Part shown: positions 1 through 64,000 of the stretch, piece by piece | Layout of the letters: each line of letters opens with the position of its first letter | How positions within the stretch are numbered: position 1 is the first letter of the stretch | NCBI GenBank assembly: GCA_963575745.1 | Contig: CAUYUJ010000003.1 | Coordinates: 992,001-1,056,000, forward strand | Source of the DNA: Prorocentrum cordatum | Lineage: Eukaryota | Reading direction: 5' to 3' | Length of the DNA: 64,000 nucleotides | Made by a program: the position numbers and the translations under genes | Notes under the pieces: generated by a model | The model's input: the letters and a program-made list of their open reading frames with translations, nothing else | What the model was told of the DNA's origin: nothing | Databases searched by the model: none

Positions 1-48
1 CTGTCTGACGCTGCACTGACGCAGACTGGATGATACTCGCAGCGACTG

Positions 49-262
49 TCCTCCTCCTCCTCCTCCTTCTCCTCCTTCTCCTCCTTCTCCTTCTCCTCCT
101 CCTCCTCCTCCATTTCCTCCTCCTCCATTTCCTCCTCCTCCTCCATTTCCTCCTCCTCCTCCTCCTACTACTCCTCCTCTCCTTCTCTCTCTCTCTCTCT
201 TTGTTTCTCTCTCTCTCTCTCTCTCTTTGTGTTTTCTCTATGCCTTCCTCTCTCTCTCTCTC
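49..262. repeat. (CTC)n / (CT)n microsatellite
   Basis: Pyrimidine tract read directly; the poly-Leu ORF 30..281 is an artefact of it. Confidence 0.95.
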
Positions 263-1361
263 TCGAATCCAAAAACCATAATTATGAGACCAACTTGGTA
301 TCACTTTGCGGGGGGGCCAGGAAAACCTGTAAGCGCTCTTAGAGCGCTTGCAGGTCTGCCCGGAAAGCCATCTCACGCACATGCAGGATCAGGTGTTGGT
401 TAATTGTTCCGATCGTGTCACCGTTTCTAGATATTTGTCGATTTCGACTGATTGGGTTTGTTTTTCTTCAGTTCTATCTCGCTCTCTGCCTCGTTCGCTT
501 CTTCTATACACTGCGTGACCCCATGTTGACGTGCAACATACCAAGCTTTTGGACAAGTCTCATCCGTGTGTGGTGTAACACTGTCTGGCCCCCTGTATGT
601 ATCCATGGCGGCGTGCAGAATACGAGTGAACATATGCTTGTTTTGCTCACGAGGTTGTTCGAGTGACGCGTGTCACTCCAGCGCGGTGGGTCACACTGTA
701 CGGATAGAAGAAGTTAGTTTCTCACACTGTGCAAGGGGTGACACGAGTCACCCGCGCGTGTTGTCACACTGTGTGGCCCCTAGAATACGAGTAGAACATA
801 TAGTTTTGCCCATACGGTTTTCTGTAACATGTCTCACCGGTATTGCTGTACCACACTGAATAGCACGTATACGTACATCATTTTGGTGCCCAGAATGCGG
901 GTGTCGTGTTTTGCTCACACGGTTTTCGGGGTGACGCGTGTCGCCCTGTGGTTTCACACTGTATGGCCCTATGTTGGCGTCCAGCATGCGAATGAGACAG
1001 TGTGTTGTGCTCGCACGGGTTTCAGAGACTCTAAGTATGACACCATGTTGGCGTCCAGAATGCGAGTGGACCAATTCGTGTTGCCCACAGCGTTTTCAGG
1101 GTAATCTGTGTCACCCCTGTGTGGTTCTCCACACTGTAGGAGGAGGCATGATGAGGCAGGAAAAGAAGGAGGAGGCAGGAGGAGGAGGAGGAGCAGGAGG
1201 AGACAGGAGGAGGTGGAGGCAGGACGAGGATGCAAGAGGAGGAGGCAGGAGGAGGCAGGAGGAGGAGGAGGCAGGAGGAAGACGAAGGCTGCCCATTCGT
1301 TACCAATGCTGCCCCCTCGTCATTCCTCCCTGCTCCCTTTCCTCAGCCCGTCTTCCTGCTC

Positions 1362-1384
1362 GCCGCAGCAATGTTGGGCTCAAG
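1362..1384 (+). other. Degenerate relict dinoflagellate spliced-leader-like motif (left arm)
   Basis: gccgcagcaatgttgggctcaag vs DinoSL DCCGTAGCCATTTTGGCTCAAG: 19/22 matches plus a 1-nt insertion; ~100 nt upstream of ATG 1484. Confidence 0.5.
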
Positions 1385-2399
1385 CGAGACGGCGACGGGG
1401 GGTGCACATGCGGCCCTCGCCGACCCTGCCGACGCCCGCGCCCAGCTCTCGCTAGCGCACGCGGCAGCCTCCAATCGCCTCCGATGAGCGTCGGCTTGGC
1501 TTTGCCCGTGACCGCCGCCAGCGCCGCAGTGGCGGCGCAGGCGGCCTCAACCCCATCAGCGACAGCATCGACAACAGCGACAACACCGAGCGCCGCAGAG
1601 GCGGCGCAGGCGCCCGCAGGCGACACCAGCGGAGTCCAGCACCCGCAGCCAGGCAGCTGGATCAGTGACTGGCAGTGGTGGCGCGGTGATTGGTGGAAAA
1701 AGGACGAAAACGACGCGTGGGTCCCGTGGTCGGGCACGCGGGCGGGAGACGCGGTGACGCGCTACGAATGGCCGCCGCATCAAGAAGCAAACCGCGCCTG
1801 GTCCCAGCAGCAGGCGGCAAAGCGCCAGGAGGAGCTTGCTCGCGGGGCAGCCCCATCGCCGCAGGCGCCCGTCCAGGCCGCAGTGGCGGCCCACGGCGGT
1901 GAGCAACAACGCCCGCCGCTTCCAACGGCGCCGCCGCCGCCAGCGGCGCCACCGCCGACAGCGCCACCGCCGCCAGCGGCGGTGGCGCTGGCGCCGCTCG
2001 CGCCCTTCTGACGTCGAGAACTCCTTGGTCTCTATGACAGGGCCGGGCTCTGGCAGGACCCCCCCATCTACTTCGAACCACATGCCCGTTTGGACGGGCT
2101 GCCACTCCTGCTGTGGACCACGACCATGACCAAGACGATAACGAGGGGGCATGGCCGCCACTGCGACCAAGGGGGGCAATGCGCGATTCCAATGCTTGAG
2201 CTGCTGAAAATGAGCCACGGCGGCGCGCGAGATCCTCCTCCTCCTCCTCCTCCTCCTCCTCCTCCTCCTCCTCCTCCTCCTCCTCCTCCTCCTCCTCCTC
2301 CTCCCCCGCACCCCCGGCTGCACCTTTCCCTTACCTGTCCATGCACCCATGAGCCCCCTCCATTCTCCCACGCGCCCACGCACGTCTTTCCACAGACTC

Positions 2400-3490
2400 G
2401 CGCCCTTAGCCAGGGGAGGCCTCCTGAGGTCGCCCCCAGCGCGTGTGCCGGCCCGGGAAGCGCCTGCTGCATCAGATTCTGCAACAGCCCTTATACCGCT
2501 TGCAGGTCCTGCATTTGCAAGTGCTCTGATAGCGCTTGCAGGTCCTGCGTCAAGTATTGTAAGTCCTCTTACAGCGCCTGCAGGTCCTGAGGGGGAGAGG
2601 GGCTGCGGCCCTGCGATGTCCTCCCCGCTGGATTCGGCTTGCTTGCGGAAGCATTTCCAGGCAGCGTTGTGTCCGCGGTAGATGCATGTAAACTTATTAG
2701 TCCCGACCCTTTCGAAGTCCCTCAAGTCGTAGACCTTCCGTGGAACGACGACATCGAGCGCGGATGCCGCCACTGCGGCATTGTCCGTACTCGACCCCGC
2801 CGAGGCGGCGCCTCCAGGCCAGAACTGGGCGCGAGCTGCGGCGGGAACACCTCCGTGTCCAACCAGTGTCCCTGAGGGCCAGAGCTGTATTTGGCCCACT
2901 GGGCCAAAGGCGGGTGCTGGCGGCTGGGTGACGACTGGTGGCGGCCCGCGCTGGCGAGCGCCCGCGGCGGGAGGCTGCGGAGATACTGTGGGCAGCGGCT
3001 GCGCGGCGGGAGGCTGCGCTGTCGGCGGTGGCGCCATTGGCGGCGCCGTTGGAAGCGGCGGGCGTTGTTGCTCACCGCCGTGGGCCGCCACTGCGGCCTG
3101 GACGGGCGCCTGCGGCGATGGGGCTGCCCCGCGAGCAAGCTCCTCCTGGCGCTTTGCCGCCTGCTGCTGGGACCAGGCGCGGTTTGCTTCTTGATGCGGC
3201 GGCCATTCGTAGCGCGTCACCGCGTCTCCCGCCCGCGTGCCCGACCACGGGACCCACGCGTCGTTTTCGTCCTTTTTCCACCAATCACCGCGCCACCACT
3301 GCCAGTCACTGATCCAGCTGCCTGGCTGCGGGTGCTGGACTCCGCTGGTGTCGCCTGCGGGCGCCTGCGCCGCCTCTGCGGCGCTCGGTGTTGTCGCTGT
3401 TGTCGATGCTGTCGCTGATGGGGTTGAGGCCGCCTGCGCCGCCACTGCGGCGCTGGCGGCGGTCACGGGCAAAGCCAAGCCGACGCTCAT
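2400..3490 (-). pseudogene. Intronless Ala/Pro-rich ORF of unknown function inside the foldback element
   Basis: Part of ORF 1556..3895(-). Protein-like blocks WISDWQWWRGDWWKKDENDAWVPW and RKVYDLRDFERVGTNKFTCIYRGHNAAWKCFRKQAE; the 5' half is duplicated on + at 1484-1965. Confidence 0.4.
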
Positions 3491-3589
3491 CGGAGGCGAT
3501 TGGAGGCTGCCGCGTGCGCTAGCGAGAGCTGGGCGCGGGCGTCGGCAGGGTCGGCGAGGGCCGCATGTGCACCCCCCGTCGCCGTCTCG

Positions 3590-3612
3590 CTTGAGCCCAA
3601 CATTGCTGCGGC
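3590..3612 (-). other. Degenerate relict spliced-leader-like motif (right-arm copy)
   Basis: Exact reverse complement of 1362-1384; upstream of ATG 3490. Confidence 0.5.
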
Positions 3613-4288
3613 GAGCAGGAAGACGGGCTGAGGAAAGGGAGCAGGGAGGAATGACGAGGGGGCAGCATTGGTAACGAATGGGCAGCCTTTGTCTTCCTCC
3701 TGCCTCCTCCTCCTCCTGCCTCCTCCTGCCTCCTCCTCTTGCATCCTCGTCCTGCCTCCACCTCCTCCTGTCTCCTCCTGCTCCTCCTCCTCCTCCTGCC
3801 TCCTCCTTCTTTTCCTGCCTCATCATGCCTCCTCCTCCTTTTCCTGCCTCATCATGCCTCCTCCTACAGTGTGGAGAACCACACAGGGGTGACACAGATT
3901 ACCCTGAAAACGCTGTGGGCGACACGAATTGGTCCACTCGTATTCTGGACGCCAACATGGTGTCATACTTAGAGTCTCTGAAACCCGTGTGAGCACAGCA
4001 CAGTTTCTCACTCGCATGCTGGACGCCAACATTGGGCAATACAATGTGAAACCACAAGGCGACACGTGTCACCCCGAAAACCGTGTGAGCAAAACACGAC
4101 ACCCGTACTCTGGGCACCCAAATGATGTAAGTATACGTGCTATTCAGTGTGGTACAACAGCACCGGTGAGACATGTTACCGAAAACCGTGTGGGCAAAAC
4201 TAAATGTTCCACTCGTGTTCTAGAGGCCACACAGTGTGACAACACGCGCGGGTGACTCGTGTCACCCCGTAGACCGTGTGAGAAATTC

Positions 4289-5198
4289 TAGACGCTTCGC
4301 GTATCCCCACCAGCCCGTCCAGAAACGACGCCCAGGCGAGTAGAGGGTCGTCCTGAGGGGCTTTTCGGCGTCTTGGGTGCCTCGGGGGAGCCTCTGTGGG
4401 CCGTTCGGGATCCTCTTTGGGGCCTCCTGGGGGCCTCTTGGGGCCTCTTGGGGCCATCTTGGGGCCTTTGGGGGCCTCCTGGGCGCTTCTTGGGGCCATC
4501 TTTGCCTCTTGGGTGCCTCTGGGGGGTCTCTTGGGGCCTCTTGGGGGTCTCTTGGGGGCCTCCTGGGGGCCTCTTGGGGGGCCTCTTGGGGCCATCTTGG
4601 GGCCATCCTGCGGCCTTTTGGAGGACATCGGCCAAGGAAGTGGGGTTCCCTAATTACAGTCCCCCCCCAGGAGCTCCAAAAATCGCTTCCTGGACCCCTC
4701 TTGGATCGCTCTTGGAGCGCTCGTGGCCGCTCTTGGAGCCATCCTGAGGCTCTCTTGGGCCCCTCTTGGAGCTATCTTGAGCCATCTTGGTGCCATCTTG
4801 ACGCGTCGGATGTGCATCGCGAGCGAAAAAGTGAGAACACCAAAAACATTGATGTTCCCTAGGGTTTTGAAGCATGTTGGCCTCTTGGATGCAGCCTAAT
4901 GATGCTCTTGTGGGCACTTGGAACCGTCTTGGGGAGTTCTTGGAGCGTCTTGGAACATCATGGGGACCATCTTGAGGCATCTTGCGCCATCTTGAGCCAT
5001 CTTGGAGGTCATCTTGAGCTCCCTGAGGCCCTCTTGGAGCCGTCTTGGGCCATCTTGGGCGCTCCAACGCGCCGCGGAACCCCCTGTCCAGGTCAGTGGG
5101 GAGGGGGTAGGGGGAGGGGTAAACCCCTCCCCGAAGGGGAAGAAGGAGAGGTGGAAGAGGAAACGCTCTAAACCACCGACGCCCAGAGGGCTGGTGGG
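4289..5198 (-). mobile_element. ~0.9-kb non-autonomous element rich in (GGCCCCAAGA)-like units, copy 1
   Basis: Reverse complement of 5602-6544; cleanly interrupts the foldback right arm; flanked by attc/actc (imperfect 4-bp TSD). Confidence 0.85.
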
Positions 5199-5482
5199 AC
5201 TCACTTCTTTTATCCGTATACTATGACCCACCGCACTGGGGTGATACGCGTCACCCGGACAACTGCGTTAGCAAAAGTAGCATCTTGCCACTCGTATTCC
5301 GCAGGCCGCCATGGAGACATACAGGGGGCAAGACAGTGTGACACCACAGACGGTGATTGTTTTCCCTAACAAAAATCGTATTTTGCACGTCAACATGGGG
5401 CCATGCAGCGCATGGAAGAAGCAAACGAGGCAGAGAGCGAGATAGAACCGAAGAGAAAAACAAACCCAATCAAGCGAAATCG

Positions 5483-5508
5483 ACACACACACACATATAT
5501 ACACACAC

Positions 5509-5600
<92 letters not shown>
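5483..5600. repeat. (CA)n microsatellite
   Basis: Read directly; absent from the homologous position of the left arm. Confidence 0.95.
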
Positions 5601-5601
<1 letters not shown>

Positions 5602-5602
<1 letters not shown>

Positions 5603-6544
5603 CCACCAGCCCTCTGGGCGTCGGTGGTTTAGAGCGTTTCCTCTTCCACCCCTCCTTCTTCCCCTTCGGGGAGGGGTTTACCCCTCCCCCTACCCCCTCC
5701 CCACTGACCTGGACAGGGGGTTCCGCGGCGCGTTGGAGCGCCCAAGATGGCCCAAGACGGCTCCAAGAGGGCCTCAGGGAGCCCAAGATACCCTCCAAGA
5801 TGGCTCAAGATAGCGCAAGATGCCTCAAGATGGTCCCCATGATGTTCCAAGACGCTCCAAGAACTCCCCAAGACGGTTCCAAGTGCCCACAAGAGCATCA
5901 TTAGGATGCATCCAAGAGGCCAAAATGCTTCAAAACCCTAGGGAAAATCAATGTTTTTGGTGTTCTCACTTTTTCGCTTGCGATGCACATCCGACGCGTC
6001 AAGATGGCTCCAAGATGGCTCAAGATAGCTCCAAGAGGGGCCCAAGAGAGCCTCAGGATGGCTCCAAGAGCGGCCACGAGCGCTCCAAGAGCGATCCAAG
6101 AGGGGTCCAGGAAGCGATTTTTGGAGCTCCTGGGGGGGGGCTGTAATTAGGGAACCCCACTTCCTTTGATCGATTTCCTCCACGATGGCCGCAAGAGGCC
6201 CCCAGGATGCCCCAAGAGGCCGCAGGATGGCCCCAAGATGGCCCCAAGAGGCCCCCCAAGAGGCCCCCAGGAGGCCCCCAAGAGACCCCCAAGAGGCCCC
6301 AAGAGACCCCCCAGAGGCACCCAAGGGGCAAAGATGGCCCCAAGAAGCGCCCAGGAGGCCCCCAAAGGCCCCAAGATGGCCCCAAGAGGCCCCAAGAGGC
6401 CCCCAGGAGGCCCCAAAGAGGATCCCGAACGGCCCACAGAGGCCCCCCCGAGGCACCCAAGACGCCGAAAAGCCCCTCAGGACGACCCTCTACTCGCCTG
6501 GGCGTCGTTTCTGGACGGGCTGGTGGGGATACGCGAAGCGTCTA
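5602..6544 (+). mobile_element. ~0.9-kb non-autonomous element, copy 2
   Basis: Starts cccaccagccc and ends gggctggtggg-gat-acgcgaagcgt-cta; flanked by caaa/caac. Confidence 0.85.
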
Positions 6545-8599
6545 CAACTTTAACAGAAACTGTGACACGATCTGAAAAAATGAAGCCGCATCTGATCCTG
6601 CATGTGCGTGAAATTGAGTCCCGGGCAGACCTGTAAGCGCTCTCAAAGCGCTTACAGGTATGCCTGGGAAGCGCTCTTATAGCGCATACCGTTTTTTTCA
6701 GACTTAGCCTCTTGGTATCAGAATCCAGGCTGTTTGACTATATATATATATATATATATATATATGTTTGCTCCCTCTCTCTATGTTTTGCACCACTGCG
6801 AAGCGATCCCTCGACTCCGATGGCCCGCGCGCGCGGCCGCAGCCCGCGCGCCCGCCCCTCCCTGTGCTCCGCAATTTGCGGAGCAGTATACTGCTCCTGA
6901 ACAACCTCCGCGTCCTGCGGCACGCACGCAATGGCCTGGCATCCCTGAGGAAGGATAATAGTGTTGCTGGTGCTGGTCACTCTTGGATTTGGGAGCCGAC
7001 GGGCGCCTGGGACATTCCCAAACGACAGCTTCAGGGAGACATCCCAACCGTCCCAAAAAACCTTGTCGCGCGGCGTCGGGCAACGCGGGGGAGGAAGGAA
7101 CGGGGTGAAACCGCGAGCGCACCTGCACCAAACCCGCGTGATGCGTCAAAGCACACTACAACAAACCCGTGCGACTATGAGGGCAGCTACGTCATACCAA
7201 GTTTCTCTCCTCCACCGTCGATTCAATCTCTAATGTTCGCGGCGCCCACGCCCTCCCGGCGACCGCGCGCGGCGGGGTTACCCGCGGGAGACGGGGGGGC
7301 CAACGCAGAGTCTGTGTTCTGTCGTCGGAGGGGAGCTACAGAGATTTCCCCTTGTACGCGTCTTTCGGCGCTTTGGCCCTCGCATTTGTTTTTTCAAAAC
7401 ACTCTGAAAAAAGATTCAGCATCGCCGGTCTCCTCTTGGCTTTCGCAGGGCCATTGCGGTCCGGTGTGTCCAAGTCATTTCCTCTTTTGGCGCGCGAAAT
7501 CTCAACGTGCCTCTGCGTCTGTTCGGCTCTGGTCAGACCCCTCGCGCAAGGGTCTCAGGGAGTTGCAGGGCCCAGCCTCTGACGCGACCAGCGCAGCGGA
7601 ACATGTGAATTCCAGCCGCAGAGACCGCGGCACTCAGCGGCCGCACGAACGACGCGCGCACTCGGGGCAACAGCGAGGTTGAAGCGGTTTCGGCTGACAT
7701 GCGAGATCGGTATCGCAATCTCTTGAGGCGCTGTGCGAACGACGCCAGGACGCTTCTCTGGCGCCCTCAGCCAGCGGGCGCCGCCGGCGCAGAACGCGAC
7801 GTCTAGAACCGCCCAGTTCTGAGCTGACGGCGCTGGCACAACTCCCACGAGATACCTTCTCCTGGAAAACCACGGCCGACCGGGAGTAGGTGTAAATGTG
7901 TGACTCCTGCATCTCAGTCTTCCGAGGATATACGAGCAGCGGTGGAAAGCAAAGATGTCAGCATCCGGGATACTAGTCGCACGCGTCGCTGATCAGGTCT
8001 AGGTTGCTGGAGTACTCACCTGGCATCGATGGTGAAGGTGTGATCCAGGGTCGGTTTCTCGTCCTCGAAGCCTCGCTGTCCTCGCACTCGTCGGCATAGG
8101 CGCCTGCGTGGGCTGGAAGCGCCCTACTAGCAGCTAGCGGGGGGTGTTCCTCGCCTGTCACCAAGCGCATAGCGGTGACCTGCCTTCGCCTCGATGCACC
8201 GCTTGAACTCCACGGGCGTGGCAATGTCGCCGGAGTCCGCCAGCTAACCGGTGCACTTCTCGACGTCAGCGATGATCCCGCTAAAACCGGACATGCGGAA
8301 TAATACCTCGGTGCGCACGTAAATCGCCCTGCCGCTGTCCCCGCTATTGTTGAGCGCATCGGAGGAATCAGCTTCCACCTCGGGCCAGGCCTCTTCTTAT
8401 CCAATGAAAGCTGCGCCCAGGCTCGGGCCTCCAGTATCTGCGTGAATGTATGGTGGAAGTGCGCCTGCTCGATTTCGCGCAAATGCGATGGCGCTCGAGT
8501 GCAATCTAGTCGCCTCGTTCAAGTCGGGGCCCTTCTTCGCGGCATTTCTGATGAGATTCGTTGGGATGTCGATGGGGCAGGGAGGCGGTAGTTCAGCCA

Positions 8600-9420
8600 T
8601 TTCTCCAGCATCGTAGGTTCTCAACTCCGTCTCGCGCGTGGCCACCTCCGCGTAGGTGACCTCCTCCTCCTAGTAGGTGCCCGCCTCCGCCGAGTACGCG
8701 CCCACCTCCGCCCCGTAGTTACCCACCTCCGCCATGTCGGCGTTTGCCCCACCTCGCGCGTGCTCACCTCCGCCTCGAAGGTGTTCATCTCCGTCTCGTC
8801 GGCGCTCGCCTCCGCCAAATACGCGCGCACCTCCGCTTCGTAGGTGCTCACCTCCGTCTCGTGCGCGCTCATCTCCGCCCCGCGCGTGACCGCCTACGTC
8901 TCGTACGTGCTCACCTCCGCCTCGTTTGTGCTCGCCCTCGTTTGGCGCATGCTCACCTACGCCTCGGACGTGCTAATCTCTCCCTCGCAGGTGGCCGCCT
9001 CCGTCCCGTACGTGCTCACTTCCGCAGAATGTGCGCTCACCATCGTAGTTGCCCACCTCCGCCTCGTCGGTACTTCCCTGAGCTCCGCAACACACGCCTC
9101 CGCCTCGCAAGTGCTCACCTCCGCCTCGGCGGGGCTCACCTCCGTCAAGTACGCGCTCACCTCCGCCTTGCAAGTGCCCACCTCCACCTCGCGCGTGCTT
9201 ACCTCCGCCTCGCGCGCCTTCGCCTCCGCCTCGTAACTGGACACATCCGCCCAAGAGGTGCTCACGTACGTCTCGTCCGTGCTCACCTCCTCCTCCTCCT
9301 CCTCCTCCTCCTCCTCCTCCTCCTCCTCCTCCTCCTCCTCCTCCCCTTCGGTGTTCACCTCCGTCGCGTACGTGATCACATCCGCCAAGTACGTGCTTAC
9401 CTCCGCCTAGTAGGTGCTCA
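8600..9420 (-). repeat. 21-bp minisatellite reading as a 7-aa heptad (EAEVSTY/R/C); decayed coiled-coil-like coding relic
   Basis: Recurring gtgctcacctccgcctcgNNN; ORFs 8621..8872(-) and 8957..9388(-) show EAEVST repeats broken by stops. Confidence 0.75.
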
Positions 9421-9917
9421 CATCCCGTCATCGTCGGCATGATCGTGGAGGGCCCTGAACAATGAAGTTTCCCAAGTCGTGTCGCACCGCTGTTGCCGCC
9501 GTCCTTCCCACCATGCGGGGTGGGCCTGTAGTTTTCTGACGTACCCAACTTGCCGCTGCAGTGCTGAATCAAGTCGCTTCTGGGCGGCCAGCTGCCTAGC
9601 TTTACGTGCTCGTCGTGCCCTCTTGGACCATGGGTTGGTCAGACCGTCATCGTACACATCACAGCTGGGCTTCGCGTGCCAGACGAGCGCGCCGTGCCGT
9701 GACCAAACCACGGCTGTTGGCGCCCGCCGGGCCGCGGCGCGGCCAGCGGGCTGAGGCCGTCCCCCCCTCGCGCGCGGGGGTAACGAGTTTCCGCAAACGT
9801 CCTCCTCCTCCTCCTCCACTCTTTTTCCATATACAGGACTCCTCCATGTCGCGCCCCCAGTCGAAAGGGCCGACCGGACTTTTCGCCTGACTTTTCCCAG
9901 TCACTTATGACCCTGAT

Positions 9918-12547
9918 GCTTGAAAACTGACAACAACAGTTTCACAGATGGAGGGCGGGTCGCTTCCAAAATGTGGTTTCGCCTGCGCGCCGCGCGCATT
10001 CGTGCAACAGATTGCAAAAACTTTGCGAATTGAGGGGGGCTCGTTTTCAAAATGTGGCTCTCGCTTTAGCGCCGCGCACATTTGTGCTAAAAACTTGCAG
10101 GAGCTTTACGGATTGAGGGCGCCCGGGTTTTCAAAATGCGGTTTTCGCCTTGGCGCCGCACAATTTCGTTTCATTTGTTCTTCAAAATTGCGAAAGCTTG
10201 ACGGATCGAGGGCGGATCGTTTTCAAAATGTGCCTGTCGCCTCAGCGCCGCGCACATTCGGTTTAATAGTTGCAAGAGTCTCACAGATGAAAGGCGGGTG
10301 GTTTTCAATATGTGGATATCGCCTAGGCGCCGCGCACAGTCGTATTATAATTAGCAGGAACTTCACGGATAGAAGGCGGCTGGTCTTCAAAATGTGGCTC
10401 TCGCCTGAGCGCCGCGCGCTTTCGCTTTAGCAAATGGCAAGAGCTTCGCGGATTGAGGGCGGTTCATGTTCAAAATGTCGCTGTCACCACAGCGCCGCGC
10501 ACATCCGTTTTCGTTGCGATGGTTTTACAGGTTCTACTGTTTAACGTATCAGGAAAAAAGTGTGCTGGAAAGATTCAAGCTTGTCAGGGTGCAAGAGTTA
10601 CGTTGGTTCGCGGTGCTGAAGTCTCAGGAATGGTGTTCTGGCACGAATCAGGACCGCCAAGACGTACCAGTCAGGTTGCCTCGTGGTGTTGAAGTCCTGA
10701 GATTGGTGTTTTGGCACGCTTCAAAAAGCTCATACGGTTGCCACTCAACGGGACAATTCCCTGTTGAAATGACCCCCTGTAGAGGCCTATGAAGAGGGAT
10801 CTTGAAGGGAGGGTCTATTTCAACATCCTTGATGAGTCTTGGATTTGCACTGGTCCTCCTCCTTCTGCTCCCCCTCCTCCTTCTCCACCTCCTCCTCCTC
10901 CTCCTCCTCTTCCTCTTCCCGACGACGAACTGACGAGCTGAAGGGATGAAGGTTTCCTCCTCCTCCTCCTCCTGTTTCTCCTCCTGCTCGCCCTCCTCCT
11001 CCTCCTGTTTCTCCTCCTGCTCGCCCTCCTCCTCCTCCCCCTCCCCTTCCTCATCACCTCCTCCTCGTCCTCCCCGCGCCTGGAGGCATACGGGCCCTCG
11101 GGGGACCAAGGGCTCCGCGAATCCGGACCTGCCCCCAACCCGCGCGCTGCTCGTCTGCCCCCCCGGCGCCGCCCCGCCCCCCCCGCAGGCACCCCGCCCG
11201 GGGGGCCCAGCCGAGCGAGATCGAGCTCGGCGTAGAAACGTCCAAGGCCACGCTAACGGCGAGGTTGGTGAACGGCGATGTTGGGAATATTGTCTTTGCG
11301 GCGACGAAAGCAGCCAAAGCTGGGCCGAAGGGGAAGGATGCAAGGGTAACCTTGGAAAGTCGCTCTGATCCTTACTATGCGGGTTGACTGTACATTGGGT
11401 CAGAGGATCCCACCGCATCGCCGATGCATCGGTGACGTATCGGCGACATTGGCGATGCATCGGCGGTGTCGGTGTGGGAGGGAAATCGGGCTCTACGCCG
11501 AGCAACATCGGCGATGCATCGCCGATGCGGCGCGGTCCTCCCACATCTGCTTCGACCCTGGGGAGGCCTTGGAGTAACAAACAAGTGCATAAATATACAC
11601 TGTTGCAGGTCCGCGCAGATATCTTGGATCGACGCTGGGCCCCCCTCCCTGGCGCGGAGCGCGCCAAAGGCGCCGCCAGGGGCTCTGGCGCAGATCCGAG
11701 AAATCTTCGCTGACCTCCGAAAAGTCCAGCGTATGTCATCGCGTGTTCCCCCAGGCCTGGACGTTTCCTCAGCCTCAGGGCCCCTGCCCTTCCTGGCGAC
11801 CTCCTGGGCTCGGCTGGGGGGGAGGAGAAAGAACAGTGCAAACCCAAGACCCATCAACGATGTTGCAATCGATCGACCCTCCCTCCAAGTTCCCTCTCCA
11901 CAGGCCCCTACAAGGATTCAATATCACTGGAGGAAGTGCCCCGTTGGAAGACAACCATTTGAAAATCCTGAACCGTACAGGAACACCGTTCCTGGGACTT
12001 CAACGCCACGAATCAACGTGACTGTTGCGTCTTGATGATCCTGATTCGCGCTGGAACACCATTACTGAAACTTCAACACCGCGAATCAATTTAACTGTTG
12101 CGCCCTGACGGTCCTACATCGTTCCAAGACACTGTTTTCTGGGACGCTAACCAGAGGGGTCGTTGAAACTACAATGAATTCTAAAGGCGAATGTGCGAGA
12201 GTTGCGCTCAGGCGAAAACGACAACGGCGCTGAGGCGAGAACCACATTTTGGAAAGGTGTCGTCGTTCTCCCGTGAAACTCTTGCAAGCTGTTGGCGAGC
12301 GCGCGGCGCTAAGGCGAGAGGCACATTTTGCAAAGGACCCGCCCTTCATCCGCGAAACTCTTGCAACTGTTAGAGATGGATGTGCGCGGCACTGAGGCGA
12401 GAACCACGTTTCGAAAACCGCCCGCCCTCCATCCGCGAAGCTCTTGCAAACGTTTAAGAATAATGTGCGAGGGGCTAAGGCGAGAGCCGCATATTGAAAA
12501 CGGCCTGGCCTTCATTCGTGAAGCTGTTGCACATTCTCAGTTCTAAG
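9918..12547. mobile_element. Second foldback-like element: diverged inverted arms (~9918-10870 and ~11815-12547) built on ~82-bp tandem subrepeats
   Basis: About 7 units of gagggcggg..ttttcaaaatgtggctctcgcc..gcgccgcgcaca on the left and about 4 reverse-complement units at 12190-12520; 10560-10850 matches the reverse complement of 11835-12140. Confidence 0.75.
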
Positions 12548-12649
12548 ATCTTCAAGTGAAGTGCGAGGAAGCCTCAGGCGGCCCGCCTGGCCCGCCCTAC
12601 CGACACGTCTCGAGGTGCGACAAGGAGGGATTATATTTCCAAGGGAATA

Positions 12650-13055
12650 AGGATGAGGAGGAAGAAGGAAAAGGGGGAGGGCGAGGGCGAGGAGGAGGAG
12701 GAAGAGGAGGAGGAGGATGAGGAAAAGGAGGGGGAGGAGGGGGAGGAGGAGGAGGAGGAGGAGGAGGAGGAGGAGGAGGTGGAGGGGAGGGAGGGAGGGA
12801 GAGCGGAGGAGGAGGAGGGAGGAGGAGGAGGAGAGAAGGAGGAAAAGAAGGAGGGGGAGGAGAGGGATGATGATGAGGAGGAGGAGGAGGGAGGAGGATA
12901 ATCCAGAGGAGGGGGAGAGGGATGATGATGAGGATGAGAATGAGGATGAGGAGGACGAGGAGGAGGAGGACAAGGAGGAGGAGGAGGACGAGGAGGAGGA
13001 GAGGAGGAGGAGGAGGAGGAGGGAGGGAGGGAGGGAGAGGGCGAGAGAGGGAGGG
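12650..13055. repeat. (GAG)n-rich polypurine tract
   Basis: Read directly. Confidence 0.9.
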
Positions 13056-13913
13056 CCGTCGGCAATGCGCTGGCCCGACGCATATGCCGCACGCGCCGGC
13101 GACCCCCGCCCGCGGCGAGCTCGGTGGCCACCGACATGGCGGCCGCGTGCCGGACATGGGACGCTCGCCGTGGCTGCAGGCTGCGGGGGGCGCCAGGAAG
13201 GACCTCGACGAGCTTCTCCCCGAGATCCTGGCGTCTCGCATTTTTCGAACCAGGCGTATTCGCTTAGTTTCGGGCCCCACGACGGGTCGAAACCTGGCGC
13301 ACAAAGATGGGGGATCTGGTCTTGATTTTTCACCACGTTCCGAGTTTTTCGCGCCGTCGGATTTCAGGGCCAAGTCCCCGCCCCCCTCTGCCCATCCCTC
13401 CCAGGCCTCTCCCCTCCCTCCACCCCTCCCTGAACCTGTGGTCCCTCCCTCGCTCAGTCATCCTTACCCCCCTTACACCCTCCCCTTCTGATTGCGCATA
13501 ACACGGTGGGATAATCTTGGAGCTCTAAGACACGCGTCGACGGCCAGAGAAGATGATACAGCACAATGGGAAGGGATGGGTGGGCGGGGTAGGATGTCAG
13601 TCAGATTTTGCGATATGGCGCGAGCTCACATAACGAAGCGCCATCCGCCCCACCCCCTCCCCCTCATCCCCTTCCTGCCCTCTCGCCTCCCTCCCCCCTC
13701 CCTCCCTCCCCCCTCCGTCCAGCCGTTCCATGCTCGGAGCAGCACGCGTCTGCAAACAAAACGATGGAAGAGCGAGTCCCCGTCGGCAGTGCCCCCGCCC
13801 TCGGTGAGCCACCCCGCGTGGCCCGCCGAGGGGCGGTGGAACTGGGGTCCCATCGTGGGCGCTTCTGTGTCATGTCACGTAAGCGCCACATACGAATTTG
13901 TTGGCTCTTACGG

Positions 13914-14000
13914 ATCGACGCTGATCGACGCCAGTCGACGCTTAATCGACGCTAAGTCGACGCCAGTCGAGGCCGTTCGACGCTGGTCGACGCCGATCGA
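13914..14000. repeat. Array of nine TCGA(CGC) motifs at 10-11-bp period
   Basis: tcgacgctga tcgacgccag tcgacgcttaa tcgacgctaag...; shorter relative at 48529-48556. Confidence 0.85.
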
Positions 14001-14504
14001 GCTTCTCCCGGCTAGCGCACGCGAGTGTACTCTAACCACGGAGTTCCGAGGACATGCGGAGGGATGGTGCGAGAGCGACGAGCTTGGCACAATCTTGGGT
14101 GGCGGCGCCGCGAGGGTCCAAGCGCACAGTCGAAACTAGATCACAAGAGCGTGGATCAAGACCATGGGACCCTTCGCCGAAAGTCCAAGGCACCAAGGAT
14201 ATGCCCGACACGGGACGCATTCCAAGGTGGAGGGCCCAATTGCGAAGAACATAGCGGCACCCCTTTCCAAAGCTATGAGTTGCATTAACCTTCGTGCCCA
14301 CTGTAGAAGAATGAAGAACTGACTGAGCATGATCTGGTGGAATTCCGCGATGATTGTTCGGATCTGCGCCGGACGCGGAAAGCGCCGCGGACAGGTCCAA
14401 CAAGACTGTGGCAGGCCGTCGAAAGTTGATGTGCCTGTCGTTGTTGTCATGCTTTTCCAACTCGGCTAGAAAAGGAGATGGAAGAGACTAGAGACATGGG
14501 CTTA

Positions 14505-14665
14505 CGGGGCGAATGTGAAAGATGAGATCTACTGGTCGAACGAACGCAGGGTCAGTATTCGCGCGTGTGTTACAGCGGGCGCGTGCAAGGATCCTGCTGC
14601 AAACAGCAGAAGCATTGCAGGCCAGCGCTAGCACACGCAAGAATGAGGTGAGACAGACAGGACAT
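14505..14665 (-). repeat. Putative 3' LTR remnant of copia element 1
   Basis: Shares agcgggcgcgtgcaaggatcc..tgcaaac..gcaggcca..gcaag.atgaggtgagacag with 25297-25455. Confidence 0.6.
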
Positions 14666-15109
14666 ACACCGTTCGAGCCTGGAGCTCAAACAAGTCCGTC
14701 GCGCCGTCGCTGGCCGTAAACAGCTGCAAAGCGCGCTTTCTGGCCGCACTCTGGGACATACCATGCTTGCAATGGGCGCGCTGCTGACCGCGCCTAAGAG
14801 ACTATGGGTGGAGCGCAAACAAGAAATGCTGCTGTTCAAATGACACAGCCAGCTGGAGCAACACTCAAGCGAATGCTCAACTTCCACGTAGTCCCTGTCC
14901 GTGGTTGCCCGCGGAACGCGGCGCTCTCTTGGCTGCATCGTAGGTAAGTCGCCCCATGTGCCGATGCACGGAATCACGGTGGTCGGCCTGGCGACACAAT
15001 CACTCGAGTCGCTTCTTCTCTGCTTGGTGAAGAAGCCACGCTGGGAGCTCGGGGCGGCCTTCTTTCTCGCTTCGTCGCTGAACTTGACAGCGTCGTGGTT
15101 GTTGCTGCG

Positions 15110-16760
15110 CTGGCCGTCCATCGCGTTGAGGATGCACCCCCGGCCCATGCTGCCCTCGGTCACTGGGTCGGCCGCATGCCCCGAGCGTCGCACCAGAGTC
15201 GGTCCTCGATCTGTTTGGCGCGCGACTGCACCACTGGCGTCTTGTCATGCTCTTCTCGGAGCGCGGCTGCGCCCGGCCCATGGGCAGGGCGTCGTGGGCG
15301 GACGTGCCGTCGATGACTCGATCACCAGGGATGGCGCAATCTCCTTCCTCCCTCACCCCCCTGATCTCCTCGGCAAAAGCGGGGCCGCGCACCGTCCCGC
15401 GCGGAGCGAGGAGGCGCGCCTGCAGTCCGCAGGCTGCGCCGCACGCTGCGAGCAGCTCTGAACCGAACGAGGATCTGCGCGCCAGCTTGCGCGATCGCCC
15501 CACTGAGCCCGACAAGTGGCACGCCCGGTTGCAGGTGCGGCGGCGCCTGCCGAGACGAATGCACACGGCCCCCCTCGCGCCGCGCCCTTCCCCCCCCCAC
15601 TTGACTGGCCCGTCGCTGTGCGCGCTGAGTCGTCTGACACGCTCCGCGGCTGGAAATGCGACGCGGGCCTGCACCTTCTGCGTGGCCAAAGCCACTGGGC
15701 TGACCTGCATCGCGCGTCGGATGAGAAGCCTGTCTTCGGCTCTCTGCAGGGCGACGATGCACGCGGCCGCATGGGGCTGAGCGAGCAGGGCGCAAGCCGC
15801 TGCTCCCAAAAGGGGGACCAGACGGCCTGGGAGCTGACCTCCAGCCGCCACGTCAGCCTTGGCCTTGACGAGGCCGACGCGTCCGATCGATATGAGAGCG
15901 TCGATGCGCTCGTCCTGGTCGAGCGCCACGGCGCCATCGGCACCGCGACGATGGTGAACTCCACAAGTGGTGAAACTATCGCAGTCACCTTTCGTTTTGC
16001 CGAAAGCGACGCGGCAAATCAGCCCGTCGACGCGCCCCTTGCGTCCAACGACCTTCAGATCGTCAACGAGCTCGGGGCAAGATGAGCACTGGCTGTGAGC
16101 TTCTGGTGCCGCAGGCACCAGACGTCTCGCACATGACCTCGCGCCCCAGGCCCCGCGCGGCGGGCGGGGCGCCGCGCTCTGGCACGCGTGGCCCAGGCTT
16201 GCTTCGTGGAAGGATCGGGGCGCACCGTTGCAGCCCGTGCCCGGATTGATGCGTCGCAAGGTCTCAATCTGCCCATCGCGTCTCTCGCGGCTCGGCCCCT
16301 GCTGGTGGACGGCAATGCTGCCGGGCGGCGCTGCGAAGTTCACATCGCGGGACCCCCCGCCTTGTTCCTGCGTCTCGGCGAAGGCCATGCTCGGAGGAGC
16401 GCCTTCTCGACGCCCGCGGCGACGCGCGCCCAGTTGGGGCGGCGCGACGTCGCCGGGGGCCGTAGGCCCTACGACGCCCCCTTCGCTGTGCCAGCGAACG
16501 TCTCGCGCCGGATGATCCGGGCAGTCTTGCCGTCAGATTCATTCCGGCACTTCCTATGAAAGACGCGTTTGGAGTCCGTCGCGTTCCGGGCGCCCGTGAG
16601 CGGCGTCTCTCGAAGCGCGCGCACTTGACTCAAATGGTGGGCTCTTCGAGGGCGGCCGCTGCGAGCTATCTTGACAGCCTCGACACTTCCTTGTCGGTCG
16701 CGCTTGATGACCGCGGTCTTAACGGCGGCGCGAATATCACGCGCGGCCGTCAGGCGAGCG
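15110..16760 (-). pseudogene. Copia reverse transcriptase + RNase H remnant
   Basis: GARNATDSKRVF, PGTGCNGAPRSF, VDDLKVVG, FTTCGVHHRR..VALDQ, RSSFGSELLAA, ADPVTEGS in ORFs 16469..16864, 15000..16388 and 14570..15193. Confidence 0.8.
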
Positions 16761-17329
16761 CTGGCGACACAGCCACCAGACGCAGTCTCGTTGAAGCTCG
16801 AGAATGCTGCGCGAGCCCCTGGGTCAAAATACAGCTCCACTACCACCAGCGGCTCGTCGCCCAAGATGAGCTCAATGATGCGAGCTTCCTACGAATGCTC
16901 GCCGATGAGCTGATGGACGTCGAACTTGACGCTGTTGAGGTGGATGCGAAGGACGTCGGTCGGGCCCGAGGGGGCCGCCAGATGTGAACTGCGACCGCAG
17001 CCTGTCCAGTTGCCCGCATATTTCTGGCGGCGCATCAGACGCATAGCGTGACTTTCTGGCAGCTGAAAGCGTCTGCAGAACAGATGGCGCAGAGCTTCGA
17101 GAACGCCTGGACGCTGTCAGGTCTGCTCGGTGATCTGCGTGCCCTTCTCGTCTTCCCAGTGGCCGAAGGCCCCGGAACTGGAGCCTGGCGCGACGTGCCC
17201 CAAGTAGTCCTCCACGCGGTCCCAGGTCAAGCCTGCTCGCGCCACGCCGACGCCCATGTCGTCGAACGCAGCCGCGATGCTTGTCCAGACGTCTTGCAGT
17301 CTGCATGCCATCTCGGCTGGGCGGTCTGC

Positions 17330-18260
17330 GTAATAATGGCCGTTCCAGGGCTGGCCCAGGCAGACGCGTCCTCCGTGCTCGGGGGCGCGAGGATCCCCAC
17401 CTGGTCGCCAAGGTTGAAACGGCCTTGCCCGGACTCGGTGGTGCGGGTCCGGAGGGCGCGACCGACGCGCGAGATCGGCGTGGCCTCGATCATGCGTTCC
17501 AGAGCGATCGCGGCTACGCCACTGCGGTCGGCCGGGCTGCACTTCTCCACCAGCCGGGGTCTCAGCGCGCCAGTGCCGGAGGCACCGGATACCTCACCCT
17601 CTTCGTCTGCTTCCAGTGGTGGCAGCATAGGCTTCTGCTGTCCGAAGACGATGTCGCATGATATAACGCCGCCTACGCGGGCGAGGCCGTTGCCAGGAAG
17701 CGCAGCGCGCGCCGGCGCAGTCGCCGCGACGCCTTCGCAGTCCAGCTGCCCTTCCGCGGCGCGCGCGGCGCCAGGTCGCCAGATGAAGCGAGCGTGATGA
17801 CGAACAGCCCGGATATCAATCGATACTCCTCGCATTTCCATGACCTCCACGAAGTATGGCGAGGCCACCCAGCCATCGCCGTCCACGATGCACGTCTCCA
17901 TCGCACCGAACATCTGAATCCATGAACGGTCGAAGCCGGCGAGCGATATCCCGGCCACTGTGCCGCGGCGAGGCGCAGCTGATCAGGCGGGGGGCCATGC
18001 GATCCTCGTAGCGCAGGGTGTCGCACCCGTCGCGCTGGTTGGTTGGATCGTGTCGAAAGGCGGAGGGCAGGGATGGTCTGGCCAGCTGGTAGTAGCCACT
18101 TGCGGCACTCCCTGCTGTAGTTCACCACCGTCGGTGTGAGGTTGAGGATGCCGTGTGGTATGTTGGCTGCTCGTAGTCTCGTGGTATCTCCTCCTTAGTG
18201 CCATGCGACCAGAGGTGCAGCTGGCGCAGTTCCCGCATGCGCGTCTCATGCGAGTCACCG
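17330..18260 (-). pseudogene. Integrase remnant
   Basis: HHCC-like LRQLHLWSH...SRECRKW; core SWIQMFGAMETCIVDGDG..RGVSIDIRAVRHHARFI; C-terminal FNLGDQV (ORF 17227..17958). Confidence 0.7.
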
Positions 18261-18979
18261 CGGGAGGCTCATAGGGATGTGGCGACGTCGAAGCGGGCCC
18301 AGTGTGCGGGCGTCAGGTTGCCTGCAGCTGCGTCGGCAACTCGTGGCGCCGACCGTCGGGACTCTGCGCCTGCTGCTGGACAAGCTCGCGCCCCTGGCCC
18401 AGTGACAATCACCCGAACCGTTGCTCTGAAGTCGAGTGACACAGCCACCCGAACCGCTACCCTGAGCCCCAGCGCTCGTTGAAGAGCTGGCTCCTGATTC
18501 CCCTGCGGGCGCGGGTGGGAGAGCAGCCTCGTCTGCTGCTCCAAGGTCTGCGCCGCTGGGTAGTTGAGCCTGCTGATCGCTGGATTGACGTGGTCCTCCA
18601 GGTCGCGCTGGTGCTCGCGGGCGCTGACCGGCGCGCGGGCGCGGCCGTTCGCGGGGATCCAGGAACCTGCGCTTGCCGAATACACGGGCGTCTATTAGGC
18701 GGTCGCGTTCCTCCTCCTCCTGGCATGCGAGGCGCTCCCTTGTGGATCGGGGGGCCGTGAGGATAGCGGCGCGTTGCTGGATGGGGCGCGCGGGCCTGTG
18801 CGCCCGCATGTGGCGGTCGCGCGCCTTGCAGGTGCGGCGCGCGCGCGGCCGCCACGGAACGTCTGCCCTCGCCCTCCGCGGCCCCTGCAGCCACCGTCGG
18901 GAAGGCCGACGGTCGGGCGCCGCGCTCGCGAACGCTGTTTGCGAAGCGCGGACGACGCAGACGGCGACGCATGTCCACT

Positions 18980-19580
18980 ATGTCCGCCCGACCATCTTCC
19001 ATGGCCCGTCTGGGCGTCGAAGCTGTCGCGGCCCACGACGTGGGCATGGGCGCGCTTGCCCGGGCACCCAAGATTTGCGCGCTACGCGAGGACCTCTGGA
19101 ACGCTGGAGACCAGACCGGAAGTCTTCCGCAAGACGCCTGCGCGACGACCTCGATGCCCAGGCTGACGCTGGTCGAAGACGACCTTGTCCACACCTAGCG
19201 CACCCACGACCTCTGGCCATAGCGGCTCGTCGCGCAGCCATGATGGCTCGGGTTGCTCGTTGACGAAGTAGACGCCCAGCTCGAGCTGCAGCTGTGAAAG
19301 ATAAGCGCAGAATCGGCTGTGGGTGGCCGCGCCCTCGTGGGAATGCAGCCAGGCGCGGCAGTTTCGCCGATGATTGAAAATGGTCCAAGGATGGCAAGGT
19401 CGGGGCCAAGATGGCAACGAATGGCCGAGGTTGCGGAACAAATCGTTCATCGGCGCGCTGCTGGCTCTCGTCGTCGAGGCCGCAGCCGGTCACCAAGTCG
19501 ACGATTTCGCCAACTCGATGGTGGCCGCGGATAGCCAGGCTGCAAGTCCGCGCCTCTCCTCCGTAAACCCCCATAGCGTC
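18980..19580 (-). pseudogene. Degenerate C5 DNA methyltransferase-like domain in copia element 1
   Basis: MGVYGGEAR (motif I-like); VDLVTGCGLDDESQQR..RPFVAILAPT aligns by eye with MDLRTGWDFDDKSQRE..KPMFVVASPAC at 58.3 kb; YFVNEQP (motif VI); VVFDQ. Confidence 0.65.
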
Positions 19581-21229
19581 GGCGCCGTAGTCGACTGAAG
19601 CGAAGTAGGTGAGAAGCTGGTGGGGGGGCGTCGAACTCGGTGGGCGGCGCTGTTGGAGCACTAGCGGACGCCCCATCGGGGGCCAGCTGGTTGAGAAGCG
19701 CTCCGCAAACAAAACGGAGAATAGCCATGCGGCGATCAATATCTGGCTCGGGATCCGACGAGCCTCGGAAACACCGCGTCAGCAGACCTGCGGCAAGGTT
19801 GCCATGGAGGGCGCCCTCGTCGCACTTGTCGGCTTCAGAGTCGCAAGAGGCTGGAAGGCCGAGAAGAAGGGTCGAAGCTGCAGTCGACGTGGTGGTCTTC
19901 GGCGACCTGCATGCACGTCTTGGGCACATGGCCCTCCTGTATATTCGCCTGCTGGCGTATGCGCTCTGCTGTTAGGCAGGCGTTGGTGACGCAGTCACCG
20001 GGCGCCTCCCGCGGTTGTTCGTGCTTGTGGTCCTGGGTGTTTGATGTGTTTGAGTGTAGGCGGTCGTGGGTGCGCCGCTTGGCGTCGTGCTTGCGGTGCG
20101 CCACTGGACTGGAAGATGTGTTCGGGTCAAGCTGTCGTCGTGCCTCGCTGAAGCCGCACCCTCCTCGACGCGCCTTGGCTGGGTGGAGCGCCACTGCAGT
20201 AGGGTGCACGTCGCAACGCCTCGCGGCGCATCAGGGCTGCGTGCACTCATCGGTTGATGATCGTCCAGTCGTCGGTGTGCTCCTCCAAATCGACGTTGCA
20301 CTGGCGCAGCCGGTTGCAGACGGGCGCCCCAGTGAGCGCCGCGAAGACAGCGTGGCTGCGCTCGATCTACCGGGCCGAAGGCTTGTGGCACGCCCGATTC
20401 TGATTCAGATGGAGCGCGTGGGTGTCGATCATCTGCCGTGCAGTTGGTCGAGTCCACTATTGGCCATGCCGGCCAATGACCGCTATCCTGGCGCTGGCAT
20501 CCCTGGCCCTGGGGAACCAGTCAGGAAGGGGTCGAGGACGAGGTGAGTCTCGTCCCTCGTCGCGTCGCACGTAGCCCGCAGCATGCTGTAGCTGGCGCTA
20601 GGGGGCCGCTCTTGTCCGACAGCACGTTCCGAACGTGCTCTCGGACAACGACTTCCCGGCGCCCCCAAAGTCTGAGGTGCGAATGACGTCGAAGCCGTGG
20701 TCTTGTAGTGCTAGCGATGAGTCTCGCCCTCGCCCCGGGGCCCAGGCGGGGCGCGCTGGCCCGGCCGATCACTTCCGCAGGGGCAGGTCGACGGGGCCAG
20801 CCTGGCGAGCCGGCCCGGCTGTTTCCTGGCGAGGCAGCTCCTTGGACCCCTCAATGCCACAAGCACCCGAAGACCTCTCGGACGTCGCGCAGCCTACCTC
20901 TCGCGCAGAGGAGTCTTGGCTCAGGAACGCCATGCCAGTGCGTCCGAAACTCCAGATCCACGAGGTGGTGGAGGAAGCTTGGCAACGACGGCGATGTCGG
21001 CATCGCCGGCGATGTGCTCCACCATGAGCCAGGGCATTGCGCGGCCCTGCACGACCGCGCACGTCCGCGGGAGGGCGCTGGACATGATCACTTGGACCTC
21101 GCAGTGGGAGTCGGGGCCCGCCACGACGCCCGCGACGCCGATCCCCCTCGGGGCGAGTCCGGTGCTAGGGGCCGCGCGAAGGTAATTGCCCGGCAAAGCG
21201 AAGGCTGCCGCGCCCGCGAATGATCCACG

Positions 21230-21570
21230 CCCGTCTCCGCCACCCCGTTGCTGGACTGCGTGGGCCGTCGACCTCGCAGGGAGGGGGGGTCAGCGCCCGC
21301 GCCCTCCATGGCCGGCGAGCGCGCGCTGCGCCGACGGGCCGCGCGGTCGCGAAGGGCCACCGCGATGGGGCAGTGCATCTCGCGGCGCGCTACCTGCGAC
21401 GTGTTGCCAACGCCCACTGCGCACAATGGGGTGGGAACTTCTCCTCAGAGGGCCGCGGCTTCGCCTGCTGGGCCTTGCGGGCCAAATTCACGGCGAAACG
21501 CAATCCCCATGGTTCGTCCAGGCGCCGGCGTCGACTGCGACGCTTAATCGACCGCCCTTCAGATCGGTGC
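21230..21570 (-). pseudogene. Retroviral-type aspartic protease remnant
   Basis: YLASTDLKGGRLSVAVDAGAWTN followed by VGVGNTSQ..CPIAV in a shifted frame. Confidence 0.6.
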
Positions 21571-23149
21571 TCGCCAAGTAGCGCGGCGACTCGGTCGATG
21601 AACTCGATCGAGCCTGTGCCCGACGAGGTCGGTCACCACGCGCAGGTCCAGATGGGCGGCGCAGGGCGCCGCCGCGCCCACTGCGGACGCGAAGCTGGGC
21701 GCGCCGCCCGGCGACTGCACGAGGTCTTGCCGAGGCGCCCCGAAGCAGGGGCTGGTCGGGGAGACCGCGCGCGGTCCTGCTGCGGCGGGGCCTCCTCTGG
21801 CGCGCCCCCGCCCGCTGCCGCGCGGGCCGACGCCGCGGGCGCCGGGCCCGCCGATGCGCGCTCTGCGCCGATAAAACGGAAATCGGCGACGACGTCGGCC
21901 AGGCCGCGGCGCGGCCTGCAGGCAGCGCGCCGCACGGGCGCCCGCGCCTTGCACCGGCGGCACATGGCATGCCCGGAGCAGAACGCGGCTGCACAGCGGG
22001 AGCGCCACCCTCGCGCCATGCTGGAAGGCCTTGACGCAGCAGGGGCGCTCCTGATCATCGCCGGCGAAAGCCGCGACAAAGGGATGCTCGGCAGGCGTCG
22101 CGGCCAGCGCGGGAGGATGATCAACGAGGGCTTCTGTCCAACTCTGCGCGGCCTGACGCCGCCGCTCGCCCTGCTGCCGCATGAGCTCAAGGGCTAGCTG
22201 TGCGCCAGAGAGCTCGTCGAGGCGCCGCCGCTGCGCGCGGCCGAGGGCGGCGCCCGCGTCGCGCTCGGATCGGCCGCCGCTGGCCATCTAGGTCTCGCAG
22301 CTGGCAAACCGCATGGCCACTCTCCCAGACAGCTGACTCGCGTCGACGGGGCTGTTCTGGTTGACCAGAGCCAGCTCCTGGGGAGATTCTGGCACTGGCG
22401 GTGGCGCAGCTGCCCGCGCGGACTTTGGTCGCCACGTGGAGCTCGATCTACATGGAGTGCTGACTGATGCCGCGGTCGGGAGGCGGGGCTGGTGGCGCGG
22501 CGACTCGCGCGTTGGTTGCCGACCCAGTCGCGCTCCTGAGCTTGCCCCAGTTGGGTCGCGCCGCCGACTCGCGTCCTTGCGGTCTTGGTTGTGGTTGCGC
22601 CGTGGAGGCCGCTGGAGCGGTCGGCGCTGCCGGCGCGGCCGCTGCCCCGGCGCCGCCGCGGGCGGCGCCGCTTCCCCCGCCGACGCCGCGCGGGCTGGCG
22701 GCGCAATCACGGGGCCCGCTGGCGCTGCAGATTCTTGCGCGCGGCCCGCGAATTCTGCCATCCGCCGCCCTTGTCGTCGCAGTTCCGAAAGTTTGGGCGA
22801 TGACGAAGATGGGGGTGACGCGCCTACCCACTGTGACCAGCGGCCGCGGCCATCTCGTTGCCGAGGGCCGTCTGGCGACGCACTTGGAGCGGCTGCTGTC
22901 GCTCTCGGCCGCGTCGCCGGCGCTGCTGGAGTCGGATGCCCGCCCGCCCGTGGGCCAGCGCCCTGCGTGAAATCGCCATCCCCAGGGCCCCTGGCCGAGG
23001 GGCAGCGGAGTGCCAGGACCGCCCCTAATCATCCGCGCGGCGCATGTGCCTGGCGAAGGCAGATGCTCGGACGCCCCGCTGCCCCAGCCGCGCGAGCGGC
23101 GACAATGCTGGCGGCGAAGGCGGCGCCAGGGCGCAGGCGCTGAGCAAGG

Positions 23150-24340
23150 GGGCGCGCCCTCGCCTGCGGCGCTGGGGGCAGTCGTTCACGAGGCGCCCCT
23201 GAGGCTTGCACTCGCGGCATTTGAGACGCGGCCCACCATGGCCGGGGGCGTTTGCCCTGGCGGCCCGAACCCGCGCCGCTGGCCCTGCACTTCCCCTTGC
23301 CTCTGCCTTTGCCTTTGCCCTTCCGCGAGCCCGCGAAAGCCTCCCGGGCGCCGTTGTCGCGCGGGTCGGCCAGGCAGGTGCGGCGGCCTTGTTCGATGAC
23401 CCCCTGGGCGCAGCGCGCGGGCTTCCAGCGCCGACGTGCTTCGGCGCGCTCGCGAGCCCCAAAAAGGTGCCCACCGCGCCGCCCCACTGGAAAGCCGCGC
23501 AGCTCGGGGCCGTCTGCGGCAATTTCTTCGCCGAAAGAGCGGGCGGCATCTGCGTCTATGCCTGAGTCGACGCCTGCCATGGGGAGGTCCCCTGCGTTGG
23601 CGCCGCCGCGCTGGCGTCGCCGGCGGCGACTGCCGGCGCGGGCGGGCCTGGCGCCGCCCCCAGCGCAGCTGGACCCGTGCCGTTCCCTCTCGATCCGGCC
23701 ACGGCGCCACAGGCATCCTGAACCTGATCTCGAGTGGGCGCGCCCGTCAGGATGGCGCGCTGTCGGGCGCAATGGGCCGCCGAGGCGAGATTGTCCGACG
23801 CCTCGATCGCGCGCTCAAAGCGCCGCAGGCGGCCCATCGCGCGCGCGAGTTGCTGGACCTTCGCGGCGCAGGCAATATTGCGGCGAGATCATGGTCGGTT
23901 GGACGTTCGACGCGCCAGCCGCGCACAGCAGGAGGAAGCTGAGACCCTCGTGGCCGATCGTGAATCGACCGACTTGCTGCGCCCAAGCCCGCGGGATGGC
24001 GAATCTCGCGAGGAGATTGTCCATGCGCTCTTGAAGCGGCGCTCCACCTCGCCCAGTTGGCCCCGCCGTTCCTGCGCGTCGGGAGGATGATCGGCGGCGC
24101 TGGGTCGCCGTTGACGAGGCCCCCTGGACCACGACAGCTGGCGGCCGTTCGCCCGCGCACTCGCGCGCCATGCTGGCGAGGCGCGTCGAGTCGCAGGCAG
24201 CCTGGCGAAACTCGTTAGGGCCTGAGTTCACCGGTGACCAGATCATCACCTCGCGCACCCATCTCTGGAAGAGGCACTCGAGCTTGCTGCTCGGGCCCCC
24301 AAGTTCGGAGGCGCAGCGCGCTGCCGCTGTCGCCGCCTGC
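23150..24340 (-). pseudogene. Gag remnant with degenerate zinc knuckle
   Basis: FQRWVREVMIW..RQAA..ERMDNLLARF; CRECKPQGRLVNDCP (CCHC with H->R). Confidence 0.65.
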
Positions 24341-25296
24341 GCCCGCGCGGGAGATGCTGGTGGCGATGGCAACGACGTCCACCCCGATGGCCTCCCATCC
24401 AGCGCGTGGCTCCCTCTGCGCGTCACATTAGCGCTGGAGGCCAAGGATCGACCAACGGCTCTGCTCGTGAAGTGTGCCTCCGAGCCGCCGTGGATGCCCG
24501 CCCGGGACGGGTTCCTCCTCGTCTGCCCACTGGGCGCGGGATGCGGCGCTCTCGGCGCTCGGGGCATCCCGGAGCGCAGGCAGGGGAGTGCTTCTCGCAC
24601 GTCGAAGCGTCACTGTGCTGAGCGCCGCCAACTGCGCGATCATCGACAGGAGTGCGCATCGGGACGCAGCCCTGCCGGGCTGATGGGGATGCGTGGGCGA
24701 GGCAAAAGGTCGCGCACCAAGGGGTCGGCGGGTTCTCCCAGATCCGCTTCGCTGTCCCTCGGAGCCCTGGCGACACAGTCGCCATACCCCCCATTGCATC
24801 CCCGCTCTTCTCTGGTTGATCCTCACAAGGCTTTCATGACGCTGTCACCAGAAGCCTGGGGCCCTTACCAGACACCGCAGAAATCAACGTTGTGCAGAGC
24901 AGCGATAGGAGATGTGCGACTACATCCACAAGCGGGTGCATTGACGGCAGGAAGTCCGCGAACTGCGTTGACGCAATCAATGCAAACCCGGGAGGGATCG
25001 CTCAAAACTTCGGCGCGCCACGAGGTTCGTCGTCGTCGTCGTCAGCGGCGCGGCCCGGGTCCTTGTACGTAGGTTTGACATACTTGTTGGTATGCATGTT
25101 GATGCATTGTTTGATGCCAAGGTGCACCAAGGCGAAACTTATAATGGATATATCGCTGAGCGGCCAGCATGATGAACAGCGAACAGCTTGATGTAGAGCG
25201 GCGGAGGACGCGAGCTGGCACCATCGAAGCAATGCAACACATGGCGGCCGTGGTATTGGAGCCGAGGCCCCGCCACCAACTCGAGAAAGTGATGTG

Positions 25297-25455
25297 AGGG
25301 GTGAGTGTGAGAGATGAGCTACTTCTGTAAAGCGAATGGAGAACGATTATTTCAGCATGTATTATAGCGGGCGCGTGCAAGGATCCATTTGCAAACGGCA
25401 GCGGGATGGCAGGCCAACTATGGAACAGGCAAGGATGAGGTGAGACAGGTAGGAA
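25297..25455 (-). repeat. Putative 5' LTR remnant of copia element 1
   Basis: Diverged direct repeat of 14505-14665. Confidence 0.6.
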
Positions 25456-25954
25456 GAGGAGGAAAAGGGAGATGGGAGGAGGAGGACCCCATGTGGGAGG
25501 CCGAGAAGGGGGGAGATGGAGGAGGGGGGAGGGAGGGGGAGGAAGGGAGGGAGGGAGGAGGGAGGGGGCAGGGAGGGAAGGATGGAGGGAGAGACGGTGG
25601 AGGTCTTCATCGGGGACCTGCAAGCCTTCCGGGAGGAGGGCGCGCGCGAAGGCAGCGCGGGCGAGGCGGCACACCTCGGAAGGCGTGTTGCGAAATTTCC
25701 CACCGTTCCCCGTCCGCCACCCCCTCCCCGGCCGATGGCGGCCGCGTGGGCGGGCAAGGGGCCTTCGTGTCCTCTGGCGCGGGGCCCACGAGGGAGGACA
25801 GGTTCGGGAAAGCCGTTGGTTATGAAGATGTATCACGCGACGGGTGCGCCGTGCTCACCGGACCCGGTGGCGAGCCCGTTCATGGTGCCGCCCCTCGTCT
25901 TCACGCTGGTGATCGTGATGGTCGTGCTGGGCCTGGAGGTGAGCGGTTCCTAAA

Positions 25955-26140
25955 GGATCTGCGTGACTCTGGAGGCGATCTACGTGTCGCTGGAGGCGGT
26001 CCTCGGCACGCAGCAGCAAATCTACGCGACGCTGGGGGCGACCCTCGAAAAACTTGAGGTGATCTGCGTGACGCTGGAGGCAGTCTTCGGTACGCGAGAG
26101 ATCTACGAGACGCTCGGGGTGAGCTGCGTGACGCTGGATG
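25955..26140. repeat. 21-bp-based minisatellite (gatctRcgtgacgctggaggc)
   Basis: Read directly. Confidence 0.75.
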
Positions 26141-28959
26141 CATCAGCTTCGGGTGTTGCTAGAAGTGCCCCAGGCTCAAGGTGCCCCCCGGGATTTCCAG
26201 CGAGACCCCCACGGCCGCCAGAGCACCCCTCACGAGGCCCAGAGGGCCCCAGGGGCTCGAAAGTTGAGCGGAAAGCTGGGGGCACATTGGGCAAGGGGTA
26301 CCCCCAGCAGCCCCCGACTATTGAACTCTGGACGCTGCCTGCGGGACGCTGGAGGCGGTATTCAGGATGATGCTGGCGATCGTGGCACGGGCACCGCTGA
26401 GAACGTGACGAGGACGTCCTCGAGGGGACGCCCTCGAGGCAACAGGCCGCCGGCGAGGAGGACGTCCTCGAAGGAGCCGCGCCTGCTCGCGGAGGGCTCC
26501 ACTAGGGTGCCGCGGGAGGGGGGGGAGGGCTCCTGGCCGCGCCAGGCCCGTGCGGGCATGGGCCACGTCGGCCTCGCGACGAAGCTGCTCAGAAACGCGC
26601 GTGGCAGCCCGAGCCCGTTGAACTCCGCGGTAATCGGCGGGATGAGCTCGAAGCGCAAGAAGAAGGCGAAGAAGAAGAAGGCGAAAAAAAATAGGAAGGA
26701 GAAGAAAAAAAAACATAACAAGAGGAAACGTAACAAGAGCAAGAGCGAGGACCACGACAACAACAGCAGGAAGGTCCACGACGAGCGGGCGTACTCGGGG
26801 TCGTCGAGGCCACAGAGTCGTCCGAGGCCGAGGCGGCTGTGGGGAGGGAAGCATGCTGCGAGTCCGCCCTCCCCACCGCGGCCTCTGCTCCTGCAGCCGG
26901 GGCCGCGCGTCGGGGGGTGCAGGCCTGGGTCGCCCATGGGCGAACGGGGGGTCCTCTGCCGGCTGCGTGAGGCCAGAGCTGAGGAGCTTTGGTCCGCAGA
27001 TGGCATCTCGTCTGCCAGTGTGCCTGAGAGGCCGCGTCGCCACGTCGCGGCGGCCAGGTGTATTTGCTTGAACAGCATGGCCATGGCCCCTCCCTCCGTC
27101 CCATCTGCCCTCCCCCCCCTCCCTAACCCCATTATCCCCCCTTCCTTCCCCGAAGCACTGATCGGTCTCTCCCTCCCTCTCTCACCCTTGCCCTCCCCCC
27201 TCCCGAGAAAAAACACCTCACCTGGCGGAGGGGCGTTGGCAGAGGGGAAGGTTCGGGAGTCAGCGGACGCGGCCTTCAGAAGGTCAGAACGCTGCCAGAC
27301 ACGGCGGCAGGCTCACCGTCAGTTCGCGCGCCCGCGAGCGGGGTACTTACAGTCGGACCTTGGCCAGAAGAACGTCATTCAAGAACATGGGACCCTCCTC
27401 CGACCAAAACACGCAGAACGTCCTAGGGTATCATCCCCAGGATGCATAAGAACACCCAACAAACACGAAGAACATTAGGGTACCCTCCCTGGACCGACCT
27501 CGATCTTATACGTACTTCGGTCCGACTGTATGTCCTGACGGTCCTGGCCAAAGATCTCCGCGGAGGGAAGGTCGGCCCGAGAGCAGAAGCGAGGAGTACG
27601 CAACACGTCCCGAACTGTCCTGGATCCCGTCCGTCCGCGCGCTCGCGAGCACGGAGCCTTCTTGCAGGGCTCCGGGCGAGGCCCGGGCGCTCACGCTCGA
27701 AGGCCTCCGCGGCGGAGAGTTGGTCCAAGAACAAGGGGGGGGGGCGTGCCGAGTTCCGTCCCGGACTCCTGGGTGGGCACGGCTCTTCTGTGGCATGGCG
27801 AATCACGAGGAGGGCGCGCTACGCCAAGAAGCCTGCTGTGCAACCGAAAGGCAGCAAAGCCTCGTCTCGGAGCAGGCCCCACGTCCCTCTACATGCTGCG
27901 TGGTGCAGAGGAGAGTCAACGCGCGTGGGTCCTCTCAAGGCCCCCCCTCCCCAATGCAGCCTAAGCCTCAAACCTTGGAGAAGTTGCCAGAAGCCCAGGC
28001 ACAGTCTAGTGTGATGCGCACGGGCGGTTCTAAATGCGTAGCAGCACAGAACCGACATCGAGGAGTTCACGGCACCTCCCAACATGACATGCCTCCTGCG
28101 CGTGCCCCAACCCGCCTTACATATGGCGGCACATGTGTCACAAAACAACTCGCGAAGGTTGGCCTTCAAGTAGAACTACAATCGAAGCGGAACTGCACGA
28201 GTCTCGCGAATGAACAAACACAGGTCATTGCATCTGTTACCGTTCACGTTTCAAAGAAATTGCTATACAAGTGCTTGAGTGTCGAACGCCTTGATTGAGC
28301 ACTCCAGCTACACCAGGCGGGGGGCCTCACATGTCCTCACGAGGGTGAGCGCTTTTGACTCGCAGAGGCGTGCAGGCGCAGATTCACAGAACCTGCTGAC
28401 GAATCCGAAATACATACAAAAAAGTGTTTTGTGAGCCTGTACACGGCCCCATCTCACATGTCCTTGCATAGAGATGAGGCGAGGCCTTATGGAAACCGTG
28501 GAACATGGGAGGCAATATAGGGAGAGGGGCAACGCGTCACAAATGAGAGCGATGGATGTCGGGATGAAGGATAGCGCGGTGATAAGGCCAAGGAAGAAAC
28601 TGACCCCCGCAGACAAATGTTTGGACCGAGCGGAATACCACGTGTGTATCCAGATCAGTGGTGCAAGCCGAACCACGGTAGATGAAGCGAAACATACAGC
28701 CGCCACCCAAGACACGTTTCACACAACCAGTCCAAACTGCAACGAGTGTAACGACGACACAAGTAGGCGATAAATAAGAACATCGTGACAAACAAGTCTC
28801 GGACCCAACACGCAACTTGATACACGACAAGCTTGGAAGTATCAGTGCCCAACGAAGAGAACGAAGTGTGAGGAAGGGGCACAGAGAACACGAGAGAGAA
28901 GGAGAGAGAAGGAGAGAGAGATAGGGGGAATCGATCACAGGACAGCAAGAAAGCGGGCA

Positions 28960-29320
28960 GAGCATGCGAACGCAGCCACTGGAGCCTTCGGTGGAGCTCC
29001 CTGTGGGGCCACGTTCCTCGTGAGTGGTGTGCTGACATGGGCGCGAAGCCGCATGCGAACGTAGCCACTTGGGCCTTCGGTGGAGCTCCCTATGGGGCCA
29101 CGATCCTCGTGAGGCTGCGGTGGAGCTCCCTGTAGGGCCACGATCCTCGTGAGGGGTGTGCTGGAATGGGCGTGGTGCCGCCATGGGAACGCAGCCACTG
29201 GGGCCTTCGGTGGAGCTCCCTATGGGGCCACGATCCCCACGAGGGGTGTGTTGGAATGGGCGCGGTGCCGCCATGCGAAGCCAGCCTCTTGGGCATTGGG
29301 TGGAGCTTCCTATGATGCCA
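28960..29320. repeat. ~90-bp tandem satellite (gccactgggccttcggtggagctccctatggggccacgatcctcgtgagg...)
   Basis: Units near 28972, 29061, 29119 (partial), 29191 and 29283 (degenerate). Confidence 0.85.
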
Positions 29321-30012
29321 TTAAACGCGTGAGGGTGCAGAAACGGAAACCTTCGGAGGGCAGGGGCACGGATGGTAGGATGGGAGCCCCTCCGAACTTC
29401 TCCACCTCCTCGCCTCCAGCCTCGTCCGCGTCCTAGCTCGTGTCGAGGGCGCCTCGCCAAGCGGAGCGCCAGAGGCATGGGCGACGAGGGCCGCGCGTGG
29501 GACGCTGAGTTAGGAACGAAGGGGCTTCCCTGGCCAGGCCGACCTGGATCGAAGGAGCGGCCGAAAGTCAGAACCCAAGCCAAACGACTCTGAGTGTGAA
29601 AAACAGTCGCGCCCGGATCTCAGGGCACCGTTTCTTACAAACCGCCGGCTACCGGCGAGCTCCACCACCGCGGGCACCGCCCTGGCCTCTGGACGAAGCT
29701 GGCCGCGCTCCAACCCAACCTGGGCCCGCAGTGGCCCTTGTTACAGCTTCTTGACTGACTGTGGGCGACGACGAACTACAGAAACATACGCTGTCAAAGC
29801 TGCGCTGGCCCCCCCTGGCGCGCTGCGCTGGCCAGGGAGGGGGACTCAACCCCGATCCCAGAAATCCGCGCGGAGATCCGGAAGTGTACGCTTATGAGAG
29901 CAGGCCAGCATATGGAGACGAATGGAAGCAGACGAGAAGGGAGGCACACGAGAAGGGAATCAGACGAGAAAGGAAGCACACACGAGGAGAAGCAAACGAG
30001 ACGGGAAGGAGA

Positions 30013-31730
<1,718 letters not shown>

Positions 31731-33854
31731 GTGCGTTCGAACGGAAGCAAACGAGAAGGGAGGAGGCAGGCAAGACCCAAGGGCACTGGACCCTGAGCCG
31801 CAGCTCGCTGGACGATGCGGCGACGTGCACGCCACCCGCTTCGGGGTGGTGCCGCGCGGGGCCGCGGCGCGCGCCGCCCCTGCGGCAACAAAAAAACGGC
31901 CCCGTGGCCAGGCCGCCGACGGCTGGGCGCGCAGTCTGGGCGGGGACGAGAGATGCAAACGGAGAGGGGCCGCACGGGGGAGGCGGGGATGCAGCTGCAC
32001 GGCGGCGGCTTTCTGGGCCGCCCGCGCTGCAGGCAGCAACGGTGGACGGGGGCGGGCACTGGATGAGGGAGCCCTGGGACAGCTGCACGCCTGCTCGCCC
32101 CAATCGAGGATGATGAAGCGAAGACAAGGCCGAAGTTGAGGCCAACGGAGCCAAAGTCGAGGCCAGAGCGGAAACCTGAATATGTGGTAGCTCGAAGCTG
32201 GAAATGGGTAGGCAAGACAAAACGCCACGGCTGAAGACAGGGGCGACAGGGCCTCCTTTGAAGAGGGCTTGCGAGGTGGCAGAGAAATCACGGATGAAGC
32301 GGAGCGAAATGGCAGGAGCAAGAAGGAGCACGAGCGAGGAAGGAGGAGCGAGAAGGTGGCCAGCGAAGAAGGGGTGCGGGACGGCGGCGGAAAACACCTT
32401 ATGGTCGAGGCTAGAATTAAGATAGTACTACCCAGCGAAGAATGAGCAAACGTTAAGCCCCAATTGTGAACATTTGCCATTCTAGCCTTGTGCGTTCAGC
32501 CCCCGCGCAGGGCGCCACAGACTCCACAGACCTGGCGAGCCTCGTGGAAGTTGCCGAAGGAACTCTTGACCTTGATGACTGGCGCAGCTGTTCGGTGGCG
32601 TGCGGGGTGCGGGGGGGGAAGTGAAAAAGAGCAGGCGTTCTCAGAAGGCGGCGGGACTTTTGAGAAGCCCTCCGGCCATATGGGAGCTTGTCCGTGTCTT
32701 CGGGGGAGGCTCAGAGAAATTGTCAGAAGGCTGGGGGCCTTCTGACCTTCCTGAGAAGGCCCGCTCCCTCGGACTTCCCTCCTGAGCTCGCCGCCGATAG
32801 CTGCTCATCTTTATACGGGGGGCCCAGAGCTCTCGACACTTTGTCTCGTATGGACTGCGCGTCGTGGGCTGTCCTCTGTGGGCCCCAGGGCCCGAAATAC
32901 GCCACCACATGCGCACACGAAGAAACTCAGCCGCCCCCCATTTTTCTACATGGCGCTGACGCCTGGGTCGTCGTTGGACCGCCGCGAGCCAGGGAAAGCC
33001 TTTCGAGACAGCCCGCGCTCGCGTCCCAGGGAGCCTCCCCCGACGAGGCGGAGCCGCTGGTCAAGGGCACCTCGGGGCCTGAAGACTTGAGCAGGGGCTG
33101 ACTGTCCTGGCATATCCATAGGCCTACCACGACATGTTCTTGGAGCCCGACGATGCCATAAGAACGAAACAGTGCTCTTAGAACATAAATCCGATGTATG
33201 GATACAAGCCAGTCTCAATCAGATATGTTCTGAGAACGCCTTGCGCAGGCCACAAAACTGGTTTTCAGGACATTCTCTGGTGGGCCTATATGGCAAGCCA
33301 GGACGCTTCGCTACTGCTCGATCCGGGGCACCTCAGGGCCTGAAGAAACACGAGAACTTCAACAGAACCTCCGGACTCTTTCAGTCAGCGGCGCAGAAGG
33401 CCCTCAAGCGCGAGCAGCGGATGGAAGTGTTCATTGCGATCGAGCAGTGTCGAAGGCACAATGCAATTTCCGAGACGCGCACAGTATCTCCAGACACGCA
33501 CGAACACCTCCCGCAGAGGCAGAGGCGCCGCAACTGCAGCATCCGCGGCAGGCGCTGCAGCCCCGGAGGCAGGCGGCGAGGGCCACGGAGGGGTGCGCCG
33601 ACGGGGCGGGCGGGGCACGCAGCTGCCGGGGAGACGCAAGACTCGGGCTCGGGGGGCTCAGGCTTTGGCGGCGAGCGAAGGGGGGGGAAATGAGAAGGAG
33701 AATGCCTTTTCAGAAGGCGGCGGGAAGTTTTCTTCTGTGCCTTCGGGGAAGACTTTGAAAACTTCTCAGAACGCCCGGGGGCTTCCGAGCCTTCTGAGAA
33801 GGGCCGCCCCTTCTCACTTCCCCCCTCGCTCGCCGCCGAGGGTTGGCCTGACAG

Positions 33855-34012
33855 GGCCATCATGGAAACGACGAGACCCGGTCTGAAATTGGACGCGAAC
33901 TCCCGCTGCAGACACCCCACGAAAACCAGACGTCAGAATCCGGGACGCGCTCGTCAAGAGGCGTCGGCAGGCCCGAGCTCCTGCGCACTCGAGCCTGACG
34001 TTTTCCCGAGGA
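33855..34012 (+). repeat. Dispersed repeat; diverged copy at 47714-47875
   Basis: Shared gccatcatg..cccacgaaaac..aatcc.ggacgcgctcgtcaa..gcgcactcg. Confidence 0.75.
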
Positions 34013-34065
34013 TGACAGGTGCGCCCCGGCCTTCTGCACAAGGCCAGGCCGCACGGTCACTGTAC

Positions 34066-34747
34066 TCAGCCGGACGTCTCGGGCCACTGCCCCGCACCGC
34101 ACGCGCACGCAAGGCCCTGCCCACACAGGGCGCAGGCGGCAGGGAAGCCCGGCACTCCCGAGCGCATGGTCCTGCGCTGCTGCTTCCACTCTCTCTTCCG
34201 CAGCTTCTTGACACCCGGAGGGCATAGGTGGCAGAACCTGGGAGCAAGAAAATACGACATCACCATGGCCCAGACATCTCCTTCTGCGCGTTCTGACCAG
34301 GATTCCGAAGCGAATCCGGCCGTGGCGACGGGGGAAGGGCAGCGGTACGGGCAGCGGTATGGGTCTCGTTCCCCTCCTCTGAGGACTTGCATTCGTAGCC
34401 GCTCTCGCACGCATCCTTGAAGAAGAACGCGCACGGCTTGCAGATGCCCAGCGCATGGCCCTGGGAGCCCACCTGAGGAGAAACAGAAGTGGGGGATTTG
34501 CTCGGAGGGGGGGACATTGACTTGGAATCGGCGATAGGCCCTGGATAACAAAACTGCCTTTCCTGGGCGGAGTGGGGCAGCCAGGCTACGATTGTCGATG
34601 AATGGGCGATTGGGGGTCGATGTTCCCCCCCTGGGCCAGTCCGCTGACCACCGACGGCAGCGCGAGCTCGCCCAGGCCTGGCGGGGGCGCCACTGCGGCT
34701 GCCGGCGGCTGGCCAGTGGGGCGTGCGGCGGCAGAGCTGGCGTCGTC
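34066..34747 (-). CDS. 3' exons of a host CCCH-type zinc-finger protein gene (exons 34747-34652, 34472-34387, 34237-~34066)
   Basis: Removing GT-AG introns 34651-34473 and 34386-34238 gives LPSVGSQGHALGICKPCAFFFKDACESGYECKFCHLCPPGVKKLRKREWK in one frame. 5' exons not resolved. Confidence 0.85.
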
Positions 34748-37700
34748 CTGCGAGGCTCCTCCTCCTCCTCCTCCTCCTCCTCCTCCTCCTCCTCCTCCTC
34801 CTTCCTCCCCCTCTCCCTCTCCTCCTCCCTCCTCCTCCCCCCTCCTCCCTCCTCCTCCTCCTCCCTCTCCTCCTCGTCCTCCTCGTCCTCTTCCTCCTCC
34901 TCCTCCCTCCTCCTCCTCCTCCTCCTCCTCCTCCTCCTTATCCTCCTGCCCCGCGGGCGTTATGGTCGGCACTCGGGGCCCTCCCCTCTTGCGACCGCTG
35001 CAAGGGATTCCAGGGGTGGTAGGGTCAATGCTGGAGGCTTGGATAATATATGGATAATGTGTGGATAATGGCGAAAGGTCTGGAGAACGTATACATCGCC
35101 AAGTACGGGAAATATAAGGATAATGTTTTGAAACTAGCAACAGAGACCCCGGGGGGTAGATCCAAATTATGTGTTTGAGTGTGTGCATATATATATATAT
35201 ACATATGTATATGTGTGTGTGGACGTATATGTACGGTGAATTGTAAGCAGTCGCAACACATGCATGCAAAGCGATGCAAGGCAATGTATCATAACATAAA
35301 TCAATGCAAAACAACGAAGAACAGCACACATAACGGCAACACAACGCAAAACAACGCAACACATCGCAAGGCAACGCAATCCAAAGCAAGGCGTAACAAT
35401 ACAAAGTATTCCGAAATACTGCAGGACCAGACGACGGCGACGACGATGTGGCGACGGGGCGGCGACGGCGACAACATAGCCGCCAACCCGCCACGCAGGC
35501 CCGGACCACTGGCGGCGACGAGGCGGCCCTGACGACAACATAGCCGCCAGACCGCCGCGTTGGCCCAGACGACGGGGGCGACGAGGCGGCGACGGCGACA
35601 ACATAACCGCCAGAATGCGACACACGCCCAATTCCTTAGAAAATAAATTAAAACCCAAAAATGCAACTCCGGGCGATAATCTAGCACCACGTGTCTGTGC
35701 AAGTGCACGTGGAAGTCGGAGGATGCCCATGCTCTCCCACTTCTGGTGGCGTCCCTCGCCCCGTCTCCCCCGCGCGCAACCACGAACGCTGACGCGGACG
35801 CTGACACTGACACTGAAACACACACACACACACACACACACATTTCCGTCGGCGGCGAAGCAGAATTGGCTGCACCAGCGATAGAGCTAGACGGGGGGCA
35901 CCGACAAGCGAATTGGCCAGCATGCAAGACTGGGAATAGGGCAGAGCGGGCGGCCGCAGGAGTGGGAGGGAAAGAAAAGGCAACTCAGAGGCGGATGAAC
36001 TGTCACCCGAGGGTGCTGGCGCGGCCAGCCTCGCCAGCGGGAACCACGGCAGCTGCTGGGCCGCGGCGCCGGGGCACCCGCGGGCGCTGACGGGGCCCGC
36101 TGCAGGCAGAGGAAGCGCGCGCTGCAGTGGCGTCGCCTAAGTAGTGCACGGGGGGCTAGGTCGACAGAAGAGGGCCGCAGGCCGCCGAGGTGGGTGGCGC
36201 GCGACAAGGCACGGCAAGTACATGCGCAGTCTAGGCTTGGACTGCAGCCGGCAAAATGCAGGGCCCGCGGAGGGGGGCGGGCGGCGGGGCCAAACCTGGG
36301 TGCCCGACCGCGCGGAGGGGCCGCGAGCTGCGGCCGCCTCGCGAACGCCACGGCGGCTCGCGGAGGGAAGGAAGGAAAGAGAACGGCGAGGGGGGGGGGA
36401 GGGGGCGAGGAAGAGGAACGCCCCGCCTGCGGGATGGATGATCCCCGCAGGCGGGGCGGCAGCGCCGGCGCCAGCGCTTGCGGGCGGCGGGCAGACGGCC
36501 CGCGCGCTGCGCTGCTGCGGTCGCCTGCGCGCTGCCCCGGTCGGCGGGCCAGGGCAGCTGAGGCGCTCGTGGCTGCCAGCAAGGGGCAGTTGCGAGGACG
36601 TGCCCGTGCTGAGACTGCGGCCGAGGCCGAGGGGCCGCGCGCTGCTGAGGTAGGGAGTGCAGGCCAAGAGCAGGGGCACCTAACTGGCGCGGAAGATGCG
36701 AGTGAGTCGGCCGGGGCCGGGCGGGGCCGCTCGCAGCTGGGGTGGGCAGCGCGCGGCCGCGGCGCCGAGCCTGTCAAAACTGCGGCCGAGGCCGAGAGGT
36801 CGCGCGCTGCTGGGGCAAACGGCGCGGGCCGAGTCAAGGGGCACCTAATCGGCGCGGGAACTGTTTATCTGAAGCGGCCAAGGCAGAGGGGGCCGCGCGC
36901 TGCCGGGGTGGGCAGCGCGCGGCCGGGGCGCCAAAGGAGGGGTCCAGAGCCGGGAAAGATGCCGCGCGCCGTCAGGGCGGTTGTCGCGCGGCGACTAGGT
37001 CTGCCGACTGGCTCGGAGGGCGACGAGGATCGGCGACTACAATGGGTGCGGTTTGCAAGGGGTGCGGTTTGCCTCCCATCACGTCTGCCCCCCCCGCCCC
37101 TGGGAAACGGATGGCGCTGTCACTCAACGCGACCGAATCACATGACACTGTCGCTCCTTCCAGCACAATGGGGCGCGCATCGAGAATGACAGCGTCGCTC
37201 GAAACGACGACATTTATGACATCGTCTCTCGCAAAGTCCCCTGAAAGGCCGCCACACAGCAACTCGCAAACCGCACCCTGGCGCAACCGCGCCACTCGCA
37301 GTCGCCGAGAGGAGGCGGCGCCGACGCGTTGGGCGCCTCGCCCGGTCGAGCGCGCACTGCGGGCTGGGCGAGAGCGGCGCGGGCGGGGGCCAGCGTCTGC
37401 GCCGTGGCCGAGGGTTCGGAAATGCGCCGTGGCGCCGTCGCGTCGGGTTCCCGCCTGGGTCCGCGCGGCCCGCCGCCCGCCGCCCCGCTCGGACTCGGTG
37501 CGTCTCTGAGCATGGCGGCGTCTTGCGCGAGCGCCCCGTCGGTTCCTGGCGGCCCCTGGACCGGGGTCGCCGCGGTTCGGGGGGGCCTTGCAGACTGGGG
37601 GGAGGAGGGGGGTCGTCGTCGTCGCCGACGCAATCGTCTTCGCCCAGGGCCGCCACGAGGCCGCCTCCTCCAGGGCCGTCGTCGCCGCTTCTCAGCGGAC

Positions 37701-38499
37701 GGGGGCCGCCCGAACCGCTGGCCGGGAAGGGCGGACAGATGGGGGCGAAGGGGCCTGGTCTGACCAGGCGACGGGGCGCCGCTCTGTTCGCCGTTCTGCC
37801 CACCTCCTTCCAGGAGGGCGTCGCTCCTCCACCTGCAGGCCCAGTTCTCCGACCGCTGGGCGCAGCAGCAGCCCGAGGCCTGCCCGCCAATGGCGGCCGC
37901 GCGAGCCATCGGGGCGCTTCCAGCCTGTGGGCAGGCGGCCGCGCCAGGGAGGGTCGCGCAAACCTGGCCGCCGACGGGCCGCGCTCGATCCCTGGAGCCA
38001 GGGGGCGCGCCAGCGGCGACGTCTGAGGTCGAGCCAGGGGGGTCGGTTGCTCCCGCGGCGCTGCCCCGCCGTCTGCTGCCGCGCGCCGCTCGGGCGTCAA
38101 GCCGTTGCTGCGCGCTGCCTCCGCGCGCGCGACTGGGGCCGCCAGGGGCTGCCTGTGGGGCTGGGGGGTTGCCCTCTGACCAAGGGCGGCCGGATCTCGT
38201 CGGGGCCTGCCCTCCTCTTCCAGGGGGGCCGACTCCCGGGGGGGGCGCGCGGGCGTCGTCCTTGGGCGGGGTGGCCCGGGGCGAGTTGGGCCCGACCCCG
38301 CGGGCGCCTCGCGCCCCGGCTGCGCCGCATAGCTCGCGCGACATCCGTCACTGGGGCGCCGCTAATGCTGGCAAGTCGTTGCGAGAAAGCACCCGCGCCG
38401 CCCCTGGGCGGGGGCGGCGAAGAGCGAGGCGCGACCAGCCTTCATCGCTGGGGGCGCCACTGATCGCGGCAATTCCACGTGGGGAAACGTCTGCGAGGT

Positions 38500-39600
38500 C
38501 TCCAGGGGGCGTCTGGGCGCCTCTGCGGGGGCTCCTCGGGGGCCTCTGGGGGCTTCTTGGGAGCGCCCAGGAGGCTTCCTGGATGGTTTTGCGGCATGTT
38601 TGGAGCCAGACGGCTTTAAAAAAGAGCCCGCGGCCCTGCTTGGAACCCTCTCGTGCCCTCTTGAGGCTCGCTCATGGCACTTTTGGGGCTCGCTGAGGCC
38701 GCCTCGGAGCCTTCTAGGGCGCCTCTTGGACCGTTTTGGGCGCTTTGTTCTTGAAGGGAGGAGTCATTCTATAAATATACGTCTTGCAAAAGGAATGGGC
38801 CCACTTTGGTATCCCGGGGTTCTTTTGGGTGGCCTCTGGGAGCTTTTTGGGGGCGTCTTGGCGCCTCTTGGCCCTTCTGGAAGCCAGCGTGGGCCGTCTT
38901 GGAGCGCCCCTGGGATTCTCTCGGGGCGTCTCGGAGGCCTCTCGGGCGCTCTTGGGCGGACTGGGAAGCCCGGGGACCGCCGGAAGAGCATCCCAGGAGG
39001 CTCTCCTAGGCCGTCTTGCGGCTGTCCTGGACGCGTTCTTGGGCGCCTCTTCGGGCCTTTGGGGGTTTCTCTTAATATATATATATGTTTTACGAAAGGA
39101 ATGGGGCCAGTTTTGTCTCCTGGGGCTCTCTTGGAGGGCCTCTTGGAGCATTCTTGGAGCGTTCTGAGGGCCTCGTGGCCCTCCTGGAAACCATCTTGGG
39201 CCGCGTCGGAGCGCCCCGGGGCGACCGGGGAATCTCTTGGGCCACTTGGGCGGACTCGGAGGCCCGGGGACCGCCGGAGCTTCCCGGGAGGCCCTCCTGG
39301 GCCGTTTGGGGCTGTCTCACCCGTCTTGGGGCGTCATTGGGCGCCTCTTGGAGCTTTTTGACCGCTCCGATGTCCAAGGGGGCTGATATCCTCAAAACGT
39401 ACGCCTTACGCAAGGAATTGGGCCATTTTGGTTTCCCGGGGCGCTCTCGGTGGGGCCTCTTGGCGGCCTCTTGGGGCGGCATGAGGGCCTCTTGTCCCTT
39501 CTGGAAGCGATCTCTGGCGGTCTTGAAGCGATCCTGGGGTTCTCTCGGCGATGTCGGAGCCTTCTTGGGCGGACTGGAACGCGCGGGGGCCGCTGGAGGG
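38500..39600 (-). repeat. TCTTGG/GGCC-rich degenerate repeat, compositionally related to the 0.9-kb element
   Basis: Recurring cctcttgg units and a ~285-340-bp higher-order motif (aaggaat.ggcca.tttt) near 38790, 39100 and 39415. Confidence 0.6.
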
Positions 39601-39723
39601 GCGTGCCGGGAGGGGGCCGCTACCTATGTACAACGGAGGTCCCGGCCCGGGGCCCGGGGCCCGGGAATTCCCAAGGGGGCCACTAGGAGGTCCCGGCCCG
39701 GGGCCCGGGGCCAGGAACTCCCA

Positions 39724-39743
39724 TGTATGTATGTGTATGTGTG

Positions 39744-39774
<31 letters not shown>

Positions 39775-39795
39775 GGATGCACACACACATATATA

Positions 39796-39851
<56 letters not shown>
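39724..39851. repeat. (TA)n-rich microsatellite flanking the DIRS-order element
   Basis: Read directly. Confidence 0.95.
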
Positions 39852-40299
39852 GGCCAGGGCCCTGTGAGTGGCCAGGGCACGATACAACAAAACACTTCCG
39901 ACTGTCAGTCTCTTTTTCACGATGTCGGGCAGGCAGCGCTGCTTCCACGGAGCCCAAGCTCCACAACTCCCCTGACCAACTTTTCAGGGAGACCAAGTGC
40001 ACGGGCGGTCTGTGGGCGGGTGCACTTGAGCGCGGCAAGAGCCCAGGCGGCCGCGGACGGGCAAAGCTGACCAAGAGGATGAGAACGCACATCGGACAAG
40101 GTCAGGGCCCTGTGAGTGGCCAGGGCACGATGCAACAAGACATTTCCGACTGTCAGTGTCTTTTTCGCGATGTCGGGCAGGCAGCGCTGCTTCCACGGAG
40201 CCCAAGCTCCACAACTCCCGAAACTTCCATAAGGGGGCACTGGCCGTCCTTTGCTAGCCAATCTCACCAACAGTTAGGAGGTGATTCTTCTGAGCAGGT

Positions 40300-40920
40300 G
40301 AGAGTCAGTGACCTGCTCAGAACCATTGCGAATCCATCCAGCCACAGCCTCCGAAAGCCGCGAGCCGAGACGGATGTGCGGGGAGGCGGCGGCAGGACAG
40401 CGCAGCTGATGCACATTGACCTGGCGAACATAAGCATGAGAGCACGGCGGCGCTTGAATCGGACGCCAGCTGCAATTGAAGGCAACAATGAGACAGTCAT
40501 GATGGGGGCCCCCTGGCTGAAGTCGGCAAGGCGACACAATGTACATTGGGCTAGGGGGGGCTCCACAAGGGGTCTCATGACGCTGCAGGCCTCTCGGAGG
40601 TGCCCAGGGCGGGGGTCAGCGCGCGCGACGGGGCATCCAACCTGAGATGCACTCACGGCGAAGCGAGCTACATTGCAGAAGCGGGGATGCTGGTTACGGC
40701 GGGGCAGAATACAGCATGCACCCCGAATACATCTCGAGGAGATCCAACCGAGCAACCTCCGTCTGACAAGTGTCAACTCGGGCGGGGGCCCCCCCCCCCC
40801 CCCCCCCCCCCCGCCCCTTTCACCCACACGGCACCAAACATGTCCCGAGGATCAACAGCCCTGGCAATGGACCCCGTCCCAAACCCAACCTCTAAAAACC
40901 ACTGGTGTCTCAAAACGGAG
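40300..40920 (-). pseudogene. Degenerate DNA methyltransferase-like domain downstream of the recombinase
   Basis: WFLEVGFGTGSIARAV (SAM-binding motif I-like), then VRRRLLGWISS..RGACCILP and GCPVARADP; broken by a poly-C run at ~40790-40810. Confidence 0.5.
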
Positions 40921-40978
40921 CCGAACCTCAGGGCCCCCTTCAAAAAACTGCCAGCAGCTCGAATCCTACATCTCTCAT

Positions 40979-41915
40979 TCACTTCTGAATCTTGAACGGT
41001 GGCCCAGGGGGGCGCTCCTTGCCCAGCAACAGAAGCCCGAGACGGTTCTCGATGCGGCTGGTCCACTGCTGGATGGCGCTGGGGACCCTCTCGAGCTCTC
41101 TGAGGTAGCGAACGTGTTTCTTGTATCTCAGGGTGCTCTGGGCGGAACCGTGGCGCATCCGCCCCTGGAGCACAGCCTGCGGCATGTGGTCGATGGCGCT
41201 CGCGTGGCTGGCGGCGCAGTGTCTCATCTGGTATGGCGCGGCCTCTGGCGCGCCAGGCAATGCTCGCCGCCGACGACTGAAGGTGCGCCCAAACTCGCTG
41301 CGGCTGAAGCTCCACAGAGGCTGGCCTGGGCGCCGCCGTGCACACAGCTCCTTGAGCGCCTGGCCGCCCTCGCGGCTCCACGCCTGGTCGAGCAACAGCG
41401 CGCCCTCGGGGTGCAGCAACGGCGCCCGCCGGGCAATCCGCGCGCCCCCAGGCTCCACAACCCAGTCCGTGGTCATAGAGGTCAAGCCCCGCTGGCAGCC
41501 TGAGAAGCCCGCCCCGCGCCAGGAGGAGGGCGACCGCGAATTCGGCGTCGCCCTTCATCAAGCTGACGCCGAGGATCCTGAGCATCCACGGCTTCGCCAG
41601 GGGCAGCCGTGAGGCCGCGTGGCTGCGGCGGCGGAAGCCCGCCGGCGCGGCCCGGGGGCATCCCCGACGAGGCCTTCCCCAAGCTGGGGCGGCGGTGGTG
41701 GATGGCCGCCGGCACGCGGCTGCCCTTGGCGCCGGTGAACCCGCCCCAGTACAGGTGGCCCAGGTAATCCGCCACCAACACGCCCAGCTCGAGCACGTTC
41801 GGGCTGAGGAGGTCGCTCCGCCCGCACCACTGCACGAGAGCGTCGAACTCGCTGTCGAACACCTGCCGGGCGCGCTCCTGCACCTTGTGCAGGAAGGTGA
41901 GCCCACTCAAGACGC
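40979..41915 (-). pseudogene. Tyrosine recombinase (frameshifted)
   Basis: N-terminal ADYLGHLY, GLLR, PYQMRHCAASH, LQGRMRHGSAQSTLRYKKH across ORFs 41482..42402, 40773..41906 and 40979..41485. Confidence 0.85.
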
Positions 41916-42289
41916 CCACTGACGGGGAGTCGCGACGCCTCTGGCGCTCCACCGCCCTCCTCGCTTGAAGCCGAGCAGCCTTCAGGTGGCCCCCCATTCC
42001 CCTCTTCGGCAGTCGAGAGGTCCGAGGAGCTGGAGGAGCCCGAGTCGGCGTAGGGCGGCCCGAGCCCACATGAGGTCGGCTCGGCGTAGGCAGTGACCCC
42101 GACGCCCTCAGGCACCTTGTCGGCCTCCCCGAACTCCTGCCCAGGCCCGACGCCGCCGAGCCCAGCGGGGCGCGCGAGAGCGGCCTCCTCGAGCTCCCGT
42201 TCCCAGGCATGCTCGATAATCCGCTGGTGCTCGCGGCTGTCGTCCGCGCGAGCATGGCGGGGGTCTGACCGTGGGTCCCGAGGGGCACG

Positions 42290-43990
42290 TCCGATGGTGC
42301 GGGAGAGCTCGTCCGCTGCGTCGTGTTCAGAGGCGATCCACCGAGCCGAGGTGGCCCCGTTGAAGAGGATGGAGAGAGCGGTGATCTCACGGACGGTCTC
42401 ATTGACGAAGAGAGACGATGATCGACCCTTCTCCGCTGCCAAGGTCACGCCCATGTTGTCGCGCAAAATCAAGAATCGGGAGCCGCGGGCGGCGCGCTCT
42501 CGCAGGCGGTGTCGCACTGCAAGCACGAGAGCCCGTCCCTCAAGACGGAGAATATTCCCCCCGTGTCGCCATCGACCGAATAACAAATCCCCCCGCCCAT
42601 CACTGGTCAAGAAGTCGGGGTCACCTGGCAGGAAGTCACCGCCCCTCGACGAGCCCGTGGCGCGGGCCCTTCGGCGGTGCGACTGGGCCTTGCCAGTCTC
42701 GACCTCCAAACCCAGTGCGAGGGCGCGTGCTTGAACAGCGCCCTCAGTGGCATACCTCCAGCGCTCAGAACGGGCCATGGTGGCCCAGACACTCCCCACG
42801 TCCCACTGCTTCTCCGCGGCACCGTAGCCGCCGAACCCTGAGGCGTGCTCAGCACCTTCACGCGTAGAGGCGCCGGAGACCAGCACTCCGGGGTCGACGG
42901 TCCGCTTCGCATCGTAGAAGGCGCACGCGATGAGTGCTGAAGCCGCCCGTAGTTCCGTGACCACACCCTTCCATCGGCGTCGGCGGCGAGGACCTGCCCA
43001 ATCGGCGAACTTGTAGCTCATGGTGAGGATGGGCAGCAACCCTCTCCGCAAGAGGGCCGCCCACGTGTAGTGGGCCAATACCTGCAACATCTCATCCCCG
43101 CCGCCGTGCCCGCGGTCGGCCAACTCGCGAAGGCCTAGCCGCAGACTCCACAGGCGAGCGGGGCTGAGACTGATGGTGGCCGTCTCCTGATCGAAGGTGA
43201 ACCCAGTGAACTTCTGAGAGGCCTTGGGGGCCTCGATCCCCTTGCAGACCAAGTGATCGTCCATGAGCTGCTTCTCGACGCTCTGCGCGCCCTTGACGAC
43301 CGCCGAGTGGCAGCCCCCCGCCACGGCGACCCCGCCCACGTAGGAGGCCGCGGCCGCCTCGGAGGACAGGTATGGGATCACCTTGCCGTCGGCGATCTGC
43401 CTGTCTACTCCGAAGCCAGCCTGAGCCACGTGGGCCTCCGCGAGCGACTGGCAGAAGTACAAGCTCCAGCTCCGGCCCATGGGGAGTACCAACAGACGGG
43501 GGGCCAGCTCCACGCCGTCGAAGTCGATGTCGGGCCTCGCGGCGAGCAGATCCCGGCGGCGGATGCGAAGCAAAATCATCATCTCCTCTAGCCCAGGTGG
43601 GCACTGGATGCGATAGAAAGCGGCCTCGATGTCCACCTGCGCGAGGCGCAGCTGGCGCGTGGGCTGGATGCGAAGACTCCGCCAGCACCCAGCACTCGGC
43701 AGGTTGACCGTGTCAGGCTCAGTGAACTCTTAATTAATCATACGCGCGCCCAGGATCAAACGTAGGCGGTTCCCATCCTTGGGAACGAAAAGCAGACCAC
43801 TCGCATGCTTCTTGCGGCTACCAAAACGTATCATGCCAACATCGTAGAGACGACCCAAAAACTTTCCTTACAGCTGATGGCCCTGTCGAAGCTGTCGGTC
43901 AAAGTAAGGTCGCGCGAGCTCCCGAGGTTCCCCAGGATCGCGCAAAAGATGCTCTTGCCAGCGATGCCACAACTCATGGGGCCGTCCCGA
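42290..43990 (-). pseudogene. DIRS-type reverse transcriptase-RNase H (catalytic motifs mutated)
   Basis: FVPKDGNRLRLILGAR, DIEAAFY, LPMGRSWSLYFCQ, YVGG (for YVDx), VSGAS, DNMGV, RWIASEHDAADELSR. Confidence 0.9.
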
Positions 43991-44453
43991 TAGCGAGTCC
44001 AAAGCGTTGCTTTTGAACCGATCCGTCGGGAGCGACACCAGACCTTCGGCGCACATCACTGACTTCACAGGCGAGGTGTCGCAGCCTGGAGAAATGCTGC
44101 GCAGCCCCCGAAGGACCGCCGCAGAGGTGCAAGTAGGGGGCCCAAGCCCGCGAATTCGAAATTGAAGATGCCCCAGCCCAGTTCGATGAGCTTGAGAAAG
44201 AATACCACATGTGCTAGCGCCGCCCTGGCAGCAGAGCCAGTTGAGCGCGGCGGCCGGACCCCGCACCCAGAGGTCGCAGAAGTAGCCCCGACGCCCCTTC
44301 GACCGTCGATGTCGAGTCGAAGGCGCTGGCTATGTAGAAGCCTGGGAAGAGAGTAAATGAACAGGTGCTGGGAGCAGCTCACGAGGAACAGGCGTCCCGC
44401 GGCAGCTCGCCCGCTGAGGCGCGGGGCGAGCCAAGGGGGTGAGGCTCCCTCCG

Positions 44454-45890
44454 TCATGGCCCCGCCTTGGGCCCCTGGCCTCGGCCCTCCCCCTTGGTGC
44501 CTGGGGAGGACGACGGGCCAGTGGCCTGCTCCTTCAGCTTCTTGTTCTCAGCGGTCAGGCGATCGATCTTGCTCTGGACGTCTGCAGTCAGGCCTCCACG
44601 GCCTGCGCCACCTCCATGAGCGTCACGAGCACGATTGGACTGGCGTTCCTCTCGTATCTTGCGGCGCCCCTTCAACATGGTAGCCTCCTTGTGTAATTCC
44701 TCCGAAACATGAAACGTCAATGATGGTGATATCATGAGCATGCCTCTGGTCTCTGACGTGCCAAGGTAGGGATATTCGTCCTCGTCAACATCTCCTCCCA
44801 GAGCAGCTCTTCCTCGCGATCCCAAGATACGATCTTTCGGCCTATACTCGGCGAGCTGGGCGCGTCGCAGCACCAGTTCGAATGCCGCCAACTCGGATAT
44901 ATTTAGTTGGTCGTATTGAACAACCAGTTGCACCATTCTCATGCAGAACTCATGTTCGGCCACCGTGGGGTCAGCCGAAGTGATATTGACCTCTGACCGC
45001 CACTTCGCATGACGTGAGCGTGGGGCAATGTCTTGCTCGCTGGTGAACTTCGCGCACCAGAGAGCCGTTCGTGGTCCCTGCAAGGGCCACTTCTTCCACT
45101 CTGTAGTGGACATCTGACGTGTAGCTGCACGAAACGGAAGATGACGGCCTCCATCCACATCCTCCACGACTGCCAAAACTCTTGCATCAAGGTCTGGGTC
45201 GTCGCCGCTGGAGGTCTTCGCGGTGAAGGTCTGCTCGCCCTTCTTGCAGAAGGCGAGACCTGAGCAGAAAAGGCCGTAGTCCACCGTCAACTCCTGCATC
45301 ACCGAGCGCCCTGCGCCGTCGGAGGAGCCGACCTGCACCCACTTGTCGGGCAAGGGGTTGGGCAACCCAGCGGTGACCTCCACCCACTCATTCGGAGTCC
45401 GAGAAGCCAAACGCGGTCCTCGACCCGCTGGCCTCCTCAACACCGGGCACTGGTCCCGAATGCTGACGCCGAAGTCCTCGCCCGTCACGAACTCCAGCGC
45501 GCCCAAGTAGTCCCTCGCGGAGAGCTCCCACTGTCGGCCATAGACTTGGGGATTGCCGCGGGGTAGTCGGGCGCCCAGTCCTTGGGCTCGATCGGGCTGG
45601 CCCCTCACGTCGCAGGGCACCACCCCCGTCAGAGCTGGCGGCACCAGGCAATGCGGGCAGACGTCCCCGTCGGGCGTGATGGCGTCCCATATCAAGCCCT
45701 TCTCCTCGGCGCCGTCGGGCGCTTCCTCGCCCGCGTAGTCCTTGTAGTACTCTGTCGTCGTCAGTGGAGCTATCAGCACTCGAGCTTGCCAGGGTTCGTT
45801 GGCGCGCCATTGCACGAGCACGCGCTGGCCGCTCGCGGGATCCAGCTCCCCCGCCGCGGGCCCCGCAGCAGCGACAGCAGCCATGGACAC
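44454..45890 (-). CDS. Gag-like ORF1 of the DIRS-order element (478 aa, open)
   Basis: Long complex ORF immediately upstream of RT and inside the terminal repeats; DARVL..WPLQGPRT..YDQLNISELAAFE. Confidence 0.7.
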   Translation of the reverse strand: MSMAAVAAAGPAAGELDPASGQRVLVQWRANEPWQARVLIAPLTTTEYYKDYAGEEAPDGAEEKGLIWDAITPDGDVCPHCLVPPALTGVVPCDVRGQPDRAQGLGARLPRGNPQVYGRQWELSARDYLGALEFVTGEDFGVSIRDQCPVLRRPAGRGPRLASRTPNEWVEVTAGLPNPLPDKWVQVGSSDGAGRSVMQELTVDYGLFCSGLAFCKKGEQTFTAKTSSGDDPDLDARVLAVVEDVDGGRHLPFRAATRQMSTTEWKKWPLQGPRTALWCAKFTSEQDIAPRSRHAKWRSEVNITSADPTVAEHEFCMRMVQLVVQYDQLNISELAAFELVLRRAQLAEYRPKDRILGSRGRAALGGDVDEDEYPYLGTSETRGMLMISPSLTFHVSEELHKEATMLKGRRKIREERQSNRARDAHGGGAGRGGLTADVQSKIDRLTAENKKLKEQATGPSSSPGTKGEGRGQGPKAGP

Positions 45891-48800
45891 CGTAGCCGAC
45901 GAACACGCCCACTATGAAGATCAGTCCGAAGGCGAATCGAAGTGAGCCTGCGAACTGTGCTGCCACCAGGCACGCCCCTGCCTGCGAGGAAAGCCAGCTG
46001 AAGTCTGGCAGCAGATGGGATCCTCCTGCAGCGAGGCGCGCGAAAATCAACGCAAAGGACATGGGCCGCCCCAATTCATGCACTTGAGCGCGGCATGAGC
46101 CCAGGCGGCCACGGACGGGCAAAGCTGACCAAGAGGATGAGAACACACATCGGACAATATATGTGTGTATGTCTGTGTACGTATACACATACTCGTGCGT
46201 ATGTTCAAATCTGTATGTGTAATTGCACGCACATATCCCCCATCCCCACAATCGAGAAACGTCCTCCGGGTCTGCGGAACTCTGCTCGCTGACTGCGGCA
46301 GTTTCTTCCGCAGGGCCAGCTGCGTGACTTCCGACAGCTTGGTGCACGGGCGCTTCAACCTTCAAATGGCCAGGGAGTGAATAATTCGGGCCTCTTCACG
46401 CCTTCCCTCTGCCCATGTAGCGATGTCTCGTACTGCCCACCTCTACCGTTCAGTACATTCCACATCGGCGTAACATTGAATACAGCAGGCGTTTCAGTGA
46501 TCCTGTTGCAGAACACATGCCCACAGGCCTGAGAACTCTCAGGCTTGATGTTTTGCTTCATCTTCCCGCTGCTGCTGTCGCTTCCTCCGCTCGATACCCC
46601 TCCTCCTCCTCATCTTCCCCCACCCCTCCTGCTGAAGGGCGTCACTCCCTCTGCTCAAGAGACGAATACAACTCTCATCTTCAGGAAGAGCCTTCATTGC
46701 GGCCAGCGCACGAGAGCGTGCGTGCAGTGGTCCTGCACGGCCGGCCAGGGAGGGCAAGTGCACCTTCTCCGGAATGGCGTCCTGCTCCGAGCTGGAGTCA
46801 GAGGCAGAAGGACATGATGAGCAGGGGGACAGGCACTAGGATTCAGGGACGATGAGAAGAGATCGGACAAGAGCAATCAGCTACTGCAGAAGAGATCAGA
46901 CCACAACAACCAGCTACCTTCGGAGACTCGCTCGCGGCTCAGGACATGGTACAGACGGGTAGCTTATTTCAACTCATCGGCATGTATGGGGAATTCTTGC
47001 AATCCGTGCTGGTTGAGGGGGCACATTCGAAACATGCAAAGTTCGGATGACTTCTTCATGGTTCTGCGAGCCCTGGCCCAGCTGGTTGGCTCCCTCAGAG
47101 TGTGGCCCATTCACAGTGACACGAACGCCGCGGAGCGGCTCTGCCATGTGAAGAGCGGATCGGGTCAAAGCCTCTGGGCCTCGTTAGTAGTAGCCGCGGT
47201 CTGAACGAGCGTATCCAGAGAGGAACGTTAGACTAGTAATGTACGATGACGATTCAGAAAAGAAGGTAATGGTAGCGATTAACACAATAGTTTCTGAGTC
47301 TTCGGGTTCCGCTTCGCTTCGGCTTCGTCTGGCCCTTTGACTGTCCAGGCGCGCGCCAATGAGGGCGGGAGGGAGCGACTAAACAAATGGATTCCTGGCC
47401 TGGGGCCTGCTTTTTTCTAATCATCATCCTGGGCGCCGCCGCGTGAACACGATCCCCGGTGAAATCCTGATCATCATCCTGCATGACCGTCCCCGTCGCA
47501 GCAAGCGCCGCAGTGGTAGGCAAGGAACATGTGGGCAAACCGCCCCGAAGCAAGACGGCGGCCACGCGTGGACAGGACAAGCGCGCTGTGCCTCGATGGC
47601 TCGCGTGCCAGGTCGGGCAAGGAATGCGGGCGTGATGCGCAAAATGGGCGATACATGCGCTTATCGGGGAGACGTAAGACTCGGGTTCGGGAATCGCGGG
47701 TTGGCCTTGCGGAGCCATCATGAAAATCACGAGGCCCAACCTGAGATTTGATTTGACGCGAGTTCCAGCTGCAAACAGCCCACGAAAACTGGACCCTCAA
47801 AATCCAGGACGCGCTCGTCAAAAAGTGCCGGCACACCCGAATTCCAGCGCACTCGGGTCTAAGATTTCCCCGATCTTAAAAAGGAGCAGCCCATGCTTGT
47901 TTGCTGCTCGCTTCGAACATAAGAGCCGACAGGCGCAGGCTTGCTCTTCCAGCCCACGCGGCGCTCGCCGCGCGCCTGCGAGGTCGCCCAAGCAACCACA
48001 TCGACTGGGGTGAACGCTCCAGGTGGACATCACGGCATACCAACAACATCAGCATTATGTAACAAATGTCATCGCGATGAGGACTATTTCGCCGCGTAGC
48101 CTAGGAAACTGCAACGGCCCTGCTGGATCTAGGCAACTTCTGAGGTTAGCGGCACGTGGAGGAGCCCAACGACGAGATGAACTATGCTTGCCAAAAGCCT
48201 GCCTGAACACTGTCGAAAACGATTCGCGGCAGAGTTCTTCGAAAAACAACGTTGGGCAAAATGATTGGGAGGAGAGCACGAAATGGAGCTGGAGAAGCGC
48301 AGGCACGACAAACCCGAATGCCAATTCCCAATAAACCGCTGCCGATTGCACCTCTCATTGCATTGACATCGCCACTTTCCTCTGGCAGGTTGTCTCTTCA
48401 ACGAGTTACGACCAGGACCCGCTGAGCTCGCAGAGGTTGCGTCCCTGATCCTCCCCTGCTTTCGTCTCGCCAGGAAACTTGTGCGGCAATTCGTGGGAGC
48501 CTCCCATGCCATGTTGCTCGCTGTTGCGAATCGACGCTAATCGACGCGAGTCGACTATAGATCGGGGCTACCTCAACGATTATCCGACGCTAGCGCATGC
48601 TGATGCACCGTAAGGACATAATTTCTAGGACACATAGAACTGCCATGAGTTGCTACCGAGGGAACCCTGAGTCCTTGGCTGCTGGTGCGCCCAAGAGGCC
48701 AGCGAAGCGCGGCTCGGCGAGCAGCACCGGCCTGAGAGCAGCGACGCCCGCCCCTGCCTCACCAGAGGGGCTCTCGAGGCGAGTTCTGCATTGCTGCTCG

Positions 48801-49899
48801 GCTCTCACGTTCTTTCGCCGCTCCTGGCTCTGACATCCCATCTGCAACTCCCGACACGGTGAACATGTATTTTTGTTTATGATCTTTCCGCGTCCGAAGA
48901 CTTGCATGCACACAAGAGTTCACGCAGGTGGCCCTAGCGCTCGCTCTCGGCGGGTCACCACAACCCCGCCTGTTAGCGCGCACTCTGGTGGCCCTGGCAT
49001 ACTGGACGGGTCGCCACATCCCCGTCCAGGAGAGAACAGATTCGGGCCTTACCTCTCCCGTGCTGCTCTGGTTGCCCACTCGGCCCTGTACTGGACTGCC
49101 CTGTGGCCACGCTCGATCGCCTCCTCAGGCGACGCGAAGCCATGTGACGCCAACACTCCGTCTCGCCGCGGGGCGGGGACGAGGGGGGAGGTGAGCCAAC
49201 TGCATCTGCGGCGCCTGCGGCGGCCGCCAGCCGACTTGACGACTGCAGGCCTGCCGTGACACCCAGGGCGCTAGCCCACAGCACACGGGTCTGGACCGAA
49301 GGCGGCACCAGCGCACTGAGCTGCCGCTTGCCACCTACTGGAACTATTCCCCTCGTGATGTGATGTCGTTGCGAGCCTGGGCCCTTCAACCCTTCTTGGA
49401 GCGAGCTTCGGTTTCAGTGCAGGGCTTGGCCAGCCCGCGGAAAGCATAACGCGGCTGCCAGCAGTACATGTAGCAACGAGTGCACACCAGCAAAACCTGG
49501 GACGCTTGCCCGAGCACGTGCGCTTGCATGAGGAGGTGACCGTGGACCGACCAGGGCCCGTCGAAAACCGCGGTCCCGCTGGGGAGCGGCGACGCCGCGG
49601 CCGCGGAGGAGGAGGAGGCAGACAAGCAGGGAGGAGCCTCCTGACCAGGCTGCAGCACATGGGCGTCGAAGCTAGGCAGGGACACGGCGGCCGCAAGACG
49701 CCTGCGGGCAGACGCACGGGTCCTGCAGAGCGTGCCTCACCCACTGCAGTGTCTCCCGTACTCGCACACGCCGCTGCCCCATCCGCCGCAGCCAAGGCGC
49801 CAGCGGCGGCGGCCGAGGCCCCTGGCCGACCCCCAGCCGAGGACTCTCCCCCAACAACAGGGTTCTGCTGCAGGTAGGGCTCAAGCTCGACGTCCTCAA

Positions 49900-50350
49900 G
49901 CGATTAAAAAGGCCAGGCATCACGCACCCCAGAGTTGGTGATGTGCACCTCCATCTCCGCAGCGAACCTGGCGGCGTCCCCGGCTCTGGCGAGGCCACCG
50001 TCCAGCAAGAGCATTCGGTCGTCCGCTGGCGCCTGAAGCTTGGCCCTCTCCTTGGCCCGAGCGTCCGCCAGCCCGTTGCCGTGCAGCTCCAGCATGCTGA
50101 GCTCTCCTCGCCTGACCGCTGCCTCCACACGGTACACGGTGTGCGGGGATGTGCTTGACGGCGACCCCTTCAGCAACGTCAGTCACTCTGGACCGAAGGT
50201 GCGCATTGAGGGTTAAGGAACCACTGGAATCGGAATCTAGGGTCTGGAAGCCGGTGAAACACCAACTGCGGCTTGGCCATGAGTATCACTGCCGACCTCA
50301 TCAGATCAGGAATTCTCCAGGGTCTAAAGCCTCCTGGGCATAATCCTTAA
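49900..50350 (-). pseudogene. Isolated RNase H C-terminal fragment, probably from a non-LTR retroelement
   Basis: VAVKHIPAH (ORF 49920..50186) plus HGNGLADARAK (ORF 49904..50176), frameshifted. Confidence 0.6.
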
Positions 50351-50900
50351 TGAACACCCCCACCGTAGCTCCCCGAGCTCATGGGGCCCGACAGTAAGCC
50401 CAAACACAAGTCAAAGCATGACTTCCTTGACCCCTAAGGCGCCTCAGTGCCGATGCGGCCAGGGGACGAGGCTGCACATGGCGCGATCAATATAAGAGTG
50501 GCTGCTCTGCGGCGGCATCACATCACTGGAGTAATACGCACACGCAACTCTTACCCACCTGCGTGGCGTTGCCAGCAACCCCCTGTCGATCTCTACCGGC
50601 ACATGGTAACGTACATTGCACAACGCCCTGTGAATTTGAGATCCAGCTGGCATCGGAACCTCTGGACATGGACGGCAGCCAAAGCGAGCCGTGCAAAATG
50701 AAAAGCCTATGCTGAAAACGCCACCTCTAGGGAGTATCAGCAGAGGGAGGAGGGGGCAGGAACCAGGAGGAGCACAAACACACGCACACACACAAACACA
50801 CACACACACACGCACACGCACACACACTTCCTCCGGCGCGCCAAAGGGACCAGTCAGCGGAAAACCTAGCAGTGGGGAGGCCAGCGACCAGAATCACATC

Positions 50901-51600
50901 AGCCCTCTGGGCGTAGGTGGTTCAACGGCTTAGTTATTACAACCTCCTCCTTCTCCTTCGGGAGAGGTTTACTTCTCTCCCATACCCCCTCTCTCTGGGT
51001 CTGGGCTCCAACACGCCGAGGAGGCCTCAAAACACCCAAGAAAGCCTCAAGACGGCCCAGGAAGCCTCCAAAACGCCCCGAGGGAACTAACTCCAGCAGG
51101 ACCACCGAGCGGAACCTAAGATGCCACAATCTTCCCAATTCCATCGGGACATGCTCATGTTTAGCATATACGCCCTGTTGGTTTCAACAGCGTCCAGAAT
51201 GGCCCGAGAGGGCCCAAAGGTCGCACCAAGACGGCCCAAGAGGCCCCCAAGAGGGGCCCAAGACGGCCCCGAGACTGTCCAAGAGGCGCCAAAAACGACC
51301 CAAGAGGGTCCCAAGAAGGCCACAAGGAGGCCCCAAGAGGGAAAGTCGAACTGAAATTGCGAGCCCTCCGCCCCAAGAGGAGACCTGGAACCGCCAGCAT
51401 ACGCCCAATAGGCCACCAAGAAGCTCCAAGAGGCCCCCAAGAGGCCCATCAGAGGCTCCGAGAGGCCCCCAAACGGTCCCGAAGAGGCCTCAGAACTGCC
51501 TCCAAGAGGCTCCCCAGAGGCGTCCCGAGAGAACCTCCGTGGCGCCCAAGGAGCCTACGACCCACAGGCCAGGCACGGTGGCGGGATGCGCCGAGGGCCT
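50901..51600 (+). mobile_element. Diverged relative of the 0.9-kb CCAAGA-rich element
   Basis: Begins agccctctgggcgt.ggtggtt..ccttcggg..agg like 5608 onward, followed by ccaaga units. Confidence 0.65.
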
Positions 51601-54600
51601 TCTGGGCTGCCGACAAAAGCTTCAAGCAGGCTCAAAGGAATGGCGAAACGTTGACTCCCTGATAACAACAGAAAATCTGATTGAGAGACTTATCACTTAA
51701 GAAATCTGGGACAGCTTGCCGGAAGTTTCTGAAGACAAGCCCACATGTTCGGTTTAACGCTGGAGGGGCGAACGCGCTCTAGAAACTAGGCCAGCTTTCA
51801 GGCAAGTTGGTTAAGAAACGCTGGCCCAGCTTTTCGGGAGGTTTCTTAATCAGACGCTCGAATGTACCTCTTCTGGAGGTCGGCGGAATGGTAGAAGCCT
51901 CTTGCATCAATGTGTGTTCCCTGCTCGCCTTTGCGCTTCCGATGGTCCCCTGACACCTCGAACACACGGCTCCAAGAGCTCCAAGACAGCCCCAAGAGCG
52001 CCCCAAGATGCGCCCCAAGATGAAATGTGTCTGCCTCCGACGGGGGGTCTTAATTGCTGACCCCTTCTCTAACCGATGGCCTGGAAGGTGGCCCCAAGAG
52101 TCTCCAAGACCCCCACGAGGGCCTGATCCCAACCTTCGGGTTGACGATTGTCCCCCCTCTTTGTTCCACGGCATGCTCCCTGATCAATGCAACTCACCCA
52201 GGCATCGTTGCCAGATGGGCCGTGGGTGCACTTTTTTTTACAGCCGCAGGCGGAAGCGACCGGCGGCGAGGGGTGCCGTGGGTGCACGCGAAGCGTCAAG
52301 AACCTGATTATTTGTGACGTGCGCGGCAGGACTGACACTCTCGAAAGCGCACAGTGGCGAAGCCGCAGCAGAAGGACCAAACCTTCCTCATCGCACGCAA
52401 TGCTGCGGAGACGGCCCTGTAGCTCGCGCGCGTGCCGTTCGAATCACGAGCCCGGTGAAAAGAGAACGAGAAACAGAACCGCAACCCCAATCGAGAGGGG
52501 GGAAGGCCGATGCAGCACTGTGCAGCGCTGTACCGCCCGGACCGAAGCAGCGACACCAGAGTGCCGCAGCATATCACCAGCTGGGACGTCAACTGCACGT
52601 GACGTCTGGCCATCCCCTAACACCAGGTGGTGCAGGACAGGGAAACTGAACGCCGAGATAGCAGAGGCGGGAACAACGGCGGAGGCAGGGAATAATATAA
52701 TGAAGCGCAAGTAGTACACCGGAGAGCATCAGGGCCCCCTGAACGGGGGGCATAACCAGCTAGGGAGCTCTGGCTTCTCCATATGCCCCCGACTGTGGAG
52801 CCCTGGGCTTCCTGAACAAGAGCACGACCAAACGTTGAGATCGGCATTCCCCGTGCCCCCGATACCTGTGGCCCTGTCCCCGGCGCCCTTGGAGCACCAA
52901 CCGCCGACACGACCGGGGAGGCCACGAGGCGAGGCGACGCGTCGGGGGGGGGGCCACCGCCGAGCGGCGCCGAGTGGCGCCAATCGGTCGAGCGGCCGTG
53001 GCGCAGAGACCGGGCGGGCAGGCAAGAAGGGGCCCCGACAAGCTGGCAGGCGGGCACGGGGAGAGAGGGGGGCGAAAGGAAACACAGAGCGCTTGTCGCT
53101 CGCTGGGAGGAGGAAGGCGCGCGACCACTGAACCTCACCTGACTCGGCCTCGACCGCTGTGCGAAGGAGGGCCGACCTGCGCTAGCTAAGCAAACTCAGG
53201 CAATGAACCGTGGCCTGAAAGGGGAACGAGCATGCTGCTTGCGTTCGCCCGCCCTGCCCGCCCTGCCAAATGCCTCCCTCCTCTCCTCCTCGCGAAAGGG
53301 AAGATGCAGATCGCAGAAGAGGGCGCAAGGAGGCGCCACCAGCAGGCCAGGAGAGGGCGGGCGATGGCGACTGACGGCCAGAGGACCGAAACCGAGCAGG
53401 CGCGGAAGAGAAGGGCAGATGGCCGGTCGAAAAGAGGACGTGCGAGACGGAGTGGCGGCTGGGCAGCCTGGCGGCACCCGCCGCGGCCAGCAGCGGTAAG
53501 CTGCACCACGATACCAGGCGGGCCATGCCAGGTGAGCGTAGCGACAAACGCCAGACGGCCAAGGGGCACGGCAGAAGGGAAGGGGCCAGAGAGCACACAC
53601 ACACACACGCACACACACGCACGCACACTTTGTTCCAACGAGGCACACACACTCTCACGTTCAAGAAACACGCGCACTCGCACACAGAAGCACACACACA
53701 AACACTCAACGTCTGCAGCGTGGTGCGCAGCAACCACTTCCGAGGCCTCCAAAGATTGAACCGGGATGCGGCAAGATGAAACTGGCCGTAAATGATCTCA
53801 TTTCGAGCCAGGGGTCCATGCACCTCGGGAGCATGCGCCATGGAGAGGGGGGCGGAGCATGAGACATGCACAGCACGGAACAGCAGCAGCACTGCCCGGG
53901 TCACAGCCGATCTGGAGCAAAGGAGGCGAGGGGCAAGGGCATCAGCAGGAAGATTTGCCTCTTGTGCTAAAACAAATATGCTTGAGCAGCGGAAGAAAAG
54001 CTGACTCGCTCAGAACAGGCGCCGAATGCACGGCCCTGCCACGCGGTCAACTTCGGCGGCCCAGGGCAGCACCCTTGGAGTCTTCTCGTCACCCCCGCCG
54101 AACAGAAGGAGGCCCAGCGCCACCCAATCGCAGTATAGGCGGCCTCAAGAAGGACGGGGTGGGTCACCCCGAGAGGGCACACGCTGGAAGGAAGCAAGAT
54201 GCCAACTCCACCTCAGGTTCGAGCGCCCGCATAGCAACGGTGCAGAGAAACCACCACGGCCACAAATGGCCGATAGATGCCAACGACAGCGAGTGGCGAG
54301 GCCGAGGACAAGTGTACCTCGGACCAGCTTTCACGAGACTGTGATCAACGTCATCGTCAGCACTGCGTACAAACAGACGACGCGCGACAACAAGCCAGAA
54401 GGGGTCATCACTGACGACTGCAGCCGCGCAGGTCGCGCACACGCGCAACACACCGTGTATACCTCTCTCTCTCACTCACTCTTCTGCTCGAACGTGAGAA
54501 ACGCACGTCACCCGTCGCTGCGTTTCGGGAGAACAACAACAATCAAATAATCCAACCTCGTACCGTAAGGGGCACAAGCCAATCATAGACACACATAGAC

Positions 54601-55875
54601 AGGCAGAACAACACATACCAAAACACCAGAGCAGAGTACTGGCACCCAGAGCAGGCAATACAGCACCACGCGACAACGCACTTGCTGGTGAGGCGGCCCC
54701 AAGAAATCACACACTGACAATTTTTGCCGGCGGGCCTACGAACTCATCCCCCGGGTTTGCACACAAAGACGGCCGCCCAGGGCGAGGGCAAAAGGCTGAG
54801 CCGCGGGCGAGCGCGCCGACGAGTCAGGGAAGGGAGCAGCGGATGGGCGGATGTGGGCAGTACATTGGAGGCCTGCCCATGAGCACTAACACAAAAACTA
54901 AGGGTTGCCTCCACAAGGGCAAGATTGTCCTAGATGTTGGTGCTGGTGGCAATCTGTCGGTCACCCAGGGAGCACGAACATGATTACCATCACCGAGATC
55001 GGGGTCATCTTCCCTCGGTGGAGGCACACCGCCGAAATTGGTGATGGTGTCAACCTCTAGGCAGCGGGGGCCCAGGGGCCAGCGCCAAGGAAAGCGCAAG
55101 GCACCGACCAGCGGCGGCTGAGTTCGAGAGACGGTTGGTGAGAGGAAGGCAAGAGAGAGGAGAGAAACGGATGGGCAGAGAGGCAAGAGGAGTGCGGGCA
55201 CCACTCGGCCTGGACACTCAGAAGGCCGATGTCGGGACAAAGCACGCCGACCCGCACCCAAAGACAACGAGGGCGCGGCTGAGGCAGGGTGTTGTGCAAC
55301 CCGGAGGGAAGGTAGGCAGAACAGGTAATTTGGGCGACCCAGCAATGGGCGGCTCAACTAACGACGAGGGGCGGCCCGCGAGAGCGGCCCGCCAACGACC
55401 GCGCGGCGGCGACAACACGCCAATTGAAGGGGGACGGCCGGCGAAAGCCAAACAAACGACCCGTGAAAAGCCGAGATCGGCGCCAGGAGCGCAGGCCCAT
55501 GCCGACAAGAGATGCACACCGCTGCGCTGCAAAAGCGGACCCGGCACAGGAGACACATGCGAGCGAGCACGTTCGCAGATGGGCACACGTTCGTACCGAC
55601 CACAAGACGCACTTAGGCACATGTGTCCGCGCCGTTTGTTTTCGACGCGCCCAAATGGGCAACGCCGACACCACGGCAAACCCACGGTCAACCCACGGTG
55701 AGCCCTGCGGTCGAGGCGGTGTTTGCCCTGCTGGCCGAAGCACCCTTCCGACGACGCAAAACCGCGCGTCGGAACAAACGGGGCAGCGACACGCAAACAC
55801 ACGCACACACACACACACACCACACACACACACGCATTAATAGACACAGACATGTACACATACACATACATATAC

Positions 55876-55948
55876 TGGATGAGTCTGTTCTCCACTAAGC
55901 CAAAACCGCTTGATGCACATGGCCACGGAGGACTGACCTGCATATCCA
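55876..55948 (-). repeat. 3' LTR (73 bp, TGGAT...ATCCA)
   Basis: 66/73 identical to 62137-62209; short purine run gggaggg just upstream on the - strand (PPT candidate). Confidence 0.9.
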
Positions 55949-56149
55949 AACAGCCCTCCCGGCGGCCGGCACCTCTCGCGCGCCTGGCAGCCGCTCGCTC
56001 CGGTAGTCCTTACTACCCGAAGCCTCGCTCTCAAAATGGTCGACCAGCTGTGCCGGCTGGGCTCGCCAGGCCCAGGATCTCAAAACGGTAGCGGGGCATG
56101 GCGATCCACGGGGAAACTGGCTCAAGCCGTGGACCCCAGCGCCGCCTTC

Positions 56150-57790
56150 AGGGCCAACCTGCTCGACCCCGTCATTCTGACGAGGCCCAGGCTGGCGGGG
56201 AATCTGGCGATCAACGTCGCCTCGACATGCTTGGCGCCCAGGTCCGCACTGTTGGCGGCGCCTGGCACCTTCCTGATCTTCACAAGGCCACGCTGCACAG
56301 AGGGGCGCACGCAGATGGCGGATGCGTCCTACGCCGCGCCGCTCCGCGATACCTTTGCCCGCGGCGGCGTCGCAGCGCAGCTCCACGTCGACGTTGCCGT
56401 AGCCGCAGTCCTCCAGCAGGGCGCGGAAGCCAAGCCCCGCCGTGGCCCCCATGACTTGGGCGTGGAACTCGGCCTCCCCCGTCGAGAGGCTTTGTACCTG
56501 TTGGGTCGTCGAAGACGACTTGATCCAGCGCGGGCAGTACAGCGCACTCATAGCCGAGGTGGACTTCCTCGTCCGCGTGCAGCCCGCGAAATCACTGTCC
56601 GTGAAGATGCTCAGCTTCTTCGGCGGCGGCTGCCTGGCGCACGTCGCCACCGGCCGGGGCCCCCAGCAGGTAGCGCCCCATCCTCTCGAGCGCCTCCCAG
56701 CCTCCCAACGTCGGCGCCTGCATCACGCGCGCCGCCTCCTTCGAGCTGAACTGCAGGTCGGGCCTGTCCAGCGCGAGGTAGGCCAGCCTCGCGCACGCGG
56801 ACCTGTACATCTCGCGCTCGCGCCCCTTCAGCCCCTCGCCGCCCAGCGCGTCCTTCTCGACGCCAGGCGCGCTGACGGGCTTACTCTTGCCGTCGTTCCC
56901 GAGCTGCGCCAGCGCGATCTCCACATGTCGAGGGTCCGCCTCGTACTCGATGCGGTCGGGCGAGACCCCGTCGCCTGGCACCCAACGCAAGATGCGGTTG
57001 AGCACCACGATCTCCTTCGCGTCGCCCTCGCTCGCTTCCGGGCCCAGGATGCCGCGGCACTTGACGATCAACTGCTTGCCCGGGCCTGCCTCGAAGTCCC
57101 TCGCCTCCGAGCGGCCGCCGAAGGCGACGAAGTCGTCGCCGTGGCGCCACGCCACCAGCGACCCCATCCTGTAGACGCATTGGCCGAACTGCCCCTGCCG
57201 CGCCCCGAGCTCCCCCATGACCTCCTCCACCTTCAGGTCGAAAGCCGCGCCGGCATCCCACAGCCCGCGCACGGCCTTCAGCAGGAGCCAGCGCTCGTCC
57301 TCCCCGCACTTCTCGTCCTCTGCCGGCACCTTCAGGTAGACGCGCCGCAAGAGCTCCGAGTGCAGGTGGGCCCTGGATATGTCCAGGAACATGAGGACCA
57401 TGCCCTGCGAGGCTCTGCGCGACATGGCCAGGGAGAGCAGCGGCCGCAGCCCCTCGAGCGGCGGCGTGGCCGCGAAGGTCTGCGCCGCATCCTCTGGGCC
57501 CAGCGCGCTGAGCCTCCGCGTCTCCTTCGCGACGAGCCTGCTGCGGATCTCCGGCCCGAGCTCGTCGCCCTTGTTCATGCCGATCCAGCCGCTGGGCAGC
57601 GGCCGAGTCCCTGTGGGCTCACGACACTCGCTCGTCGGCACCCGCCGGAAGACGCCCGGCCTCTCCATGTAGGCCATCTCCTTAGCTCGCGCCGCGCGCA
57701 CAATCTTCGGGCCCAGCCGCGCGCCCGAGATGCCATCGAAGAGCTCCTCGAGCTCCTCCGGCGTCGCCGCCTCGATGGCCTCCGGCTCCT
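56150..57790 (-). pseudogene. Copia RT + RNase H
   Basis: RSRLVAKE, FAATPPLE, FLDISRAH, WRHGDDF, DRPDLQF; TDSDFAGC..RKSTS, LSTGEAE, GVGRIRHL, NSADLGAK. Confidence 0.93.
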
Positions 57791-57859
57791 CGATCGCCGC
57801 GCCGACCATGAACGCGTGGATCCCGCGCCCGATCTCCAGCTGCTCACGCATGCCAGACA

Positions 57860-58480
57860 GGATGGCCTTGACCAGCGGGATCGGGTACCGCGCGGCCGCC
57901 TAGCTCCTGCCTCCGACCAGGTGCACGTGCTGGTGGTCCTTGGCGCGCAGGACCCCCGCGCGCTTCGCAATGGCCGGGCTGTTCGTCATCCAGCCCGTCG
58001 CCTTCGCCACCGGCCCGGCGACCCCGTCTGGCCCCTTCGAGGTCTGCCCGAAGCCACACTGGTGGCCCTTCGCCACCATGATGCCCTCCAGCAGCCGCAC
58101 CTTCTCTTCGATCTTGAGGTGCCAGCTCCAGGCCGTCCACGGGTGCTCGCACACGAAGAACCGGCCCTCGCGCTGCTGGAGTGCGCAGATCTCCATGACG
58201 AGCTCGAGGTAGACGACGCAGCGCTTCAGCAGCGCCTGGCACTGCTCCTCATCGCGCACCTTCTCGCCCATCTTCAGGATCAGCGAGAATGGCGTGCACG
58301 CGGGGCTCGCCACCACGAACATGGGCTTGCTCTCCGTGATCTCCTGCATCGCCAACTCGCGCTGGCTCTTGTCGTCGAAGTCCCAGCCGGTCCGCAGGTC
58401 CATGGCGATCCCCGGCTTCAGGTCGAAGCGCGGCGCCAGCCTGCAGAACTCGCCCGGGTTGAACACCTCCGCGATGACAC
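57860..58480 (-). pseudogene. C5 cytosine DNA methyltransferase-like domain in copia pol
   Basis: IAEVFNPG (motif I-like), MDLRTGWDF, VVASPACTPFS (motif IV, catalytic Cys region), FVCEHP (VI), HQCGFG..KATGW (VIII-like), AARYP after the stop at 57900. Confidence 0.8.
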
Positions 58481-58799
58481 CCTCGAAGGCTCCCAACTGC
58501 ATCAGCAAGGCGCCTTTCTGTCTGGCGTCCGCGACCGTCAGCTGGGCCGCCTCCGCGCCCCGTGGGGCCGCCACTGCCGCGGCGCCGCCTGGCCCTGAGG
58601 CAGCGCTCGGGGCGGACTCGGCGCTGCAGCCTGACTCGGAGCCGGCTGCGCTGGCTCCTGGCGGCGGGCTGCCTCTCGCCCTCTTGGCCTCAGGGGCCGC
58701 CTGGTCCTCCGCCGAGGGGGGGCCCTCGTGGCCCTCGCGCTCTCGACTCGCTGGCTCGGATCCATGTCCTATGCCATCGCCTCCTCAACGCGCTTCCGG

Positions 58800-59930
58800 C
58801 AATCCTCTGAGTGCGCCTGAGCGGGCCGCCCGAGGGTCGCTGACATGCAACCGTAGCATCCCTCGGTGTACCCGTGCCTCTCTGCAGCTCGACGTCGCGC
58901 CTCAGGTAGACGCGCCTCGGCGCCCCTGGCACCGTCGGCGTCGGCACATCCGGCAGCTGCGCGTCGGGCGCCACCTGGTCCGCCACGATCTTCGCGCGCG
59001 CCGGCGGCGCCGCCGGGCCGCCGCCCCAGTCGGGGGCACGATGGCCCTCGATGCCTCCTGGGACCGAGTCCCAAGGCGCCCCGCGCATCTCGGCCAGCAG
59101 CACCTTGTCCGACCTGCTGGGCCCCTGGAGGCGCCTCGCGCTGCGGGCCTGGAAGACCCCCCTCGGCGCGCCGATGTACACCTCGTCGGTGCCCTCCACG
59201 ACCCCGAAGAAGATGCGCCCCAGCCACCTGTCCACCAGCCGCGACGCCCTCTTGCCCGCAGGCAAGTAGAAGACCTTCGCCGAGAAGGCCAGCAGTGGCT
59301 TCTTGAATTTCTCAGCTCGCATGGCGTCCTGCCATTGGCTGCCCGCTGGCCTCGGCTGAGCATTGGGCCAGCGTGCCGCGCAAGCCACGGCAGCACGGGA
59401 CGACTCTGCCCGAACACCGCCCTGTGCAGCTCCTCCGCCGCGTGCCGCAGTGTGCGCACGAGACCCTCGATGTCTCGCACCGCTCCTTCTGCGAGCCCAT
59501 TGCTCTGGGACTCGCCCACGGCCGACTCCTCGGTCATGGCCGCGACGCCCTTATCCTTGACCTGCACCGCAGCTGCGGCCTTCAGGGCCAGGGTGGACTT
59601 CTCCTGGTCCGACCCCAGGTACATCTTCGCGCAGCCCATCTGCGCGCAGAGCCGCGCCAACGTCTCCACGTTGAAGGGGTGCGTCAGCCCCTTGCTCGGC
59701 AGCACCTCACTCAAAGTCCATCGAGTCGCCGAGCCTCGCACCATCGGGATCGGCGAGGAGCCGTCCTCGCCGTCCTCGTTTCCGCCCTAGTCCATCGCGA
59801 CGATGGGCACTCCGTCCTCCGCGCGGTCGCACTGCTCATGTGGAGCCGCGCGCCCGCGGCCCGCCGCGCAGCGGCGGCGCCGCGCCCGGGCGGGGGCGCG
59901 GCTCACCTCGTGGTCCATCTTCTCCTGCTC
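58800..59930 (-). pseudogene. Copia integrase
   Basis: Degenerate HHCC, PIVAMD*, LGSDQE, ESQSNGLAEGAVR, RHGYTEGCYGC. Confidence 0.88.
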
Positions 59931-60199
59931 CGCGGGCCCCCGCGGTCTCCTCGCGGCCCTGATCGCGGGGGCCTCCGCATCGCTCTCGCCGTCCTCGCCC
60001 GGCTGTGCCGGGCGGCGCTGCTCGCCGCCCTCACCTGGCTGTGCCGGGGGGGACTGCTCGCCGTAGGGATCCTCGACAACTGGAGGGAGCTCGTCGTCGC
60101 CACCTCCACGCAACGGGCAGATCTCACTGCCCTCCGCGAGTGCCAGGCAGACAGCGGTCAGGCCTGCCGGGTGAAACCCGGCGGCCCCTGGCCCAGCAC

Positions 60200-60620
60200 C
60201 CCGCGCGCCTTCGCGTGCGGGTCGACGCCCAGCTCCGCCTCGTACACGTTGTTGCGCCTCACGAAGTCGCTCTCCTGCCCTGTGCTCTCGTTCCTCGCGA
60301 AGCTCCTCTCGCTGCCGAAGACGATCGCGTGCCCCGCATCGACCATCTCCGAGACTGAGGCCAGCCCCTTTGTCACAGGGGCCACCCTCGCCTTGGTGCC
60401 CTTGATCACGGCGTGCCGCCCGCGGTGGCGATCTCGCCCGCGAGCTCGCGCGTGCCGCAGTTGGGTGCCCAGCCACCGCCCGCCGTGCGGTTGCCTTCGC
60501 CATTCCTGCTCATCTCGTTCTCCGCCAACGGGTAGTCCGTGAAGCTCTCCTTGGGCATCGCCGTCGTAGCCGCGCCGGAGTCGACGCCCATCGCGAGCTT
60601 CCGAGGGCCGCGCGCGACCG
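60200..60620 (-). pseudogene. Aspartic protease
   Basis: MGVDSGAATTAMP; VTKGLASVSEMVDAGHAIVF. Confidence 0.85.
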
Positions 60621-60713
60621 CCCCCAGCTCCAGCAGCTTGCCGTAGAGCTCCTCGCTCACGATCCCGTTGTCCTGCAGCAGGTCGCAGGCCGCCTGCGCC
60701 GCGTCGCCCTTGT

Positions 60714-61898
60714 TCAGGGCGTTGAGGATGAGCCCGCGGATGGCCTTCTCAGGCTCCGGCTTACGACCCCATCGACAGCCGAGACCTCACGCTGTTTGCA
60801 GTCCTTGGAGATGCGGCCCGGCTTGTTGCACTTGTAGCACGCGCGCTGCTCTGAGCCGTGCCCAGCGCCAGCGCCGCCGCCGGGCCCTCCTCCACCGCCT
60901 CGGCCTCCCTTGCTGACCTCCCCGTCGTCTCCCTTGACCTTGCCGCCGCCGCCGCGGCCCTTGTCCTTGTCGGCGAACCAGCAGTCCTTCTCGAGGTGCC
61001 CTTGGCGGCCGCAGTTGAGGCACGGGCCGACCGGCTTTGGAGGCTGAGGGTAGCCGTGGCCACCCCCCCTCTTGCCGCCCGTGCCTCCGCCCTTGCCCCC
61101 GAAGGCTCCGAGCTCCATCGGCATCGGTCCTCCAGGAGTCGCCGCCACTGCTGCCTGGGCGCGGCGCACGCTCACAATCTCCTCGCAGAACTGCACCCAC
61201 TGCTCGAGCCTCTCCGCGTTCAAGATCCCGTGCTGCTTCAGCGGGCTGTCTGGCAACCTCTGCAGCGCGATTCCGATCTTGATGGCGTTGCTCAGCTGCT
61301 CGCCCGCCTGGCCCTCGCAGAGCGAGATCTCGCGCTCGAAGGCCTCCAACCTCGTGATGAGCTCGCTGCCGAAGTCCCAGCTGGGCAGCTGCATCACGAG
61401 GCCCGCGTACCTCGTTCGCACCTGAGGCTCGTAGCGGTGGTTCAGTTGCCGCCACGCCTCCAGGCCCTCCAGCGCACCCGAATTTTGCACCACGTCGAAG
61501 GCCTGAGCCCTGCACGTCTGCACAAGCCAGTAGTGCAGCTGGCGGCTGATCTCCACGCCGTCGTCCTCCAGGGTCGCATTGAGCATGGGCACCGTTGCCC
61601 TCGCTGCCCTCTGGAGCGCCTCCGCCATGCGAGGGTTGGTTGCTCCTGCGTACGCCCCGAAGACGACCGACCAGTCCCGCCACTTCGTGCCGTCGAAGTG
61701 CTCGGGCTTGCCTATCGTCCGAACCTCTGCGGCCCAACGCTTAGCCGCCGGCGCCGCTCCCTCCCGCTGTGCGGGTGCAGCCGCCCGCGCCTCGTCCGCT
61801 GCCTGCCGCGCCTGCGCGGCCTCTCCTCTCTCCGCGATGAGCTCCTGCTGCGTCGCGTGCATCTGCGCCTGCAGGTCACGCAGAACCTGCTCCGCCAT
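60714..61898 (-). CDS. Copia Gag with two CCHC zinc knuckles
   Basis: GKPEHFDG..W, GLEAWRQL..RYEP, PMELG, CLNCGRQGHLEKDC, CYKCNKPGRISKDC. Confidence 0.9.
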   Translation of the reverse strand: MAEQVLRDLQAQMHATQQELIAERGEAAQARQAADEARAAAPAQREGAAPAAKRWAAEVRTIGKPEHFDGTKWRDWSVVFGAYAGATNPRMAEALQRAARATVPMLNATLEDDGVEISRQLHYWLVQTCRAQAFDVVQNSGALEGLEAWRQLNHRYEPQVRTRYAGLVMQLPSWDFGSELITRLEAFEREISLCEGQAGEQLSNAIKIGIALQRLPDSPLKQHGILNAERLEQWVQFCEEIVSVRRAQAAVAATPGGPMPMELGAFGGKGGGTGGKRGGGHGYPQPPKPVGPCLNCGRQGHLEKDCWFADKDKGRGGGGKVKGDDGEVSKGGRGGGGGPGGGAGAGHGSEQRACYKCNKPGRISKDCKQREVSAVDGVVSRSLRRPSAGSSSTP

Positions 61899-62136
61899 CA
61901 GTGCCGCTGCCTCTCAGCACGGCTTGGGCGCCCTCCTAGCACCCGGAGCTCGTTCGGGCAGTGGCCAAGAGCAACCCAGATCTTCCTCAGCCTTGCCACC
62001 CGCCTGAGCTTTCTCGCGAAGCAGGCCCAGGCTGTGACCAGCGCCGCTCGGCGCAGCTCGAGAGCCTCCTGGCTCGTCTGCCCGGCACCACCCCAGGCGC
62101 GTCGGCAGCACAGCGGGAGCCACCGCTGCGCTACTA

Positions 62137-62209
62137 TGGATGATTATTTTCTTCACAAAGCCCAAACCGCTTGATGCACATGGCCACGGAGGACTGACCT
62201 GCATATGCA
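62137..62209 (-). repeat. 5' LTR (73 bp)
   Basis: Direct repeat of 55876-55948; followed on the - strand by tagtagcgcagcgg (weak PBS candidate). Confidence 0.9.
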
Positions 62210-62743
62210 ATCGCATACGCATGCATACACATATACATTACGTGCACACATACACCGACATGTGTATATATATACGCATATCCATATACTATACACAATC
62301 ACATACACCTACATTTACATACACATATACATGTACGTGTACAACTGAATAGACAAGTACTCATACACCAAACAATCACGTACATAAACATTACATACAT
62401 AGACATGTATACATCTATATATACATACACAGAAACGTAAAAACGCACACATATTCATAAACGTGTACAACTGCATAAATATACGTGTGTATGTATTGAC
62501 ACATGCCCGTACACACCTATAACACATAGCTATGTGCCATGATATGCATACATGTGTAAACACACACACATATATATATGTGTGTATGGGTTATATATAT
62601 GTATATATATATACATACACATATACATACACATCCGAATATACATGTGTGTATGCATGCGTGCATACACACATCCATATATGTATATAACTTGTACGCA
62701 CACTATACAAATGTATGTTTGAATATGTACACATGTACCAAAT

Positions 62744-62777
<34 letters not shown>

Positions 62778-62850
62778 GTGTAACCAGGCATACACACTTG
62801 CATGCAAACATTCATACACACACGTGCGTACATACATACGTACATCGATA
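62210..62850. repeat. Degenerate (CA/TA)n AT-rich tract
   Basis: Read directly; similar tract at 55790-55875 on the other side of the copia element. Confidence 0.9.
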
Positions 62851-63211
62851 CAAGTGGCGGAGTCCAGAAACCCTGAAATTAAAAACGTTACCATCTCTGG
62901 GGGGCGCATTTGTTACTTCCGCCAGTCTCCACCGAACTTATAATTATTCTCCCACTAGGCACGCACGGTTCTGGGATAAAGCGTCTCGTGGTGGGCCTCG
63001 CTAAAAAGTCAACCGGAACTGGCGCGACGGAAGCATTTAAGATCCCGTCAGGTGGCCAAGAGAAAACACCTACTGGGACCGCTGTCGGGGGCGAAAAAGG
63101 CGGACTGGCCCCATCTCCATATCCAACGCGCCACCCATACGCGCTTCCACCTCTGTGGGAGCAGCACTGTAGGGACAGCCCCCCGCCTCCCCCTTAGCAG
63201 AGTGGGAGGGG

Positions 63212-63973
63212 CTACCCAAGCATAAAAAACAAAATCCAAACTCGTGTCCTCGCCCCTACCCGTCGATCCAAAACTGTGGGTAATGCGAAGCTGGACAGAG
63301 CGACCGAACCGAAAGAAATGAGAGAGATGGAGAGGGAGAGAAAGAGAGAGGGAGCTGGGAGATCGGGAACAAAAACCCTAGGAGGTGGAGGAGGGCGGAC
63401 CGCGCCTGCCGGTACGACGCCGCCTGCCGTTACGACGCCACCTGCCGTTTCGACGCTGGCCGAGCCTACTGCTTCGTGGCTTTCTTTTCGCCTGGCCCTG
63501 GGCTGCGCCTTGCCTTTCTTGAAAGCGATTCTCTCGATCGCCTTCGCTGTCTTGCAACGGGGGTCATGGTCGAAGACCAAGTTGACCTGGCATGCCTGTA
63601 AGCACCCGTTCAGGCGTAGCACCATCACCGCAGCCTTGCGATCCACGTGGTGGCTCACGGCGAACACCCAGCGGACGCTTTGCTTGCCTTCGTCGTCGTT
63701 GTCGTCGTCCTCGCTCGCCAGCTCGACGCTGAAGCAATGGGCCGCCGAGAAGCGGAAGGACGGATCCTGGACAATCTCCCCGTACTTCGAGAGGGTGTCG
63801 AGGGCGCGGAGGGTATCCTCCTGCATCGCACCCTGCTTCGCTGCGTCGGTGACTTTCTGACCGGCTAACTGCGCGGCCTCGTGAAGGCGGAAGACGAGCT
63901 GTTTTATGTATACGTCGGGGCGCTTGCTCAGCGGATTCCCCTTGAACTCGCTCTCGTTCTCGCGCCTTCTCGT
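63212..63973 (-). pseudogene. Unidentified intronless coding relic running off the window edge
   Basis: Frame open from 63973 (ENESEFKGNPLSKRPDVY..QEDTLRALD..VRWVFAVSH); complex protein-like composition; apparent frameshift near 63960. Confidence 0.4.
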
Positions 63974-64000
63974 TCACGGCCCCGCCGAGTTTCCGCCAGC

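What the first reader, a model, noticed from the sequence alone, without database searches (positions are those of the whole stretch)
15110..60850. Retroelements appear to be inactivated by A:T->G:C transitions (reverse of CpG decay/RIP)
Seen: in all three elements, codons at motif positions differ from the family consensus residue by a single A->G or T->C. DIRS: YVD->YVG (GGC, ~43335), SDAS->SGAS (~42873), LDAR->LGAR (~43749), MGWS->MGRS (CGG, ~43473). Copia 2: WxD->WIG (~57580), knuckle H->R (~60814), HHCC H/W/C->R (59870-59900), DLGTK->DLGAK (~56235), RHLHT->RHLRA (~56308). Copia 1: NDAPR->NGAPR (~16225), motif I E->G (~19570), knuckle H->R (~23194). Established: methylated repeats normally decay by C->T, and dinoflagellates replace part of their thymine with 5-hydroxymethyluracil. 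Inference: a T->C biased mutational process, possibly linked to modified thymine, erodes these repeats and may act as a genome-defence-like mechanism that also creates CpGs. Caveats: ancestral residues are recalled consensus motifs, the examples were picked by eye, and some lesions differ (TAC->TAG at ~59788).
Basis: partly seen in the sequence, partly recalled or inferred. Interest (0 to 1): 0.85.

Follow-up and report, generated by a model that had tools for sequence, protein, structure and literature searches.

The report
GC-ward decay of dinoflagellate retroelement relics
Dead retrotransposon copies in a GC-rich dinoflagellate genome have lost conserved residues about twice as often through A:T-to-G:C as through G:C-to-A:T transitions, often creating CpGs, which looks more like this genome's general GC-ward pressure than a dedicated defence.

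Summary
The lesions are real. Checked against lineage-specific relatives (best named hits: Prorocentrum cordatum), all 4 DIRS picks and the WIG and HHCC picks of Copia 2 are private A>G or T>C changes of the window copies. DLGAK and RHLRA are shared with a sister copy. The second-knuckle pick is ambiguous. The three Copia 1 picks cannot be tested.

The list was one-sided. Of 52 polarised private single-base changes in the two window copies, 24.5 are AT>GC transitions, 12.2 GC>AT transitions and 15.4 transversions. Per available site, AT>GC transitions are 3.4 times as frequent (95% CI 1.6-6.8). CpG-creating transitions (15 of 167 sites) outrun CpG-destroying ones (6.5 of 262; p = 0.002). Sister copies show the same direction.

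Inactivation does not rest on these changes. Copia 2 also carries about 8 frame changes and stop codons made by other substitutions, and AT>GC transitions cannot create stops.

Repeat specificity, a 5hmU link and a defence role remain untested, because no genome was available. Two satellites in the window show a weaker bias (ratio 2.2, p = 0.006), which is only a hint.

Most likely this is neutral decay under a GC-ward, CpG-preserving repair or fixation bias.

The parts
56014..61898 (-). Copia 2: decayed Ty1/copia-like element (gag, integrase, extra domain, RT, RNase H) with about 8 frame changes and in-path stops at 57902, 58904, 59789 and 60408
   Evidence: tblastn against the full-length sister P0049 (78% identity) and others. 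Pfam RVT_2 at 1.4e-10 and zf-CCHC.
60798..61022 (-). Two gag zinc knuckles: CLNCGRQGHLEKDC (60981-61022, intact) and CYKCNKPGRISKDC (60798-60839, R in place of H)
   Evidence: P0049 has H at the second knuckle, but P0060 and P0070 also carry R.
59867..59933 (-). Integrase HHCC region with five private AT>GC transitions (T>A, H>R, W>R, C>R, V>A)
   Evidence: H in 24 of 24, W in 24 of 24, C in 23 of 24 outgroups.
57903..58544 (-). Extra domain of about 214 aa between integrase and RT, resembling a C5 cytosine methyltransferase (family consensus GSPxCxxFS ... FLHEHP)
   Evidence: Consensus. Model pLDDT 85, pTM 0.80. Top Foldseek hits are DNMT1, M.HhaI and Dnmt2. VIA-align gives only Z 6.5, a generic Rossmann fold. 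Atlas lead.
56592..57899 (-). Copia 2 reverse transcriptase ORF (P0002), including WIG at 57579-57587
   Evidence: Pfam RVT_2; homologues.
39851..46157 (-). DIRS-like element relic. Coding path 44386 to 41018. Repeats are arranged A-coding-B-A-B, with A = 46079-46157 and 40021-40099, and B = 40099-40219 and 39851-39971.
   Evidence: Self-blastn at 96% and 95% identity. tblastn against P0042-P0048. The arrangement matches the DIRS description in the PMC5890265 figure legend.
42077..44386 (-). DIRS-like RT/RNase H frame with 3 in-frame stops. It holds the private changes LGAR, MGRS, YVGG and SGAS.
   Evidence: Sister P0042 is 69% identical. Distant relatives carry RVT_1 below Pfam's threshold.
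15110..24600 (-). 'Copia 1': heavily eroded relic. Only a remnant of the extra domain (19013-19556) and a CCRC knuckle (23178-23219) are detectable.
   Evidence: Family HMM hit with i-Evalue 4e-10; knuckle. No RT, integrase or RNase H was detected.
9931..12531 (.). 83-bp tandem repeat used as control: 7 units at 9931-10516 (+) and 4 units at 12216-12531 (-)
   Evidence: Singletons against the majority: W>S 18, S>W 16; transitions 10 against 11.
30013..31721 (+). (TG)n microsatellite with large (TGCG)n and (TGTGCG)n blocks, that is, amplified TG>CG variants

Best explanation
These are ordinary dead retrotransposon copies: one Ty1/copia-like, one DIRS-like and one nearly erased relic. They sit in a dinoflagellate genome whose nearest named relatives are from Prorocentrum cordatum, and they are decaying neutrally.

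The decay runs under a GC-ward substitution pressure. A:T>G:C transitions occur about 3 times as often per site as the reverse, most strongly at TpG and CpA, which become CpG. I infer that the most likely cause is repair of G.T (or G.5hmU) mispairs toward G.C. This is the same CpG-context base-excision activity that protects methylated CpGs from deamination loss. It would act on the genome at large, not as a repeat-directed defence.

Because amino-acid motifs sit at codon positions 1 and 2, which are the AT-richest positions (GC2 about 0.5), a reader of motifs sees mostly D>G, H>R, W>R, V>A and L>P.

Shown: the direction, size and sequence context of the bias in these copies. Inferred: the repair mechanism and that it acts genome-wide.
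For: 1. Polarised spectrum (window codon against sister copy, with outgroup consensus):
- Window copies, 52 changes: AT>GC transitions 24.5, GC>AT transitions 12.2, per-site ratio 3.44 (CI 1.55-6.77).
- Five lineages, 116 changes: 48.5 against 28.7, ratio 2.93 (CI 1.77-4.72).
- The ratio rises with stricter conservation thresholds: 2.8, then 4.2, then 5.6.

2. The sister copies P0049, P0003 and P0042 show the same direction (24 against 16.5). The bias is therefore not peculiar to this locus.

3. In the window copies A>G (13.5) and T>C (11) are balanced on the sense strand. This fits a process acting on double-stranded DNA.

4. Sequence context:
- CpG-creating transitions: 15 of 167 sites.
- Other AT>GC transitions: 9.5 of 309 (p = 0.01 against CpG-creating).
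- CpG-destroying transitions: 6.5 of 262 (p = 0.002 against CpG-creating).
- Other GC>AT transitions: 5.7 of 554.
CpG o/e is 0.96 for the window and 1.03-1.12 in the copia relics.

5. The implied equilibrium GC of 0.65-0.81 overlaps the relics' GC of 0.64-0.70 and the 65.9% GC of P. cordatum genes (PMC10666404, passage). The elements' GC3 is 0.73-0.92 against GC2 of 0.49-0.53. GC-ward pressure therefore already acted on silent sites while the elements were coding.

6. TDG, MBD4 and SMUG1 excise T and 5hmU opposite G (PMC4627079 and PMC3401444; only the starts of the abstracts seen, in a search listing).

7. Stops and frameshifts arise from other kinds of mutation.
Against: 1. No unique-DNA control could be run, so 'genome-wide' is an inference.

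2. The two noncoding satellites in the same window show a weaker bias. W>S/S>W is 1.34 and 1.55, against 2.75 in the elements, a ratio of ratios of 2.2 with p = 0.006.

3. The inverted-repeat arms show few CpG-context transitions, 7 of 35.

4. The reported genome mean GC of 59.7% lies below the implied equilibrium.

Points 2 to 4 fit a process that is stronger in transposable elements or in GC-rich, CpG-rich DNA.

5. Transversions show a smaller W>S bias (1.6). That favours a transition-specific mutational cause, but it cannot exclude gene conversion.

6. Sister P0049 has A>G 13 against T>C 1 on the sense strand (p = 0.005). A symmetric DNA process does not explain this.

7. No glycosylase was looked for. 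The sample is small and consists only of amino-acid-changing sites in conserved codons.
Confidence: 0.45

Rival explanations
1. A process specific to transposable-element chromatin and linked to base modification. 5hmU and/or 5mC laid on silenced elements raises T>C and A>G changes, for example by excision of 5hmU opposite a misincorporated G. Marked repeats would then erode GC-ward and gain CpGs faster than the rest of the genome. This would be a by-product of silencing rather than an evolved defence.
For: - The element relics show a stronger W>S bias than two satellites in the same window (ratio 2.2, p = 0.006; for window copies, transitions only, 2.5, p = 0.04).
- The relics also have higher GC and CpG o/e than the other segments (0.64-0.70 and 0.92-1.12, against 0.60-0.65 and 0.86-0.92).
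- The bias is mostly in transitions (2.9) rather than transversions (1.6).
- 5hmU is enriched over transposable elements and is made on DNA by a TET/JBP-like enzyme in A. carterae (PMC11572971). It is also enriched over repeats in B. minutum (PMC11071213). Passages of both were read.
- Neither paper discusses mutation. The word 'mutation' occurs 0 times in PMC11071213 and only incidentally in PMC11572971.
Against: - The satellites are themselves repeats, one of them very high-copy in run X1, yet they show little bias. 'Repeat' as such is therefore not the target.
- The satellite controls are small, and concerted evolution makes their polarisation imperfect.
- The higher GC and CpG of the relics can be inherited from GC3-rich coding sequence.
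- Base-resolution mapping in B. minutum found no sequence motif for 5hmU (PMC11071213), whereas here T>C concentrates at TpG.
- There is no 5hmU map for this species.
- AT>GC changes cannot make stop codons, so this would be a poor inactivator.
Confidence: 0.22
2. GC-biased gene conversion. Recombination heteroduplexes are resolved toward G:C, so W>S variants in the relics reach fixation more often. The underlying mutation spectrum need not be GC-biased.
For: - W>S exceeds S>W for transversions as well (ratio 1.6).
- The bias appears in all five lineages.
- The high GC3 (0.73-0.92) of the elements and the GC-rich genes reported for the species are the classical footprint of this process.
Against: - The transversion bias is much weaker than the transition bias, and its counts are small (8.2 against 10.7).
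- The strong CpG-context effect is not a general prediction of biased gene conversion.
- I found no paper on gene conversion in dinoflagellates beyond one on meiosis genes. Search one search returned 12 listed of 56 papers holding at least 3 of the 5 terms.
- Nothing here measures recombination.
Confidence: 0.15
3. The changes arise at the RNA or cDNA stage. A-to-I-type editing of the element's transcript, or reverse-transcriptase G.U or G.T misincorporation, writes A>G (and T>C) changes into new copies at birth.
For: - Sister copy P0049 has 13 A>G against 1 T>C on the sense strand (p = 0.005). These include H>R five times and D>G in the RT motif FLDISRAH, which reads FLGISRAR in P0049.
- P0003 has 4 against 1.
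- Extensive mRNA editing is reported in P. cordatum (PMC10666404, passages). The types of edit were not visible in the text I read.
Against: - The two window copies, which are the subject of the finding, are strand-symmetric (13.5 against 11). Their local clusters mix A>G and T>C, as at 59867-59933.
- The CpG context is unexplained by this reading.
- ADARs are described as conserved in metazoans (PMC6651903; only the start of the abstract seen).
- No RNA run holding this stretch was listed.
Confidence: 0.08
4. There is no real bias. The pattern comes from picking by eye, ascertainment at conserved codons, mis-polarisation, or errors in the sequence itself at modified bases.
For:
- Polarisation in gag is unreliable. 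At the knuckle column the outgroups read H, R, R, R.
- The unpolarised comparison with paralogous contigs is nearly balanced. The window has G/C where others have A/T at 415 places, and the reverse at 365, out of 915 places.
Against: - The opportunity-normalised excess holds at three stringency levels and grows with conservation.
- Within single codons, D>G far outnumbers D>N and H>R outnumbers H>Y (lists).
- A balanced unpolarised count is expected even under a strong shared bias, so one search is not evidence against one.
- Contigs of run X1 match the window exactly across 43585-43881, which holds LGAR. Other copies read T at 57580 and 57272 where the window has C. X1 may be the sample from which the window was assembled.
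Confidence: 0.08

Closest known systems
GC-ward (W>S) biased substitution through biased mismatch repair or GC-biased gene conversion, as described in GC-rich eukaryotic genomes
   Same: There is a net excess of A:T>G:C over G:C>A:T per site. Derived residues are mostly G, A, R and P. GC3 is high. The effect is seen in several independent copies.
   Different: Here the excess is concentrated in transitions at TpG and CpA, which become CpG. It is measured only in dead retroelement copies, and it appears stronger there than in two neighbouring satellites. No link to recombination has been shown.
Repeat-induced point mutation (RIP) in fungi (features recalled from my own knowledge)
   Same: Transitions with a dinucleotide context preference accumulate in repeated elements.
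   Different: RIP runs C:G>T:A, is nearly the only change seen, creates stop codons and AT-rich DNA, and needs duplicated sequence. Here the direction is the opposite, only 47% of polarised changes are of the favoured type, no stop codon can result, and dependence on duplication is untested.
CpG decay of methylated repeats (5mC deamination)
   Same: G/C at CpG changes somewhat faster than other G/C (6.5 of 262 sites against 5.7 of 554). CG methylation is described as widespread in Symbiodinium (PMC5890265, passage).
   Different: The net flux runs toward CpG (15 gains against 6.5 losses). CpG o/e is about 1, not depleted.
Editing of retroelement RNA or cDNA fixed in genomes (ADAR A>G, APOBEC G>A; recalled, no paper read for this)
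   Same: A>G changes dominate in sister copy P0049, with strong sense-strand asymmetry.
   Different: The window copies are strand-symmetric and mix A>G with T>C. No deaminase was examined.
DNMT-carrying retrotransposons of dinoflagellates (SymbioLINE-Dnmt and SymbioDIRS-Dnmt3; PMC5890265)
   Same: The copia-like family here carries an extra domain with PC..FS and E.P motifs. The best fold matches of its model are C5 methyltransferases.
   Different: That paper states that Symbiodinium Copia elements lack any DNMT domain. Pfam DNA_methylase does not hit this domain. The structural match is weak (TM 0.30-0.36; VIA-align Z 6.5 at most).

Membership tests
Ty1/copia LTR retrotransposon (Copia 2) | Copia-type reverse transcriptase (Pfam RVT_2) | tested here: met
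   RVT_2 at 1.4e-10, 41.6 bits against a cut-off of 31.6, in window:56592-57899:-. Relatives score 2e-17 to 1e-8.
Ty1/copia LTR retrotransposon (Copia 2) | Gene order gag (CCHC), then integrase, then RT, then RNase H | tested here: met
   On the minus strand the knuckles lie at 60798-61022, the HHCC residues at 59879-59900, RT at 56592-57899 and the C-terminal part at 56014-56659. Pfam rve did not hit the relatives, so the integrase core rests on the HHCC motif and on family alignment only.
Ty1/copia LTR retrotransposon (Copia 2) | Flanking long terminal repeats | tested here: not met
   Self-blastn of the window found no direct repeat pair flanking 56-62 kb. They may be eroded or lost.
DIRS-like retrotransposon (element at 39851-46157) | Terminal repeats arranged A-coding-B-A-B | tested here: met
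   A = 46079-46157 and 40021-40099 (96% identity). B = 40099-40219 and 39851-39971 (95%). The order on the minus strand matches the PMC5890265 figure legend.
DIRS-like retrotransposon (element at 39851-46157) | Tyrosine recombinase in place of a DDE integrase | tested here: inconclusive
   No Phage_integrase hit in window ORFs or in relatives P0042-P0048. No sequence hit in the PDB for P0044. A conserved C-terminal region does exist (tblastn 41488-41018).
DIRS-like retrotransposon (element at 39851-46157) | RVT_1-type reverse transcriptase | tested here: inconclusive
   The window ORF has no Pfam hit. Relatives match RVT_1 below the cut-off, at E 2e-5 to 0.016 and 15-25 bits against a cut-off of 29.6. 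RT motifs are visible by eye in P0001.
RIP-like repeat-directed hypermutation (genome defence) | One transition type makes up nearly all changes | tested here: not met
   AT>GC transitions are 24.5 of 52 polarised changes (47%) in the window copies. GC>AT transitions are 12.2 and transversions 15.4.
RIP-like repeat-directed hypermutation (genome defence) | Acts only on duplicated sequence, sparing unique DNA | not testable with these tools
   No genome is held. Only one run holds the stretch, and its difference table showed 40 of 915 places. The satellite controls are repeats themselves.
RIP-like repeat-directed hypermutation (genome defence) | The mutations themselves disable genes, for example by creating stops | tested here: not met
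   By the genetic code, A>G and T>C cannot convert a sense codon to TAA, TAG or TGA. The identifiable stops come from A>T (57902), Y>stop transversion (59789) and C>T (43732).
GC-biased gene conversion | W>S advantage for transitions and transversions alike | tested here: inconclusive
   The ratio is 2.9 for transitions and 1.6 for transversions (8.2 against 10.7 events).
ADAR-type editing of the RNA intermediate | A>G excess on the sense strand only, in clusters | tested here: not met
   In the window copies A>G is 13.5 and T>C 11, and the clusters are mixed. The feature is met in sister P0049 (13 against 1).
C5 cytosine DNA methyltransferase (extra domain, 57903-58544) | Catalytic motifs IV (PC) and VI (ENV) on a class I methyltransferase fold | tested here: inconclusive
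   The family consensus reads GSPxCxxFS and FLHEHP; assigning these to motifs IV and VI is my recollection. Foldseek top hits are DNMT1, M.HhaI, Dnmt2, MET1 and DNMT3B at E 8e-4 to 1e-2, probability up to 0.96, TM 0.30-0.36. VIA-align gives at best Z 6.5, mixed with SDRs and Dam. Pfam DNA_methylase gives no hit. The Atlas lead scores 0.86.

The most novel reading that the evidence does not exclude
In Prorocentrum-type dinoflagellates, silenced retroelement DNA undergoes a modification-linked 'reverse CpG decay'. T or 5hmU at TpG (and A at CpA on the other strand) is converted to C (or G) several times faster than CpG is lost, and faster than in neighbouring satellite DNA. Marked transposable elements are therefore driven GC- and CpG-rich. 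A second, sense-strand-specific A>G process acts on some copies, such as P0049. This would be a new, chromatin-targeted mutational regime, and part of the reason why this genome is the most GC-rich dinoflagellate genome among those compared in PMC10666404.
Probability: 0.2. Interest if true: 0.75.

Novelty: new variant of a known kind. Interest (0 to 1): 0.5.

Why it matters
Dinoflagellate DNA is heavily CpG-methylated, and much of its thymine is replaced by 5hmU. The mutational consequences of either modification are unknown.

A CpG-creating, GC-ward transition bias in neutral relics would help explain two things. One is why CpG is not depleted here. The other is why P. cordatum is so GC-rich (59.7%, the highest of the genomes compared in PMC10666404).

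If the bias proves stronger in 5hmU-marked elements, it would give 5hmU a measurable evolutionary cost or role.

The test needs only the public assembly and existing mapping methods. If the bias is simply genome-wide, the finding is an ordinary compositional effect, made to look striking by reading only amino-acid motifs.

Tried and rejected
- Whole genome: none is held. No family-wide consensus and no unique-DNA control could be made.
- Sequencing runs: 3 were listed, and only X1 holds part of the stretch (share 0.11). No RNA holder was listed.
- Read laying at 80% likeness gave 915 differing places for X1, but only 40 rows were shown. The totals are unpolarised (window G/C with others A/T at 415 places, the reverse at 365). 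They say nothing about direction. X2 and X3 barely cover the stretch.
I redid it with stop-free ORFs.
- Copia 1: there was no Pfam hit among its ORFs. There was no tblastn or RT-profile hit. The relaxed tblastn hits were low-complexity matches. Only the extra-domain remnant was found.
- The first polarisation with P0003 alone was superseded by the three-copy scheme.
- Rows dropped from the private counts: 101 codon differences that need 2 or more base changes, 87 'shared' changes and 19 changes with no informative sister. In one search, 86 DIRS columns were unpolarised and 2 were multi-step.
- The (TG)n array was not counted, because slippage amplifies variants.
- The inverted-repeat arms cannot be polarised.
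- PDB sequence searches with P0007 and P0044 gave nothing useful.
- Earlier-findings look-ups were empty.
- I did not scan the metagenome collections. The relatives there are 36-49% identical and could not polarise this genome's changes.
- Literature searches found no paper that links 5hmU to T>C substitution in dinoflagellates. Supplements were not opened.

Full report
What the window is. The 64-kb window has 63% G+C. CpG o/e is 0.96 and TpA o/e is 0.54. Pfam finds almost nothing in it. Two of 34 long minus-strand ORFs in the three flagged regions have hits: RVT_2 at 56592-57899 and zf-CCHC at 60714-61913. None of 150 other ORFs of 140 aa or more has a hit. The nearest named proteins to the window's retroelement ORFs are all labelled Prorocentrum cordatum: P0003 at 80%, P0049 at 78% and P0042 at 69% identity. 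The window is therefore probably from that species or a close relative. The paper on its genome reports 59.7% G+C for the genome and 65.9% for genes (PMC10666404, passages read).

The three elements.

- Copia 2 (56014-61898, minus strand) aligns along the whole 1,799-aa sister polyprotein P0049. The order is gag with two knuckles, an integrase HHCC region, an extra domain, RT, then an RNase H-like end. It is broken by about eight frame changes and by in-path stops at 57902, 58904, 59789 and 60408. No flanking LTR pair is detectable.
- The 'DIRS' element (39851-46157, minus strand) has an RT/RNase H frame with three in-frame stops. Distant relatives carry RVT_1 below Pfam's threshold. Its short repeats are arranged A-coding-B-A-B, the layout described for DIRS elements in the PMC5890265 figure legend. 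A tyrosine recombinase was not detected.
- 'Copia 1' (about 15.1-24.6 kb) is almost erased. A family profile detects only a remnant of the extra domain at 19013-19556, and a CCRC knuckle lies at 23178-23219. No RT, integrase or RNase H signal remains.

Checking the picked lesions.

- DIRS: relatives read LILDTR, PMGWSWS, YVDGVA and SDAS/TDAS. All four picks are real changes private to the window copy. The family's RT motif is YVDG, not YVDD.
- Copia 2, confirmed: the D of WVD is D in 63 of 67 outgroup residues and in both sisters. The HHCC residues are H in 24 of 24, W in 24 of 24 and C in 23 of 24, and all are now R in the window.
- Copia 2, not private or ambiguous: DLGAK is a real A>G change (T in 30 of 32 outgroups) but is shared with P0003. 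RHLRA is also present in P0003. These two are not lesions of this copy alone. The second-knuckle H>R is ambiguous, because P0049 has H but three of four other aligned relatives have R, and two further P. cordatum copies carry CCRC knuckles.
- Copia 1: its picks cannot be polarised.

A polarised spectrum. No genome was available, so I polarised amino-acid-changing single-base differences. I used the window's codons, one or two close sister proteins, and the consensus of more distant relatives. I counted only changes private to one lineage.

- Two window copies, 52 changes: AT>GC transitions 24.5, GC>AT transitions 12.2, transversions 15.4.
- Five lineages, 116 changes: 48.5, 28.7 and 38.9.
- Normalised by the number of possible amino-acid-changing mutations of each class in the same ancestral codons, the AT>GC to GC>AT transition ratio is 3.44 (95% CI 1.55-6.77) for the window copies and 2.93 (1.77-4.72) overall. 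For transversions it is 1.6. For all W>S against S>W changes it is 2.75 (1.83-4.32), which implies an equilibrium G+C of 0.65-0.81.
- The transition ratio rises to 4.2 and 5.6 when only the best-conserved columns are used.
- Against an unbiased null this is highly significant. Against the equilibrium expected for 59.7% or 63% G+C, p is 0.0014 and 0.01. Against 66% it is 0.048, and against 70% it is 0.22.

It does not survive as the near-exclusive pattern that the list suggests.

Strand and context. In the window copies A>G (13.5) and T>C (11) are balanced on the sense strand. This points to a process on double-stranded DNA. The context effect is the most unusual result:

- CpG-creating transitions (TpG or CpA to CpG): 15 of 167 available sites (9.0%).
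- Other AT>GC transitions: 9.5 of 309 (3.1%).
- CpG-destroying transitions: 6.5 of 262 (2.5%).
- Other GC>AT transitions: 5.7 of 554 (1.0%).
- Creating against destroying gives p = 0.002.

CpG sites are thus somewhat hypermutable, as expected if they are methylated, but the return flux is larger. In agreement, CpG o/e is 1.03-1.12 in the copia relics and 0.86-0.92 in the other large segments.

What inactivated the elements. Frame changes and stops would be enough. The identifiable stops come from AAG>TAG (57902; K in 20 relatives and both sisters), Y>TAG (59789; Y in 23 of 27) and CAA>TAA in DIRS (43732). By the genetic code, A>G and T>C can never turn a sense codon into a stop. A GC-ward process is therefore a weak inactivator, unlike RIP or APOBEC-type editing. 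This argues against an evolved defence.

Is it repeat-specific? This could not be tested properly. The one informative run (X1) confirms some details. Its contigs match the window exactly across 43585-43881, which holds LGAR. Paralogous contigs read T where the window has C at 57580 and 57272. The run's totals are unpolarised and nearly balanced, and only 40 of 915 differing places were listed.

As in-window controls I polarised variants in two noncoding satellites against their consensus.

- 83-bp repeat, 11 units, 45 singletons: W>S/S>W is 1.34, and the transition ratio is 1.08.
- 11-bp repeat, 56 units: 1.55, and 2.0 for transitions.
- Together these are weaker than the elements. The ratio of ratios is 2.2 with p = 0.006. 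For the window copies, transitions only, it is 2.5 with p = 0.04.
- The large inverted-repeat arms show only 7 CpG-context transitions among 35 transitions.

These controls hint that the bias is stronger in the element relics. They are small and subject to concerted evolution, and they are repeats themselves.

Against specificity, the elements' GC3 is already 0.73-0.92 while GC2 is about 0.5, and the species' genes are reported at 65.9% G+C. GC-ward pressure on coding-type sequence is therefore old and not confined to dead repeats. Motif-reading samples exactly the codon positions that lie below equilibrium.

Mechanism. I commit, at moderate confidence, to neutral decay under a GC-ward pressure whose transition and CpG-context signature fits repair of G.T or G.5hmU mispairs toward G.C. 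Glycosylases that remove T and 5hmU opposite G are well known (PMC4627079 and PMC3401444; only the starts of the abstracts seen). I did not look for them in this organism.

5hmU is made on DNA by a TET/JBP-like enzyme, and it is enriched on, and helps silence, transposable elements in Amphidinium carterae (PMC11572971). It is also enriched on repeats in Breviolum minutum, without a sequence motif (PMC11071213). I read passages of both. Neither paper discusses mutational consequences, and my searches found no paper that does.

Biased gene conversion remains a live alternative. An RNA- or cDNA-stage process does not fit the window copies. It may fit sister P0049, whose private changes are A>G 13 against T>C 1 on the sense strand, including H>R five times and D>G in the RT active-site motif. 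That asymmetry is unexplained.

Verdict. There is a real, modest GC-ward, CpG-creating transition bias in these relics. It is not shown to be what inactivated them, to be specific to repeats, to be linked to 5hmU, or to be a defence. The decisive analysis is a genome-wide, context-aware, polarised comparison of element copies against unique DNA, overlaid with 5hmU and 5mC maps.

Noticed in passing
window 57903-58544 (-); also 19013-19556 (-) in Copia 1: The copia-like family carries a conserved extra domain of about 200 aa between integrase and RT. Its consensus is DLRxGWD ... GSPxCxxFS ... FLHEHPxxAxSW ... QCxxG ... KPTGWMxN. A confident model (pLDDT 85) matches C5 cytosine methyltransferases best in Foldseek, but only weakly (TM 0.30-0.36). 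VIA-align sees only a generic Rossmann fold. Pfam sees nothing. PMC5890265 states that Symbiodinium Copia elements lack DNMT domains, so a copia element with a DNMT-like domain would be a new combination.
   Followed up: partly
P0049 against window 56014-61898: The sister copy P0049 is a 1,799-aa uninterrupted gene model. Its private changes are 13 A>G against 1 T>C on the sense strand (p = 0.005). They include H>R five times and D>G in the RT motif (FLDISRAH reads FLGISRAR). This is a strand-asymmetric pattern unlike that of the window copies.
   Followed up: partly
window 436-6550: There are nested large inverted repeats. 718-1964 pairs with 3016-4285 (94.7%), 4283-5198 with 5602-6550 (94.5%), and 436-718 with 5199-5485 (82.6%). 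The arms hold 11-bp CCCAAGAGGCC-type satellite blocks. I did not identify the nature of the structure.
   Followed up: partly
window 30013-31721: Two (TG)n tracts contain long (TGCG)n and (TGTGCG)n blocks. TG>CG variants have spread by slippage, while TA variants are rare. This is anecdotally in line with TpG>CpG flux and TpA avoidance.
   Followed up: partly
window 39851-40219 and 46079-46157: The short repeats of the DIRS-like element form the A-coding-B-A-B layout on the minus strand. This fixes the element's ends more precisely than the finding did.
   Followed up: yes
window 23178-23219, 60798-60839; P0060, P0070: Zinc knuckles with R in place of H (CCRC) recur in separate copies and lineages of P. 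cordatum copia-like gag proteins. The H>R change may therefore be recurrent, or tolerated, rather than a one-off lesion.
   Followed up: partly
window 9931-10516 (+) and 12216-12531 (-): An 83-bp tandem repeat is present as two arrays in opposite orientation, about 1.7 kb apart. A 700-bp inverted similarity between 10189-10863 and 11823-12531 (69%) lies around them.
   Followed up: no
window 50671-52004, 47336-48002, 54673-55339: Contigs of run X1 pile up very deeply on these stretches (word depth about 480 to 16,800, against 0.2-9 elsewhere). The 'spacer' between the DIRS-like element and Copia 2 therefore holds high-copy repeats, including the CCCAAGAGGCC satellite.
   Followed up: no
window 36001-38000: This is the most GC-rich stretch of the window (74% G+C, CpG/(TpG+CpA) = 1.4). 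It has long open frames on both strands and no family hit. It may be another eroded relic.
   Followed up: no
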